Part shown: piece by piece, positions 1-64,000 of the stretch
Layout: the number at the start of each line of letters is the position of its first letter
Numbering within the stretch: position 1 is the stretch's first letter
Source: Rhynchopus sp. YZ270_cl-10
Taxonomy: Eukaryota
Direction: 5' to 3'
NCBI GenBank assembly: GCA_964035575.1
Contig: OZ037846.1
Location: 1,426,001 to 1,490,000, forward strand
DNA length: 64,000 nucleotides
Notes under the pieces: model-generated
Database searches by the model: none
What the model saw: the letters and a program-made list of their open reading frames with translations, nothing else
Told to the model about the DNA's origin: nothing
Made by a program: the position numbers and the translations under genes

Positions 1-122
1 TCCTACGACATTCTTACCTACTTTTGGGGGGGGATGACGACAAGCTGTGTCAGATTTTTTTTCTTCTTTTTTCACCCTATTCTACCATCTATTCAGTAGA
101 ATAGTTAGTAGATGAAACCATA

Positions 123-1189
123 CAATGCAACGAGGCCGGGTACGCCTGAAAATACTCATGTCTGGAAAATATATCTGAGGCGTGCCTGAGGCGTCACTGA
201 GGCGTGCCTGAGGCGTACTCGGGATTAGTTACGTTTAAGTACGCCTCAGGCACGCCTGAGTATATATCAACGCATACTTGCGTTCCAGGCGCCTGGTGTG
301 TATTTTTTCCCCGCAAAAAGGGCCTCTGATGCATTTCCGGAGCGATCTGAAAAAATTCCGGGGTCGGACAATTTTTTTTTAGAAAAACATGCGTGACTTT
401 AAGTTTGTACCAAAAACCAGGGTGCTGATATATAAAATTATTATGCACAGGTCATCACGTTTCTAAGGCATGCCATGTATTTCCTCCGCCCCCTGAAATG
501 TGCTGAAATCAACTTTCGGTGTCCTGCTGAGAAAATTGCGGGGTCGCAAGATATTTTTCGTGGAAAAATATCATGGTTACTGCTTACAGTAAACTGCCTC
601 CAAAAAAGAGACTTCGCAGAAGATGAGTCATACCTCGGGTATGTGTAAAAAAGTCCTTTGGTCACCCCATAGTTGTACTAAAAATAGAGCTGTGGTCTGT
701 GGATCAAGGAGGCCTGTGTAAAATTCTGGGATCTCGATGGGATCTCTCTAGTGTTAGAGGGTCCAGCCTTGTGTGAGCCTCTTCCGTCTTGCATCAAGTT
801 GGGCCCCGAAGGGGCCCAGTCAAAAAGTACCCCCTAAATTTGTTTCCAATGATTCTTGAATCAATGAAATACCCGAAGGTACCACCAAAATATATATCAT
901 CAACACCAAAGCTTAGCGAACCCTTTTCATTTTTTCGACTCGCTCGGCCCAGAGGCACATTTTTCATCGTGCGACCCCGCATTTGAAAGATTTTGGTACC
1001 TCTGAATCGAAAGCCACAAAATTTGGGGGTAAATACTTTTTTGTTCATGACCAAAATGCTGGTAAGAATATAAATATACTCAGGCGTGCCTGAGGCGTAC
1101 TTAAACGTAACCAATCCCGAGTACGCCTCAGGCACGCCTGAGTATTTATTTTCAGGCCTTGGCGAGGCCGACTCGGCCTCGTTGCATTG
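123..1189. mobile_element. Non-autonomous DNA transposon (Tc1/mariner-like, TA TSD)
   Basis: Terminal inverted repeats CAATGCAACGAGGCCG / CGGCCTCGTTGCATTG flanked by TA (121-122, 1190-1191). Longer subterminal inverted blocks at ~197-270 and ~1074-1145 built of CTCAGGCGTGCCTGAG palindromes. No transposase ORF. Confidence 0.8.
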
Positions 1190-1471
1190 TATGTGAAACA
1201 ATTCTTTTTTTCTCTTTTTTTCTCTAAAACAAAAAGGCTTGTTCCCACCCACCCCTGTGTATTTTCCGGTTGTACAATTGGCTCTTTATCCCCACCTACG
1301 TCGATTTCAATACTATACCTTGCTTCACCTTCGGTGACCCTTACAGGGGGTGAAGGAAGGTTGTGGGAAAAGGATTGTAAATCCAAACACCACCCAGTTA
1401 GTCAAGAGATGGATGGACAATCAATGGCTGTCTTTGCACCACTCCCACAACAGAAACCACACAAAACACGA

Positions 1472-3406
1472 ATGGAACTCAACATCGAGGGATTTGATGG
1501 TAAGACGTACGTCGTCGATGTGGATGTGGATGACACAGCGAAGCAGCTGCGGCAGAAGGTGGCAACTGCAGCGGGGTTTGCTGAAGACGCCTTTGACATG
1601 GACTTCGGAGGGAACGGCGAAGGAGAGGACTTCAACATCACAGCGCTGAGTGCTGGCGGCACAGTCGTGTTGACGCAGACGAAGCAGCAAGAGTCCATTG
1701 CAGCTCTTCGTGCATTGGGTGAGACAGACATCACACCAGAGAGGCTTGCGAGTGTGGAAGACCCGAAGGTAGCGCAGTTGTTTCTGCAGGCAGACGTTGT
1801 ATCTGCGATTCCTCGCAAGTTCCTCGCAAGCACTAATTTACGCAGCCTTGATCTGAGTGCCCCGTTGGCTGTTACTGCGATTGATGACGACTTCTTATCC
1901 GAGTGTTTGTCATTGGAATCAATTAACTTGTCTGGGTTGCGCAACGTCACGACAATAGGCGAGTTCTTCCTGCACGGCTGCCCGTCATTGCGCACTTTTG
2001 AGCCATTCAACTTTTCAGGGTTGGGAGGTGTCACAAGCCTTGGGGACTACTTCGTTTCGCGTTGCAGGACGTTAACCTCTATCGACTTTGCAGGATTGAG
2101 CAGCGTCACAAGCGTTGGGGACGACTTCTTATCAGGTTGCCCGGCGTTAACCTCCATCAACTTTACAGGATTGGGAAGTGTCACAAGCCTTGGGGACCGC
2201 TTTTTAGCAGATTGCACGTCGTTAACCTCCATCGACTTTGCAGGACTGAGCAATGTCACAATCCTTGGGGAACGCTTCTTATTAGGTTGCACGTCGTTAA
2301 CCTCCATCGACTTTGCAGGATTGAGCAGCGTCACAAGCGTTGAGGACTGCTTCTTATTAGGTTGCATGTCGTTGACCTCCATCAACTTTACAGGATTGGG
2401 AAGTGTCACAAGCGTGGGGGACAACTTCTTAGCTTGTTGCCGAGAGTTAGCTTCCATCAACTTTGCAGGACTGAGCAATGTCACAACCGTTTGGGACGAC
2501 TTCTTATCAAATTGCACGGCGTTAACTTCCATTGACTTTGCCGGATTGAGCAGCATCACAAGCGTTGGGGACAGCTTTTTATCATATTGCACGTCGTTAA
2601 CCTCCGTCGACTTTGCTGGATTGAGCAGCCTCACAAGCCTTGGGTGCAAATTTTTATCAGCGTGCTCGGCGTTAACCTCCATCAACTTCGCTGGATTGGG
2701 AGGTGTCACAAGCCTTGGGCACGACTTCTTATCAGGTTGCACGTCGTTAACCTCCATCGACTTTGCTGGATTGGTCAATGTCACAAGCCTTGGTGGCTGC
2801 TTCTTATTACATTGCGAAGCGTTAACTTCCATCGACTTTACAGGATTGGGCAATGTTACAAGGGTTGGGCACAGCTTCGTATCACATTGCACGGCGTTAA
2901 CCTCCATCGATTTTGCAGGATTGGGAGGTGTCACAAGCCTTGGGCAACACTTCTTAGCAGATTGCGCGGCGTTAACCTCCATCGACTTTGCAGGATTGAG
3001 CAATGTCACAATCCTTGAGAAGTACTTCTTAGCAGATTGTGCGTCGTTAACCTCCATCGACTTTGCAGGGTTGGGAGGTGTCACAAGCGTTGGGGACCAC
3101 TTCTTATCAGGTTGCAGGGCGTTAACTTCCATCAACTTTGCAGGATTCAGAAGCGTCACAAGCCTTGGGAACTACTTTTTATCATATTGCAGGGCGTTAA
3201 CCACCATCGACTTTGCAGGATTGGGAGGTGTCAGAAGCCTTGGACACTACTTCTTATATGACTGCACGGCGTTAACCTCCATCGACTTTGCAGGATTGAG
3301 TGGCGTGAGACAAATTAGTCACGGCTTTATTCAAGGTTGCACTTCTTTAGAAACATACGACGAGTACATGGAGTGGTATTCGTCAAAAAGGAATCGGGAT
3401 GCATGA
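1472..3406 (+). CDS. Ubiquitin-like domain + BspA/TpLRR-type leucine-rich repeat protein, paralog 1 (644 aa, 17 LTSIDF-type 25-aa repeats)
   Basis: N-terminal Ubl pattern MELNIEGFDGKTYVVDVDVDDTAKQLRQKVA without a C-terminal GG, followed by 75-bp repeats LTSIDFAGLxxVTSxGxxFLxxCxA. ATG 1472 is conserved in all three paralogs; ATG 1409 is a possible alternative. Confidence 0.88.
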   Translation: MELNIEGFDGKTYVVDVDVDDTAKQLRQKVATAAGFAEDAFDMDFGGNGEGEDFNITALSAGGTVVLTQTKQQESIAALRALGETDITPERLASVEDPKVAQLFLQADVVSAIPRKFLASTNLRSLDLSAPLAVTAIDDDFLSECLSLESINLSGLRNVTTIGEFFLHGCPSLRTFEPFNFSGLGGVTSLGDYFVSRCRTLTSIDFAGLSSVTSVGDDFLSGCPALTSINFTGLGSVTSLGDRFLADCTSLTSIDFAGLSNVTILGERFLLGCTSLTSIDFAGLSSVTSVEDCFLLGCMSLTSINFTGLGSVTSVGDNFLACCRELASINFAGLSNVTTVWDDFLSNCTALTSIDFAGLSSITSVGDSFLSYCTSLTSVDFAGLSSLTSLGCKFLSACSALTSINFAGLGGVTSLGHDFLSGCTSLTSIDFAGLVNVTSLGGCFLLHCEALTSIDFTGLGNVTRVGHSFVSHCTALTSIDFAGLGGVTSLGQHFLADCAALTSIDFAGLSNVTILEKYFLADCASLTSIDFAGLGGVTSVGDHFLSGCRALTSINFAGFRSVTSLGNYFLSYCRALTTIDFAGLGGVRSLGHYFLYDCTALTSIDFAGLSGVRQISHGFIQGCTSLETYDEYMEWYSSKRNRDA

Positions 3407-4526
3407 GCTGCGCAGGAGTGCACAACACTGCCATGCTTTGTGGTGGTCTTTTGCACAAAGTGTTTTATGAAGAGTCGCTTCGGCAGAACCTGTCGTGAAT
3501 GGATTGTCATTGATGATCAGCGTCTTGCTCAACAGCATGAATGTTGTGCATCCAAATGAAGTTTTGTTTTTTTTTCTTTGTTTTTTTTATGATTACATGC
3601 AATGCTACAGGCATTTTGCTAACCATCGTTCCATCGTTCCCTGTTTTTGGCGTTTTTTTTTTTTTCTTTTTCATCGTTCCATCGTTCCCCCTAGGAAAAA
3701 GGTGGCATCGTTCCATCGTTCCATGGACTGTACTGTGGGGTGTGTCACAGATGCAGAGACCCTGGGCTCAAGGGCTCACCGTGGGAGACCAGAACGCGAC
3801 TGAATTGGTCAAACGCCGAAGGAAAAGGAAGCATGCAGCGTGGCGAAAGAATAAAAGTAGCGTACCGTGCGCCTGCGGCGCAGCTTGCAGCCCACCCTTC
3901 CCATGACATAGTTTGGCTGTAAAAGTGTGCAATTTTAAGCGCATTTTCTTGAAATGTTGCGTACCGTGGCTTCGCCAGAAACTTTCGTTTTATCAAAATA
4001 TGGAAGTAAAAATTACGGTAACTGTTGATAATTACCAACGACAGTGCCGGTTTATGGCAACATTTTTTTAGAAATGTTGCGTACCGTGGCTTCGCCAGGA
4101 ACTGGATGCCATGACCGCCGCTTCTTTTATAGATATACTGAGGTTATTGATAAGAGGCTGACACCCACTACGGCTTGTGGTTCACCCTCCCCACCTGCCT
4201 TTCACGATTTTGTGCATCAGAGGGGAGAAAGAGCCTCATCTTCTTGTACTGACAGGGAGTCGCGCGCGCGAAGCGCGCGCAGCGACCGCTTTTGCGGGGG
4301 GAAAGCTCGGGACCCCTTTTGCCCCATGGGTGTTCCGTATTCCGGGGGTTTTCGGGGGAAAATCGGGTCCGTATTCCACTATTTTTCTTTGGGTGGGCTT
4401 CCCCTCTGGGGGTCAAAAACAGGGTCAAAACACCCCAAAACTGGTCTCATTTGAATTTTTGGTGACCCGAGCGTTCAGCGGTGGTACCATAAAAAAAAAT
4501 TGGCGTGGCTGCATAACCGCACGGTG

Positions 4527-4635
4527 CACAGTACAGTACACAGTACACAGTACACAGTACACAGTACACAGTACACAGTACACAGTACACAGTACACAGT
4601 ACACAGTACACAGTACACAGTACACAGTACACAGT
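4527..4635. repeat. (CAGTACA)n 7-bp microsatellite
   Basis: Near-perfect tandem array, about 15 units. Confidence 0.95.
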
Positions 4636-5479
4636 GGAGGAAAGGGGGTGTCCGCCGGAGGCGAAAATTTTATTTGGGGGTTCGTCCTACAAGGAGAAAA
4701 ATGTCTTTTTTGTGTTGTTTCATTCCATCCCAGTTCACGGGCACCTCACTCAGTGAAAAAGACCGTTCTAAAGTCTCTTAGTCACCCGTCTGCTCTTTTT
4801 TTTCTTCCCTAAGGGAATCCCTGTAGAAAAAAAAGTGCACGATCCCAAAAGTGGTATTCGTATTCCGTCTTAGGAACACCCATGTTTTGCCCTCTGTTTT
4901 TTTTTTTTTTTCCATCGTTCCCCCCATTTAGGAACCCGGCCGAGTTAGCATAATGCCTGGCAATGCTAAAAGGAAATTGAACACCGTACCCCCACTCCCT
5001 GTCTTTTCTATTTGCTAATCCGGGGCGGGTTGGAGTAGAGCCACATTTCGCCGACAGGTCGAGGTGTGTGCGTTTCACCACAGCCTCTCCCTTTTGTCTT
5101 TATTGTTTTTATTGTTTTTATTGCTTTATTGTTTGCGGGGGTAGGGGAAAAACATAAAAAGGAAAAGTAGGGTGCGGTTTCAATTTTCTGAACTTTTTAT
5201 TTGAAGAGATGAGACTCTGTATTTCTTGTTCTTCCCCTGCTCCGAGACGCTTGGGCTCGTCATATAAAGTTTGCTTTGTTTTTCTTTTTGTCCGACTATG
5301 CAATACGTCTGGAAATGAATGACACGTTTCTTTGGTTGCCATGAGTGTTACCGTTCCTCTCATCCTTCCCCCCCCTCCCTTTTGTGCTCCACCTCTCCCC
5401 CCGTACTTCAGGACGCGGGTTTTCGGGGTGTTTTGCGGGACTTTTGGGTGAACAAAAACATAACAAAAAGCTCTCGTTT

Positions 5480-5620
5480 ATTTTATCGAACAGAGTTTTT
5501 TTCTCCGCCCCGTACCTAAAAACGTAAACACCACTTTGAATCAGAAAAAGTATTTTTCCTCTCCTTTTTTTTTCTTATAAACGCGCTGGTTTTGTGTATC
5601 TCGCTAATTTTTATCACAAA
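5480..5620. repeat. Dispersed repeat family member
   Basis: TTTTATCGAACAG...CTCCGCCCCGTACC...AAACGTAAACACCACTTTGAATCAGAAAAA recurs at ~6995-7130 and ~20170-20315. Confidence 0.75.
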
Positions 5621-5724
5621 GCCTTCCCTCTGCTCTGCTTTCTTTTTCAAAAAATTGTGCCTCATTGGCTAACCTGCTTGATCAGCTCTTTCCCGCTGTG
5701 CTGCGCACACTGTTTTGTTTTCCT

Positions 5725-7600
5725 GTTACATGAATACGGATGAGCTAATACTTGGTAATCCTGCTTGAGCAGAGATCTTGATGATCAAAGAGACTGAGTG
5801 CCTTAGGGGCTTGTCCTTCCAGGGGTAGAGTTTCTTGTGGTCTCTTGCATGCACTGTGTATTTTTGCTCGGATGTGTTTCGTGTCTGTTTTGCTCTCCGT
5901 CTTACTTCCCTGATACATGAATACGGATGAGTTAAACCTGGGTAGCCCTGCTTGAGCAGGTTCTGCGACGTGGCATTTCTTATGACGTTTTCTCTGATCC
6001 CTCCCTCTGGAGCATGAATGCATGCTTCTTTTAGCTCTGTCGGCACGCAGCCAATCGGCGTGTTGCTCTTTTAACGTTACTCTTGTCTTTTTCCAAAAAA
6101 TCAGAAAAATATGCATAAATGGGGTGATTTGCCAATTTTGGGGTCTTTTTTTTCTGGAAAATTCACACAAATTCACAAACATTCGCAGCAATTCACAAAA
6201 ATTCACAACACCTGCACAAAACATTCACATAAATTCACAAAAAATCACACACCCGTGTATCACGGGTGTTTTCGCCTCGTTGTGAATTTTTGTGAATTGT
6301 CTTGAAAAAAAAGACCCCAGATCACCCCAATAAACATCAAATTTAATCACCCCTGCTGCCCTGCACCTGTGTTGTCATTATTTCCCTAGTTTCGACAGCG
6401 AAACCTTTCCCCATGTATTGCACGGGAAACAATATGACAAACAGGTGCAGGGTGGTTCCGTGCATATCATAGAACCTGGCACGATGTGTGTCTCCCAAAA
6501 ACCAAAGCGTTGTGTGTGAAGTTTTGAAGGAAGGGAAAATAAAAGTTTGGAAAAATGGATGGGTGCGATCAACAAACAACGAATATACAAAGAAGGGGGT
6601 ATTTCATTTTCTGCACATCTGTGCACAGTGCGGGGACATTATTCCTCTTACACCAACCAGAATAGAGGGGTGTCCGACAATGTCACGATCTTTCCCCACC
6701 CGCATGCTGCTCAGTTGTGCACTTCTTTCGGCAGTGGTGTTTTGTGGTGTCGACGTTGCAATGCCACACACACCCGCACACATGCCCCCTCTCACCACAA
6801 AGAGGTTTTGTTTGTTCTTTATTTTTTCTGACTTTTTATTTGAGAGATGAGACTCTGTCTTTCTTATTCTTCCCCCGCTCCCCCTAGGCACGAGACGCTT
6901 CGGCTCATCTTATAAAGTTTTCATTGTTTGTCTTCACTGTATAATATTATAGAAGAGGAAAAGGTGAACAAGATAAAACAAAAATATTGATTTTCTTTTA
7001 TCGAGCAGATTTTATTCTCCGCCCCGTACCCAAAACGTAAACACCACTTTGAATCAGAAAAAATATTTTTCTTTTTCTTCTTTTTCTTCCACACGCGCTT
7101 ATTTTTGTGCTCGCTCATTTTTGTCAAAAAGCCTCCCCCCCTCCGCTCCCTGCTTTTAGTCAGTACTCAGCCGTTGTGCTGTTACATGAACATTCATGAA
7201 TTTGTACTTGGTACTCCTGCTTGGGTAGAGTTCTTGGTTGATCCCTGGTGAGACTGAGTGCCTGATGGGCTCGTCCTTCATGGGTTAGAGTTCTTTTGGT
7301 CTCTTGTGTGTATTGGGTATTTGATGCTATGTGTTTTTTCATGCTCTCTCTGTGCTGTTTTGCACCCTTTTTGCTATCTTCTTCATGAAGTAAAATGAGT
7401 CTGTACCTGTGGTAGTTCTGTTAAGATCCTGGTTGCTCTCGTGGATTGGACAGAGCACTGATGGGCTCGCCTGTCCTGGGAAGAGAGCTTGTGGTCTCTC
7501 GTAGGACAGAGTACGAGATGCTCAGGTGTTTTTTGTGTTTCTTTCTCGGTGCTATGTGCACCCTTCGCTCCCTCTTGCTGAATGTTAGTGAGTGTTTCAT
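5725..7600. repeat. Degenerate ~190-bp repeat units (~5725-5965 and ~7180-7580) interleaved with other dispersed repeats
   Basis: Recurrent CATGAA...CTTGGTA.TCCTGCTTG...GAGACTGAGTGCCT...GGGCT.GTCCTTC...GAG.TTCTT.TGGTCTCT motifs. ~5960-6060 also matches ~7685-7790, and ~6400-6545 matches ~20330-20460. Confidence 0.6.
6680..6798 (+). pseudogene. 5' fragment of the O-fucosyltransferase-like gene
   Basis: ~6607-6798 is near-identical to ~12807-13000 (MSRSFPTRMLL...HMPPLTT) and is then cut off by a dispersed repeat. Confidence 0.85.
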
Positions 7601-8059
7601 TAGTAGTGCTCTAGTGTTCTCTTAGTATAGAGTACTGGATGCTTGCTAACGTTTTCAGGTGATTTTCTTGCGATATTTCTGCCACGCTCGACGTGGCGTT
7701 TTTTTTTTTTTTTAATGATGTTTCTCTGATCCCTCCCTCTGGAGCAGCTGGATGCATGCTTCTTTTAGCTCTGTCGGCACATAGCCAATCGTTGCCCTTC
7801 TTGCTTATCTCTTGTTCTTTGTCATAAAAAAATACTGCAAAACGCATCAAATTCAAAAACCCCTGCACCTGTGTTGTCATTATTTCCCTAGTTTCGAGTG
7901 CGAAATGTTTCCCATGTTTCCCTCCATACATACATTTCCACCCCGGGACCCCCAGCGGGTGTCGGCCTTTTATGTGTCCTCAAATGGTTGTGCATAGTGT
8001 AGCCAATTTTCCACCCACCTACCCACCCACCCACCAGTAGGTAGAACGCCCATTCCGCT

Positions 8060-9931
8060 ATGAATCGGGACAGACATGCACCCAATGGTGCCCACATGGA
8101 TGAGCGTGAGATGCGCGAGTTGCAGTACCTTCGTGAGATGAGGGAGTTGCACTACCTTCGTGAGAAGCGTGAGTTGCAGTACCTTCGTGAGAAGCTTGGC
8201 ATGGATGACAGAGAACGCGACTACGCAGAGTCCCGCCGTGACCAGAGAGGACCCGGCCGGGGTGACGACAGGTTCTCCGACAGGTACGACCGACGTGGAG
8301 GACGTGACGACCGCGGCATGCGTGAGGACCGCTTCGGACGCGGCCCACGTGACGACAGAGCGGACCCTCGTGATCGCGTTGACCGTTACGACCGCTCTGG
8401 CCCTTCTCACTTCAGAGACATCCGTGATCAACCAAGCGGCTTCTCGAGGCGCGACCCTGTGTTGCCCGATTACAGAGAACGTAACCGCCGCCCGTTGAGC
8501 CAGGACCGTTTCATTAGCCCACGCGATAGTGCGTGTAGTGGTGATCCGCAGCCCGTGAGCAACGTCCGTGACTATGACGACGGACCTGACGTACCACTCG
8601 ACGGACCACATGATGCACCACAACATACACGTCCAGAATCCGGACGCGGCGACATTCGTGACAGGCTAAAAGGGTCCCGCGACCCTCGCGACATTGCCCG
8701 TGATGCTGCCGCACGCGATGCTATGCGTCACGTCAACCCACGTGACTCCGACACTATCCCAGGTGACGGATTCCGCGAAGTGCGCCCTGCAAAGGAGAAC
8801 GGCAGTAAGGAATACAGGCCACAGCGCACAGACAAGACGATGAAGCGGCCTGACGGCACCACCATCCCGACCGTGGTGCCTCCACTCAGCAGAGACGACT
8901 ACAAGCAGGAGCAGAAGACTGAGAGCGAGGTAGGACGCTTCTTCGAAGAAAACAAGGCATGTAAGTACGATCTGCCGAAGCAGCCGGGCTCCGAGGAGGG
9001 CGATGACGCTCTTGGGGCGCCACATGGGAAAGGGGAGCACAATGGACGACATCTTCGGGTCGGCCCCCCTCCAGAGCAAAAAGGGCAAGTCGAAGGACGG
9101 CAGAAAGACGGGAAAGGGGACGGAGGTGACGGAGCAGTGGAAGAAGGAGTCGAAGGAGATTGTGAAGGAGATCAACAATCTCATCGACTTCGACTAATTC
9201 TAGACCCAACCCCTCCACTCCCCCACCTCATCACCCCCACTAGACTAGATACGTGCTTAGAATCGCACACAGAACCGGGGATAGGTAGGAGCGCCTACCC
9301 TAAAAACAACGACGAACCCGTGAACCCATTGAAGGCCATCACTGACCACATGCAGTGGTTGGACGCAACAGCCCGCAGTATCCACTCTACAAGGATAGCA
9401 GTAGCGCTGGACGGGGACTGCCTATTCACTGCCATAGCTGAGCAGAGTGAGGGGTGGACAACGAACTCACTGCGACAACGGGTGGTGGACGTACTGGACG
9501 TACTGCAAAACGACGACAGTGACCACTATACTGACATCTACTCTCCTGCCGCAAACGAAGCTCCCACCTACGCGCAACACCTAGCCAAAATGAGAATGCA
9601 AGGAACGCACGGTGGAGAGCGTGAGCTACAGACTGCGGCAAGCATACTCGACAGGGCCATCTGGGTACTGGATGCCAGAGCGAAACGGTTTAGCCACGTC
9701 GGCGGACCACCTACATCGAACCCAGTGGTGCTCACGTACAGGCCCGAGCACTTCGACCGCCTCGAAGCAACCGAGGGGCTGCTGGCGCTGATTGCAACGA
9801 CGCAAGCGGAAGGCAACCACTGTGTCACGCTCGCTGTGTCTCACACACGGAAACGCACCAAGACTGAGAGAAAGCGACGCCGCGCTGCCTGGGCCAACAG
9901 TTCCAAACCTGTCCTGCCCGAACCTTTTTGA
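8060..9931 (+). CDS. Chimeric ORF: deleted duplicate of the RD-rich KH/NTase gene fused in frame to an OTU cysteine-protease domain (possibly a pseudogene)
   Basis: 8060-9027 duplicates 14840-16422 with an in-frame 645-bp deletion. 9350-9800 encodes OTU motifs: DGDCLFTAIA (Cys codon 9419-9421), LRQRVV, THGGERELQTAASILDRAIWV, and VLTYRPEHFD (His codon 9749-9751). Confidence 0.6.
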   Translation: MNRDRHAPNGAHMDEREMRELQYLREMRELHYLREKRELQYLREKLGMDDRERDYAESRRDQRGPGRGDDRFSDRYDRRGGRDDRGMREDRFGRGPRDDRADPRDRVDRYDRSGPSHFRDIRDQPSGFSRRDPVLPDYRERNRRPLSQDRFISPRDSACSGDPQPVSNVRDYDDGPDVPLDGPHDAPQHTRPESGRGDIRDRLKGSRDPRDIARDAAARDAMRHVNPRDSDTIPGDGFREVRPAKENGSKEYRPQRTDKTMKRPDGTTIPTVVPPLSRDDYKQEQKTESEVGRFFEENKACKYDLPKQPGSEEGDDALGAPHGKGEHNGRHLRVGPPPEQKGQVEGRQKDGKGDGGDGAVEEGVEGDCEGDQQSHRLRLILDPTPPLPHLITPTRLDTCLESHTEPGIGRSAYPKNNDEPVNPLKAITDHMQWLDATARSIHSTRIAVALDGDCLFTAIAEQSEGWTTNSLRQRVVDVLDVLQNDDSDHYTDIYSPAANEAPTYAQHLAKMRMQGTHGGERELQTAASILDRAIWVLDARAKRFSHVGGPPTSNPVVLTYRPEHFDRLEATEGLLALIATTQAEGNHCVTLAVSHTRKRTKTERKRRRAAWANSSKPVLPEPF

Positions 9932-11187
9932 TTTTTTGGGTGTTTTGAGCGTGTATTATTTCCCCCCCTCTAACCTTTTGAAATCTATTACGCGTGTTAA
10001 CGGAAGAAAAAACACGAACTGCGTCTACACCTTCTGTACAAAAAGGCTTTCGGCCAACCGACATTTTGTTCAGAGCTTTTACCAAGTTGGTGAGACAATT
10101 TAAAAATAAAAAACAAAAAACAAAATAGTGGAGTTCATCCTCGGTGTCTACACTACAAAAAACCAGGGGACATTAGTATGCCGATGTGCCGGTGTGGGAT
10201 TTTGAGAAGGGAAAAAAGAAAAAGGCGGATTTTTGATTTTTTCTGAATTTTATCTCCTCATACAAGGCTACAACCACATCTGTAGCGGTTTCGTATGTGC
10301 ATGTGACCCCACCATAAAGACCAATCGGTCCGATAAATCAAAATACATAGATGTTCGCAACTCATAAAAAAGTAGCGTACCTTGCGCCTGCAGCGCTGCT
10401 AAACATTACGAGCGGTAGCCCACAGCTCTACCCTACCCATGCCATAGTTTGGCTATAAAAGCGTGCAATTTTTTGTCACAATTTTTGAAATGTTGCGCAC
10501 CGTGGCTTCGCCAGAAAAGTACTGGTGTCATATATGGTCAGACAAGGGTGCAGAGGGGAAAGTGTTGTGGATGTCTCTGTCAAAAATGTGTGGGGGAAAA
10601 AAAATTGCCTCAGTGCTCCAACGACGATGCGTGAGACCCTGTGGACAAAAACGAGCTGGAACACGCCGAGCCTGCCGAGCCTACGTCCAACAACGCTATC
10701 GATCAGATGGTGCTGGATGAAGAGGACAGCCCCCCCCCTTCTTGAACGTTTCAGATGCAGGCATCCCAGTGGGTCTGGCAGCGTACGAAGAGCGTTAACA
10801 TACCTGCAGAAGAGCAGAGTGCTGCGTGTGTTGTATAGGCGGAGTTCCACAGCACACACCGTTTTTTTCTTTCGATAGCAATTACTTGTTTTTCTTCTTT
10901 TTTTCTCTTTCTTTCTACAACAAAAAGGCTTGTGTAGTAACGGAAACAAGCAACACCCACCCACCCCTGTGTATTTTCCGGTTGTACAATTGGCTCTTTA
11001 TCCCCACCTACGTCGATTTCAATACTATACCTTACTTCACCTTCGGTGACCCTTACAGGGGGTGAAGGAAGGTTGTGGGAAAAGGATTGTAAATCCAAAA
11101 CACCACCCAGTTAGTCAAGAGATGGATGGACAATCAATGGCTGTGTCTTTGCACCACTCCCACAAACAGAAAACACACAAAACACGA

Positions 11188-12372
11188 ATGGAACTCAACA
11201 TCGAGGGATTTGGTGGTAAGACGTACGTCGTCGATGTGGATGTGGATGACACAGCGAAGCAGCTGCGGCAGAAGGTGGCAACTACAGCGGGGTTTGCTGA
11301 AGACGCCTTTGGCATGGACTTCGGAGGGAACGGCGAAGGAGAGGACTTCAACATCACAGCGCTGAGTGCTGGCGACACAGTCGTATTGACGCAGACGAAG
11401 CAGCAAGAGTCCATTGCAGCTCTTCGTGCATTGGGTGAGACAGACATCACACCAAAGAGACTTGCGAGTGTGGAAGACCCGAAGGTAGCGCAGTTGTTTC
11501 TGCAGGCAGAAGTTGTATCTGCGATTCCTCGCAAGTTCCTCGCAAGCACTAATTTACGCAGCCTTGATCTGAGTGCCCCGTTGGCTGTTACTGCGATTGA
11601 TGACTACTTCTTATCCGAGTGTACATCATTGGAATCAATTAACTTGTCTGGGTTGCGCAACGTCGCGACAATAGGTGCATACTTCCTGCAAGGCTGCACG
11701 TCATTGCGCACTTTTGAGCCATTCAACTTTGCAGGATTGAGCAGTGTCACAAGGGTTGGGGACAGCTTCTTATCATATTGCACGTCGTTAACTTCCATCG
11801 ACTTTGCAGGATTGAGCGGTGTCAGAAGCCTTGGGGACGGCTTCTTATCATGTTGCACGGCGTTAACCTCCATCAACTTTGCGGGATTGGGAGGTGTCAG
11901 AAGCCTTGGGAACTACTTCTTATCACGTTGCTGGGCGTTAATTTCGATCGATTTTGCAGGATTGAGCAGCGTCACAAGCGTTGGGGACTTCTTCTTATCA
12001 CGCTGCGGGGCGTTAATTTCAATCGACTTTGCAGGATTGAGCAGTGTCACAAGCGTTGGGGACTGCTTCTTATTTCGTTGCAGGGCGTTAATTTCAATCA
12101 ACTTTGCAGGATTGGGAAGCGCAACAAGGCTTGGGGGCAACTTCTTGTCAGATTGCACGGCGTTAACCTCCATCAACTTTGCAGGATTGGGAGGTGTCAC
12201 AAGCCTTGGGGACGGCTTCTTAAGACGTTGCACGGCGTTAACCTCCATCGACTTTGCAGGATTGAGTGGCGTGAGCCAAATTGGGACCAGGTTTACTGAA
12301 GGTTGCACTTCTTTAGAAAGACACAACGAGTACATGGAGTGGTGTTCGTCAAGAAGGAATCGGGATGCATGA
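11188..12372 (+). CDS. Ubl + BspA-type LRR protein, paralog 2 (394 aa, 7 repeats)
   Basis: N-terminal ~170 aa and C-cap are near-identical to paralog 1. The CDS is exactly 750 nt (10 x 75) shorter. Confidence 0.88.
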   Translation: MELNIEGFGGKTYVVDVDVDDTAKQLRQKVATTAGFAEDAFGMDFGGNGEGEDFNITALSAGDTVVLTQTKQQESIAALRALGETDITPKRLASVEDPKVAQLFLQAEVVSAIPRKFLASTNLRSLDLSAPLAVTAIDDYFLSECTSLESINLSGLRNVATIGAYFLQGCTSLRTFEPFNFAGLSSVTRVGDSFLSYCTSLTSIDFAGLSGVRSLGDGFLSCCTALTSINFAGLGGVRSLGNYFLSRCWALISIDFAGLSSVTSVGDFFLSRCGALISIDFAGLSSVTSVGDCFLFRCRALISINFAGLGSATRLGGNFLSDCTALTSINFAGLGGVTSLGDGFLRRCTALTSIDFAGLSGVSQIGTRFTEGCTSLERHNEYMEWCSSRRNRDA

Positions 12373-12881
12373 GCTGCGCAGTAGAGCACAACACTGCAAT
12401 GTTCTGTGGTGGTGTTTTGCACAAAGTGTTTTATGAAGAGTCGCTTCGGCAGAACCTGTCGTGAAGGGATTGTCATTGATATAATGTGTTCACATCGACC
12501 CAAAAGAGGTTTTGTTTTCTTATCAAGGGGCGGCCCGTGTTTTGTGTTCTTTATTTTTTCTGACTTTTTTATTTGAGAGATGAGACTCTATCTTTCTTAT
12601 TCTTCCCCCCGCTCCCCCTAGGCACGAGACGCTTCGGCTCATCTTATACAGTTTTCAGTGTTTTTCTTTACTGTATATAAAAGAAAAGGGCAATTCAATG
12701 GGAGAGCAAACAGGGTACTTCAGGGTGAAAAAGAAAACGAGGTCAATGTGTATACTGGTGTGAATGCTTTTCAATGCAACGTACCTTAAAGACAAAGAGA
12801 CACAACTTTTCTGCATATCTGTGCACAGTGCGGGTACATTATTCCTCTTACACCAACCAGAATATAGAGGGGTGTCCGACA

Positions 12882-14120
12882 ATGTCACGATCTTTCCCCA
12901 CCCGCATGCTGCTCGGTTGTGCACTTCTTTCGGCAGTGGTGTTTTGTGGTGTCGACGTTGCAATGCCACACACACCCGCACACATGCCCCCTCTCACCAC
13001 CCCGCCACCTCTACACAGCTTGGACATAGTGTCCCCGCTATTACCAGCGTCTCCAGCTCCGAAGAAGACGTGCCCAAAGCGGTACCTCTTTGTGAATACG
13101 CACACCTGGGGGCGCCATCACAACCAGCTGCAGTCGCTTCTGTTTGGGCTGATCTACGCAGATGTGAGCAACAGAACCTTCGTTGTGCCGGACTTCCGCC
13201 ACAACCACCGGTGGGTCCCTGCGGAGACGTTGTACTCCTTCGCACGGCTGAGGGAACGGTACTGCATCGTCTCGTTGGAGGAGCTGGACGCACCTGCCGT
13301 GCACAACAACGTACATTGTATCGGTGAAGGTATCGATAAAACCCGTCTAAAACGGTCGAAAGGAATCCGCTGCAAGCCCACCCCACCCCGCTTCTTCTCG
13401 CGCTTCGCCTTCAACACCGCCATCAGCTCCGCGCTCAAGGAAATGGCACGCAGCACTGCTACCCTCCTCTCCATCTCTGGACAGATCGCCTTCTTTCTCC
13501 GACCTGGGATCACATTGCTCCGCCCTGTTTATGAACTGCTTGACCCTTCTGCTGCAGTTGCAGACGAGGTGCAAAGATTTGGGAACATCTTGGGACATAA
13601 TCAATATTTGGGAGTCCATCTCCGCTCCAGAGAAGGGCAGTGCGGAGCAGAAGTGCATGCAGACTATGTAGACGAAGCAAGCAAGATGTACAATGTCAGT
13701 GAAGGTGTGGCAGCGGAGCTGGTGAAGCAGTGCAGTTTGCCGGAGGAGGTGTTGGAGCATGGGAAGGGGAGGAAAGTGTTCGTCGCGTCCGATCATCAGA
13801 ACGCAACGTTGGATGCGGTGTTTGCTGCAAAAGGTGCATTGGCGTACTCAGGCAGGTGGCATACAAAAGAGCTGGGCGGCCTGGAAGGTCTTGCCGTGGA
13901 CTACTTCACACTGCGTGCTGCGCACACCTTTGTCGGGAACACCATCAGCAGCGTCTCGCAGAACGTCTGCTACGCGCGCCTCGCGCGCCCCTTCGACACC
14001 GCCTGTGCAGGGTGGCGCTGCTCACTCATCGCATCCACACTGAGCGAGACCCCTTCCTACATGCTGCACCTTCAGGGGCAAGGGGTGCGCACCACCGGAA
14101 ATGGTCTTGTTTGTGAATGA
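12882..14120 (+). CDS. GDP-fucose O-fucosyltransferase-like glycosyltransferase (POFUT/O-FucT-like)
   Basis: N-terminal signal/anchor and Pro-rich stem, then GRHHNQL...NRTFVVPDF, YLGVHLR, VFVASD and AVDYFTLRAAHTFVGNTISSVS, matching O-fucosyltransferase motifs I-III. Confidence 0.8.
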   Translation: MSRSFPTRMLLGCALLSAVVFCGVDVAMPHTPAHMPPLTTPPPLHSLDIVSPLLPASPAPKKTCPKRYLFVNTHTWGRHHNQLQSLLFGLIYADVSNRTFVVPDFRHNHRWVPAETLYSFARLRERYCIVSLEELDAPAVHNNVHCIGEGIDKTRLKRSKGIRCKPTPPRFFSRFAFNTAISSALKEMARSTATLLSISGQIAFFLRPGITLLRPVYELLDPSAAVADEVQRFGNILGHNQYLGVHLRSREGQCGAEVHADYVDEASKMYNVSEGVAAELVKQCSLPEEVLEHGKGRKVFVASDHQNATLDAVFAAKGALAYSGRWHTKELGGLEGLAVDYFTLRAAHTFVGNTISSVSQNVCYARLARPFDTACAGWRCSLIASTLSETPSYMLHLQGQGVRTTGNGLVCE

Positions 14121-14140
14121 GATGGGCCACACAAAAGTTA

Positions 14141-14193
14141 TAGTGGAGCACACTCTAGGGTGGCTACACTAATACAACCAAGTTTTCAAAAAA
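14141..14193. repeat. ~53-bp dispersed hairpin mini-element
   Basis: TAGTGGAGCACACTCTAGGGTGGCTACACTAATACAACCAAGTTTTCAAAAAA. Copies at 37124-37176 and 42412-42466; variants at 21711-21763 (reverse) and 10126-10155 (partial). Confidence 0.85.
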
Positions 14194-14839
14194 GGGTTCT
14201 TTCACCTCAAAAAGAAATTCTATAGTGCAAAAAGTTGTGTGGACGTAGCAAAGCAAGAGACGGTGCATAGGGGATCTGGTGAAGTCAGACATTGCAGTGT
14301 GACTGCGGAGGGGGGGTGGAGGGAAAAGGTTGTTTTTCGTTGCGACGGTGAGTTCAAGGCAAGACACATTTGGTGCCTTTGGGTTCTGAGTTATTAATCC
14401 AAAAAATAAAGCATTTTTTTTACACTTTTTTGTCTTCGGTACAATGATAGAATAATTTAAAACGGGGTAAAATCTTTTCGCTTTGAACCTCATAATGTCC
14501 CCCCGATTATAACCCACACAGTACTTGATGCCCGCGCTGTAGTATTGTACATACAGCTGGCGCAGCTGTCATCATTTTTTGTGCACTTTGCAATGATGGT
14601 GTTTACTCGTCACCCACCTCCACCCCCTTTTTTTTTTTGGCGCTGTGCCTAGGTGACAGACGAAGTTCACTAGACACGTTTCTTCTGTGATATCCCCATC
14701 CCATCCCTCCTAGAAGTGATGTTTGATGAAGCCTCTTTGCACCCTTTTTTTGTGTCCTCAGATGGTTGTGCACATAGTGTAGCCAATTTTCCACCCACCT
14801 ACCCACCCACCCACCAGTAGGTAGAACGCCCATTCCGCT

Positions 14840-17293
14840 ATGAATCGGGACAGACATGCACCCAGTGGTGCCCGCATGAGTGAGCGTGAGATGCGCGAGT
14901 TGCAGTTCCTTCGTGAGATGCTCAAGGGTGGCAGAGAACGCGACTACGCCGAGCCCCGCCGTGACCAGAGAGGACCTGGCCGGGGTGACGACAGGTTCTC
15001 CGACAGGTACGACCGACGTGGAGGACGTGACGACCGCGGCATGCGTGAGGACCGATTCGGACGCGGCCCACGTGACGACAGAGCGGACCCTCGTGATCGC
15101 GTTGACCGTTACGACCGCTCTGGCCCTTCTCACTTCAGAGACATCCGTGATCAACCAAGCGGCTTCTCAAGGCGCGACCCTGTGTTGCCCGATTACAGAG
15201 AACGTAACCGCCGCCCGTTGAGCCAGGACCGTTTCATTAGCCCACGCGATAGTGCGCGCCGTGGTGATCCACGTGGTGATCCACGTGGCGAGCCGCAGCC
15301 CGTGAGCAACTTCCGTGACTATGACGACGGACCTGACGTACCACTCGACGGACCACCTGATGCACCACAACATACACGTCCAGAATCCGGACGCGGCGAC
15401 ATTCGTGACAGGCTAAAAGGGTCCCGCGACCCTCGCGACATTGCCCGTGATGCTGCCGCACGCGATGCTATGCGTCACGTCAACCCACGTGACTCCGACA
15501 CTATCCCAGGTGACGGATTCCGCGAAGTGCGCCCTGCAAAGGAGAACGGCAGTAAGGAATACAGGCCACAGCGCACAGACAAGACGATGAAGCGGCCTGA
15601 CGGCACCACCATCCCGACCGTGGTGCCTCCACTCAGCAGAGACGACTACAAGCAGGAGCAGAAGACTGAGAGCGAGGTAGGACGCTTCTTCGAAGAAAAC
15701 AGCAACAACTTCGTGCAGGTCTTCTACATCCTGCCGGCCAACGTGGAGAAGCTGGTGGGGAGAACCAACGCACAGATCCACCTACTGGAGCGGAAGTACA
15801 GTGTGGCGTTGAGTACGCATGCGACGGGGCGTGTCGTGGTGCGGGCACGTCGTTTGACGAACGTTGAGTCTTGCAGTGCCGAAGTGCGCCGCATCACGAC
15901 GCTGTGGGAAGATCACGACAGCACCGACAAATGGCTCGAGGTGACGGATCAGGTGACGCTCGACCTGGAGCGCAACAGCTGCCGCTATATGTACGACATC
16001 TCTCGCATCTCGGAGTGCAAGATCGACATCACCCGCCGCAAGACCGGCAACACCCTGCGCATGAGCGGCACCCCCGAAGCACGCGCCGCAGGCATTTCCG
16101 AGCTCCGAGAGTTCGTCGCGCAGTCTGCAACCAACGTCAATCAGACATTCATGTTCCCTCTGGACGCGCTGGACCGCTTCATCGGACAACGTGGTCGCAA
16201 CCTGGCCTCCTTCGAGAGAGAGACTGAGTGCGCTGTCAACACACGCAACGCAAAATCCGAGAGTGTTGGCGACCTGGGCCCTCTCGTTTTAACCGCACCG
16301 GTCGCGGTCATTGCGAAGGCTAAAGAGAAGATCTACGCACAGCTCAAGGCATGGAAGTACGATCTGCCGAAGCAGCCGGGCTCCGAGGAGGGTGATCTCG
16401 ACGTTCTTGGGGCGCCACATGGCCTGACTTTGACACGCTTCGAAAAGGATACGGACATGATCAGTGCAGAAGAGGCGCAACGTGCACTGCGCTACAGCTA
16501 CCTCCGTCACATCGTGCACGCTGAGAACTGGGAAGACCCCTCTGCCGAGACACTCAAAAAGTGCGATGAACTTGTCGCGCACATCGAAGAGCTGATGATC
16601 GCGGCAAGCTACAAACCGTTCAGAATCCGCATGGTGGGCGAGTGGATGCTTGGCGTCGCAGATAAGGAGACACCAGTGAACATGGTTGTTGTGCAGTCGA
16701 AGAAGCTCCGAGAGATGGCGCCCTCAATGCAGGCAGAAATCCTTGCGAAGCTGCAGCAGGTTCTGGCAAAGGACGGCTTCACCTCCGTTGACATCGTCGG
16801 TCTGTACAACAGCATCTTCCTCCGGAAGCGTGGCGGCGACGTGACGGCAGCCTCCCTCAACGCACAGTTCAACTTCGACATCTCCTGCAACGCTGCCCAC
16901 GAACAGCAGCTCTGCGCGCTTCTGCAGGCGTACGTCCAGCAGTCCCCCGCCGTCCGTGGAATGATGTGGGTGCTGAGCAGCTTCTTCAAGTCCCTCCCGC
17001 TTGCTGTGTGCTCTACTAAGGTCAAGACCGCACTCAGGCTTGAGACCATCGGAGTCATGGTCATCCGCTTCCTTCTCGACAGTTCTGAGCTCAAATGGAT
17101 CGACCCAACCTCTGGCCCCATCACCGCTGCACGCGAAAAGCGCCCCAGCGAATGTGAATGGGAACCCATGACCGACATTTCACAGTACAAAAGCCAGGTG
17201 CAGGCCTTCATGAAGTTCTATACGTTTGGATTCGACTTCGAAACACATCAGGTCAGCATTACCCAGGCACAGTCGAGCGAACGTGACGAGAAG
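14840..17293 (+). CDS. RD-rich low-complexity + three KH domains + degenerate TUTase/non-canonical poly(A) polymerase-like domain (large first exon; 3' end uncertain)
   Basis: KH-like units LPANVEKLVGRTNAQIHLLERKYSV, DISRISECKIDI...LRMSGTPEA and FIGQRGRNLASFERETECAV. NTase-like segments MVGEWMLGVADKETPVNMVVV, FDISCN and FMKFYTFGFDFETHQVSI. Probable donor AAG|GTATGT at 17293/17294; unspliced stop at 17335. Confidence 0.75.
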
Positions 17294-19013
17294 GTATGTC
17301 CCTGCCTTTCTGCAACACCCCGTGGGGGGCAATAACACAAACTGAGCGCCCAAAGGCTCAGGGTACCAACGTTGCTTTGCATGGCTCCGTTGAGGTGTCA
17401 GCATTGCTAAGAATTCAAAGTACTTAAGTTAGATCATCTTATAAACTTTTCTTTTGTCCTCCCCCACCTCCCCCGGTATGGATGCGTGTGTTGTGCTGTT
17501 TAGTTGTTGTGTTGTGTGTGGTTTGTACACTTCTTCAACTTCCATCGGCTTCTTCGTCCTCTTCATCCTCCTCTGCGATGATGGTGCGTACTCTGCTGAT
17601 GGCATGGCCCCTCGAGTCAATCCGAAGTGTGCAAGACTCAATTGAGTTGTTTCCTTTGGTTGGCCAGCAATGAGGAAATGCAGCGAGAATAGGGGTGGAG
17701 AGGGGGGCATCGTTCGACATAGCATCGTGAGGCTCACTGCATGTTCTGCTGACTGTGGCGGGGTGCTTTAGGGGCGTGCTTTGTACAGTGGAACAGGACG
17801 TTATTGGCCGATCCAAATCTCAAAAGCTGTTGTTTGGTGGCCACCACCCAAGAGTGATATTGGCAAGATCCCTCCCCCCAAGGGGCGGGTATCGGGTCAT
17901 CTTATGTGCTCTGCCGACGTGCTGTATCAAACCCGTTTGGAGCAAAGGACAACTGTCACTCCGAAGTTGAGAACAACCGTGGATGAACGCAAGCCCAGTG
18001 ACACAAAGGCTCATTGCGTAATAGCAGAAATGCAACGAGTGGATCGCTTCCTCTTTCCTTGCTTCTGTTTTTGATGTTGACGGAGGAATTCGTGTGGCTA
18101 ACACGCGTTGCGCTGTTACTGAGTTTTCACCTCGTGGCCATTTCGGACACGACATGGCAAAACACGCACTGAATTGCGACAACGAAGCAAAAAAGGCTGG
18201 CAGGCTACACTGCGTCACTTCGAGTTGCTATAGCCATAGCAGATGTGGTATGCCCATTCATATAGGGCAGACACAGAAAAACAGAGTGCCACTGCCGTCC
18301 GCAGCATTTCAGCATTTCAGCATTTCAGCACAGAACCACAGAACCTTCACCACGCCTTCCAAGCCTGCGACGCCACACGACAACGGAGACCCATATCCTG
18401 CTTGCGTCAGTCTTTTGAGCCGCGAGATTCACAAGAACAACAAAACTACACCCCGCTGTTGGTCCGAGCAGTGCGGATGTCGGGAGGCTGCTGGATTAAG
18501 GCTTCGAAGCCTTGGGAGTACACCCCTGGGTTGCACTGCGTCGGGTACGAATCATCATCACCATCACCATCACCATCACCACCCACATCTCCTCAAGCAC
18601 GGTGCGCTGATCTTACACAGCTGTAGCTGTATGCCATAACAGAAGGGGATGTACGCTTAGAGTAACAACTGTCGTGCGTTTGCCCTATCAAGCGTCTCTT
18701 CATCAACTGCGTTCGCGCAACGAGGCACCTGCTGCTGTGTGCAGAAGACGTCAATCAATATACAGTTACCAATACCGAACCGAACCATCGCAGCACTCTC
18801 AAGGGCACGGAACAGATGTTTTTTTTCCAACAAATTGTTCAAAAAAAAAAGATCATCCCGAAGAAAAAAAAATTACTCACCACAGGAGAAATCGCTTGTT
18901 GTTCGCAACCCGTTCGCGCCTAAGGACAACCTTGCCCCTCTCGGGGGTAAAGAGGTATGGGAAACGCTCTCTCTCTCTCTCTCACCCCCTTTTTCTCCAT
19001 TCAACATTTGCAG

Positions 19014-19376
19014 TATTCGGACTTCCTATTGTTGATGTGCACTGTGTCGGAGTTGGATGAGGAGATGGAGTCAAAAGACGAGACAGCGTTGGCGGCACTT
19101 GACGCGGAGAACTCAAGGCTGCGTGCTGCTGCGCGCGCACGCATGGCAATTGCTGAGGAGGAGGCAGCTCAACGTGAAGCCTGTGAGAAGGACGAAGACA
19201 TGTCATTCGCTCTGGTGTCAGTCGGCGAGGACGACATGGTGATGGCTGACATCGACGCCGAGGACGACGATGATGAGAACACAAGCTGCAGCTTCGCCAA
19301 CGGCCAGCAAGCCGGCACACAAGAGACAGGGCCCCTTCCCGATGACGACGATGACGAGGAATCCTTCATGCATTAA
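19014..19376 (+). CDS. Acidic/coiled-coil terminal exon of uncertain parent gene
   Basis: Polypyrimidine tract plus CAG acceptor at 19011-19013, then a GC-rich frame ending DDDDDEESFMH-stop. Phase 0 is compatible with the 17293 donor. Confidence 0.45.
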   Translation, partial: YSDFLLLMCTVSELDEEMESKDETALAALDAENSRLRAAARARMAIAEEEAAQREACEKDEDMSFALVSVGEDDMVMADIDAEDDDDENTSCSFANGQQAGTQETGPLPDDDDDEESFMH

Positions 19377-22021
19377 AAATAAAACTTCAAAAAATAAAAA
19401 TGCGGGGGGGAGGTGGCGCGCGACTCTGTTCACAGATCATGCATTGTATAGTGAAGTGGTAAAGTCAACGAATGAATCATGTGAGGTGTTTTTTTTTCAA
19501 CACCCAAAAATCTAAGAAAGAAAACAAAAAAAGGGATTTTTTACATAAAAACCCCGTCTTAATTAACCAATGCGCTGGGTTGGGTCTATCTGCGATGGGG
19601 GGGGAGGGGGAGGGGTTAAATACACGACGGGTGAAGTATGTTACATTACAAGTGAAGTTACTCGTAACGTTACAAGTAACAAAAGTTACTTGTAACGTAA
19701 CACCACATGTAACATTCGTTACTTCACCATCGTATAGCGATACCTATGTATCGTCGTCGCACAAAAAAACAAAAAGAGAAAGAAAGTGGAGATTTGCACA
19801 ACTGTGGCAACACAACCCGAGGCAACTGCACTACAACAATTTATCAAAAAAAGCAAAAAAAAAAAACTAGCTTCATATCAAAGCCATTCAAACCCATAGC
19901 CTTATCTGCACCTTTTAGGGGGGTATTTAGGTTATCGAGGCTGTAGGGCGCAATGGAGTAATGTGCCCCATATACCCCCACCCCCCTCCTCTCGAAGACC
20001 AACCCATTTCAATACTGGTGTTGGAGTGGGAAAGTCTGATAGTGTGTTGTGTGAAAGGGAAGAAAAAGCAAAATCGGTTCTGGTGTACTATAAGCTTCGG
20101 TGATGATGTCCATGTTATGTGTCGTGCAAAATTCGTGTTGTTGAAACAAGATAAAATAATAAGCTCGCGTTTCTTTTATCGAACAGATTTTTTTCTCCGC
20201 CCCGTACCCAAAAACGTAAACACCACTTTGAATCAGAAAAAAATATTTTCCTCTTCTTTTTTCTTCCACACGCGCTGGTTTTTGTCTTTCGCTAATTTTT
20301 ATCAAAAAAACCTTCCCTAGGCTCGCGTGCGAAACCTTTCTCCATGTATTGCACGGGAAACAATATGTGGTTCCGTGCATATCATAGAACCCAGCACCTT
20401 GTGTGTCTCCCAAAAACCAAAAGCGTTGTGTGTGAAGTTTTGAAGGAAGGAAAAATAAAACTTTATGTGCTGTTGGATGGCGGCGTATTGGGGGTGGAGA
20501 GGATTTTTTTATTTTATTTTATTTTATTTTTGCGACGAAGCGGTACCGCGAACGGTTAGGAAATAACATAAAAACCGTAAATGATCAGGCTCTTTCGGAT
20601 AGAAATGATTGGACATAGTGTGTCAAATGAAAAGCCACTTTTAGTGAAAATTTCGAGAAAAAAGGTTTTATTTTTGGTGCAGGCTTCCCCGTTATGCGTT
20701 GTTGATATTTTGACACTGCGCACAACTCATTTGTTACCAAGCTTATGTTTCGAGTCAGGCCAGCTCATTTTGCACGCGGGAGAGAGCTGCCACATCCAGG
20801 GGTGAGATGTGCTGCCTGTTAATGACTTCTCTCGGATCTCCATTTGCCCTTCGCGGTTAGCCCCAAAAAGGGAAGACACCCAGCCAGGTAGAGAATGCCC
20901 CCTCCACCCCCACCCCCACCCACAGCTGAGAATAAGCCGGGTCCCCGGTCCAGGTCCCGGTCCCAGTCCGGCTGAGAATAAGCCAGGTACCCGCCAGTCT
21001 TTTTCTCAGCTGCGCCTCCACACCCCCTCTACACTGTCCGCGTAGATCCCCCCCACTTCGTAAGGAGTCATCTGATGCCAGGCAAGTCGCTCCCCCAAAG
21101 CGATGCACGAGCCAATGATTTCCATTAGGGTCCCCACTATGCTTCCACGGTAACAACAGTGCAACGTCATAATTCAAAAAAATATATCATTAGCTTTGGC
21201 CGTTAAAAAAGGGGGGGTATAAAAGAGGTTGCGTGATTCGCGCTTTTTTGGTACGCTGTCTTGAGAGGGCTTTGCGTGTAAGTCATTTTTTTTTTTAAAA
21301 CTTTTTTATCATAACTTTTGGCTGTACCCAACCAACCCAAAAGAATACGTGTGTGCGTTTTACTACCTCCGTTTGTTCTGTCTTTATTGTCTTTATTATT
21401 TTTGTGGGGGGAGGAAACACAAAAAAGGAAAAGTCGGAGTGCGGTGTCCAGGGTACGCGCCATGTCGGGGAAATGAAAAAGGCGCAATTCTTCGGAGTGA
21501 CATGAGTCTCACCGTTCCCCTCATTCCCTCCCCCCCTTTTTTTTTGTGCTCCACCTCTCCCCCCGTACTTCAGGACGCGGGTTTTCGGGGTGTTTCGGGT
21601 CTTTTGGGGTTTAAAAAAAAAAATGGATGTATGTGAATCAACAAACGACTAATAAAGAATGGTGGGGTCTTTCATTTTCATATTCAATTTACCCCTCCCC
21701 TTCCCCTTCTTTTTTTGAAAACTTGGTTGTATTAGTGTAGACACCCGAGGATGAACTCCACTATATTTTTTTCTCTTCAGTGCCCGCCGATATTCCCCCG
21801 ATGGTTGGGTGTCCACTGTCATGTACCAAGGTACACTGTCACGAGAGGGGCTTTTGTATTTCAACTCTTTTGTTATAGGTAAAAACGCAGTTGACAGGGG
21901 AAAATGCTGCGGTCGCTCTAACTGTATTTTCCACCCTCATTTTGTGCTCCTCCTCACACATCACCATCCACCTTGCAGATATTCTTGATATTTACACATT
22001 TACACATAAGAACTCTTAACT

Positions 22022-25000
22022 ATGGACGACGCGCAGACGAATCAAACAACAGAGATGAAACACCCAGAGAACGAAGGCGACCTGCCCAGCTCGGTGCGAA
22101 TCTCTGTGCAGGCCATTGTGCAGGCCGTCAGCCCCACCGCTCGCGACAGGAAAGCGCAAACACTACAGGGTTTCACTGAATCGCTGGACGCTGCCCCCTG
22201 TGTGGTTGTAGCAAAGTCGACCTGCGGATTCTGCACGCGCGCGATCTCACAGCTCCAGAACACCGGTGTGCGTGTGGACGTCTTCTACATTGACAAGATT
22301 GCGGAAGGCGACAAGGTGCGTGAGGCTGCAAAGGAGGAGGCCTCAGGACACAGCACTGTCCCGCTCATCTTCATCAAAAGCGAGTTTGTGGGTGGTTGCA
22401 ACGATGTTATGGCGCTAGAGGGGTCTGGCGAACTGTACACGAAGCTTGGTGTGTCGGCACCGTCGAAGGTGGCTGCGTGGGTCACGGAGAAGGAGAGCGA
22501 GGTGCGCAAGAAGCCGATGAGGGCTGGGCTGTTCTACTTCCCGCACACAGTGAACGCCTACGTGATCCGCCTGGTCGCTCTGCAGATGGTGGTGCTGTGC
22601 GTGGTCTGCATCATCTTCAGGGACGAGGAGTGGGCTGCGTACGTTGCGCTCGGGATGGCATTGGACTTCTTCGTAAGACTCATCGGTGGTGCTGCCTTCT
22701 CCCCTGCTGGTGCGTTGGCGATGCTCCTGAGCGTCCCTTTGAAGGAGGACCTCAGAAACGGTCCCCCAAAGCAGTTTGCAACCATGATCGGGTTTGTCTT
22801 CAGCCTTGTGGGGGGAGTGCTTCTGCAGGTCGAGTCGTCCGGGATCGCTGGTGCTTTTGTTCTCGGGTGTCTGTCTGGGCCTGCTGCGCTGGAGGCTGTG
22901 TTTGACTTCTGCCTTGGGTGCTGGTTCTTTGGTTACATGGTGAAGCTGGGCATTGTTTCCGACAGTGTGTACCACGTGCACATTGACCAGAAGCCAGCTG
23001 TGCAGCGTACGTTGGACCTGATAGACGACTTTGAAACAGAGCTGAAGAAGGTCGTGCCACTGCAGTACAGAGAGCCGGGACAGCCGAAGACCGCTGCAGA
23101 TGTGAACCTGAAGAGATACAAGAGCGACGACCACGTGCGCAGAGGCTTCAATCCTGTGAAGAACGTGCACATCTCAGACATGATGATGCCCCTTGGTCTT
23201 GCGGGTCTTGCGCTTGTGTGGAAGAAAAACCACCGCTTTGCGTGCAAAGACCCTGAGGACAGCTCTGACGCATCGTACGTGGGGCCGAATGAGGTCTGGC
23301 ATGTTTTTCTGTTCTTGTCTCTTGCGCTGTTCGCGTTCATCGGGATGTTGCTCATTGCGAAGGTGGTGCGTCATCGGAAGAAGGTGCACGCAGAGCTGGT
23401 GCACCCGATTAAGTCGAACGCAGTTGCCGCCCTCCCGATGTGCATATGCGTGTACTCGATCCTGGTGCCGCATGAATCGAGGGACTTTGCTCGGGCGCTC
23501 TTCTGGATAGGTGCGGTGCCGCTGACGGTGCTGCTGATCTGGAAGTGTTCGTGGCTGATTGGGAACCGTGGTGACGCTGAGTTGATGACTCCGAGCCTGC
23601 TGCTTCCCATTGGCGGCTGTCTTGTGGCGTCCCTGAACGCGTCGCTCTGGGCTGGGTATGCTGAGCTGGCGTGGTTCCTGTTCTCGCTTCCGTGTCTGCT
23701 GTCTCTGCTGCTGTTTGGTGGCACGTTCCTGTCCTCGATTTCGTACCACTGGTCTGACGAGCGCATGCGTGCCTCGGTAGGGATGTGGAGCACCGTGCTG
23801 CACCTTATCTGCATCAGTTACGCGGCACTGCAGAAGCTCCCCATGTACGATCAGCTGACGAGCACCCGCAGTTTCTACTATTGGTATGGAGGCCCCCAGG
23901 GACTGCCAGACTCTGTGCAAAGTACAGTGGAGCTGAACTCCTTCAGCAAGGCGCTGTACTTCGCTGGCGTGACGCTTGTGCTTATTTTCCTGTGGCTTGC
24001 TGTGCCGATGGGCTTCATCTTCAGAGTGAAGTTCGACTTCTCATACTGGAGCGTTGCGTTCACAGCAGACATCTTTGCTGCGGCTGCCATGATCTATGCT
24101 GACGGTGCGTACAAGCCCCGCCTGCAGTCGGAGTCACTGAACCACTATGCCAGAGCAGTTGCCACAGGTGCGTTGATGTTTGCTACGTGGGTGAACGTGG
24201 TGCTCTTGCTGAACACGGTGTTCTGGCTCGTGAAGAAGAGATGGCTGCGCCCACAGTACAAATTTGGCCCCTTGTCGTTCAACAAACTGACCCACGAGGC
24301 GCTGCGTGAGTCTGGACACCACCTGCTGCGCTCTGCAGAAGGCATCGTTGCTGCAGGGTCAGGGGACGCTTTCACCGTGAAGGAGCTGTCGAAGGGGCTT
24401 ATCGCACACCTGAAGCTGCACCTGATAGTGCTGGACTGGCACAGCCACATGGAGGACACGATTCTGTTCAGGATGGTTGACTCGTTCCACCCGATGGTGT
24501 CGCGTGACGGATACGCCCAGCACGCCGCACTGCACAAGATGGAGGCCACTGCAAAGGAGCTCCTGACGAAGCTCGAAGACCCCTCTTCAGACCACGCACG
24601 CAACATCCTGGAGCTCCGTGACCTTCTGCAACGCATGGTGCCGTTCTCGGACAAGCACATGGACTGGGAGGAGGACAACCTGAACGGGCTTCTGCGGAAG
24701 GGCTTCAACATGGCGATCCAGCGGAAGCTTCTTGTCAACATCTGGGACTCGTACATGTCGAAGACGATGGAGGAGATCCGTGGGACGGTGACGCAGACGG
24801 ACACAGCGTGGTCTCAATACGACTTCACGAAGCTGAGTGCGGAGGCGAGCTACTACTCTGTGGAGAAGGACTTCAGGGAGCTGCTGAAGTTCCCACCGCA
24901 GTTCCCACTGGAGGAGATCCCGATGGAGAAGCAGCAGATCCTGCGTGTGGCGCTGCCCTTCATTGTGCACTGGCTGCCACTTCCGATCCAGAGAACACGC

Positions 25001-25156
25001 TTCATGCGCACACTTGCGTGGGGTGTCCCGGAGCATGCTCAGCAGGTGGGCGACATGGTGTACCGTGGGGTGCCCGACACGACGTGGGCTGTCCTGGCTG
25101 TCGACGTACCTGAGATGATCCCACGCGGCCTGCCTGGCTGGGTCAGGCGTGTGTAG
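22022..25156 (+). CDS. Glutaredoxin - DUF4395 - SLAC1/TehA (TDT) anion channel - hemerythrin fusion protein (1044 aa)
   Basis: Grx: KSTCGFC, TVPLIFI, VGGCND. DUF4395-like: VNAYVIRLVA, DFFVR, PPKQFATMIG, ALEAVFDFCLGC. SLAC1/TehA: PLGLAGLALVW, ELVHPIKSN, TPSLLLP, FDFSYWSVAFT. Hemerythrin: THEALR, HSHMEDTILF, QHAALH, HMDWEE. Confidence 0.85.
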   Translation: MDDAQTNQTTEMKHPENEGDLPSSVRISVQAIVQAVSPTARDRKAQTLQGFTESLDAAPCVVVAKSTCGFCTRAISQLQNTGVRVDVFYIDKIAEGDKVREAAKEEASGHSTVPLIFIKSEFVGGCNDVMALEGSGELYTKLGVSAPSKVAAWVTEKESEVRKKPMRAGLFYFPHTVNAYVIRLVALQMVVLCVVCIIFRDEEWAAYVALGMALDFFVRLIGGAAFSPAGALAMLLSVPLKEDLRNGPPKQFATMIGFVFSLVGGVLLQVESSGIAGAFVLGCLSGPAALEAVFDFCLGCWFFGYMVKLGIVSDSVYHVHIDQKPAVQRTLDLIDDFETELKKVVPLQYREPGQPKTAADVNLKRYKSDDHVRRGFNPVKNVHISDMMMPLGLAGLALVWKKNHRFACKDPEDSSDASYVGPNEVWHVFLFLSLALFAFIGMLLIAKVVRHRKKVHAELVHPIKSNAVAALPMCICVYSILVPHESRDFARALFWIGAVPLTVLLIWKCSWLIGNRGDAELMTPSLLLPIGGCLVASLNASLWAGYAELAWFLFSLPCLLSLLLFGGTFLSSISYHWSDERMRASVGMWSTVLHLICISYAALQKLPMYDQLTSTRSFYYWYGGPQGLPDSVQSTVELNSFSKALYFAGVTLVLIFLWLAVPMGFIFRVKFDFSYWSVAFTADIFAAAAMIYADGAYKPRLQSESLNHYARAVATGALMFATWVNVVLLLNTVFWLVKKRWLRPQYKFGPLSFNKLTHEALRESGHHLLRSAEGIVAAGSGDAFTVKELSKGLIAHLKLHLIVLDWHSHMEDTILFRMVDSFHPMVSRDGYAQHAALHKMEATAKELLTKLEDPSSDHARNILELRDLLQRMVPFSDKHMDWEEDNLNGLLRKGFNMAIQRKLLVNIWDSYMSKTMEEIRGTVTQTDTAWSQYDFTKLSAEASYYSVEKDFRELLKFPPQFPLEEIPMEKQQILRVALPFIVHWLPLPIQRTRFMRTLAWGVPEHAQQVGDMVYRGVPDTTWAVLAVDVPEMIPRGLPGWVRRV

Positions 25157-26051
25157 GCTTGGTGCATCACATCATGTGCTGTGTCGGTCGGTGCCGTGTT
25201 ATTCTGTGAAGCATCAGACCATTTTGATAATCTCAACCTACTCCCTAATTATGTGTACAGAAAAGCAAAGAACCACTCGATTGGAGAGTGCGCGCATAAA
25301 AAGGCGAACCGTTTTAAGTAGATAACTTCCGTTATCTACGTCTTCACCGCCACCTGAGCCAGAGATGCCTCAGAACGCATATCAGCCGCAAGGTGAGAGG
25401 CGAGTGTTTGATTTTTGTTTTGAATTTTTTTTTAAATCTGTCCACCTGCTCCACACCTGCCAAGGATGTGGCATTGTTTGCAAGTCGGGGTGTGGTGCAG
25501 CATCAACGAACAATTTTTATTCATTGCTCTCAATATTCTCCATGTACGGGATTTTCCTTGGGAATTGATCTTCCATTTTTTCCGCAAAAATAAAAGGGGG
25601 TTTTATTGAGTGACTCTGAGTGATATAAAAAGCGGCATTTTTTTCTACACTGTAGTCAGACTTCGTAGCCCTCCTGAGTTCGCTGGAGTTGAGACGGACT
25701 ATGGCGGACTTTGAAATTCCGCCACGGTCCTCTCTCGAAGCTTTTTTTGGAGCATTTTAAAAAGAAAATGAAATTTTGAAAATTCTGCTTTTCGCGGCGG
25801 ATCTTGAGAGCCCTGTTTTTTATTTGTCTTTTTTTATTTACACGAAGCTCCCCTCCCTCCCAGAGGTACCACCTGGCTAGCAGCAAACAAAATGTCTCAA
25901 CGATACAAAGTGGCTTTGCTTTTTTTGACCGTCGCAAAATTCATGTGTTGCATTGGTACTGGAGACATGACAGATCAATGTTTTAATTGTTTAATTTCTC
26001 CTCCTCACGTCAATGCGCATGTTGTGTTCATACGGCATTCAATAAATACAT

Positions 26052-26174
26052 TGGTACTATACGGGGGGCGGGGTTTCACAACTTTTTCACACCCACATAG
26101 TTGTGAAATAAAGGATTGAAATACCTATTTACAGAAGTGGCAAAGTTGTGAAACCCCGCCCCCAGTACAGCACC
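26052..26174. mobile_element. Short MITE-like inverted-repeat element
   Basis: GGGGGCGGGGTTTCACAACTTT ... AAAGTTGTGAAACCCCGCCCCC inverted termini. Confidence 0.65.
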
Positions 26175-26689
26175 AAGTTATTTATTTTTTTTCTGAGCCA
26201 CAGTTCTGATTCTTGTTGTAGCCAGCATACCCTCATCAACTCAAAAATGTCCCCCCACCCATTCATACCCCCCTTGTCCTTACGTGGAGATGGTTGCATG
26301 TCAAAAAAAGAAGTAATTTTTCAAAAAAAAAAAAAAAAATCGTCCCAAGCCAAAGAAGAGAAAGCAGGACAGAACAGATGACATATTTTGTTTATTCGAT
26401 GATATGAAAGAAAAGAACGTGGTGATTGCACAACTGTGGCAACACAACCGAGGCAACTGCACAACTACTCCAACAATTTGTCAACCCCCTTCAGGGTGTC
26501 AAGATTTAAAAAAAGAAGAAAAAGAAAAAGAAGCAGCCTTCCTCCTCACACTAATACAAACTTCAAAAAAAGAGTCATTTTTTTCTCTTCTCGTTTGCTG
26601 CTTCGCTTGTCATTTCCCCCCCATTTCATTGTTCTAAAGGTGCACCTAGAGTCTTTAGCAGTGCATGAAACCTTTGCAAATACTTTCAG

Positions 26690-26831
26690 GAGCCTGTGAG
26701 GCAAGGAACACATACAGCAGGTGAAGCAGTGCAGTGTGACTGATGAGGTGCCTGAGCTCTGGATCCAACTACGAGCTTTTTAACAGCAGCAGCATTAATA
26801 TACGCTATTGGTGCTGGAATTACCGCGGGTG
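26690..26831 (-). pseudogene. Orphan 18S (SSU) rRNA gene fragment
   Basis: Reverse complement reads CACCCGCGGTAATTCCAGCACCAATAGCGTATATTAATGCTGCTGCTGTTAAAAAGCTCGTAGTTGGAT, the conserved segment before V4. The left boundary in V4 is approximate, and no other rDNA is nearby. Confidence 0.85.
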
Positions 26832-26942
26832 GAGGGAAGGGGAGGAATAGTACAATGCGATCTAGCCTGGATACACTAACCAAATTAGTAACAACACACA
26901 ATCAAAAAAAACAGAGGAAAAAAAAGAAAAAGGGATTACATA

Positions 26943-28654
26943 ATGGCGGGTTTGACCGACACACAGCTGCGTGAGGTGTTCGACCTTTTTGATGCCAACG
27001 GTGACGGCACCATTGACAACGAGGAGATGGGTCTGGTCCTCGAGGCCTTGGGCTTCGGTAAGGTGGACGACGACGACCTCAGGGCAATGGTATGGCAACA
27101 ATTGACACAAAAAAGGGCAATAGTGATTAGTCAGTTGAAGGAAGTCAAGAGATTGTGGTAGACGCACATTGTTTTGACGTACTGCTTTGTGAGCGGGAAG
27201 TATCGCTCCGCAACACCACCTAACAGGTGAGTGTGTGTGTGGAAGCGTCAACGCATCAAACAACTACAAGAAAGGGGGGTGAGGGAACGATAACGCAACA
27301 CATTGCGTTGCCACACCTTTCTCACACCACCATACCACAGATCTCCGAAGTTGATGTTGACTTCTCCGGGAAGATGGAGTTCGACGAGTTCAGGCACATG
27401 GTGAAGAAGCGCCATGCTGAGAAGGACTCGCGTGAGGAGATTGCTCTTGCCTTTGGCGTCTTCGCAGGCAAGACCGAGGAGGGCGGGCTGAAGGAGTACA
27501 TCTCTGCCAAGGACCTCGCGACCGTGGCACTCAGCATCAACGAACACGTCGACATGAACAAGTTCCAGGACCTCCTCAACAGTGCACCAGGGATGCCCAT
27601 CGGCACCGACGACGAAGGCAACAGCAAAGGACTCACCATCGTGCAGTGGAGGGAGATGATGGCCGAGGTATGCAAAAGAAGTAAGTATTGCATTTTCGCT
27701 ACCGTCAAAGCGGAGCGATTTTCGCCTGACATTGCCTTGTCCATATCGTGATCATTTCTGACACATGACGGGGGGACAGCTTATTTTGTAATCCTGGGGA
27801 GGGAGCTGGCTAGCTGCCACCGCGCTGTGTTCTTGTCCCCTTTAAGCACTGCTGAATGAAACGTGCTGTGTAGTTGGGGGGGAAAAAAGTTTAATTTTGT
27901 TTTTGTGCGGGCTGGGCGATCTTGCGGGCTGTGTAGTTGCCTTTTCCTTTTCTGTGGCTTCGCTTCACTCGCCTTAGTGTGCGCCGCGGTCGTGAGGTGT
28001 TTGTTCTGCGCCCGTCTGAGTGCATCTGAGGAGTAGCTTCAATGTCTACCCAAGCATTTCTTCTCGTCCTGACCGAACTTCTCCATCCACCCCGTTCTTC
28101 ACGGCATCTGCGCAGGTCTGCTGTTGTGGTGGTGGGGGTTCGACCGCAGTAGCTCTCCTCCATCAGCCGTCTTGACGACAAGCTTACCCGCAAAGGAGAG
28201 TGTCACTTGCTTTCGTTCATTTGACGCTAGGACAAAAAAAGTGCAAAAGTGTCCGTGCTTTTGACACCCCACGGGAAGAAGGAACAGGATCACGTCCCCA
28301 TCATCACTGGTCCCCGCTGCATTTTGACACGAATCCCTGAGGCTGTGGTGGAGGAGGGGCTGCCAAGGGAATACAAAGGGGGAAATCTCGAAAAAGTCAC
28401 CCCGCGGTGACTTGTGGTTTTTTTCTCTCTCTCAAAACCTGTTTTATTTGAAAGATCGCAACGATTTGAGTCGAAATACAAATTTCTTTTGAATTAATAA
28501 CAAACAGTTCGGCTTTTCCCCATTTTACGTGGGGAAAATTTCCCAAACATTAAATCCGGGCCACAATCCCTGAGTTACAAATACCCTTGCCCCCCACTCA
28601 AACACTCACACACAGGTGTCGACACGTAAGTACGCCGACGCTTTCAAGATCTAA
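26943..28654 (+). CDS. Centrin/calmodulin-like EF-hand protein, 3 exons (26943-27089, 27341-27667, 28616-28654; 170 aa)
   Basis: EF loops DANGDGTIDNEE and DVDFSGKMEFDE, plus EEIALAFGVF and YISAKDL. Both introns are GT(ATG)...CAG and phase 0; the spliced frame ends VSTRKYADAFKI-stop. Confidence 0.85.
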
Positions 28655-29884
28655 AAAAAAAAAGAAGTAAAATAAGTCAAAGAAAAACAGACTCCTCGTT
28701 CTTCTCCCCTTCCCCTTCCTCCTCCCTTTCCCGCTTTGTGCTCTCTTCATGGGTCATAGAGGGAAATGCCGCAATGAACCAATAAAAATACTTTTCTCTT
28801 CCCCTTTCAACAAGGGGGTTTCATGTGTTTATTTGTAGGTTTGAGGGGGGAGGGTTGTAAGGTAGGAATGAGAAGGAGAACAAACGTTGCGTTGAGGGGT
28901 GTTTAGAGTTGCCACACCCCCCGCTTTTTTTTTTTTTTGCACTCAGTGTATTGAAGGGGGGGTACAAAAAAAAAAAAAAACAAAAAAACCGAAAAAACAA
29001 AATAAGGCTTGATTGGCTTAATGTAAATCCCCCTTTTCCCCCAACCCCTCCCCAACCCAGGATATTTTTTTTTTTTTGGCAAAAAGATGCGAAGGTAGAG
29101 AGAGACGCGCATCCTTTTGTTTTCAAAATTTGTTTTCTTTTTTTTTTTCCCCCCTCCTCCAAAATAAAATGGAGAGGGGGATATATCTGTGTGTTTTTTT
29201 TTGTTTTGCTCAGCGCGGGGGATAGTGTTAGTGTAGGAGAAGGAAAAAACGGGGGTGTGGCTGATTCACACCACAGTGATGTTTTCTTTTTGTTCACAAA
29301 AAAGGGGGGGGGGGCGGGACAAAAAAAAGGTGAAGGCTATAACCCTCCCACTTCGTATGTGGGATTATACGAAACTTAACGTGCGATGTCCTTCTCCTTC
29401 ACCTCTCATTAGGTCTATGCAAACCGTGGCAGTACTTTTTTTTGTTTTCCAAACACCTGTCGGGGGATGTGGATGGCATTGTGGGGGGTGGGACATTTTT
29501 TTTCTTTTTTTTTTTTTGGTTTTTTTTTTAGGGAAAACGTTCAAAAACAAAAAGAAAAACAACGAAAAAAAGTGGAGAGTTTTTTTGCTATGGCAAAAAA
29601 AGGGGGGGAGGGAAACAGTTTTTTGTAAGATTTTCCAACAAAAAAAAGGGGGTGGTTGTTTTTGTTTTGTTTTTTTGTTTTTCAGCTTTGCTTTGCTTTC
29701 TTTTTTTTTTTTTTTTTGTAGAAGATTCCGTCCCGTTTCCCCAGTGCGACAGCTTTCTCTACGGCGAGGTGGTGCTCTGTTATGGCCCCTACGGCACTAC
29801 CATTTTTTTTTTTTTTTTGAAACGAGAAATCAAAGATTATGGGTCAGGTGCGCAGATAGCTTGGTGCTGCACATCACTTTTCCT

Positions 29885-30052
29885 CAACCTTCCTTCACCC
29901 CTGCAGTCTTTGGATAATTTTTCGACCACTTAAATTGGAAAATATGAGCCCGCCTATTTGCAGCCAAAATTTTTCTCAAAATCCGGATTCGTACAATTGA
30001 CCCACCTACATCCATTTCAATACAATGCCTTATTAGGGGTGAAGGAAGGTTG
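29885..30052. mobile_element. TIR element CAACCTTCCTTCACCCC...GGGGTGAAGGAAGGTTG
   Basis: 17-bp inverted termini. Same family as the inverted copy at 61972-62326 and as the ends upstream of LRR paralogs 1 and 2. Confidence 0.75.
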
Positions 30053-30163
30053 TGGGAAAAGGATTGTAAATCCAAACACCACCCAGTTAGTCAAGAGATG
30101 GATGGACAATCAATGGCTGTGTTTTTGCACCACTCCCACAAACAGAAAACACACAAAACACGA

Positions 30164-31582
30164 ATGGAACTCAACATCGAGGGATTTGGTGGTAAGACGT
30201 ACGTCGTCGATGTGGATGTGGATGACACAGCGAAGCAGCTGCGGCAGAAGGTGGCAACTACAGCGGGGTTTGCTGAAGACGCCTTTGGCATGGACTTCGG
30301 AGGGAACGACGAAGGAGAGGACTTCAACATCACAGCGCTGAGTGCTGGCGGCACAGTCGTATTGACGCAGACGAAGCAGCAAGAGTCCATTGCAGCTCTT
30401 CGTGCATTGGGTGAGACAGACATCACACCAGAGAGGCTTGCGAGTGTGGAAGACCCGAAGGTAGCGCAGTTGTTTCTGCAGGCAGAAGTTGTATCTGCGA
30501 TTCCTCGCAAGTTCCTCGCAAGCACTAATTTACGCAGCCTTGATCTGAGTGCCCCGTTGGCTGTTACTGCGATTGATGACTACTTCTTATTCCAGTGTAC
30601 ATCATTGGAATCAATTAACTTGTCTGGGTTGCGCAACGTCACGACAATAGGTGCATACTTCCTGCAAGGCTGCCCGTCATTGCGCACTTTTGAGCCATTC
30701 AACGTTGCAGGATTGAGCAGTGTCACAAGGGTTGGGGACAGCTTCTTATCATATTGCACGGCGTTAACTTCCATCGACTTTGCAGGATTGAGCAGTGTCA
30801 GAAGCCTTGGGGACGGCTTCTTATCATGTTGCATGGCATTAACCTCCATCAACTTTGCAGGGTTGGGAGTCACAAGCCTTGGGGACTACTTCTTATCAGG
30901 TTGCATGGCATTAACTTCCATCAACTTTGCAGGATTGGGAGGTGTCACAAGCCTTGGGGACGGCTTCTTATCAGGTTGCACGGCATTAACCTCCATCGAC
31001 TTTGCACGATTGGGAGGTGTCACAAGTCTTGGGGACGACTTCTTAGCAAGTTGCACGGCGTTAACCTCCATCAAATTTACAGGATTGAGCAGTGTTACAA
31101 GCCTTGGGAACTGCTTCTTAGCACATTGCGAAGCGTTAACTTCCATCGACTTTGCAGGATTGGACAGTGTCACAAGCCTTGGGCACAGCTTCTTATTTGA
31201 ATGCACGGCGTTAACCTCCATCGACTTTGCAGGATTGGGAGGTGTCACAAGTCTTGGGGACGACTTCTTAGCAAGTTGCACGGCGTTAACCTCCATCAAC
31301 TTTACAGGATTGAGCAGTGTTACAAGCCTTGGGAACTGCTTCTTAGCACATTGCGAAGCGTTAACTTCCATCGACTTTGCAGGATTGGACAGTGTCACAA
31401 GCCTTAGACACTACTTCTTATATGACTGCACGGCGTTAACCTCCATCGACTTTGCAGGGTTGAGTGGCGTGAGACAAATTAGAGACGGCTTTATTCAAGG
31501 TTGCACTTCTTTAGAAAGACACGACGAGTACATGGAGTGGTATTCGTCAAGAAGGAATCAGGATGGATGGGCTGCACAGTAG
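30164..31582 (+). CDS. Ubl + BspA-type LRR protein, paralog 3 (472 aa, 10 repeats)
   Basis: Same constant ends as paralogs 1 and 2. One repeat is 24 aa, repeats 4-6 are duplicated as 7-9, and the stop is displaced by 4 codons. Confidence 0.88.
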   Translation: MELNIEGFGGKTYVVDVDVDDTAKQLRQKVATTAGFAEDAFGMDFGGNDEGEDFNITALSAGGTVVLTQTKQQESIAALRALGETDITPERLASVEDPKVAQLFLQAEVVSAIPRKFLASTNLRSLDLSAPLAVTAIDDYFLFQCTSLESINLSGLRNVTTIGAYFLQGCPSLRTFEPFNVAGLSSVTRVGDSFLSYCTALTSIDFAGLSSVRSLGDGFLSCCMALTSINFAGLGVTSLGDYFLSGCMALTSINFAGLGGVTSLGDGFLSGCTALTSIDFARLGGVTSLGDDFLASCTALTSIKFTGLSSVTSLGNCFLAHCEALTSIDFAGLDSVTSLGHSFLFECTALTSIDFAGLGGVTSLGDDFLASCTALTSINFTGLSSVTSLGNCFLAHCEALTSIDFAGLDSVTSLRHYFLYDCTALTSIDFAGLSGVRQIRDGFIQGCTSLERHDEYMEWYSSRRNQDGWAAQ

Positions 31583-32769
31583 AGTACAACACTGCCATGA
31601 TTTGTGGTGGTGTTTTGCACAAAGTGTTCTATGAAGAGTCGCTTCGGCAGAACCGTGTCGTGAAGGGATTTTCATTGATGATCATTGTCTTGCTCAACAG
31701 CATGAATGTTGTGCACCGACTTCACTTCTTTTGCCACAGACATCCTGAGTATGAGGTCTCATTTGGGGTGCTCTGTAGTGTGTGTGTAACGTAACAGAGG
31801 GTTTGGGATTGTATTGATAAAGCATTTTTTGTGTGCAGCATTTGTGAAAACAAAGCACCACTTTTTCTACATACCTTACAAAAGCGGCTGTGGTCTTTTT
31901 AGCAGGGTTGCGGACCCAAAACGAGGTTTTGGTTTTTCTTTATTTTTCTGACTTTTTATTTGAGATGAGATTCTCGTCTTTCTTATTCTTCCCCCCCTGG
32001 GCACACCCCGAAGGCGAATACGTATGCGCCCATATATTCGGATCTCAAAATTCCTGAACCATATTCGCCCTTTATTCGGATCAGAATATAGGGCCAATAT
32101 AGAAGACAAAGGGAGAATACGGTACTCGACCTATATTCAGATCCGAATATGGCATGTTCCGGTTGTATTCGGATCCGAATTCAGGTGAATGAGTGAGCAT
32201 AATTAGACTCAAACTAACTCAACTCTTCTTATACTCTAATACTGTGTAGTAGACTGTTGTGTTTGCTCAGATTTGGGTCAAAGGTTGCGGTGTGGTGTTC
32301 TTACCCAAAAAGAGTGACGTCGTGACACATCTCTGCAGCAGGCTGTATTTCATTCTCACCTATTTTTTTCCAGAGACTCAAAATACAACTTTTCATTGTT
32401 ACAGGAACTCTTCTTGAATTCGCCTATGGTAGGCGCATGTTTTTTGATTCGAAGACTCAAGGGTTGATGGTACAGTTTTGTTCACTTCTTTTTGTGCCTT
32501 TTTGTTCTAACTGCGTTCCCCAACCCCCACCAAAGAATAGGTTCATATGGCGTGGCTGAAAGGAGGGTACTATTTTTTGTGCTATTTTCTGACGCCTTCC
32601 TTTTCTCTGCAGCCACTCCCATCCACATCACGCCCCCCTCACAGCACCCCCTCCCTTCCCTCCCCCCCGTACACTGCGATCTTACGATCACCCACCAGTG
32701 CACACAACACACATCCACACACCCCTGCTCCACACATAGCAAAGGTTTGTGAGGATCAAAAGCCCAACG

Positions 32770-34497
32770 ATGCGGTGCCTGAACAGCGCACTGACCATTG
32801 ATGGGTCGCTCAGTGCTGCCGAGACGAAGAAGCGCACCGTCCTGTTTGTGTTCTGTGTGGTTTCAGCTGTCGCGACTGTCTTGTCGAATGTGCTGCATCA
32901 GTACGACATGAAGGCACGCACCATTAACCTCCTCGGGTCTTGCGCGCTAGTCATTAGCGGGTGCGTTGGCATTGTTAAGGTGCTCTGCAAGCAGCAGCTG
33001 CGCACCGCGTTTGTGGTGGGTCTCCTGTACTCTGTCAGTATTAGTGTCTTCATGTGGGATTTGGACACACGTGCACTCGGGTTTGTTGCCTGGCCATTTC
33101 TAATCCTGATTGTGGACATGTTGCTTGTGATGGAAGTACCAGAACGGTACAGTGTATGGTTCGTGGGTGCGACAGTGGTGTGGCTGTTTGTGATGGGATG
33201 TGAGGAATCCTTCAGGTTTGGCTTGTTTGACCTTCCTGGGTTGTCACCGCACGAAGGTGAGCACAGCAGGAGAGAGGCCTTTATGGAAAAAGCTGACTGC
33301 GAATTCCTGCCCTGCAAAGTATCATTTCCACCAGTTGGCCTCACTTCAACCATTTCTGTCTTCCTGGTCGACTTTTTTATCACACGCAGGTTTGCGCACA
33401 ACGTGCTGAAGGAGCAGGAGTCAATGCGGCGCACGATCAGCGTTGTGCAGGAGATTGCGTCGCTTCTTGCGGGGTACGACGTGGAGCAGGTGGCGGAGAT
33501 GCTGGACGTGCATGGGGGTGACCTGCCTGAGGGGATGACTGCTGCCCTGTGGAGACTGGAGAAGAACCTGCGCATGTACAAAGCGTACCTCCCGAAGACG
33601 TGTCTGCCTTTTCAGGATGAGGTGGACAAGGTGCAAGCAGATAGTGAAGAGGACGACGGGACAGGGACAACAGACACATCCACAGAGTCCTCTCATTCGG
33701 TCGGACAGTCAAACATGCCAGTGTGCCTGCCACTGGGTCTGTCCTCGGTCAAGTCAACCCTGCTGACACTGAACGTGAAGGACACCCTGCATTTTCTGGA
33801 GAGGGACAGTGCGGCCTACTCCTCCTTCTTCACCACTCTTCTCCTGAAGACCCTGCAGGCAACAGAGACAAGACGTGGGATGGTGGACGTGTTCATCGGG
33901 GACAGGATCCACTGTTCGTTCAACGCCTCGAAGCAGTGTGCGACACATGCCACATCTGCACTGCACGCAGCAAGCCTGCTTCTGAAGGGTGTGAGCAGCT
34001 TTTGTGAGAAGGTGAATGCTGGTGTTGCGTCTGGGAAGGTGCTGCGTGGTGACATGGGTTGTGAGGTGATGCGTCGGTTCAGCATGGTGGGGGAGCTTGT
34101 GCGTGATGTGAACGGGCTGGAACGTGCGGGGCGTATGCTGGGGTGTGATGTGGTGTGCAACAGGATGTGCTTCGTCGATGCTGAGTGCGAACACCAGCTG
34201 CGTCTGCTTCCGTGCAAGGTGGAGGTTGCCTCTGGCTGTGAGGCACAGGTTGTGGCGGAAGTGATGGCTCCAGAGAGGAAGACAGCAGGAGCAGTTGACG
34301 AATGGATGTACATGATAGGTGAGAAGCACTGGGAGGAGTACAACACAGCGGTGCGTGGGTACCTGCGTGGTGAGCAGTCTGACCTTGACGTTACTATGGC
34401 ATGGACAGCTGCGGGAGGGGTTGGCACACCAGCACACGCAGTTCCTTCTGGGACGTGCAGTGTCGTGTGTTGCTCTCAGATCTGTTCCGTTAAGTAG
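32770..34497 (+). CDS. Multi-pass membrane protein with a degenerate class III nucleotidyl cyclase domain
   Basis: About 6 hydrophobic helices, NLRMYKAYLP linker, and cyclase-like GMVDVFIGDRIHCSFN and AGVASGKVLRGDMG...RFSMVGELV. Lacks the first metal Asp, the substrate Lys and the N-x3-R motif. Confidence 0.8.
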   Translation: MRCLNSALTIDGSLSAAETKKRTVLFVFCVVSAVATVLSNVLHQYDMKARTINLLGSCALVISGCVGIVKVLCKQQLRTAFVVGLLYSVSISVFMWDLDTRALGFVAWPFLILIVDMLLVMEVPERYSVWFVGATVVWLFVMGCEESFRFGLFDLPGLSPHEGEHSRREAFMEKADCEFLPCKVSFPPVGLTSTISVFLVDFFITRRFAHNVLKEQESMRRTISVVQEIASLLAGYDVEQVAEMLDVHGGDLPEGMTAALWRLEKNLRMYKAYLPKTCLPFQDEVDKVQADSEEDDGTGTTDTSTESSHSVGQSNMPVCLPLGLSSVKSTLLTLNVKDTLHFLERDSAAYSSFFTTLLLKTLQATETRRGMVDVFIGDRIHCSFNASKQCATHATSALHAASLLLKGVSSFCEKVNAGVASGKVLRGDMGCEVMRRFSMVGELVRDVNGLERAGRMLGCDVVCNRMCFVDAECEHQLRLLPCKVEVASGCEAQVVAEVMAPERKTAGAVDEWMYMIGEKHWEEYNTAVRGYLRGEQSDLDVTMAWTAAGGVGTPAHAVPSGTCSVVCCSQICSVK

Positions 34498-34622
34498 CAC
34501 TGTTCTGTTTGCTCAGAGTCAAAAACTTGCGATGTCACAGACATCACTACAGTTTTTAGTTGGTCCATACATTTTACGATCACGGTGTTCTCCTTTTCTC
34601 TTTTCCCTCAACCGCTCCCTTC

Positions 34623-34801
34623 CACAGCACACCCACCACCTCACAGCACACCCACCACCTCACAGCACACCCACCACCTCACAGCACACCCACCACCTCA
34701 CAGCACACCCACCACCTCACAGCACACCCACCACCTCACAGCACACCCACCACCTCACAGCACACCCACCACCTCACAGCACACCCACCACCTCACAGCA
34801 C
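34623..34801. repeat. 19-bp minisatellite (CACAGCACACCCACCACCT)n
   Basis: About 9 perfect tandem copies. Confidence 0.95.
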
Positions 34802-34992
34802 CCCATCCCTCCCCCTCCCCCTCTCCTCCCCTATACACAACAACCTGCGATCCTTTCAAAAAAAAAAAATGACTTTCACCTCTATTTCTGACTGATTTCC
34901 CTTTAGACTATTTTCCTTTTTTTGCGTTTTCTGTCATTCTCTCTGTACCTACCCTAGGCATTGCTGCCACAACTATCCTACTCTAACTTAAA

Positions 34993-37900
34993 ATGGACAT
35001 CGATGTATCCCTCGAGGGGCACGAAGGTGGCGAGAATGTGATGAAGTCGAACAAACTTTTTTCTGAAAAACAGTTTGTTCGGAGTGGGTGGCTGTACGTG
35101 AAAATCAGTACCCGGAGGAATCTTCTTGTTAAAAGCCTTTGGCAGCCACGGTTTGTCGAAGCCTCCGTCTGCCCAGAACAACCTGGCGGGCCCGACAGCA
35201 AACTCACAATCTACCGGAGTGAAGACAAAGAATCGAGCCTTCTCTCCTCCCAGCTCCTCGGCACTCTTGACACAACCAGAAAACGGCAGCTAGAAGAGTC
35301 TGAAGCGAAGATAATTCCAATCAAACCGACTGATAAAGAGCCAGAATTTCGCTGGGGCCACGTCATCTTTACATTTGAGGGGGTTGGGGTATATGGGGAA
35401 TTCATTTGCGAATCCTCCGAAGACCGAGATGCCTGGGTCGAATGGCTGCAAGACTATTTATTGCTCCGCGAAACCAACGAAATGAAGCTGCGAAGCTCCC
35501 CGGCGCACGTCATGGTAAAGCTTGCGGACAAAATTGTCAAGAAATATGTGGCCGATTTCCACCCTACGGAACGTACCCAACACGAATCCGCCTCTGTACA
35601 AGAAATCCACCCCTGCAGCAACCTCAGTGTCGACCACCCACCCTCAAAAGAGGTTCTCTGGGGCGCCACCTTAAGACGCATTAAAGCAAAACGCGACCAT
35701 TTCACAGTCTACAGCACTGTCATGGGGCTGACCTTCATTGATATCGACAAAATACATCTTCCCTTTGCGGAAGTCGAATTTGCGATTGAAAATCAATGGT
35801 CAACAAAGCTGGTTGTAACAAGAACCGGGGCACACCAAGACAAGCATGTTCTAACAGCGAAGGATGCGGGGGAGCGGGATGAGTGGATGCAGTGGTTGCA
35901 GTATGCGAGGGTGCTGCCTCATGTGGAAAGGGTGCTGCAGGATGGGGTTGAGTGGGAGACAGCGACGCTGACGATCAACAGCAGAAGGAGACGTCGTGCG
36001 GATGAGGAAGCGGGCGCGACAGCGGAATGCTATGTATCGCTTGCGCACGAACCAGCACGCCTCGCGTTTCGTGTGTTCCCCTCCTTCGTGAAGTGGGAGA
36101 CCGGCGAAGATGACACAGGGCGCACAACATATACCGACGCTGACGAAGAAGGCGGGAAGCTCGCAGTGGTGCTCCGCAGTGGCGCTGCTATGGTGTTTGA
36201 GCACGCCTACGACCTGTATGAGCTGTACTTCAGAACGCAGCAGCGGCAGGGCCTGCTGGCGGCGACGGAAAACGACGTCACCCACGTCGAGAAGACAGGG
36301 GACTCAAAAGGCGGGCAGCGGTGGTTGGTATGGCCTTTCTTAGTTAACATTACTGGGGGGGGGCGAATAGAAGACCCCCCCCTTGTATTCACCATGTCAG
36401 CGCTTTTTTTAGGGGGGTTTTCAAACATAAAATTATTGGATAAATATTTTATGGTCCGTTGAATACAAGACCCTTTTAGGATTTAGCATAGCGTAAAAAA
36501 TTAATTTTGTTACAGTATGCTAAATACAAGACCCTACTAGGGTCTTGTATGCTACACGCAAGCCCACTAGGGTCTTCTATTCTAAAATATATTTTATGAA
36601 AACGGCCAAAAAAAAAGGGGTCTTCTATTCGGCGGGGTCTTGTATTCGGCAGGGGTCTTCTATTCGCCCCCCCCCAGTAAGTAGTTAATTTTGTATTTCA
36701 GAAAAAAATCTCACCCTCGAGAAACGTCTCGCGTCTCTCTGTGTGTGCACCTTACAAACAAAAGAGTAGTGTACGGTAGGTCGTAAAACTTCATAAAAAC
36801 CCACTCAAACCCACCCAACCCCTGGCAGGCACTATGCGCAATCCTCAAGGCCTCAGGACAAGTCGACTACAACGCAGACAGTGTCCGCCACAGAGAGTAC
36901 GCCTCTCCGTGGGACCTACCCGATGAGGACAATATTGTGTTCGGCTTCCCAGACGAGATCCTGGACAGGAAGAAGGAGGGTATGCACACACCAACCCCCA
37001 CCCCCACACATCTATAAAAAAACATGATGATGGCCCGGTAGTAGTATCAGCGACCATCAATGTGACATCTGCCCCACACAAGAGAGATCATCGCGCTCTG
37101 CGGCGACGTAACAATGTTTAGTATAGTGGAGCACACTCTAGGGTGGCTACACTAATGCAACCAAGTTTTCAAAAAACAACCCCTCTCCCTCCCTCCAACC
37201 ATCCCCCCTTCTCCACCTCCCCACTCTCCACAGCCGACGCCTATGTAGGCTCAGTCTGGATGACACTTGCTCAAGCAAAGAAGAAGTACGGCGTTGTCTG
37301 GAAGGACCTCAGCAACGAGAAGAAGCGGGGCATCATCAAAGGGGAGGGCCGCGACGCAGGCGAGATGCAGGCGAGGCGCGAGCTTCTGCAGCAGCCGTAC
37401 TCTTTGCTGAACGCAGCGAAGCAGCTGGTTGGGCTGGACCGCTGGCGCAACCTGACCCCCTCGGAGCAGCTGGAACACTGCCTGCAATGCAAAGCCGCCA
37501 ACATCCGCATTAGCTCAGGCTCACCTCGGGGGAACGGCTCCCACGCGAAGAACGTTCTCCTCAAATGCTTCCGCTCGGGAGGTATGCGCGAGGTTCTCGA
37601 ACGGATGCGCCTCGACGACTCCGACGAAGAAGAAGCAGGCTCCATCCCAGCCGAGCCCACCCCAAACCCTCCAGGGGAGGTCTACGCGTTTAACTCTGCC
37701 ACCGGCATCAAATGGGAGGGTTTGGTCGCAAGCAATGAAGTGTTTGTGAAATCGGTTGCCCCAGGGAGCGTCGCTGCCTCCTACGGTATCGAACCCGGAA
37801 TGCAACTCCTTGCCGTGAACGGCTGCGCTGTACGCAGCAAAGAAGACCTCCGGCAAGCTCTCAAAGCAGCCAGATCCGAAATCCGCAAAGACAACATCGC

Positions 37901-39359
37901 ACAGTACCGTCTCCTCCGCACCAACCACCACAGCCCCGACGAAGCCGTTCCATACCTCGACACAGCAGACCCGCTAGATGCCCCTGCGATCACCTATTCT
38001 CCCGCTCATATTACACCCCCTGCGGTTCCGGCATTGGGTTGGGCAAACTCTCTTTTGGTTGACAAAAAATCAAACAACCCGAACCCTTTGACATACCGGA
38101 GTGGCGGGATTCCTCGCTTAGGCACTCTACTAAACAGCTCTTCTCCATTATTGAGCTCTCCGGTAGGGGGCACAACGTTGATGCACAGCTATACCGGAGA
38201 AATGAATTCGGGGAGCAACGGGAACAGCAACAGCCCTGCCGGATGGGAGTCTACAGTGTCCACACCTACTGCAGGGTCGGAGCGGATGTTGTCCATGCCA
38301 AAGTCTCCTGTAGGTACCTCCTATGGGTCTTCGTTGTTGGGCAGCAAGAATGGGATTGGGTTGAACACCACTGCATCAAGGCTTGCGTTGGAGAAGGAGT
38401 TTGAGTGGTCGTTCTTAGGGGGTGCCGGGACGTCCCCAATGGGGGAGTCGAATGGGCTGAAAGATAAGACGCCTGAGGCAGAACCGAGGTCGTCCTCTCG
38501 CTCCCAGGTTATGCCTATGCTGGCGGCCCCAATGTCGTTGTTTCATTCTCCTCCGTCGTCGTCGTCGTTGCTGTTGACTCCAGAGGGTTCGGATCGTCTG
38601 CCGCAATCATGGGTTTATGTAAAAGAGGGTGGAGTAAACAAACGACGTTGGTGTGTCGCAGACCCAAATGCGGTGATAGTTTATAAGGGTGAAGGGAGTG
38701 TTGGGATGGGGCCGGCGGAGGTGGACCGGATACCGTTGGGGGGTGCGTCGGTGGTGCATGACGAAGTGGCGTCGAGCATTGTGATTAGAACTGTGTCTGG
38801 TGTGCGGGAGTTGACGCATGTGTCTTCGGAAGACTGTGCGGTGTGGTTGCGGTGGTTTCGTGGGGTAAGTGGGCTGCAGGTTGTGTCGGGTGGAGGTGGT
38901 GGTGGAGGTGGTGGTGGAGGTGGTGCACCCACACCCCCTCCCATCCCACTCTTGCGCGAGAGAGGGGAGGAGAGCAGAGGTGCGGCGCTTGCGAGTCTTG
39001 TTGGGGTGGGGGCAGGGGCAGGGGTCGGGGTGGGGAACGGCAGTCTGTTCACCTCGCCGTCGTCGGCGGGGGTGAGCCTTCGGTCCCCGTCGCTATCGGG
39101 GTGCCGTGGTGGGCTGTTGGGTTCTCCTACATTTGCAGAGCCCTCGCTAGGAGGTCCAGGTAACACTGGAGGAGGGGTGGCAGGGCTCAATGGGAGTGGT
39201 GTTGGTGGTGTCGGTGGCATCGGGGGTGGTACTGTCTCTTCCAGCTCCCCTCTGCAGGCCGAGCCTGTCAAGTCGCACACCCCGCTCCGCGCGCTGTCTT
39301 CTCCTCGGGCGCTTGCATCCACCTCGCTCCTACGATCCACACTGGGTGGGTTTGACTAA
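34993..39359 (+). CDS. Multi-PH-domain + PDZ protein, 3 exons (34993-36327, 36829-36979, 37234-39359; ~1203 aa)
   Basis: PH motifs RSGWLYVK...WQPRFV...ESSEDRDAWVEWL, AKDAGERDEWMQWL and SWVYVKEGGVNKRRWCV...SSEDCAVWLRWF. PDZ: VFVKSVAPGSVAASYGIEPGMQLLAVNG. GT-AG introns of phase 0 and 1 join two track ORFs into a 3612-nt frame. Confidence 0.8.
36353..36677. mobile_element. Intronic MITE, TA TSD
   Basis: TA|CTGGGGGGGGGCGAATAGAAGACCCC ... GGGGTCTTCTATTCGCCCCCCCCCAG|TA, with internal GAATACAAGACCC subrepeats. Confidence 0.85.
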
Positions 39360-40844
39360 AAGGGAGAGGGAGGAAAAACAATGGGAGGGGGATTCCGGCC
39401 CCCTATTTCTGTGTATTTAGATATTGTTGTTATAGGAAAGAATCGGTTAGGTTCCGGAAAGTGTGGAATTTTTGCGAACCCAGTATGTGTATATGTGTGT
39501 TGTGTCCTCAATTTCTTTCCCAAAGTTTTCTTCTTGTTTTGTGGGTATTTTTTTCTGTTTCGGGGAGGGGAGGGACAACACGGCGGACCTAATCAGGGGG
39601 ACTACTAGTTGTCATAACTACTGCTGAACTAGTAGTGCTGCCTGGTGTAATTACCCTAGTCGTAAAACACTAGTCATTTGGGCCTGTAGCATCTACTAGT
39701 CCTTCCTGACTGAGTCCGCTGTGAAGGCAGGGCGTTTGTTTGCCATGCTTTCTGCAGAGATAAGAGGGCATTGTTGCCGGAATGGTAAAGTAGGGACACA
39801 CATGTTTTTGCCTTTTTTTTTTTCAAAGTTTTTATTTTTGTTCTGTTTGCGTAAGGCGACTTACCACCTAGCTCAAGGGTAAGGGATAGGGTTCAGACCC
39901 TAGGTGCTCAGAAGGCGATCTGTTTCGATACCGATGCTTTTATATATTAGGCCAAATACTTTGTGTGGTGACAAAATGATTCAAACGTCTTGAAACTTTT
40001 TGGTTTATTCCTCTCCCCTTATATTGTGTACTCACCTGTGCTTTCATCCAGATGGCTGGTATCGTACGTGGGTCAGTCGGAGGTGCCTGCATCAACAACT
40101 ACAGTTTTTTTTTTGCAACTGACGCGCTGGAGAGGCCCTGGCCAAACATGGCGTGTTAGGGGAAATATATTCGTCGCACAGATTAGATCAGAGACCCCAC
40201 CCGATATGTTTTTCATTTTACCTCTTTTGTGCTCCGCCACCGACACTCCCATTTTCTGTACTTCAGGCAATAATCATAAACCATCACACACTGACACAGT
40301 CCGCGTGTGCTGGAAACAATCAATTTTTTCAAAAAAAAAGGCCAAATATGGAGTGGGGGTGGAAGCGTGCAATGCAACAAACGGTCGAGATCTGATCAAG
40401 CGAAACGGATATATTTTTTTTTTTTTGCTCAAGGTCTCTTGATTTTCAAACCCATTTTTTATATGTTGTCTCCTTGCTCAGAGACACGAAGGGGGAAGTG
40501 GTGAACACAAGAGGTGGCAACACAAAAAGGTGCTACTTTTATTCTAGAAAAGTAGCACCTTCATTCGGTGTGTTCAGCGAAAGAAGTGAAAATTATTTGA
40601 GTAGAAAAACCACCTGTATTTTGACCCATTTATTTGCCGATGTTTGCTATCATTTGCCATCAAACGTCAAAACAGTGGCAAACATGGGTCAAATTCAGAT
40701 GGAAAAAAGCTCCAGAATGAAAGTATTATTTTGTGAAGCGAACAATAAGCAACCTTTTTTTCCCTCTCCCCATTGTACAGTCTTTTGAGCAACAAACAAA
40801 GAGTAACGAGCCTCTTGAGCATTTTTTTTTAGTGCCTATGCACA

Positions 40845-41544
40845 CAGGGTCCTCAGCCTGCACCCCTCTCTGGGAATTTTGGGGGTGCAAAAATTTTTCT
40901 GTACAAAACCCTTCAGAAAAGTCCATTCCGAGCTTTCTCCCCACACAAGCGGTCGTCGCGCGCGCTTCGCGCGCGCTCCTCCCTGACAAAGTTGGAAGAG
41001 GTGCGAAAATTCACGGGAAAATGGGGAAACCAGGGCCTGACGCTATTTTTTTTGGGTTTTTGTGAAATCGTGGGAGGCTCAAAAAAATTTTCCTGCGCCC
41101 GTTTTTTTTATTTCACATTGGGGTGTCTTTCCGCGAGCGAAGCGAGCGGAAAAAATTTTTAAGGTGTACCTCCGCGAGCGCAGCGAGCGGAAAATTACAC
41201 TCAGTACCCATGCATAAAACGAAATACACTTCCACATAATCACTTCGCTTGCTTTCCTGGACTGCTAAAGGTGGCGACAATCGCAGGGAGCATCCCTGGC
41301 ACCACTTTCACACATTGTGAGTGTGACAGCCACCTAGTGGTGCTTGGCTGTGTCTGTTGTGGTGCTGACGAAAAGCCAGAGAATCCCTGCTGAAGCCTGA
41401 AATCCCCCAAAAATTTTTTTTCGCCCCAAAAAAACTTTTTTTTTTTTTGGGGGGGGTGCAAAAATATTTTTTGCACCCCCCGACTTTTCTTTTTTTTTTT
41501 TTTTGGGTGCAAAATTTTTTTTTTGCACCCCCTTGAGGACCCTG
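40845..41544. mobile_element. Non-autonomous hAT-like element, 8-bp TSD
   Basis: TIR CAGGGTCCTCA/TGAGGACCCTG; TSD TATGCACA at 40837-40844 and 41545-41552. Confidence 0.85.
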
Positions 41545-44500
41545 TATGCACAGGCGTTTGCACTTTCAACTTCTCTCTGGGTACATTTTTGTGTACCCTA
41601 TTTTACCTTCTATTCAGTAGAATAGTTAGTATAATATTATGAAGCAACCTCTCTCTTTTTTTGCACATAGAACAACCCCTCGTGTGCAAACCTATGAAGC
41701 ACCTGCGAGATATATCGAGAGGGGAGGGTCTCAGTTATATATTCACTCTTGATTTAGCAAATAAAACGGCTGTAGTAAAAAAAGGTGGTGTTAAATATTC
41801 CACAAAAAAACCCCCCGTAAAACGAAGCAACAAAAAACAACTGATTTTTTTTTTTTAGCAAATAATACTCAGTTGTAAATAAGAAGTGGAAAGCAAATCA
41901 TAACTGAGACTCCCTTCCTCTTGACTTTATTTTTTTTTCTTCTAACGATATACAGGACAAGAAACTTGGCGACCAAATACGCGGATTTTGGGGGTGTTCT
42001 TGCAATTGGACAGGCGACTTTTTGGTCGCCAATATTACTTGTCCTGCTGTAGTGTGTTCTCTCAAACTCCTAATCATTTAGAGTACGGAGAGGGAAGGGG
42101 GTAACGGAAAAGCGCAGAAAACGCATCTTTCAATGCCACACCAATTGTCTTCTCTCAACCCAGGGCTTACGGGAATGCAACCCGTCCCTCTTTTTGTATT
42201 TTTTTTTGTTTGTTTTTGATTTTTGTTTTTTTCTCTTCTTTGAATGGAATAGTATAGTGTAGGCTGATTGATGTGGGCCTGGCATGCCCCATTTTTCAAT
42301 TTATTCCACCGATTTTTCAACCGATCACCCACCGACCACCATGGATTACCACCAACCAGGCCCAGCGTCAATCAGACTACTATGAAATTGAAAAAGAAAA
42401 AAGAAAATCGTTAGTGGAGCACACTCTAGGGTGGCTACACTAATACAACCAAGTTTTCAAAAAAAATCAAACAAATTGCCCGCGGTTCGATAACCTGCGG
42501 AGATCCAGCGCCTGCGTCCGCAGAGACGTTTGCGCTTACAACTTCTATTTTATTGACTAAGCACAAGAGGCTTAGGTTCATCTTGTAAACCTATGTTTTG
42601 TATTTTTGAGGGAATTTTTTTGGCGTCCAAAATCATTTTTCGAGTAGAAAAGCTCGATAAACGTTTTCCTACCGTATTCCGAAAAATTATCGGCCGTACT
42701 AATGTTCGACCTTGTCAGGATTTTTTAGGAAAGTTCGAACCTTTTTCCTGTCGATAATTTGTACGAATACAGTATTTTCTTTTTGAACGCATTGTGTAGC
42801 TGAATGGAGGGGCAAAAAAAGTATGTGAGAAGTGCGAGTCACCCACCCCCTAGGGTCCCACCCCTTCATCCATCCTTTTTGAAAAAGCAGTAAAGGTTCC
42901 CTTACAACCACTGCGACAGAGTAAGCCGGAAACTACATTAAAGTTCGCACATCGCTTTGGTTAAGGATCTAAAAAGCTAAACAAACACAAAACACAACAT
43001 AGCAAAAACAAAGAGTACAAAACAGAACAGAAAACATCTACAAACCCCTCTTCAGCCAAGACAAAGTACTACAATGAAATACAGTACAAAAACAAACAGA
43101 GTAGCAAAAACAAAACCCGAGCTCACTTACTTCGCACAAGGAGTTGCTCCCCTTGGGTTCCAATTATACCCGTTTCGTTGACTGACGAGCGGTAGCGGGA
43201 GTAGGACATCTCAACGTAGACGAAATGGAAGTAAGCTGGGCGGAGGGTGGGCGTGGCGTGGATATATTCTGTTGCGACACAGTGATTTTTCCAAGTTTTC
43301 AACAAAAAACAAATACAAAACAAACGAACCTTCAAACCCCCTTCATCCAATAATTCGCTATTCCTAGAGGTGTCGACGGACGACCTTTTCAAAACCTTCC
43401 CTCTCTTCAAAAGCAGTAGCGACATGCTCCTGTCTATTTTCAACAAAAAAAAAAAAAAAAAAAAAAAGGTTTTAGAGGTCACGGATCACCTTTTTGTGTA
43501 TATTTTTTTTTTTCCAGTGCAATACTTTTTTGAAGTACGAGAGGACCCCACTCTGGGGGTCCTCGATTTCGTCAAACAAAATTTTTTAAAAAAGGTACAC
43601 CTCCCCCACAACTTTCATTCAAACCCACAACCGCCCTTGAGCACTCTCCAATAGCACAGCTATGTTCTTGCTGTGTTGTCGATCCTACACCCCAGACCAC
43701 CCCTCCCTAGGCACACAGTGCGGACGAGTCGTACCGAGTGAGACAAGTGGCGATACTCGCCTCCAATACTCGTCTCCATACTCGTCGTGACGAGTTGAGA
43801 CGAGTACGTTTTGTAGGCACTTACCGAAGAGACGAGTCCAGACGAGTGAGACGAGTGACAATACGAGTTTTCGGGCTGAGACCCAAAAAAACGAGTTTAG
43901 GCGACTATTTGGGGGACAATGGAAGATAAAAACGGGGGAATTATGTCAAATTCGGGATCTGGTGGGTATTCAGTTTGAATCGCTGTCCTCAGTGTTGAAG
44001 TATTCTTACGTTGCCTGCGTGCTTGTGCAGTTGTGCAGTTCTTGCTTCCAGGGAGCCTCCTTACAGAGTCTCAAAGAGCAGTCTGAAGTTCTGCAAAAGT
44101 AATGATGACGGACCAGACGTTTTGTCCTACCGATGTTCGACCCGTAGAAACGGTGTGCCTGTCTCTAGGAAAATCCCTCACTGCACGATTAATGTCCTCC
44201 GGCTTGCTGGTGGCGAATTAGAAACTGTTCCCACCCCCCTGGATGCACTCCCTGCTTCTCCGGCTATCCGTTTCTTGATGGACTCCATCTCTTCACCCAC
44301 CTTCAATGGAGCTTCTCGTCTTTGGGCTTGCAGATGCTGACACCCTGCCCGGCGCATCATTCGTATAATTAATTATACACGAATTCGAATTTTACATCCT
44401 AGCTCCCCTCCCCCACCAGCGCCTCACAGCAACTCACAGGGCAACCGAGTGTTGTGAAAGAAAAATCGACGCAGGAGCCTTTTTATCGGAAACTGTTTTC

Positions 44501-44605
44501 TTCTCCGCAAAACACACAACACCACTTTGACAGAAAAAAACTTCACACAATCTGTTTTTCATCTTTTTTTTAAAAATCCCAACAGGGGAGGAGTGAGGCT
44601 GCGCA

Positions 44606-46663
44606 ATGTCTCTCAAAAGAACGCTCCCCTGCCTGCACAGAGCGTTCACCTTGGATGGGGCGCTCGGAGAGAGGGAGCTGAAGAAGCGTGCGCTCTTCTT
44701 TGTACTATCTGTCTCTGCGTTTGTGCTGACCGTGGCCGCAATGATCTCTGGACACAACAGGGAACGCACCGTATACTTTGTGGCAGCCGTGCTCACGATA
44801 TGTACCTGCCTGGGGACGGTGGTGATCCTTCTTTCAACGAAGCGGCCACTCACAACACGCGTTGAGGTGTGTCTTATCTATTGCTTCTGTGGATGTGTGT
44901 TCCTGTGGGATCTCGAGGCAAGGACGTTGTCGCAAAGCACCTGGCCGTTGTTGGTGCTCGCCATTGATCTGTTATTGGTGATGCAGGTGCCCACAGTGTT
45001 TACGGTAGGTCTTGTCGTGTTTACGTGTGTTTGGATGTTCGTGATGGGTGTGGAGCAGGGCTTCAGGTTTGGTCTGTTTGACATCCCCGGGTTGAACCCG
45101 GTGGAAGGGAGGATAGAGTATTTCCGTAAGATGTCTGACTGTGTCGCGCCGCCGTGTAAGATGGGCTTCCCGCCTGCCACTCTGATGCCCAGTGTTGCGG
45201 TCTTTGTGGTGGATTTTCTAGCGACAAGGGGATTTGCGCGTGATGTGCTGCAGGAGCAAGCCACGATGCAGAGCACGATACGCACCGTGCAGGAGATTGC
45301 CTCGCTGCTTGCGGGGTACGACGTGGAGGGTGTCGGGCGGCTGCTTGCGATGAGAGGTGCGGAGCTGCCGGAGGAGATGCACGGCACCCTGCAGACGCTG
45401 GAGGCAAACCTGCGCCGCTACCGGCCCTACCTCCCGGCTGCGCTCTTTGAGGAAGCTGAGATGGACGGAGGCGACGTGCAGCACACCACAGTACCACCGC
45501 CAGGGCTCACGACAGGGAGTGCCGCCATAGTCTTCACAGACATCCGTGCGTCGACGTCGATCTGGGAGAACGCGCCTGAGGGGATGCGTGCTGGACTGCA
45601 GATCCACAACGCTGTGATGCGTGATGTGATGCGGATGTGTGGTGGGTACGAGGTGAAGACCATTGGCGACGCATTCATGGTCGCCTTCGCCGCCACAGCG
45701 GACGGCGTCAACTTCGCGCTTCGGGTTCACGAACGACTCTTCGCAGCAGACTGGCCGGCCGCACTTCTTGAGGACGCACCGATCTGCGCACCACAAGGAG
45801 ACATTTGGGGTGGGCTCACTGTGCGCATTGGGGTCAACTCTGGGGCCATCACTCTTGAGCAGAACCCTTTGACGGGACGCACTGACTATTTTGGGCCTAC
45901 AGTAAACCTGGCTTCTCGCCTGGAGAGCACTTGCACACCAGGAGCTGTGGCCTTGCCATATGATCTGTGGACAACTGACTGCGGTGCGTGCAACGCTGCT
46001 GTGGGGTGCACTGTGCCGACAGAACTGAAGGGCATATCCGGAACGACTGACGTGCTGAGCATCTGGCCCGTCTCGCTTGCGGGGCGGGAGCTCTCCCCTG
46101 TCCGCGAGGACTCCGGTGGCTGGCACACAACGAGCGACGTTCTTGACTTTGACAACTCCGGCACACTGTCGTTCACGGCGTCGCACTCCGCACGCCAGGC
46201 GCACGCCACCGTCGCTGTGGCAGAGCTGCGTGTGGACGACACCGACGCGGCAGCGCTGCACGACATGAACACCGACCTTGCAACGCTCACAGCCGCGTTG
46301 GACCGCAGCTGTGGGAGTCTGGTGACCCTCCTCGGCAGCCGTGTCTGCCTCGCTTGGAACGTGACCCGTTCTGCCCCTGCACACATGGAGAACGCTATCC
46401 GCTTTGCACAGACCACGTCCCTCCGTGGAGCAGGCCTAGCCAGCGGGGTAGTCCACCACGGCGATGTAGGTGCACGTAGACAACGCTTCGTGACCGTCAT
46501 GGGCGCAACAGTACGCCGCTCCTGGACCCTCTGCGAGCAAGCCTGGGGAAGCGATGGGGTGTGTCTCTTCCAGCTGCCCGAAGGCTCCAGGTGCCCCTCC
46601 TCACTGGAGCACGTTCTCGTGCTGCAGAAGGAGTCTGGTGTGTACCAAGTCTTAAAAGAGTGA
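44606..46663 (+). CDS. Membrane (receptor-type) adenylate cyclase with a second degenerate cyclase domain (685 aa)
   Basis: TM region homologous to the 32770 gene. Intact AIVFTDIRASTSIWE, YEVKTIGDAFMVAF, RIGVNSG and DYFGPTVNLASRLES. C-terminal degenerate copy LLGSRVCLAWN...GLASGVVHHGDVGARRQRFVTVMG. Confidence 0.9.
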   Translation: MSLKRTLPCLHRAFTLDGALGERELKKRALFFVLSVSAFVLTVAAMISGHNRERTVYFVAAVLTICTCLGTVVILLSTKRPLTTRVEVCLIYCFCGCVFLWDLEARTLSQSTWPLLVLAIDLLLVMQVPTVFTVGLVVFTCVWMFVMGVEQGFRFGLFDIPGLNPVEGRIEYFRKMSDCVAPPCKMGFPPATLMPSVAVFVVDFLATRGFARDVLQEQATMQSTIRTVQEIASLLAGYDVEGVGRLLAMRGAELPEEMHGTLQTLEANLRRYRPYLPAALFEEAEMDGGDVQHTTVPPPGLTTGSAAIVFTDIRASTSIWENAPEGMRAGLQIHNAVMRDVMRMCGGYEVKTIGDAFMVAFAATADGVNFALRVHERLFAADWPAALLEDAPICAPQGDIWGGLTVRIGVNSGAITLEQNPLTGRTDYFGPTVNLASRLESTCTPGAVALPYDLWTTDCGACNAAVGCTVPTELKGISGTTDVLSIWPVSLAGRELSPVREDSGGWHTTSDVLDFDNSGTLSFTASHSARQAHATVAVAELRVDDTDAAALHDMNTDLATLTAALDRSCGSLVTLLGSRVCLAWNVTRSAPAHMENAIRFAQTTSLRGAGLASGVVHHGDVGARRQRFVTVMGATVRRSWTLCEQAWGSDGVCLFQLPEGSRCPSSLEHVLVLQKESGVYQVLKE

Positions 46664-47045
46664 AGGACGGTTGCAATATTCCGGCATCTCACAGTAAAAA
46701 AAAATATTTGCGTTCTTCTACCCACCCCGGACTCTTTACATAGCTCGGGTACCGATCAGCTCTTTTCTTCTTCTGTTTTTTTTTTTGAGGCGCCATTTTG
46801 ACAATTTTGTATTCACATACAACGTTTCATAGAATAACAGACTTCGATCGAATGATTGGAAGCGTGTGTGTGTACTTCCGAAATACAATGTCTCTTTTTC
46901 TGTCTTTGGTAATGGTTCATTTGTGTTCTTTTATTGCCCTTTGCTTCGTCCCCTTTCTACGATGTGTCCAATGCAAGTAGAAAAACTCGAATGTTTTCCG
47001 AACCCCTCTGATTTTGCGTTCTTTTTTTTAATCCCTGATTGCATA

Positions 47046-47147
47046 CAGTAAGACAACAAACACCGGTGGGGTAAAAATATAGGTGGATTTTGGGATTTCA
47101 AAGCTCTAAGGAGGGTTTTTACCCCACCGATGTTTGTTGTCTTACTG
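47046..47147. mobile_element. 102-bp MITE, TA TSD
   Basis: TA|CAGTAAGACAACAAACACCGGTGGGGTAAAAA ... TTTTTACCCCACCGATGTTTGTTGTCTTACTG|TA. Confidence 0.85.
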
Positions 47148-47407
47148 TATGTTGAAATAGTTTTTGTGGGTCTTGAAGGTATCGTTATCCCTACCCTACC
47201 CGCTTTGTCGTATCACACGGACAGCTGATGCACGAGAGTGCGGTCACAGTGATTACAACAAGGTTCTGTAGTGCAATGTATTGCGATTTTGACCTTGGTT
47301 GTGCTTTCATCTGGGGGCTACCATCGTGTGGTTGCCATGTGTAGACGCCCTTCTCTTCAAGCCTTTTTAATTATCATTCCACAGCTCCACTTACAAAACA
47401 CTAACAA

Positions 47408-48637
47408 ATGGAGGTGCACGTGACGTGTGTTCTGTCCGGTAATGTGCACATCGTGGAGGTGGAGGAAGGTGCGACGGTGCTGGACGTGCGGGAGCGTGTA
47501 GGGGAGGTGCTGCAGCTAGGCGCCCTGCCGCAGGTGTGGCGGCAGGGGGGTGAGGGCAGGGTGCTGCTGGGCGACGACGGGGATGCTGTGTCTGGGACGG
47601 GGCTGTGCAGTGGCGACACACTTCTCGCCGAGGTGAAGAGGGGGGCGCTGCAGGTGTACATGGATGTCTCCGCAAGCTGGAAGAGTCCCCAGAACCTAGG
47701 CCGCACGTCACGCATTGCGTGCCTATGCCCTGGAGGGCGCTATTGTCTTAACTCCGAGACACCGGGGGGAGGCGACCTTATTAGGACAGACCTCGTCACC
47801 GGCACGTCCACCACCGTCGCACGCCTCGCACCGGAAGTCGTCGCCACCGCCGTTGCAATGATGTCGGAGCAGCACTTCGCCTACCTAACGAACACGTCCG
47901 TCCACATCATGTCGACGGAGAGCACAGAGGAGCAGGTCTCCTTCACCCCTGCGCTTGAGTGCTGCGGCGAGCTGCTCTCCATGACAGGCGCACCCGAGAG
48001 TGTTGTTGTTGGGTGTGAATGCAGTGTCCGGGTGTTCAGCCTTGAGGGTGTGTGTCTGGCGCATGCGGAGGTGCCTGCCTGCCACGTGACGGTGTCGCCC
48101 TGTGCTCGGTGGGTTGCGTGCCTCCATACCGGCCTGCAGCTGCGCGACCTGGAGACGCTCTCCCTCGTCAAGGAGTTCTCCGTCCCGGAGCTTAGTGGCT
48201 GCCGGGCCTTGCAGTCTGCGCCTGCGTTCTCTCCGTGCTCGGAGATGCTTGCGCTCTCATACCAAGGGGGCATGGACGTCTTCTCGGTTGAAGATGGAGA
48301 GCGACGTCACAGCTGCAGCAGACACGAGGACTATGATACACACATTTCGTTCAGCATGTGTGGCGGCTACGTGCTGTCGTGCGACGGAGAGGAAAACCTG
48401 CGCAGCTGGAACCTGGCCACAGGGAAGTCCGACATCATCCACAGGGAGCGGTGGGGGGTGTACTGGTTTGCAGTCTCGCGCAGCATGAAGGCGGCCATCT
48501 TCGTGGATGTGAACGAGCTCTTCGTCAGAACCCTCGGTTCCCCAGCAAGCGCCCCAGTGCCCGCACCCACGCCCCAAAGACAGCAGCGAAGACGCCCCCA
48601 ATCTCAGGCAAAAGAAAAAGGCTGTCAGTGCTGCTAG
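47408..48637 (+). CDS. Ubl domain + WD40-like beta-propeller protein with C-terminal Cys cluster (409 aa)
   Basis: Ubl pattern MEVHVTCVLSGNVHIVEVEEGATVLDVRERV...GLCSGDTL. Blades VTVSPCARWVA, PAFSPCSEMLA and ISFSMCGGYVLSCDGEENLRSWNL. Ends KEKGCQCC. Confidence 0.78.
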   Translation: MEVHVTCVLSGNVHIVEVEEGATVLDVRERVGEVLQLGALPQVWRQGGEGRVLLGDDGDAVSGTGLCSGDTLLAEVKRGALQVYMDVSASWKSPQNLGRTSRIACLCPGGRYCLNSETPGGGDLIRTDLVTGTSTTVARLAPEVVATAVAMMSEQHFAYLTNTSVHIMSTESTEEQVSFTPALECCGELLSMTGAPESVVVGCECSVRVFSLEGVCLAHAEVPACHVTVSPCARWVACLHTGLQLRDLETLSLVKEFSVPELSGCRALQSAPAFSPCSEMLALSYQGGMDVFSVEDGERRHSCSRHEDYDTHISFSMCGGYVLSCDGEENLRSWNLATGKSDIIHRERWGVYWFAVSRSMKAAIFVDVNELFVRTLGSPASAPVPAPTPQRQQRRRPQSQAKEKGCQCC

Positions 48638-49313
48638 CGAGAGACGTTTGGGAACTGCGGCACGACGTGTGTGTTCTTGTGTTGTTCCTATCCTTTGCAC
48701 GACGTACACTTCGTGTTAGTGGGGGATCCCTCAGCGGCATACAGCCCGATCTGTGACTCATGTCCCCCATTTCTCTCATTTTGAGGTGGCCAGGTGCACG
48801 TCGTGCTTGCCCCCTCTACCTCGTGTAGGATCGCTCCCCGTCGGGGGGATGCCGCGGAATCCTACCTAGAGAGGATAGGAGTCCCCACCACCCCCCATGC
48901 CTGTGCAATAAAACTTCCTGTTTTTCCAAGGAAAAAAAGACTGAAACGTTTTGTGTGTTCTTGTGTTGTTCCTATCCTTTGCACGACGTACCACATCTGT
49001 GTTTTATAATTTCGTTTAAAAATCAGTGTCAGGAAACCCTTTAGGGTTTCTCCCAGTGTTGATTTTTTTTTTCACTTGTATTTCACAAAATGCTCGAGAC
49101 CCTCGTAAAAAGGTGCGCATTCTGCGCACCCCCTTCCTCGCTTGTTTTCCCCCTCTCTCTCTCTCTTCCCCCCTGTGCTCCACGACACTTTCTGTACTTC
49201 AGCAAACACATGCAATCCGTAACTCTACATATTTACCGTTATTCGCCATCTTCCTGAACGGCATAATCTACGTTCACAACACCCGCACCACCTATCGCCA
49301 GTAGGCACACAAA

Positions 49314-51788
49314 ATGCATAATATGAAACTGTCCATTGCTGCATGTCTGCTGGCCTCCTGCAGTGTGGGTGCTTACGAGATGCTTTCGGAGCACAACTTT
49401 TTCAAAGTGATGGAGGATCCTCAGTACAGTGAGCACACGGGCGTTCTTTGGTCCACGGACGTACTATCGTTTTTCACGCCAACGTTGTCCGATTTGAACA
49501 AGGTCGTTCTCTCGCGTGTAGTGGTGCGTCGTGTGCAGAGTGATTGCACTGATCCTGTTACATTGCGTTTGGATGTCGGTGGCGAGACGACAGACATGTC
49601 AGACCTGGCAGACGAACAAACCTGGAACCTTGCTGTTAACGTCGACCTCGCTGCCGACAAACTCGAGCTTACATACACAACCGTTTCCAGCTGCAGCAAA
49701 TCGGGCGCCATGTTCGAATCTAAAGTATACCTGGACATCACAAGCACTTCGGACCCGCCCCCCAAGCCACCTTCCGCCCCCATGGCGAAGGTAGAGGAGT
49801 TTATTACAATGAGAAATACAGACTGCGGCGACGCTGACCACGAATGTGACGAAGATGCGCCACTCATCCATAATTTTTATGCGAAACGTGCGTTCTTCGT
49901 TGTGCGTTGCGACTGGGCGTTGACGCTGAAGGTGACCGTATCTTCGGAGTACGTCAGTGTGGTGGGATCAGACGGATCCCTGTATATTTCCCACTACAAA
50001 GTGCCCGCAACCTTCTCCGTCCCCTGCCATGCGGGTAGTGCTGTGTCGCTGTGGGCCTATCCTGGGCCCAGTTCCCTCTCTGCCGACCGCTTTGATCCGA
50101 TGGCAGAAGTGCATTGGTCCTGCGATGTGTGCGAAAATCCTGGGACAGATCCTGTGACAGAAAAGCCGCTGAACACAGGCGAATGCGCTACGGACCCGTG
50201 TGGTCTCGCTCAGACCTGCACCGACCCGGACACTTCGAAGGACGGAGACTTTGTGTGCACATGCGACTCGGACAAGGACAGAAGCGCGGTCGGTGAACGT
50301 GCGGTGTGTGTTGGTATGAGTGAGTGTCGAGCGAGCAGCTGGCCATGTTCCTCTGGACAGATGTGCAGGGATGACGATGAGTTTGTGACTGGCGACTTTG
50401 AGTGCTACTGTCTGGTGGACGTGACGCGAGCACAGGTTGGTGGGCCGGTGGAGTCGTGCGACATTTCGGAAGACGAATGCCTTTTGTTTTCCTGCGGGTG
50501 GGATCAGTACTGCTCGGACCCGTCCCTGACAGAGAAAGGCGACTTCATCTGCTCCTGCGACGAAGACGGGAAGCTGTCAAAGGTAGGAGGGCAGGTGGAC
50601 TCCTGCCCGGACGACGAATGCCTTCTTGCCGACCTCTGTGGAGAAGGGCAGACCTGCACCGACCCGGACTTGACTGACACCCACAACTACGTCTGCACCT
50701 GCACTTCCGACACGACGAAGACGCAGGTGGGTGCTGCTGCAGACTGCTTCACGTCCTACAACGACGAATGTGACACAGATCCCTGCGGTGCCGGGCAGAC
50801 GTGCGCAGACCCGCACATGATGTTGCCCAAGAACTACGTCTGCACCTGCACCTCAGACACATCCCTCACGGCTGTCGCATCGCCAGCGAACTGCGACCCG
50901 TCTTCCCCGTCTTCCGCAAGAGACGAATGCACGTCGCGTCCGTGCGGCACAGTTCAAGACTGCGCCGACCCGAACACAGCGAAGACGGGCGACTTTGTGT
51001 GCACGTGTCCCGACCGTGCCACGAAGGCTGTCGCAAAGCAGGCCGTCTGCCCCCCATCTGGTACGCCCAGCGGGACCAGCACCAGCAACACCGCAAGTGA
51101 CGAATGCCTTGCCAAGCCGTGCCCCGACGGGAAGTATTGTGCAGACCCGAGCACCAAAGCAAACGACTACATCTGCTACTCACCCACGAACTCCTCACCC
51201 AACGGCACGGACGACGACAACGGCGGCACTGTTTTGCTGATCATCATCATTGCGGCTGCGGTGCTGGTTCTGTGCCTCTGTGCCTTGGCAGGGTTTTGTC
51301 TGATTCGCAGAAAGAACCAGCCTGCTGCGAAGACAGTGCACAGCTATCCCCCACAGCAGCACCACCAGCAGCTGCCTCCACCACAGCAACAACAGCAACA
51401 GCAACAACAACAACAACAACAGGAAATGCTCCTTGCAGAACACTCTGTCGTGCACAACCCCATGTCACCGCATCCCGCAGACGTGATCCCGATGTACGAG
51501 GCCAGCCCCCTGCAGGACCTGCTCCTTGCAAGCCAGAAGCGGCCCTCACGTTCCTTGATGAGCGCTGACTCAGCACGTCACACGCCACCCGAGGGCAGAA
51601 TGGGCAGGTCGACAACGTCCCTGGAGACAGGTGGGGTGGCCCCCACGCCAGCTATGTTCCCAACTGGACGCAGGTACCCACGCAGCAAGGAGAGGATGGA
51701 GGAGGTGACGTCAGCTATGCTCATGGGCAGGGCACGTGGCTCCTCCGGGTCCCCGCGCTCAGTGACACCAAATATCACACACGTGTAG
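49314..51788 (+). CDS. Type I membrane protein with ~7 EGF-like Cys-rich repeats and a polyQ cytoplasmic tail (824 aa)
   Basis: Signal peptide MKLSIAACLLASCSVGA, repeats DECxxxPCGxxQxCxDPxxxxxxDFVCTC, TM VLLIIIIAAAVLVLCLCALAGFCLI followed by RRK. Confidence 0.85.
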   Translation: MHNMKLSIAACLLASCSVGAYEMLSEHNFFKVMEDPQYSEHTGVLWSTDVLSFFTPTLSDLNKVVLSRVVVRRVQSDCTDPVTLRLDVGGETTDMSDLADEQTWNLAVNVDLAADKLELTYTTVSSCSKSGAMFESKVYLDITSTSDPPPKPPSAPMAKVEEFITMRNTDCGDADHECDEDAPLIHNFYAKRAFFVVRCDWALTLKVTVSSEYVSVVGSDGSLYISHYKVPATFSVPCHAGSAVSLWAYPGPSSLSADRFDPMAEVHWSCDVCENPGTDPVTEKPLNTGECATDPCGLAQTCTDPDTSKDGDFVCTCDSDKDRSAVGERAVCVGMSECRASSWPCSSGQMCRDDDEFVTGDFECYCLVDVTRAQVGGPVESCDISEDECLLFSCGWDQYCSDPSLTEKGDFICSCDEDGKLSKVGGQVDSCPDDECLLADLCGEGQTCTDPDLTDTHNYVCTCTSDTTKTQVGAAADCFTSYNDECDTDPCGAGQTCADPHMMLPKNYVCTCTSDTSLTAVASPANCDPSSPSSARDECTSRPCGTVQDCADPNTAKTGDFVCTCPDRATKAVAKQAVCPPSGTPSGTSTSNTASDECLAKPCPDGKYCADPSTKANDYICYSPTNSSPNGTDDDNGGTVLLIIIIAAAVLVLCLCALAGFCLIRRKNQPAAKTVHSYPPQQHHQQLPPPQQQQQQQQQQQQQEMLLAEHSVVHNPMSPHPADVIPMYEASPLQDLLLASQKRPSRSLMSADSARHTPPEGRMGRSTTSLETGGVAPTPAMFPTGRRYPRSKERMEEVTSAMLMGRARGSSGSPRSVTPNITHV

Positions 51789-52788
51789 CCAATTGGGCTG
51801 AGGCGTGTTCGGTCGCGCAGTACGTGAAGTTTACTCATCAACGTTCAGAACTGCCTTGACCTCGTATTATTTCAAAACAGATGGGCAACGCCTTCATTCA
51901 AAAAAGGCGTGATTCTTTATCACAAAAAGTAATTCTTAATCATTGTGTTCGTGCGTCTATTTGTAGTTTCATGTGTCCCTATGTGGTGCTTTGGATGAAA
52001 CGAAGAAATGCAAACTCTATTTTTTGACGACGTGCCTCACACCACCATGTAATATCTCCCCCATTTTCCCTGCGACGTCCTCCCTTTCCCCTTTTGTAGA
52101 CTCAGCAACATAGAGACCGTGTGAAAATCTGTTCTCAACCCCGGGTCCCCCCAAAAAAAAAAGCTTGACTGTGTTTTTCGTCTTCCAACGCGTGTGTGCC
52201 CCCGAGTACGAGCGCGAAGACTGTTTGGTAATATCCAGTTCAAACTCAGTACATCAGAGGGTCTCACACTGACGATGTCCCCCTCTGATACCGCCAATGT
52301 ATGCAGTTAGGACTGAAACATGATGTACTGAATTTCTATCCAACCTTATTTTCACACGTGACCCCTTTAACCCTCCCCTGTCCCCCACTTTGATGATGCA
52401 ACTTTTGTGTATACCACAGCACTTCAATGCATAAACAAAATAAAATCCACTTTCTAAAGTTGAGGACGATTTTCGTCTACATCTTTATAGCCTTCGGGCA
52501 ACATTGAGTACAGATCCTGCACTAGCAGGTGATTGTCGACACAACATAAAACGTTTGAAGGGTCCTCAAAAACCTGGTAATTCCCTGTTTTTCTAGGTCA
52601 ATGCCGGTTTTTGGGTGTGGCCGTGTACTTAGAAAATATCCGGGAAACCCCTTGAATTTTTAACTCTCACTAACCGTCACCTGTACAGACTGTAAGACTT
52701 TTGGCCCTTCATTTTGGTGGAGGGGATAAAATAGACTGTCCAGTCAGTGTTGGTTTTACTCTTTTGTTTCCAGTATTGGTGCCCAGTA

Positions 52789-53408
52789 CCGGCCGCGTAT
52801 ATATTACGTCGCGTACTAATTAAGTCGGTTAGGGCAGATGCCGACTTAATTAGTACGCGACGTAATAAGTGTGCGACGTAATTAATTTTTTGAAGAAAAA
52901 CAAAATCTACGTACAAGGTGAGTGGGAAGGATGTCTGGCATTTCTCTTGGTGTTGGCGTGTTGTCCCTCGGCCCTTGACAAGGTTACATTGGGCAGAGAT
53001 TGCAGCATGCAAACGTTTTTTTAATGTTTGTTGGAATATGAACGAATGGCTCAAATTGCGGATTTGAGGAACTCCATCGGCACTTCCCACTCCTTGCGCA
53101 TACGGAGGTACTAGACGCACTGTGGCAGAGTTCTCACCGATTTCTTCCACCTTACCCTGTGCTGTCTACACGCGCCGCGTGTTGGGTTTGTTCTCCTCCT
53201 CGCTCACACACATCTGCGATGACTTCGGGATTGTGTGGGTTTGGTGGTATCCCCCCCAGTGATGTGCCCACACCAGCTGTGTTCCAACATGATTACCCCC
53301 ACTTTTTTTTTCACCTTACGGTGTGTACTAATTACGTCGCTTTTTGGGCGCCCGCGGGCCCCCAAAAAGCGACTTAATTAGTACGCGACGTAATATGTAC
53401 GCGGCCGG
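52789..53408. mobile_element. Non-autonomous TIR element, TA TSD
   Basis: TA|CCGGCCGCGTATATATTACGTCGCGTACTAATTAAGTCG ... CGACTTAATTAGTACGCGACGTAATATGTACGCGGCCGG|TA. Confidence 0.85.
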
Positions 53409-53413
53409 TATTA

Positions 53414-53545
53414 CCGTAATCGTAAAAATTCTGGGGCGTAAAAATGTCCCAAGTTTCAGATTTTCCTCCAATTGTCCCAGTTTTGTTACGTCCCAGAATA
53501 TTTACGTCCCAAAAAATTTACGTCCCAGAATTCTTACGATTACGG
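53414..53545. mobile_element. MITE, TA TSD, abutting the previous element
   Basis: TA|CCGTAATCGTAAAAATTCTGGG ... CCCAGAATTCTTACGATTACGG|TA, with internal GTCCCA subrepeats. Confidence 0.8.
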
Positions 53546-53853
53546 TATATTAATTATCATTTGATTTTGCCTGAACTTTGTGTCGAGTTTTGGTGGTGTT
53601 AAAACCACTTTTTAACTCCACCAAATTTCATGTAAAATCAGGTGGACACAGTTCCGTTTAGTCTTCGTTGTTTTTGTCTCTTGTCTTTTCTCTCTCTCTG
53701 TCTCTCGTGTCTTTTGTTGTTGTGTTTTGTTATGAACGCCTTTATTTCCTTTGTTTCGCAAGGGTACATTTTTTGCACCCTCTTTTGGTGTTACCGAAAG
53801 GGCCCATATTGACAGGTCCTTGACATGGAGTTGTGAAAACTTGGCCATTCATT

Positions 53854-53998
53854 GTACCATAGTACCATAGTACCATAGTACCATAGTACCATAGTACCAT
53901 AGTACCATAGTACCATAGTACCATAGTACCATAGTACCATAGTACCATAGTACCATAGTACCATAGTACCATAGTACCATAGTACCATAGTACCATAG
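53854..53998. repeat. (GTACCATA)n 8-bp microsatellite
   Basis: About 18 perfect units. Confidence 0.95.
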
Positions 53999-54257
53999 CA
54001 CATGACAAGGTGGGTTGTGTATGAAGTGTGGGACACAAAAACGCCTACGTGGGGACGGTACGTGGCCAATAGCTCACCTGTCACATCAGCAGCGATGCGA
54101 CGTACGATTCTGTAACGAAGGAGCACTTTGATTGCGCGGTGACGCTGGCCAGCAACAGGTGGACGCAGGACAGGATCCGAGCGTTCTGCTTGCAGGACAA
54201 GGAGCTGCGCGAGGAGTTCGACACAGCGCCAACGTAGGGCGTTGACCTCTTCCTTCG

Positions 54258-54381
54258 CACAGTACGCAGTACACAGTACACAGTACACAGTACACAGTAC
54301 ACAGTACACAGTACACAGTACACAGTACACAGTACACAGTACACAGTACACAGTACACAGTACACAGTACACAGTACACAC
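54258..54381. repeat. (CAGTACA)n 7-bp microsatellite
   Basis: About 17 units, same unit as 4527-4635. Confidence 0.95.
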
Positions 54382-56635
54382 CGGCAAACATGGTCAAAAT
54401 CAGGTGGAATATACATAAGTACATCATGGGGGGGTAGGGAACAGGTAGCGCCGCAGGCGCACGGTACCCAACTTTTTTCTTTTTTCTTTCCCCTTTTCTC
54501 TGCTTTCTTTTGATTGCGCGAGCCGATTGCTCTCCACGGTGGGGTCACATGTGTGTCCAAAAACTATCTGAAGTACACAATACACAGTACAGTACTGTGG
54601 GAAAAAAACCCATTGTATACCAAATTATAAAATGACACACCCCCCCTATATTGACAGGTCCTTGACATGTCCTTGACATGTCCTCGACAGGTGTACGGTA
54701 ACACCATCTTTGCATTCTTTTTGTTTCGTTAATGTACCGACCCTCCCCCGTGAAATTGTCCCCCCTGAGGGAAAAAGTGAGGGGGGGACAATATCTCGTA
54801 CTGTAGGGGGGTGGCCGTTTTGGTGTGAAGAAGGGAGAGCAAAGGTTGTCCCCGCGACTCCCTTGAAATTGTCCCCCCCCCTGCCTTGAAATTGTCCCTG
54901 GCGGCAAAAGGGTCGGTATATGAAATAACTTTATTTCGACTCATGCAAGTCAAATTTCCCTGCGACTTCCTCCCTTTCCCCTTTTGTAGACTCAACAGTG
55001 TAGTCGTTGCTATTGACTACCTTTACCTTTTGAGGACAAATCAAACCCACACACGGCACCCCAGTTCCCTCCACAAATAAAGCGGCACAAAGCTGTTCCA
55101 TGTGAACGGCACCGCCTTGCTTTACCGGAGGTTGTCCTCGGGACCTAAAGGGCTTAGTGTGGTTTTCTTGGGAAGACTGCCGTCACTTCGACTTTTTGTA
55201 TTATTTTTTTTTTTTGCCTGGCATCGTACAGTGGGTCAGAGGTGTGTCAGCAATAACTATTTCTTTCTTTTCTTTGAATAGAAAATGTTTTTTTTATTTT
55301 AATGTTCTTCCTCTCTCTTGTTTCACAGGTGTGTACTGTGTGGTTGGGTTGACTAATGTGAAAAAGACAACCGACGCAGGAGTCTTTTATTGGAAACTGT
55401 TTTTTTCTCCGCCAACACACAAAAACACTTGACAGAAAAAACTTTTTCACACAACGTTTTTTTGCTGCCTAACTCTCTGCTTTTTCATCTTTTTCAAAAA
55501 ATTCCAGATCAGGGTTTAATGTTCTTCCTCTCTTGTTGCACAGGGCGTACTGTGTGGTTGGGTTGACTAACACACACAAATCAGTTTGGCACTAGTTTGG
55601 CCAGGTCAGTGGGTCGACTGACTTGGCCAAACCCGGCCAGTACCCACTTCTCTCATTATACTAGGGGGACTGTTTGGCAAAAAATATCTAGTCCCTTACA
55701 AAATTCCCTGTTTTCACCCTCATTTTTGTGCTTCTCGCTTCTCTCACATCACCATCTGCACTTCAGGACTTTCCCTGTTCTTACCTTTTCTGTTTAGGCT
55801 ATTGTAATGATATCAGTTTTTTTTTTTAAATAAACCTCTCTTGTTTGTTTCCCGTTTTCCTGTGTAGGTGAAGATAGCTATTACCGTAGTATTTCTGCGG
55901 TTCCTCGTGTAAAAGAAAAAGCCCAAAATCCGGGGGGGAAACAAGCGTCTTTTTTTTTAGTTAACAGGTCGTTTGGCAAAATGCTCGAGACCCTCGTGAA
56001 AAAGTTGCCCGTCTGTGTACCCCTGCTTGTTTTTCCTCTCTTTTTTTTGTGCTGGAGAACTTTCTGTACTTCAGGCAAAACACATACCGTTTGTGAACAA
56101 GATAAAACAATAAACTCGCGTTTCTTTTGTATGGCCCATTGGGGGGTTTTTTTTTTGCTTCTTCGATAATTTTTTTTGTCAAAAATCTTTACTGTAATCA
56201 ACGTGGGGAAAAAAACAAAAATGTGGAAAAAAAGCGAACATAGTGTGGCTAACCCGCAAATTTCGACCCTTTTTCGCCATTCTTCGGCCAAGTCAAGTCT
56301 GCTTTTTCTGAGAAAGTTTCCGCCACCTTCCAAGCGTCGATTGACGACCCTGAACAGGGTTTTGCACATAGTTCCATTTTGCTCTGTGCATTGTTCAGTG
56401 ATATGACCCAGGGCATGTGCAAGGCTGTGTCCATGGCACAATACAGGCCACTTGTGCGCACAGTGAGTTTGAAAACTCACAGACCCAGACCGAGGACTTA
56501 TGAATGACCTTCTCCCGACTCATTGGCTCGCAGCAAGCGCCTTTGCAGACCCCTCCTACCCGCTTCCTTCTTTGCCACAGTGTCCGTGCTTGCAACCTCC
56601 CTCTCGCTCCACCCCCACAGGTAGGGGACAGGGTC

Positions 56636-59600
56636 ATGATATGGGTGTTGTGGGTGGTGCTGCTGCTGCTGCTGTGCGGGCCTGCGAATGGATGGGTGGC
56701 TGCAGCACACAAGGCAGGCGTGCGAGAAGGTGTCGTGCTCACTCAGTATACCCGTGTAGAAGTGGCGGGCGGCGCTTCAGGTTCGGTCAACTCGTTCACT
56801 ATATGGGCTCGCTCATACAACAACGCTTTCTGTGAGGTTGACACATTGGATGAACCGGACAGTTACGTGCCGTACCAGACTTCTGAATTATGTTCGTTTC
56901 CCTCGACCCAGGTGCAGTGCATACGGCTCACGTGTTCTACGTACGATGTAGATGATGGCTACGACATCGACGAGTTGTGGTTCTACTCAGCAACAGGATG
57001 GGAGGTGTGGCCCGTCGCAGGTGGGTCAGGCGGATCCAACTATTGTAGACTAGGCGACTATGCACCGGACATATGCGAGTTCTGCAGGGTAACGACGCCA
57101 GCTCCCCCAACACCTGCACCCCCAACACCTGCACCACCAACACCTGCACCACCAACACCTGCACCCCCAACACCTGCACCCCCAACACCTGCACCCCCAA
57201 CACCTGCACCACCAACACCTGCACCCCCAACACCTGCACCACCAACACCTGCACCACCAACACCTGCACCCCCAACACCTGCACCCCCAACACCTGCACC
57301 CCCAACACCTGCACCCCCAACACCTGCACCCCCAACACCTGCACCCCCAACACCTGCACCACCGACGCCTGCGCCACCAACACCATCCCCGCCAACACCT
57401 TCACCACCGACACCTGCACCACCAACACCATCCCCGCCAACGCCTTCACCACCAACACCAGCTCCCCCAACACCTTCACCACCGACACCTGCACCACCAA
57501 CACCATCCCCGCCAACGCCTTCACCACCGACACCAGCTCCACCAACACCTTCACCCCCGACGCCTGCGCCACCAACACCATCCCCGCCAACGCCTTCACC
57601 ACCGACACCAGCTCCACCAACACCATCCCCGCCAACGCCTTCACCACCGACACCAGCTCCCCCAACACCTTCACCACCGACGCCTGCGCCACCAACACCA
57701 TCCCCGCCAACGCCTTCACCACCGACACCAGCTCCACCAACACCTTCACCACCGACGCCTTCACCACCAACACCAGCTCCCCCAACACCTTCACCCCCAA
57801 CACCTGCACCACCGACACCAGCACCACCAACACCTGCACCACCAACACCATCCCCGCCAACACCTTCACCACCGACAAAAAGTCCACGTACACCTTCTCC
57901 TCCCACACGTGCGCCACGCACACCTTCGCCACCAACACCAGCTCCGCCAACACGTGCGCCACCTACAAAAGCACCGCCTACACGTTCTCCACCCACACGT
58001 GCACCACGTACACCTTCACCCCCAACACCTTCGCCACCGACAAAAGCTCCACCGACACCTTCTCCTCCCACCCGTGCACCAGCAACACCTTCACCACCAA
58101 CACCAGCTCCACCTACACCTTCACCCCAAACACCGCCACCACAGACAAAAGCACCGTCTACACGTTCTCCACCCACACGTGCGCCACGTACACCTTCACC
58201 GCCAACACCTTTACCACTCACACCAGTACCACCGACACCTTCTCCACCTACTCGTGCGCCACGTACACCCTCTCCGCCTACACCTGCACCACTGACACCC
58301 TCACCCGTGACAGCATCCCCAGCAACGTTGTCACCGCTCACACCAGCTCCCCTCACAACAGCACCATTGACGCCTTCTCCTCCGACGCCGTCACCACTGA
58401 CACTGGCACCACCAACTCCAGCGCCGCTTTCACCAGCACCACTCACACCTATGCCTGCAACGTTGTCTCCGACATTGGCGCCGTTGACTCTGTCACCCCT
58501 GACACTGTCTCCACCTACAGCTTCACCGCCATCACCTGCACCTATGTCACCATCACCGTTGACGGAAGCGCCACCGACACTGTCGCCATTGACACCTGTG
58601 CCACATACGCTTGCACCACCCACAGCACTGCCAGCAACACTGTCGCCACGCACACCTGCACCACACACAGAAGTGCCTGGAACACAAGCACCACTCGTGA
58701 CAGAGTTGCCCGCGTCTGCAGCACCTGAGGGTGTAGACGCAGCAGCAGAAGCAGCAGCAGCGGAAGAAGAAGGTGGCAGAGGTCAGCTTGCTGCAGCCGC
58801 AGTGGCGGCTAGTGCGACAACTCTGTTTAGCGACCGCGCCGCAGGCCTTGCAGGCAGCCTGCTCATCACAACGGAGGAGTGCAAGATCTACGGAGACACG
58901 AAACACTACCCACGCGCACTGCACCCAACACAGCTCAAGATTGCCGGCCTGGAGGCGGCCGGGATGGTGGTGGGGAACCTTGCCCTGGCTCTAACCTTCT
59001 TCGCGGGACACGCAGTGGTGTGTGAGGTTGCGCGTCTGGTGCAGCGTGGTGCCAAGACGTATTACAAAGGACGAGAGGAGCAGTCTGTCCTTTCCCTGCT
59101 TTCCCTTGACTCGCAGGCACTCCTGAGCTTCCCTGGACTGCCGGCCATGCTCTTCTTTATCCTCTTCCAGGGGTCGTCTGTCGGAAGCCTGCAGCTGCTG
59201 TACAGCGGACCCACCTGGGGCATGCGCATGCTCGGCGCCTTCGCAATCGTAGTGTGTCTGTCGGTGCCGGTGGCAACCTTCACCTGTGTTCTGGTGAAGG
59301 CACCCGTGCACTCGACAGTGGTGAAGGACCCCCGCACTGCAGGCTTCGGGAAGTGGAAGCGCCGTGTGCTGCACTTTGTGATTGGCGAAGGCGAGTGGGT
59401 GTCCCTCTCGCCTGTGATGTGGACGCTGCGCTACTCGGCCGTGATCCGCTCCTACCGCCTTGGCTGCCTCTGGTACCACTTCCTGCAGTACGCATCGATG
59501 TTCGCTGTCGCTGCGATCCAGGCCTTCACCCCCACAAGCTACATCGCGTGTGGACACATCAAACTCGCGTCCTTCTGCGTCATCTTCATTATGCTTGTTG

Positions 59601-60430
59601 TGCTGGTCGAGGCGAAGCCGTACGCGCGGAGACGTGACTTGATCATTGACGGCACGGTCATGACGTTCCAGTGCGTGGCGCTGATCTTCATGGCTGTGGG
59701 GTACTACAGGGAGAAGCCGCAGGACCTGCTGTTCCAAGGTGCAACGGTGCTGTTGGTCCTGGGCATTGTGTGCATCTTGGTGAAGCTGTTTCTGTCTCTT
59801 GTGTCTGAACTCTATGTGTTCTGCACAGACAGACGTGAACGACTGCAGGACTCAATCCCGGACACGAAGTGCGACGACAGCGACCTGGAGAGCCTTGTTG
59901 TGTCCGAGTATGAGAGGTCTGGGCAGAAGAACGTACCTTGTAAGCAGGAGCAGGAGGCTTGCGACACAGCGAAGAAGGGCCGCAGATCACGTGCACCCTC
60001 GGCCATGCTGTCGGACACACTGCTGCAGAGGGACGACGACAGCAGCTATGCGACATCTGACGCAGGGTCGAACTGTGGTCTGAACGTGACGATCGAACGC
60101 ATCGAGAGCAACCAGGAGGAGGAGAACACACCGTCACCAGCGATGCTTCCGCTGTCACGCACACGTACAGGCAGCACACGGAGCCTCGCACCACCGCGCC
60201 CACCCCTGCCCCTGGGAGCTGTTAGTCCTGTGAGCATCGCGCTTGCACCGTCAGGAAGCATGAAACGTCGCCCCAGCCAGACACGGTCCTTCTCACGCAC
60301 GCAGACGATGGTCGGCAGTGTCGGCAGTGCGGGTAGTGGGCGGGGGACACGTCGCAGGACATCAGTTGTGTCGCTTGACGCAATGAGCCGCGCATCCTCA
60401 GAGGGGAACTTTGAGTGGGCGCTGGCCTAG
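56636..60430 (+). CDS. Surface protein: signal peptide, Cys-rich head, long PPTP(A/S) extensin/mucin-like stalk, ~7-8 TM domain, Ser/Arg-rich tail
   Basis: [19 protein letters not shown] signal after a CCCCCACAG acceptor at 56620; 15-bp repeats from ~57090; TM block with [20 protein letters not shown] and KPYARRRD motifs. Confidence 0.85.
57091..58640 (+). repeat. Coding 15-bp tandem repeat (CCAACACCTGCACCM) degenerating 3'-ward
   Basis: Encodes PPTPA, then [10 protein letters not shown] and PLTLS variants. Confidence 0.95.
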
Positions 60431-60467
60431 GGTTGGGGTCAACTGGGGAAAGGTCTGTGTTCTGTGC

Positions 60468-60624
60468 ACTCGGTACTCGGTACTCGGTACTCGGTACTCG
60501 GTACTCGGTACTCGGTACTCGGTACTCGGTACTCGGTACTCGGTACTCGGTACTCGGTACTCGGTACTCGGTACTCGGTACTCGGTACTCGGTACTCGGT
60601 ACTCGGTACTCGGTACTCGGTACT
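60468..60624. repeat. (ACTCGGT)n 7-bp microsatellite
   Basis: About 22 perfect units just 3' of the stop codon at 60430. Confidence 0.95.
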
Positions 60625-60686
60625 GGGACCTATCCGCAAGGTAATAGAGGTGGACCACCTACAATCAAAAAACAGGCACCTACCTC

Positions 60687-61042
60687 CAGGGCTCTCAAGA
60701 TCCTCCACGAAAAAAGCAGAATTTTCGAAATGAGGAGGATTCGTTTTTGCAAAAAAAACCCCCCAAAAAAAAATTTTCCCCCGCAACAAGCGGTCGTCGC
60801 GCGCTTCGCGCGCGCCTCCCTGACAGCCACAGAGCGGAGAGGCGGGTCAATTTTGCGAGATAACAAAAAACGGAAATCTCCCCCCACTATAAAACCCCTA
60901 GGAGGATAATCCTCCACCCGAGCCCGCCAAACAAAAAAAAAAAAAAATGGAGGAAATCCTCCACCAAAAAAGCCTGAAAAAAAAAAAAAAAAAAGCCCCT
61001 GGAGGAAATATCCTCCCCTACGTGGAGATCTTGAGAGCACTG
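60687..61042. mobile_element. Non-autonomous hAT-like element, 8-bp TSD
   Basis: TIR CAGGGCTCTCAAGATC/GATCTTGAGAGCACTG; TSD CCTACCTC at 60679-60686 and 61043-61050. Confidence 0.85.
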
Positions 61043-61971
61043 CCTACCTCCCAATACCCCAATGCGGTTCAAATCAGGTGGATACGGTCGGGTTTGTTAT
61101 TCATTTTTTTTACTACGTTTTTTGTGTTTGGAACGAATACACAAAAGCTACACTGTCTTCTCTCCCTGCACAAAACTTCCTAATCTAAGCAATCCGTCTG
61201 GCGAATTCTGGCAACAAAAAGACATTCGTCATGTCGGTTCTTTGTATTTTCTTTGTTTTTTTTTATACGTTTTGGCTACCTGTGTTTTCTGTAGTTTTGG
61301 CCCTGGTGGGTTGGCTAGTAGTCCCCTGTCCGACCTCCACTTCAGGAGTCATCTGTCTCTCTTACTGTTGTCGTGATGGAGTGCTTTATGTTGTGACGAG
61401 TGGCTTCTCGTTTCAAAAGGTGACAACAACAGCGCCTTGCTTAAAAGTTGTAAAACTTTCGCATGACCTGCAACCCTTTCTTTACTTAGATGAGTGTACA
61501 CAGCACAGTTCAGTGTTGTGTCCTGCAGGATGTGTCGCGCGACACACAATTTTTCTTACACTTTTTCAAACTCAACCCACCCGCAAAAGCTTACGGGTTC
61601 AGTAGGTTCACGTTTCCCCTCTCTCTCTCTCTCTCTCTCTTGTTTTCCACGCTATTATCATTAACACCGCCACTCCACTCCCCAGCTCTACAGCAGGGAT
61701 CCCATCCCTCGTAGTCTTGAGAGTGTTCATAGAGAATGTTCCAATTTCTGTACGGAACACTCGAACGCCATTGTATGAGCAACAGCCGAGCTGCGTTTTT
61801 CTAGTATGTTTTCAACTAAAGGGCGGGGGGGTCCCAAATAATAGCTATTTTTGCCGAATAACCCTTTTTTTTTCCCCCCTCACCACCACTCTGTCATTAG
61901 TCACCCATAATAGCCTAACGTGGCTGCTATGTGGTCAGACCTTTAATAGTTGTCTGTTTCGTTTCTGTCAG

Positions 61972-62326
61972 TTTTCAACCTACCTTCCTTCACCCCCCCT
62001 GTAAGGGCAACCGTAGGTGAAGTAAGGTATAGTATTGAAATCGATGTGGGGGGGGAGTAAAGGGTCAATTTTACAAAACCAGATTTTGAGGAAAATTTTA
62101 GCCGAAAATGGGCCCCACGTATAAGCAACCGGGCTCATATTTCTCAAAATTTAAGTGGTCAAAAAATTGTCCAATTTTCGAGATTGACCCCACCACTGCA
62201 CGGGTGAATCCCAAAAATGCAAATAAGGACCCTTTTTAATTTGTTCTCTTGAAATGTGTAATTTCATGTTTTCGCGAAAAAAATAACAAATGATCCCTAC
62301 AAGGGTTGAAGGAAGGTGGTTGAAAA
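61972..62326. mobile_element. TIR element of the family found upstream of the Ubl-LRR genes (inverted)
   Basis: TTTTCAACC(T)ACCTTCCTTCA ... TGAAGGAAGGTGGTTGAAAA termini. The interior is the reverse complement of 29900-30050 and 1290-1362. Confidence 0.75.
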
Positions 62327-62344
62327 CAACAATAACAACAAGGA

Positions 62345-62770
62345 CAAGTAATTGCTAAGAAAAAACGGGGTGTGCTGTGGAAAACTCCGCGCAATTTTCG
62401 AAACCACCGTAGCATCCTGGCGATTTGCTGGAGGTGCTGATGCGCCTGGTGTGATCGATGTGTTGTAGTCTGTGCATTCTGTGTTTCTTCCGCACTGCTC
62501 CAACGACGACGACAATGTGGGGACCCTGTGGACAAAAACGAGCTGGAACACGCCGAGCCTGCCGAGCCTCGAGCAGATGGTGCTGGACGAAGAGGACAGC
62601 CCCCCTTCTTGAACGTTTCAGATACTGGCGTCCCAGTGTGTCTGGCAGCGTACGAAGAGCGTTAGCATACCTACAGAAGAGCAGAATGCTGGGCGTGTTG
62701 TAGATTATTTCTACAGGATGGAGTTCCACATCACACCCCGTTTTTTTTTCCGATAGCAATTACTTGTTTT
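62345..62770. repeat. Inverted-terminus repeat shared with 10610-10890
   Basis: GACCCTGTGGACAAAAACGAGCTGGAACACGCCGAGCCTGCCGAGCCT...CGATAGCAATTACTTG occurs in both places. 62345-62390 is the inverse of 62720-62767. Confidence 0.7.
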
Positions 62771-62792
62771 TTATTGGTTTTTGGTTTTATAG

Positions 62793-63513
62793 CAGGGCAG
62801 GAGCTTGGAATATGGGTTTGGGGCAAAATCGGGTCAAATTCTGTTAAATCGGGTCAGGTCCCGAGCTTTTCCGCCTTCGGCGGAAAAGCTCTTGTGAAGA
62901 CAAACACATGCAGAATGAGAAGGCGCGTTTCACAAAATGGTACACGTTGATGATACACAAGTGTTGCACCATCCCCGCGGAATGCATGTTGCCCTTGACA
63001 CTGGCGATGAGGTCATCAAGGTAGGGTTGTGCAATGGAGGTGTGGAATGTGTGCGTAGGCCCTCGCCAGTTCAGGTACTCTCTCTGGGCAGGTGTCCCCT
63101 TCGATCACACGTCGGAGGGCGTATCCTAGGCAAGACTTGTCACTGTCTGAGCCCCTCTTTGGTGTGTCACCCAGCGAGTTGATCCAATATCTGGATCGTC
63201 AGCTCGCGCCAGTAACCAACGGCTAGGTCGAGTTGGGCATCCCTCTTGGGTTCGGGTTTGATCGGGGTGGAGCGCGCGTTTGAGGGCATTCTGGCTTCTT
63301 TGAGCTTCGTGCTCGTCGCGATGGGGTTACATAGCAGTTCCTCATCCTTCTCAGACCCCCTCATCGACAAGTAGAGTACCCTACATTTTTTGATTTTTTC
63401 CCTCAAAAATCTATAGTTTTTTTTTTTTTTTTTTGCCCTGACCCGTTTTTTTCCATGGGGCCTAAGGAAATCGGGTCAATCTGACCCGATTTAACCCCCA
63501 AGCTCCTCCCCTG
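62793..63513. mobile_element. Non-autonomous hAT-like element, 8-bp TSD, with an internal coding-like fragment
   Basis: TIR CAGGGCAGGAGCTTGG/CCAAGCTCCTCCCCTG; TSD TTTTATAG at 62785-62792 and 63514-63521; AAATCGGGTCA subterminal repeats. Confidence 0.85.
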
Positions 63514-64000
63514 TTTTATAGTTTGTCTGTGACTTTGCGCGCGGGGCTGAAGCTCGTCTCACAAACGTTTCTTTGTTCAGTACCCTCCGCCATGAGGCGT
63601 GTTAGTGTATTCATCGTTCAAGTTGTCTTCTCGATTTATGCTATGCGAAGTTTTGCAATTTACACATTTGGGCGATGAATCGCTCTTAGAGGGGGGGTAC
63701 CCATATCTGCTTTCATCACCTATACATCACATACACGAAGTGACCCCGGTTCTTAACCGGAACACTGTACACGATTTTATTTTTTATTTTTTTCACACTC
63801 TGTCTCTTCTCTCTCACTTTCATCCAAGAAGACCCTCCCTCTCTTGCTCTCCGTTTACCCTTTAGCGTAGTAGCTTGCTTTGATCACACTCAGCCCCATA
63901 CCCATGCTTGCCTAATGTCCACATGCTCCTGTTGCGACACTGCGGTACCAATCCTTTGCACGCGGCATGATAGGATGTTAGGCTACATAGTTTCCCCTCC

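What the first reader, a model, noticed from the sequence alone, without database searches (positions are those of the whole stretch)
1472..31582. Family of Ubl-LRR proteins with constant ends and a reshuffled, hypervariable LRR cassette (candidate immune-like recognition system)
Seen: three intact paralogs (1472, 11188, 30164) with near-identical Ubl plus first LRRs and C-cap, but 17, 7 and 10 internal 75-bp modules. Lengths differ by whole modules, paralog 3 has a 3-module block duplication, and module types recur at different positions between paralogs (e.g. GDSFLSYC, CFLxHCEA, HYFLYDCTA). No signal peptide or TM, so probably cytosolic. Known: modular LRR diversification underlies lamprey VLRs and plant NLRs, and non-cleavable N-terminal Ubl domains dock to the proteasome or p97. 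Inference: a diversifying intracellular receptor repertoire coupling variable target recognition to degradation in a protist.
Basis: partly seen in the sequence, partly recalled or inferred. Interest (0 to 1): 0.85.

Follow-up and report, generated by a model that had tools for sequence, protein, structure and literature searches.

The report
Hypervariable ubiquitin-headed LRR binder family
Three intact genes in a single-celled eukaryote, likely a diplonemid, belong to a large family that joins a ubiquitin-like head to leucine-rich repeats of variable number whose few variable positions change unusually fast, likely a germline repertoire of intracellular binders used against microbes or viruses.

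Summary
In detail: three intact, intron-free paralogs carry a ubiquitin-fold head, a helical cap and 17, 7 and 10 internal 75-bp BspA/TpLRR-type repeats. Five of 25 repeat positions are hypervariable. At position-matched codons they show 12 amino-acid changes and no silent one (omega about 13, small counts). Core positions are purified. Gene C looks chimeric (B-like start, A-like end). At least 185 Ubl-plus-cap proteins were retrieved, varying at the same positions. Subfamilies end in bipartite-NLS-like, CaaX-like or hydrophobic tails, and five carry B-box heads. Relatives occur in named diplonemid transcriptomes. Modules are mostly colinear (gain, loss, crossover), not freely reshuffled. Variation avoids the canonical LRR strand used by VLRs and NLRs. 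The Ubl lacks ubiquitin's Ile44/Val70 patch, so direct proteasome docking is doubtful. Nothing suggests somatic assembly. Ligand, Ubl partner and expression of these three genes are untested, and the constant ends show no purifying signal among these young copies. Best reading: a germline, compartment-addressed repertoire of intracellular binders in a biotic conflict. Diversifying LRR repertoires are known in protists; I did not find this architecture in print.

The parts
1472..3406 (+). Gene A: Ubl (1472-1681), helical cap (1682-1801), first repeats, 17 internal 75-bp BspA-type modules (2012-3286), C-terminal cap; 644 aa
11188..12372 (+). Gene B: same plan, 7 modules (11728-12252); 394 aa; AlphaFold model pLDDT 92.6
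30164..31582 (+). Gene C: same plan, 10 modules (30704-31450); likely chimera with B-like 5' part and A-like last module and cap; 472 aa
31001..31450 (+). Three-module block (31001-31225) and its tandem copy (31226-31450) in gene C
11188..11397 (+). Ubiquitin-fold domain of gene B; no Gly-Gly, no Ile44/Val70 patch, acidic
6607..6943 (+). Decayed copy of the start and upstream DNA of the O-fucosyltransferase gene that follows gene B; part of the tandem duplication that links A and B
7968..9027 (+). Truncated, internally deleted copy of the KH-domain gene at 14840; same duplicated block
119..1193 (.). 1075-bp element with terminal inverted repeats and a 6-bp target-site duplication just upstream of gene A; role in the family not shown
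47408..48637 (+). Related Ubl fused to a beta-propeller with a Cys-rich C-terminus; same head on another repeat scaffold

Best explanation
These genes are members of a large family of Ubl plus BspA-type LRR proteins that likely act inside the cell as variable-specificity binders in a conflict with intracellular microbes or viruses. Shown: repeat number changes by whole modules, gene C is a mosaic of A-like and B-like parts, and amino-acid changes pile up at repeat positions 12, 13, 16, 17 and 19 while core positions are purified. Inferred: unequal crossover and gene conversion in the germline make the length and mosaic variation; the variable positions stack into one binding ridge beside the second short strand; selection from foreign ligands drives them; C-terminal tails send subfamilies to the nucleus, to membranes or (these three, untagged) to the cytosol. 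The Ubl is likely a constant handle for a host partner that is not reached through the ubiquitin Ile44 patch; the outcome (degradation, sequestration or signalling) is unknown.
For: Position-matched codons of A, B and C: 12 non-silent and 0 silent events at 15 hypervariable codons, against 4 silent events in 152 silent sites; omega about 13, p about 1e-6 (the positions were defined on the internal modules). Across 34 modules, a tree-free count gives a ratio of 1.7 at these sites (p 0.016) and 0.20 at core sites. No stop in about 139 events, p about 0.002. The same positions are most variable in all five repeat classes (611 repeats). Mosaic signal in C, Fisher p 0.012. Gene A stayed intact while its co-duplicated neighbours decayed. 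185 of 377 proteins held have a full Ubl plus cap. Of the 175 with two or more repeats, 49 have a strict bipartite NLS pattern in the last 70 residues (1 elsewhere) and 29 have Cys at -4 (2-9 at neighbouring offsets); tags follow clades. B-box fusions in P0045, P0076, P0080, P0180 and P0214 (two of the five matches are weak). Transcript-derived relatives are named Flectonema neradi and Diplonema japonicum. Diplonemids host cytoplasmic bacteria with secreted effectors (10.1101/719211, passages).
Against: No ligand, partner or expression shown for these genes. Outside the hypervariable sites, omega among the three paralogs is 0.9-1.5, so the constant ends show no purifying signal at this young age. 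The omega estimate rests on 4 silent events, and patchy gene conversion could inflate it. These positions are free x positions in the BspA consensus (recalled), and the analogous pair is the most variable in FNIP repeats too (PMC9525666, passages), so family-level entropy alone may reflect tolerance. The decay of linkage with distance was not significant (p 0.20). Entamoeba BspA proteins without signal peptides are reported at the cell surface (PMC5349171, PMC2843621, passages), so lack of a signal peptide does not prove a cytosolic location.
Confidence: 0.52

Rival explanations
1. Proteasome or p97 shuttle receptors: the LRR catches a target and the Ubl docks directly on proteasome ubiquitin receptors or p97, as in Rad23 or Dsk2.
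For: The Ubl fold is tied with ubiquitin and the Dsk2 UBL at Z about 10. It is N-terminal with no Gly-Gly. F-box-FNIP fusions are thought to select proteins for degradation (PMC9525666, passages).
Against: The Ile44 position is Ser 61%, Gly 14%, Arg 5%, Asp 5%; Val70 is Thr 83%; median net charge is -8. That shuttle UBLs need this patch is recalled knowledge. A shared fold does not pick out a Ubl class.
Confidence: 0.14
2. Largely neutral turnover: tandem 75-bp repeats expand and contract mechanically, and variation collects where the fold tolerates it.
For: Omega near 1 outside the variable sites. Many database members are truncated, some by LINE-like or OTU-bearing inserts. The locus lies in a duplicated, repeat-rich block. 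No expression data.
Against: Tolerance predicts omega up to 1, not 12 non-silent to 0 silent events. Core sites are purified, there are no stops, and targeting tails are conserved within clades.
Confidence: 0.14
3. Outward-facing or offensive binders (adhesins or effectors for prey, hosts or symbiont management) exported without a signal peptide, like Entamoeba or Trichomonas BspA proteins.
For: Same Pfam LRR_5 class. CaaX-bearing Entamoeba BspA is reported on the surface (PMC2843621, PMC5349171, passages).
Against: NLS-like tails on 49 of 175 members, prenylation-type tails and a Ubl head point inward. An effector's NLS could, however, target a prey nucleus.
Confidence: 0.11
4. Adaptors for the cell's own regulatory proteins, diversified by subfunctionalisation and not by conflict.
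For: Subfamilies with distinct addresses, and the same Ubl on a beta-propeller.
Against: Very young, near-identical paralogs already differ at the variable sites, which stable endogenous partners would not favour.
Confidence: 0.06
5. Programmed somatic assembly or targeted mutagenesis of modules (VLR-like or DGR-like).
For: Constant ends flank interchangeable modules; variable codons keep their third base.
Against: All three genes are complete. No orphan module lies in the 64 kb (44 profile matches, 1 outside the ORFs at a negative score). Silent adenines are no more variable than other bases. Listed variant contigs recur at similar depth across runs, though contigs drop rare variants.
Confidence: 0.03

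Closest known systems
BspA/TpLRR (Pfam LRR_5) families of Trichomonas vaginalis and Entamoeba histolytica
   Same: Same repeat class, large expansion, and CaaX tails on some members (Entamoeba; PMC2843621 and PMC5349171, passages)
   Different: Those are described as surface proteins; the word ubiquitin does not occur in PMC2843621. Here there is a Ubl head, NLS-like clades and a 25-residue repeat.
Tetrahymena 90-bp-exon LRR genes (PMC6564038, passages)
   Same: Lineage-specific LRR repertoire with variable repeat number, unequal crossover proposed, and an immune role suggested
   Different: One exon per repeat with phase-2 introns and mostly purifying selection reported; here intron-free, BspA class, Ubl head, local positive selection
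Brown algal ROCO LRR genes (PMC11378527, abstract and section 11)
   Same: Module-level variation and positive selection at a few repeat positions; candidate immune receptors
   Different: Exon-encoded repeats, ROC-COR GTPase, selected sites on the concave strand; here no NTPase and the main strand is conserved
FNIP/FGxxFN repeat proteins of giant viruses and slime moulds (PMC9525666, passages)
   Same: The most variable residues sit between Gly and Phe of a GxxF motif; fusions to ubiquitin-system heads (F-box) occur
   Different: 22-residue repeat, F-box or kinase heads and not Ubl
Lamprey VLRs and plant NLRs (VLR abstract starts in search listing; the rest recalled)
   Same: Constant ends around variable LRR modules
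   Different: No somatic assembly, secretion signal or NB-ARC domain, and a different variable face
Ubl-DUF285 and FNIP/LRR_5 clusters in the ESM Atlas (scores 0.77-0.80, leads only)
   Same: Ubl head on a BspA-like repeat solenoid
   Different: Different repeat family, low scores, taxa mostly unrecorded

Membership tests
BspA/TpLRR class LRR | Pfam LRR_5 above cut-off | tested here: met
   191, 91 and 132 bits against a cut-off of 27.7
BspA/TpLRR class LRR | Closest solved folds are TpLRR-class proteins | tested here: met
   4fs7, 4gt6 and 6mlx rank first, though TM-scores are only 0.30-0.37
Integral ubiquitin-like domain | Beta-grasp fold | tested here: met
   Z 10.6, rmsd 1.7 over 67 residues to ubiquitin
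Integral ubiquitin-like domain | No C-terminal Gly-Gly for cleavage or conjugation | tested here: met
   0 of 158 members whose last strand matched the pattern, out of 185
Rad23/Dsk2-type proteasome shuttle | Leu8-Ile44-Val70 hydrophobic patch (feature recalled) | tested here: not met
   Position 8 is hydrophobic, but 44 is Ser/Gly/Arg/Asp and 70 is Thr
Rad23/Dsk2-type proteasome shuttle | Binding to the proteasome or p97 | not testable with these tools
   needs a pull-down
Lamprey VLR-like system | Incomplete germline gene with flanking LRR cassettes | tested here: not met
   Complete ORFs and no orphan modules in the 64 kb; the rest of the genome was not available
Lamprey VLR-like system | Somatic clonal diversification | not testable with these tools
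   Only contigs were available, and they drop rare variants
Lamprey VLR-like system | Variation on the LxxLxL strand; secreted or anchored | tested here: not met
   Strand positions 21-25 and 1 have ratio 0.26; no signal peptide
NLR or ROCO receptor | NB-ARC, NACHT or ROC-COR NTPase | tested here: not met
   None in the Pfam scan; the three proteins are fully accounted for by Ubl, cap and repeats
Exon-shuffled LRR genes (Tetrahymena, brown algae) | One exon per repeat | tested here: not met
   Uninterrupted ORFs
F-box-LRR substrate receptor | F-box domain | tested here: inconclusive
   No Pfam F-box; the helical cap at residues 71-106 was barely tested by the fold search
Diversity-generating retroelement target | Adenine-specific mutagenesis | tested here: not met
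   Third-position A departs 8%, against C 14%, G 8% and T 10%

The most novel reading that the evidence does not exclude
Diplonemids have independently built a germline cell-autonomous immune repertoire from a bacterial-type BspA scaffold. Hundreds of Ubl-headed binders, with a positively selected ridge off the canonical LRR strand, are addressed by swappable tails to nucleus, membranes and cytosol, some with TRIM-like B-box heads, and all signal or dispose of targets through one shared Ubl-binding partner.
Probability: 0.3. Interest if true: 0.85.

Novelty: new variant of a known kind. Interest (0 to 1): 0.6.

Why it matters
How free-living protists recognise intracellular bacteria and viruses is largely open. 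This family gives a concrete, testable candidate in an abundant marine group: defined variable sites, a constant Ubl handle that can be used as bait, and predicted addresses that can be checked by tagging. It would also show an LRR class that diversifies a surface other than the strand used by VLRs, NLRs and ROCOs.

Tried and rejected
No whole genome is held, so no genome-wide count was possible. No RNA holder was listed; this is no evidence on expression. Related loci: none in viral contigs with the family alignment or two non-diplonemid-looking repeat proteins, and none in metagenome contigs. Rfam found nothing in the window. A homolog search with the neighbouring KH gene gave no named relative, so the lineage rests on LRR-family relatives and on gene arrangement. 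Linkage decay within modules was not significant (341 of 755 site pairs incompatible, p 0.20). Joints in the laid contigs had short sides and skip lengths that were not multiples of 75, so they were not used; summed depths were not used as copy number. The careful tree did not finish; a quick tree of 133 of 175 rows (42 NLS rows left out at random, 135 columns) was used only for coarse clades. The DGR and VLR readings were rejected as given under rivals. No complex prediction was run because no candidate partner was available. Three look-ups of earlier findings returned nothing. Reads were laid only over gene A; genes B and C have no read support here. Literature searches and the D. papillatum genome paper (passages and a supplement term search) showed no description of this family. 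The library lacks most subscription papers, bioRxiv supplements are closed, and only part of the supplement hits were viewed.
Full report
Observation. The window holds three uninterrupted frames of one plan at 1472-3406 (A), 11188-12372 (B) and 30164-31582 (C). Each has a 180-residue shared start, then 17, 7 or 10 modules of 75 bp, then a capping repeat. C5-C7 is tandemly duplicated as C8-C10 (0-6 nt differences). The shared start differs by 8-19 of 540 nt, whereas modules differ between genes by 13-15 of 75 nt on average. Exact public contigs bridge four module junctions of gene A at depths like those of the flanks. Those rows come from one study, which may be the source, and B and C were not covered.

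Anatomy. Pfam assigns the repeats to LRR_5 (BspA) far above cut-off. The AlphaFold model of B (pLDDT 92.6) shows a beta-grasp at 1-68, three helices at 71-106 and a solenoid, whose nearest solved folds are TpLRR-class proteins. The head aligns to ubiquitin at Z 10.6 and rmsd 1.7. It has no Gly-Gly after the last strand in 158 of 158 members scored. In the 185 aligned members the Ile44 position is Ser, Gly, Arg or Asp, Val70 is Thr in 83%, and the median charge is -8. There is no signal peptide or TM.

Where the variation lies. Positions 12, 13, 16, 17 and 19 of the 25-residue repeat carry 6-10 residues each, while the main strand and core are nearly fixed. A tree-free count gives a non-silent to silent ratio of 1.7 at these sites (p 0.016), 0.36 elsewhere and 0.20 at core sites. 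An independent test on position-matched codons (first two repeats and cap) finds 12 non-silent and 0 silent events at 15 codons, against 4 silent events overall: omega about 13, p about 1e-6. Against my reading, omega at the remaining sites is 0.9-1.5, counts are small, and conversion tracts could inflate the figure. No stop arose in about 139 events (p about 0.002). [quoted passage not shown] Among 21 close relatives, entropy is 2.18 bits there against 0.56 in the Ubl.

How the arrays change. Close inter-gene module pairs are mostly colinear (A8-C1, A10-C4, A11-C6, A17-C10; B1-C1, B2-C2, B7-C4). One pair (A15-C3, 4 nt) is clearly out of order and one (A2-B2, 7 nt) weakly so. C resembles B at the 5' end and A at the last module and cap (14:5 against 3:9 sites, Fisher p 0.012, no outgroup), as expected from a crossover inside the array. 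A and B sit in a tandem duplication: A's copies of the two downstream genes survive only as fragments about 2% diverged, while A stayed intact. No orphan modules lie in the window, and adenines are not preferentially changed. I infer ordinary germline unequal crossover and conversion, not programmed assembly.

The family. Three capped searches (best 120 of 130, 143 of 143, best 120 of 509) gave 185 proteins with a full Ubl plus cap among 377 held, including the three window genes. The first 80 hits lie on megabase-scale ENA contigs of 32 distinct lengths, 23 of them on one length. They are unnamed and may come from more than one assembly; the window's own three were not found by exact look-up. 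Among 175 with two or more repeats, 49 end in a strict bipartite NLS pattern (1 match elsewhere), 29 have Cys at -4 (2-9 at neighbouring offsets), and one clade has hydrophobic tails. These counts share ancestry, but CaaX-like ends occur in about six separate places on the tree. Five members carry B-box heads. The window genes form a young untagged clade, and A and C have the most repeats in the set (20 and 13 by the script's count, against a mode of 5). Many shorter hits are truncated, by introns or insertions. Transcript-derived relatives with the same repeat are named Flectonema neradi and Diplonema japonicum; one has a Pfam ubiquitin hit above cut-off and two end in CaaX-like motifs. The long ORFs with Pfam hits all lie on the plus strand, as described for Diplonema gene arrays (PMC10161547, passages). 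A diplonemid host is therefore likely but not proven. The same repeat type occurs in non-diplonemid-looking proteins, and a ChoanoV1 giant-virus protein is among the best viral fold matches (TM 0.54).

Mechanism. Best reading (0.52): variable-specificity intracellular binders under selection from foreign ligands, addressed to compartments by their tails, with the Ubl as a constant handle for an unknown partner. Rivals are a direct proteasome shuttle (0.14), neutral turnover (0.14), exported adhesins or effectors (0.11), endogenous adaptors (0.06) and somatic assembly (0.03). Ligand, partner, location and expression of these three genes are all untested.

Comparison. It is a member of the BspA/TpLRR class and of the integral Ubl proteins. 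It is not a VLR, NLR, ROCO, exon-shuffled LRR gene or DGR target by the features tested. It works like the diversifying LRR repertoires proposed for Tetrahymena (PMC6564038, passages) and brown algae (PMC11378527, abstract and section 11), and it shares the variable GxxF pair with FNIP proteins (PMC9525666, passages). BspA expansions with CaaX tails are known in Entamoeba (PMC2843621 and PMC5349171, passages). My searches found no description of a Ubl-BspA family in diplonemids. One D. papillatum LRR gene is listed as a transfer candidate shared with five other diplonemids (supplement row); its relation to this family was not checked.

Verdict. Real, non-neutral and part of a large family; a new variant of a known kind. 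Interest 0.6.

Noticed in passing
window 119-1193: 1075-bp element with terminal inverted repeats, internal inverted repeats and a 6-bp target-site duplication; likely a non-autonomous DNA transposon.
   Followed up: partly
window 8060-9931: Chimeric ORF: truncated copy of the KH gene's 5' part fused to an OTU protease domain, possibly from a retroelement; a database family member also has an OTU-bearing insert.
   Followed up: partly
window 47408-48637: Beta-propeller protein with a related N-terminal Ubl (hhalign probability 78%) and a Cys-rich C-terminus; may belong to a parallel Ubl-headed family.
   Followed up: partly
window 22022-25156: Unusual fusion of glutaredoxin, DUF4395, a SLAC1 anion channel and a weak hemerythrin-like domain, suggesting a redox- or oxygen-gated channel.
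   Followed up: no
window 32770-34497 and 44606-46663: Two related membrane proteins, one with an adenylate/guanylate cyclase domain.
   Followed up: no
window 56504-60430: Membrane protein with a long Pro-Thr-rich 15-bp repeat stalk.
   Followed up: no
proteins P0272, P0299, P0300, P0346 and BFVD entry A0A5B8IP53: The same 25-residue repeat type in virus-like or bacteria-like proteins, hinting at exchange of this scaffold between diplonemids, giant viruses and bacteria.
   Followed up: partly

Follow-up and report, generated by a model that had tools for sequence, protein, structure and literature searches.

The locus analysed here raises two questions: whether a glutaredoxin (Grx), a DUF4395 module, a SLAC1/TehA-type channel and a hemerythrin-like (HHE) domain are really joined in one protein, and what such a protein might do. 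The window, a 64,000-nucleotide stretch of the Rhynchopus sp. YZ270_cl-10 genome, encodes the protein at 22022..25156 in one uninterrupted reading frame from ATG to stop, intronless as proposed in an earlier note on this DNA (Table 1). The GC content of this frame is about 0.57-0.58, compared with about 0.45 in the flanks, and by tblastn the gene is present once in the window. Transcript assemblies of Rhynchopus euleeides, Diplonema ambulator, Artemidia and Namystynia contain full-length relatives that match the 1044-residue protein over its whole length, and contigs from two public runs cover 30 of 30 bins of the ORF at 80% likeness. The fusion is therefore no assembly artefact. None of the 119 plasmid records with any match covers 80% of the protein.

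The four-domain fusion gene is confirmed, and its product is one membrane protein. All four domain assignments of the earlier note are borne out by Pfam, by Pfam matches of relatives and by fold matches, and the CGFC, FCLGC, YWSVAFT and H/HxxxE/H/HxxxE motifs lie where it had placed them; what it had missed is a C-terminal helical cap and the breadth of the family. The fusion is not limited to diplonemids: a kinetoplastid, a diatom, an ichthyosporean and both green and red algae have it as well, and Rigifila has a form lacking Grx (trees were inferred with FastTree). Across distant protists, conservation extends to each of the four domains and its fold, as well as to the gate-position Phe, the CxxC of DUF4395 and the six ligand residues of HHE. 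The predicted topology has 4 + 10 membrane helices and places Grx, CxxC and HHE all on the cytosolic side. The full-length model has a pTM of 0.56 and linkers with pLDDT <50, so that neither contacts between the domains nor distances between cysteines can be read from it.

Table 1. Features of the fusion gene (window positions) and gene contexts of bacterial DUF4395 (context labels)
Feature	Location	Strand	Residues, motifs or remarks	Basis
Whole ORF	22022..25156	+	1044 aa, ATG to stop, no intron	End-to-end alignment with transcript-derived relatives
Glutaredoxin domain	22160..22456	+	aa 47-145; CGFC (C68 at 22223), TVP, GGC	Pfam, closest solved sequence, fold
DUF4395 module	22523..22996	+	aa 168-325; GPPKQFA; C297xxC300 of FCLGC (22910/22919)	Pfam, model, conservation, loop charges
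TDT/SLAC1-TehA channel domain	23153..24250	+	aa 378-743; ten helices; gate-position Phe680 of YWSVAFT (24059)	Pfam, fold, profile alignment
HHE four-helix bundle	24269..24706	+	aa 750-895; H758, H807xxxE811, H834, H879xxxE883 (ligand codons span 24293-24670)	Fold, ligands, Pfam matches of relatives
C-terminal helical cap	24914..25153	+	aa 965-1044; W1000, P1003-E1004, P1030-E1031, P1034-R1035	Conserved columns
cysK next to DUF4395	L007-L010, L023, L024, L026-L028, L032		One clade, counted once	
OAH/OAS sulfhydrylase + cysE-like	L006			
cysK-cysE-thioredoxin	L022		Thioredoxin gene directly before DUF4395	
Thioredoxin-rhodanese-DUF1416	L021		Thioredoxin gene directly before DUF4395	
SufS-like desulfurase	L003		DUF4395 in heavy-metal cluster	
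DUF4395 fused to rhodanese	L015			
CysA-like ATPase + glutathione peroxidase	L016			

The N-terminal domain has the features of a dithiol glutaredoxin, namely CGFC, a cis-Pro in TVP, GGCN and a thioredoxin fold. Pfam matches residues 61-123 (E 1.9e-10), the closest solved sequence is the dithiol glutaredoxin 1 2myg (E 2.1e-12), and the fold resembles human Grx2 with a Z-score of 15.4; the NCBIfam GRX_euk score of 58.1 bits is under the cut-off of 87.25. The motifs and fold are those of class I glutaredoxins such as 2myg and cyanobacterial GrxA, except that the domain is tethered to a membrane protein here. The dithiol assignment holds for this copy but cannot be extended to the whole family: C68 is kept in 42 of the 45 alignment rows with a letter at that position, whereas the second Cys is present in 34/42 and lost in 8/42. 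Most relatives have Grx as their N-terminal thioredoxin-fold domain, two (P0074 and P0085) have an Rdx-family domain instead, and 16 of 92 long relatives, some of them truncated, have no Grx match.

The DUF4395 assignment is secure at the level of Pfam (residues 177-307, E 1.2e-20, 74.5 bits against a cut-off of 24.5), and the module is modelled with high confidence (pLDDT 94.4, pTM 0.88). It has four predicted membrane helices, with C297xxC300 starting the helix that follows the fourth. Both cysteines are kept in 55/57 rows, which makes them, together with the gate Phe, the best-kept features of the family; they are predicted to lie on the cytosolic face, and the loop charges fit this placement. 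The Foldseek search with the model gave no match at E 0.001, the best fold likeness was to generic four-helix bundles (Z 8.1), and the fold searches neither revealed nor ruled out a likeness to VKOR, DsbB or YgaP. An internal duplication of the module was considered and rejected, since the profile halves give 1% probability. A contact prediction between DUF4395 and the channel plus HHE scored 0.52 (best control, 0.00), which lends weak support to contact, the mark having been reached with a score of 0.60 or less by 5 of 78 solved complexes and by all 4 of the mismatches that passed, of 180; agreement between runs is at least 27% of contacts, with a partner pLDDT of at least 72.

Known SLAC1-type channels are either plant channels under the control of kinases, plant SLAC1 opening on phosphorylation, or plain microbial exporters. 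The channel domain of the fusion matches Pfam SLAC1 (PF03595) at residues 382-727 (E 2.5e-25, 89.7 bits against a cut-off of 27.9) and has the ten-helix fold common to SLAC1, SLAH1, SLAH3 (PDB 7wnq, 9m7s, 9m7r) and Haemophilus TehA (3m71), with Z-scores of 30-35: SLAH1, Z 34.9 (r.m.s. deviation 3.2, 309 residues aligned); TehA, Z 33.5 (2.7, 305 residues); SLAH3, Z 33.2. Sequence identity to these proteins is only 15-20%, and the cut-offs of the NCBIfam TehA/tdt models are not reached (PRK10764, 45.2 versus 342; TIGR00816, 39.3 versus 237.25). The family profile aligns with SLAH3 at 177 bits and with TehA at 145 bits, SLAH3, TehA and SLAH1 being its best solved matches, and the motifs of TM1, TM3, TM5, TM7 and TM9 are in register. 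This alignment places F680 at the TM9 Phe of TehA, whose gate is Phe262 according to PMC11050165; a Phe occupies the position in 81/84 rows, and 12/12 diplonemid rows keep it. The kink and pore motifs of the odd helices are present in the family consensus but altered in this copy at TM1, TM3, TM5, TM7 and after the gate (M387 for F, V468 for F, T681 for P, IGGC for PVGN, STVLH for VAAPA, and acidic D386 and D683), so that selectivity or even conduction may differ. Where plant S-type channels have phosphorylated tails, the fusion has Grx, DUF4395, HHE and the cap. Fungal Mae1 and Ssu1 share the Pfam domain and the pore Phe according to PMC6765260, the available text of which describes no accessory domains for them.

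The hemerythrin Pfam match (PF01814) of this protein is marginal (residues 758-878, E 0.017, 16 and 17.5 bits, under the cut-off of 25.3), but the assignment is upheld by 27/53 scanned relatives that pass the cut-off and by the fold of residues 746-913, which matches NMB1532 (Z 15.0, r.m.s. deviation 2.5, 154 residues aligned) and the FBXL5 hemerythrin domain (3v5x; Z 13.1, 2.7, 148 residues). Searched as a single sequence against solved structures, the region gave nothing under E 1; atlas matches scored 0.87-0.88 and serve as leads only. The six putative iron ligands are intact in 43/54 rows covering them. O2-binding hemerythrins have the ligand set H-HxxxE-HxxxH-HxxxxD. Here the last site is HxxxEE, a D at +5 is never among the commonest letters, HxxxH (H838) is present but found in just 26/57 rows, and the DcrH-Hr fold match (Z 10.9) is lower than those to HHE-type domains. 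The motif is instead the H-HxxxE-H-HxxxE of BRUTUS/HRZ and FBXL5, as given in PMC12022348, where BRUTUS HHE domains bind diiron and are oxidised by O2 and H2O2. The hemerythrin assignment and the ligands of the earlier note thus stand, whereas reversible O2 binding or carriage is not supported. In BRUTUS/HRZ and FBXL5 the HHE domains are joined to ubiquitin ligases; here the putative iron site directly follows the channel, connected to its last helix by a short, conserved linker.

What might this combination of domains do? We regard it as an evenly balanced proposition that the protein is an anion channel gated from the cytosol through a Grx-to-CxxC relay and an FBXL5/BRUTUS-type diiron site; that thiol-redox state and iron or oxygen state control anion flow through the fusion appears likely from the domain analysis. 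Grx would be reduced by the pool of low-molecular-weight thiols and would in turn set the dithiol/disulphide state of the DUF4395 CxxC, while the HHE bundle, held by its linker to the last channel helix, would carry a diiron centre that is oxidised by O2 or H2O2 and emptied under iron shortage. Both states would shift the pore helices, replacing the kinase phosphorylation of plant SLAC1. The relay from Grx to CLGC, already suggested in the earlier note, gains from the one-sided predicted topology and from the three different thioredoxin-fold partners with which DUF4395 is paired, namely Grx, Rdx and a neighbouring bacterial thioredoxin. A further role of the CxxC may be to return the diiron centre to its reduced state; glutathione reduces the diiron of BRUTUS only very slowly (PMC12022348), which would give a fused thiol relay a use. 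The HHE ligands are lost in 11/54 rows, and in 9 of these the CxxC is still present, a pattern that fits a modulator better than an essential catalytic step. As a whole, the earlier interpretation is partly supported.

The alternative that survives best, possible but rather doubtful, is that the protein handles sulfur oxyanions. The CxxC would take sulfane sulfur or a disulphide from thiosulfate or S-sulfo compounds, Grx would resolve it, the pore would move sulfite or thiosulfate, and the diiron centre would sense or remove sulfide, O2 or peroxide. Bacterial DUF4395 proteins (PF14340) are stand-alone or rhodanese-fused, unlike the channel fusion, and often lie within cysteine/sulfur clusters; a Tsukamurella protein covering 97% of the domain is 39.5% identical to it and has PPKxFA and CxGC. 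Sulfur or cysteine genes adjoin or fuse with bacterial DUF4395 in 7/14 independent contexts (Table 1), which strengthens the sulfite/oxyanion exporter put forward as a second option in the earlier note, as does the Pfam domain shared with yeast Ssu1, a sulfite pump (PMC6765260). Against this, the other seven contexts (L001, L002, L011, L012, L013, L017 and L033) gave no sulfur gene in those frames that were tested, the sample is confined to five plasmid records and one phylum, none of the 16 other window frames scanned is a recognised sulfur gene, and the best solved matches of the channel are those named above. The counts are without L014 (an unpublished genome) and L018 and L019 (borderline matches); L004 and L005 were rejected as not being DUF4395. 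Taken by themselves, the bacterial neighbourhoods indicate sulfur metabolism and not general redox sensing, an observation that counts against a regulated channel.

It is quite unlikely that the HHE domain is mainly an iron-dependent stability switch of the FBXL5/BRUTUS kind, setting the amount of channel in the membrane, or that the diplonemid pore is degenerate and the protein a redox sensor scaffold. The FBXL5 fold match and the drifted diplonemid pore motifs would fit such roles, as would the dependence of BTS stability on iron binding (PMC12022348). The cap is identical among P0001, P0002 and P0003 (80/80), whereas the first two channel helices and their loop are the least alike part among the paralogs (35/73). 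On the other hand, the gate Phe is retained in every diplonemid row, and the short conserved linker and the cap fit direct mechanical coupling. Glutaredoxins can drive arsenate reduction, and TehA carries a tellurite annotation. A metalloid detoxifier, with arsenate, selenite or tellurite being bound or reduced by Grx and CxxC before a TehA-type pore exports the product, is nevertheless improbable: TehA is named a tellurite-resistance transporter in PMC11050165 and the DUF4395 of L003 lies in a heavy-metal cluster, but metal-linked contexts are just 1/14 of the bacterial ones, Pfam finds no arsenate-reductase domain in the protein, and the HHE domain is left unexplained.

A SLAC1-type channel equipped with a thiol relay and a diiron site of its own would link redox, iron and oxygen state directly to ion flux; the fusion is conserved in diplonemids, diatoms and green algae, protists that abound in the sea and in fresh water. 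It is conceivable, if on the unlikely side, that these proteins are self-contained channels for sulfur oxyanions, gated by redox state and forming a family of ancient eukaryotic origin. Such a protein would combine a bacterial sulfur-relay DUF4395, a SLAC1-type pore, its own glutaredoxin and a diiron O2/peroxide sensor, and the family would have been inherited by euglenozoans, diatoms, green and red algae and relatives of animals. If so, DUF4395 would have its first function, and a SLAC1-type channel would be gated without kinases. In any case the fusion offers a handle on DUF4395, for which our searches found neither a described function nor a solved relative, the literature giving passing mentions alone. 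Orthologs in Chlamydomonas species and Diplonema papillatum, with single substitutions per module, make the fusion testable now.

A search of openly accessible papers found none on a Grx-DUF4395-SLAC1-HHE fusion, in line with the earlier statement that no protein of this architecture has been characterised. Among the papers listed for hemerythrin with diplonemids or SLAC1, and for glutaredoxin with SLAC1 in Chlamydomonas, none is on this protein; an algal selenoproteome paper contains neither SLAC1 nor DUF4395, and the main text of the D. papillatum genome paper lacks 'glutaredoxin', 'anion channel' and 'tellurite'. The main text of Dreyer et al. 2012 (PMC3509319) likewise lacks 'glutaredoxin'; its authors describe two groups of algal TDT proteins as uncharacterised and give Cre13.g584200 of C. 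reinhardtii the name 'MAE2'.

The GC content of the fusion frame exceeds that of both flanks, and every motif quoted in the earlier note was recovered from the window protein at its reported position. In an AlphaFold2 full-length model built from 12 sequences (mean pLDDT 67.8, pTM 0.56), residues 368-745 match SLAH1, TehA, SLAH3 and SLAC1 with Z scores of 30-35, residues 47-145 match glutaredoxins (Grx; Z of at most 15.4), and residues 746-913 match the hemerythrin-like (HHE) domains NMB1532 (Z 15.0) and FBXL5 (Z 13.1). A match to PF0695 (Z 15.8) extends to residue 1003. The domains, folds and conserved residues of the fusion are established; that electrons flow, iron binds, the modules couple and the pore conducts is our inference.

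Open frame and domains of the fusion protein (frame in window nucleotides, domains in residues)
Feature	Position	Strand	Evidence or description
Fusion protein frame	22022-25156	+	single open frame, 1044 aa
Glutaredoxin domain	aa 61-123		Pfam, E 1.9e-10
DUF4395 domain	aa 177-307		Pfam, E 1.2e-20
SLAC1 domain	aa 382-727		Pfam, E 2.5e-25
Hemerythrin domain	aa 758-878		weak Pfam match, E 0.017, below cut-off
Conserved helical cap	aa 965-1044		C-terminal to the HHE bundle

A word-indexed search, with 7991 candidates scored, returned 12 proteins including the query. The named ones are all diplonemids: Rhynchopus euleeides (61% and 66%), R. humris, Diplonema ambulator, D. papillatum (two records, both annotated merely 'Glutaredoxin-C1'), Artemidia and Namystynia. 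Several are products of transcript assemblies and align with the window protein over its whole length, showing that in these relatives all domains lie in a single transcribed frame. A look-up of RNA runs gave none for the window's own organism. Contigs from public runs also span the fusion frame, with alternative letters and loose ends. Two of the loose ends, translated by eye, are stretches of P0002 and P0003, two near relatives of the window protein, which suggests that both exist as paralogs in this organism or in one very close to it. When the likely paralogs P0001, P0002 and P0003 are compared, linker, HHE and cap are near-identical (DUF-to-channel linker, 58/58; cap, 80/80), whereas most divergence lies in the first channel helices and their loop (35-52 identical positions out of about 74), a pattern that points to gene conversion or to diversification of the outer loops. 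The loop joining the first two channel helices (window 23220-23300), predicted to be extracellular, has a second CxxC in P0003, P0004, P0005 and P0006, all of the Rhynchopus group; the window protein retains a single Cys of it.

The family extends well beyond diplonemids. Among the 150 matches listed from 50% representatives, 103 proteins reached E ≤1e-30. Among 20 members whose names were checked, the named ones include Lacrimia, the kinetoplastid Papus, Porphyridium, Pirum, Tetrabaena, Ostreobium, a pedinophyte and Rigifila; a search with the Tetrabaena protein added Gonium, Chlamydomonas schloesseri, C. incerta, C. sp. UWO 241, Edaphochlamys and the diatom Epithemia. A Pfam scan found all four families in 24 of 53 relatives, the hemerythrin cut-off being passed by 27. 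With profiles built from the same protein set, the order Grx-DUF4395-TDT-HHE-cap (TDT, the SLAC1/TehA channel family) was present in 66 of 92 retrieved proteins of at least 750 aa; 16 lacked Grx (some truncated), 9 lacked C-terminal parts and 1 was unrelated. A FastTree phylogeny of 66 rows, without outgroup, with SH-like support only and with long-branch warnings, groups diplonemids with Papus (99), Chlamydomonadales with Ostreobium (97) and Epithemia with Porphyridium (98). These unrooted groupings appear compatible with long vertical inheritance of the fusion.

In databases, members carry names taken from one domain only ('Glutaredoxin-C1', 'S-type anion channel SLAH3', 'tellurite resistance protein TehA-like permease/glutaredoxin'). 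The searched literature yielded no paper on the Grx-DUF4395-SLAC1-HHE architecture, which subscription papers and supplements outside that set could mention. Dreyer et al. (2012) describe TDT groups from algae as uncharacterised, and their list includes Cre13.g584200, with no mention of glutaredoxin in the text parts and one supplement searched (PMC3509319). The fusion is real, conserved and assembled from known parts, and is undescribed within the searched literature.

The DUF4395 residues C297 and C300 are each present in 55 of 57 aligned proteins, and G223, G247, K250, Q251, F252 and A253 are conserved about as well. Phe680 of TM9 (81/84) is in register with the TM9 Phe of TehA, described as the gate residue in PMC11050165. 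By profile, fold and gate residue the window protein belongs to the TDT family, but it is not a TehA equivalog. Of the 54 rows covering the six HHE ligands (H758, H807, E811, H834, H879, E883), 43 keep all of them, and the CxxC persists in 9 of the 11 rows that have lost ligands. At the first Grx Cys, 45 rows have a letter and 42 keep the Cys; 34 of these 42 also keep the second, and in two relatives an Rdx-family domain (CxxC, CxxS) replaces Grx. These counts and this swap indicate, at the sequence level, a DUF4395-channel-HHE core with an exchangeable thiol donor.

Folded alone from 55 sequences (pLDDT 94.4, pTM 0.88), DUF4395 is modelled confidently as a membrane bundle of four helices plus two short ones, the CxxC lying at the start of the helix that follows the fourth membrane helix. 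Structure searches found no solved relative. The termini of SLAC1 and TehA are cytosolic, and helix count and loop charges predict that Grx, CxxC, channel ends and HHE share this side. A complex prediction of DUF4395 with channel, HHE and cap weakly supports contact with this partner taken as a whole, at a score of 0.52 (best of three controls, 0.00; contact agreement at least 27%, partner pLDDT at least 72). Scores of this kind were seen in 5 of 78 solved complexes and in every one of the 4 mismatches that passed, out of 180.

The HHE motif, H-HxxxE-H-HxxxE, is the BRUTUS diiron motif; according to PMC12022348, O2 and H2O2 oxidise such centres, and 3 mM glutathione reduces them only very slowly. 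Hemerythrins that bind O2 belong to a subgroup of their own, and the FBXL5 site does not bind oxygen (PMC4919030). An extra His, H838, occurs in the window protein but in merely 26 of 57 rows. We therefore read HHE as a putative sensor of iron occupancy and oxidants rather than as an O2 carrier.

The leading reading, at even odds, is that the window protein is a gated anion channel whose state is set by a Grx-to-CxxC thiol relay and a diiron site. Grx would pass electrons to the DUF4395 CxxC, the channel would follow the relay, the HHE diiron site would also govern it, and the relay may additionally reset the diiron centre. At TM1, TM3, TM5, TM7 and directly after the gate, the window protein does not follow the family consensus, and acidic D386 and D683 sit in its pore helices; by sequence, these features would count against a plain channel reading.

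A sulfur-oxyanion module is a tentative alternative, favoured by bacterial DUF4395 neighbourhoods and by Ssu1 having the same domain (PMC6765260). In a small, taxonomically narrow sample (5 plasmid records and Acidobacteriota genomes, with a family match in 14/201 genomes and a protein match in 12/401), 7 of 14 contexts are sulfur-linked, counting ten cysK loci as one event and excluding loci L014, L018 and L019. They comprise cysK; an OAH/OAS sulfhydrylase with a cysE-like gene; cysK-cysE-thioredoxin; thioredoxin-rhodanese-DUF1416; a SufS-like desulfurase; a rhodanese fusion; and a CysA-like ATPase with glutathione peroxidase. In the remaining seven, none of the frames tested was a sulfur gene. 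A self-contained redox-gated sulfur-oxyanion channel is as tentative a reading as the sulfur-oxyanion module. Metalloid detoxification is improbable, and so is the reading in which HHE is a stability switch that depends on iron or the pore is degenerate.

The run cysK-DUF4395-CAP-domain gene, then MlaE where seen, is conserved in one Acidobacteriota genome group (loci L007-L010, L023, L024, L026-L028, L032). The window protein's DUF4395 shares 39.5% identity with a Tsukamurella DUF4395 that stands alone, and it groups with the CxGC/CxAC type, not the single-Cys type. This second bacterial type, mostly single-cysteine, occurs at L011-L013 and L015-L017, once fused to rhodanese.

A Pfam scan of the 16 other window frames gave LRR, KH, OTU, EF-hand, PDZ, cyclase, fucosyltransferase, PH and WD40 matches, or none, and no pathway clue. 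Directly upstream of the fusion gene, at 21500-21900, lies a dispersed repeat of very high copy (summed contig depth up to ~690,000, versus ~100 in unique parts) with many loose ends; no tandem array was found there. Two genes (8060-9931, 14840-17335) share a similar Arg/Asp/Gly-rich N-terminus and differ in the remainder, one having an OTU protease domain, the other a KH domain and a weak poly(A)-polymerase-associated match. A ubiquitin-like gene with BspA-type leucine-rich repeats occurs in three copies (1409-3406, 11122-12372, 30050-31582) differing in repeat number. Membrane proteins with similar N-termini are encoded at 32770-34497, without Pfam match, and 44606-46663, with an adenylate/guanylate cyclase domain. 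A 1308-aa frame at 56504-60430, without Pfam match, contains a strongly skewed repeat region at ~57000-58700.
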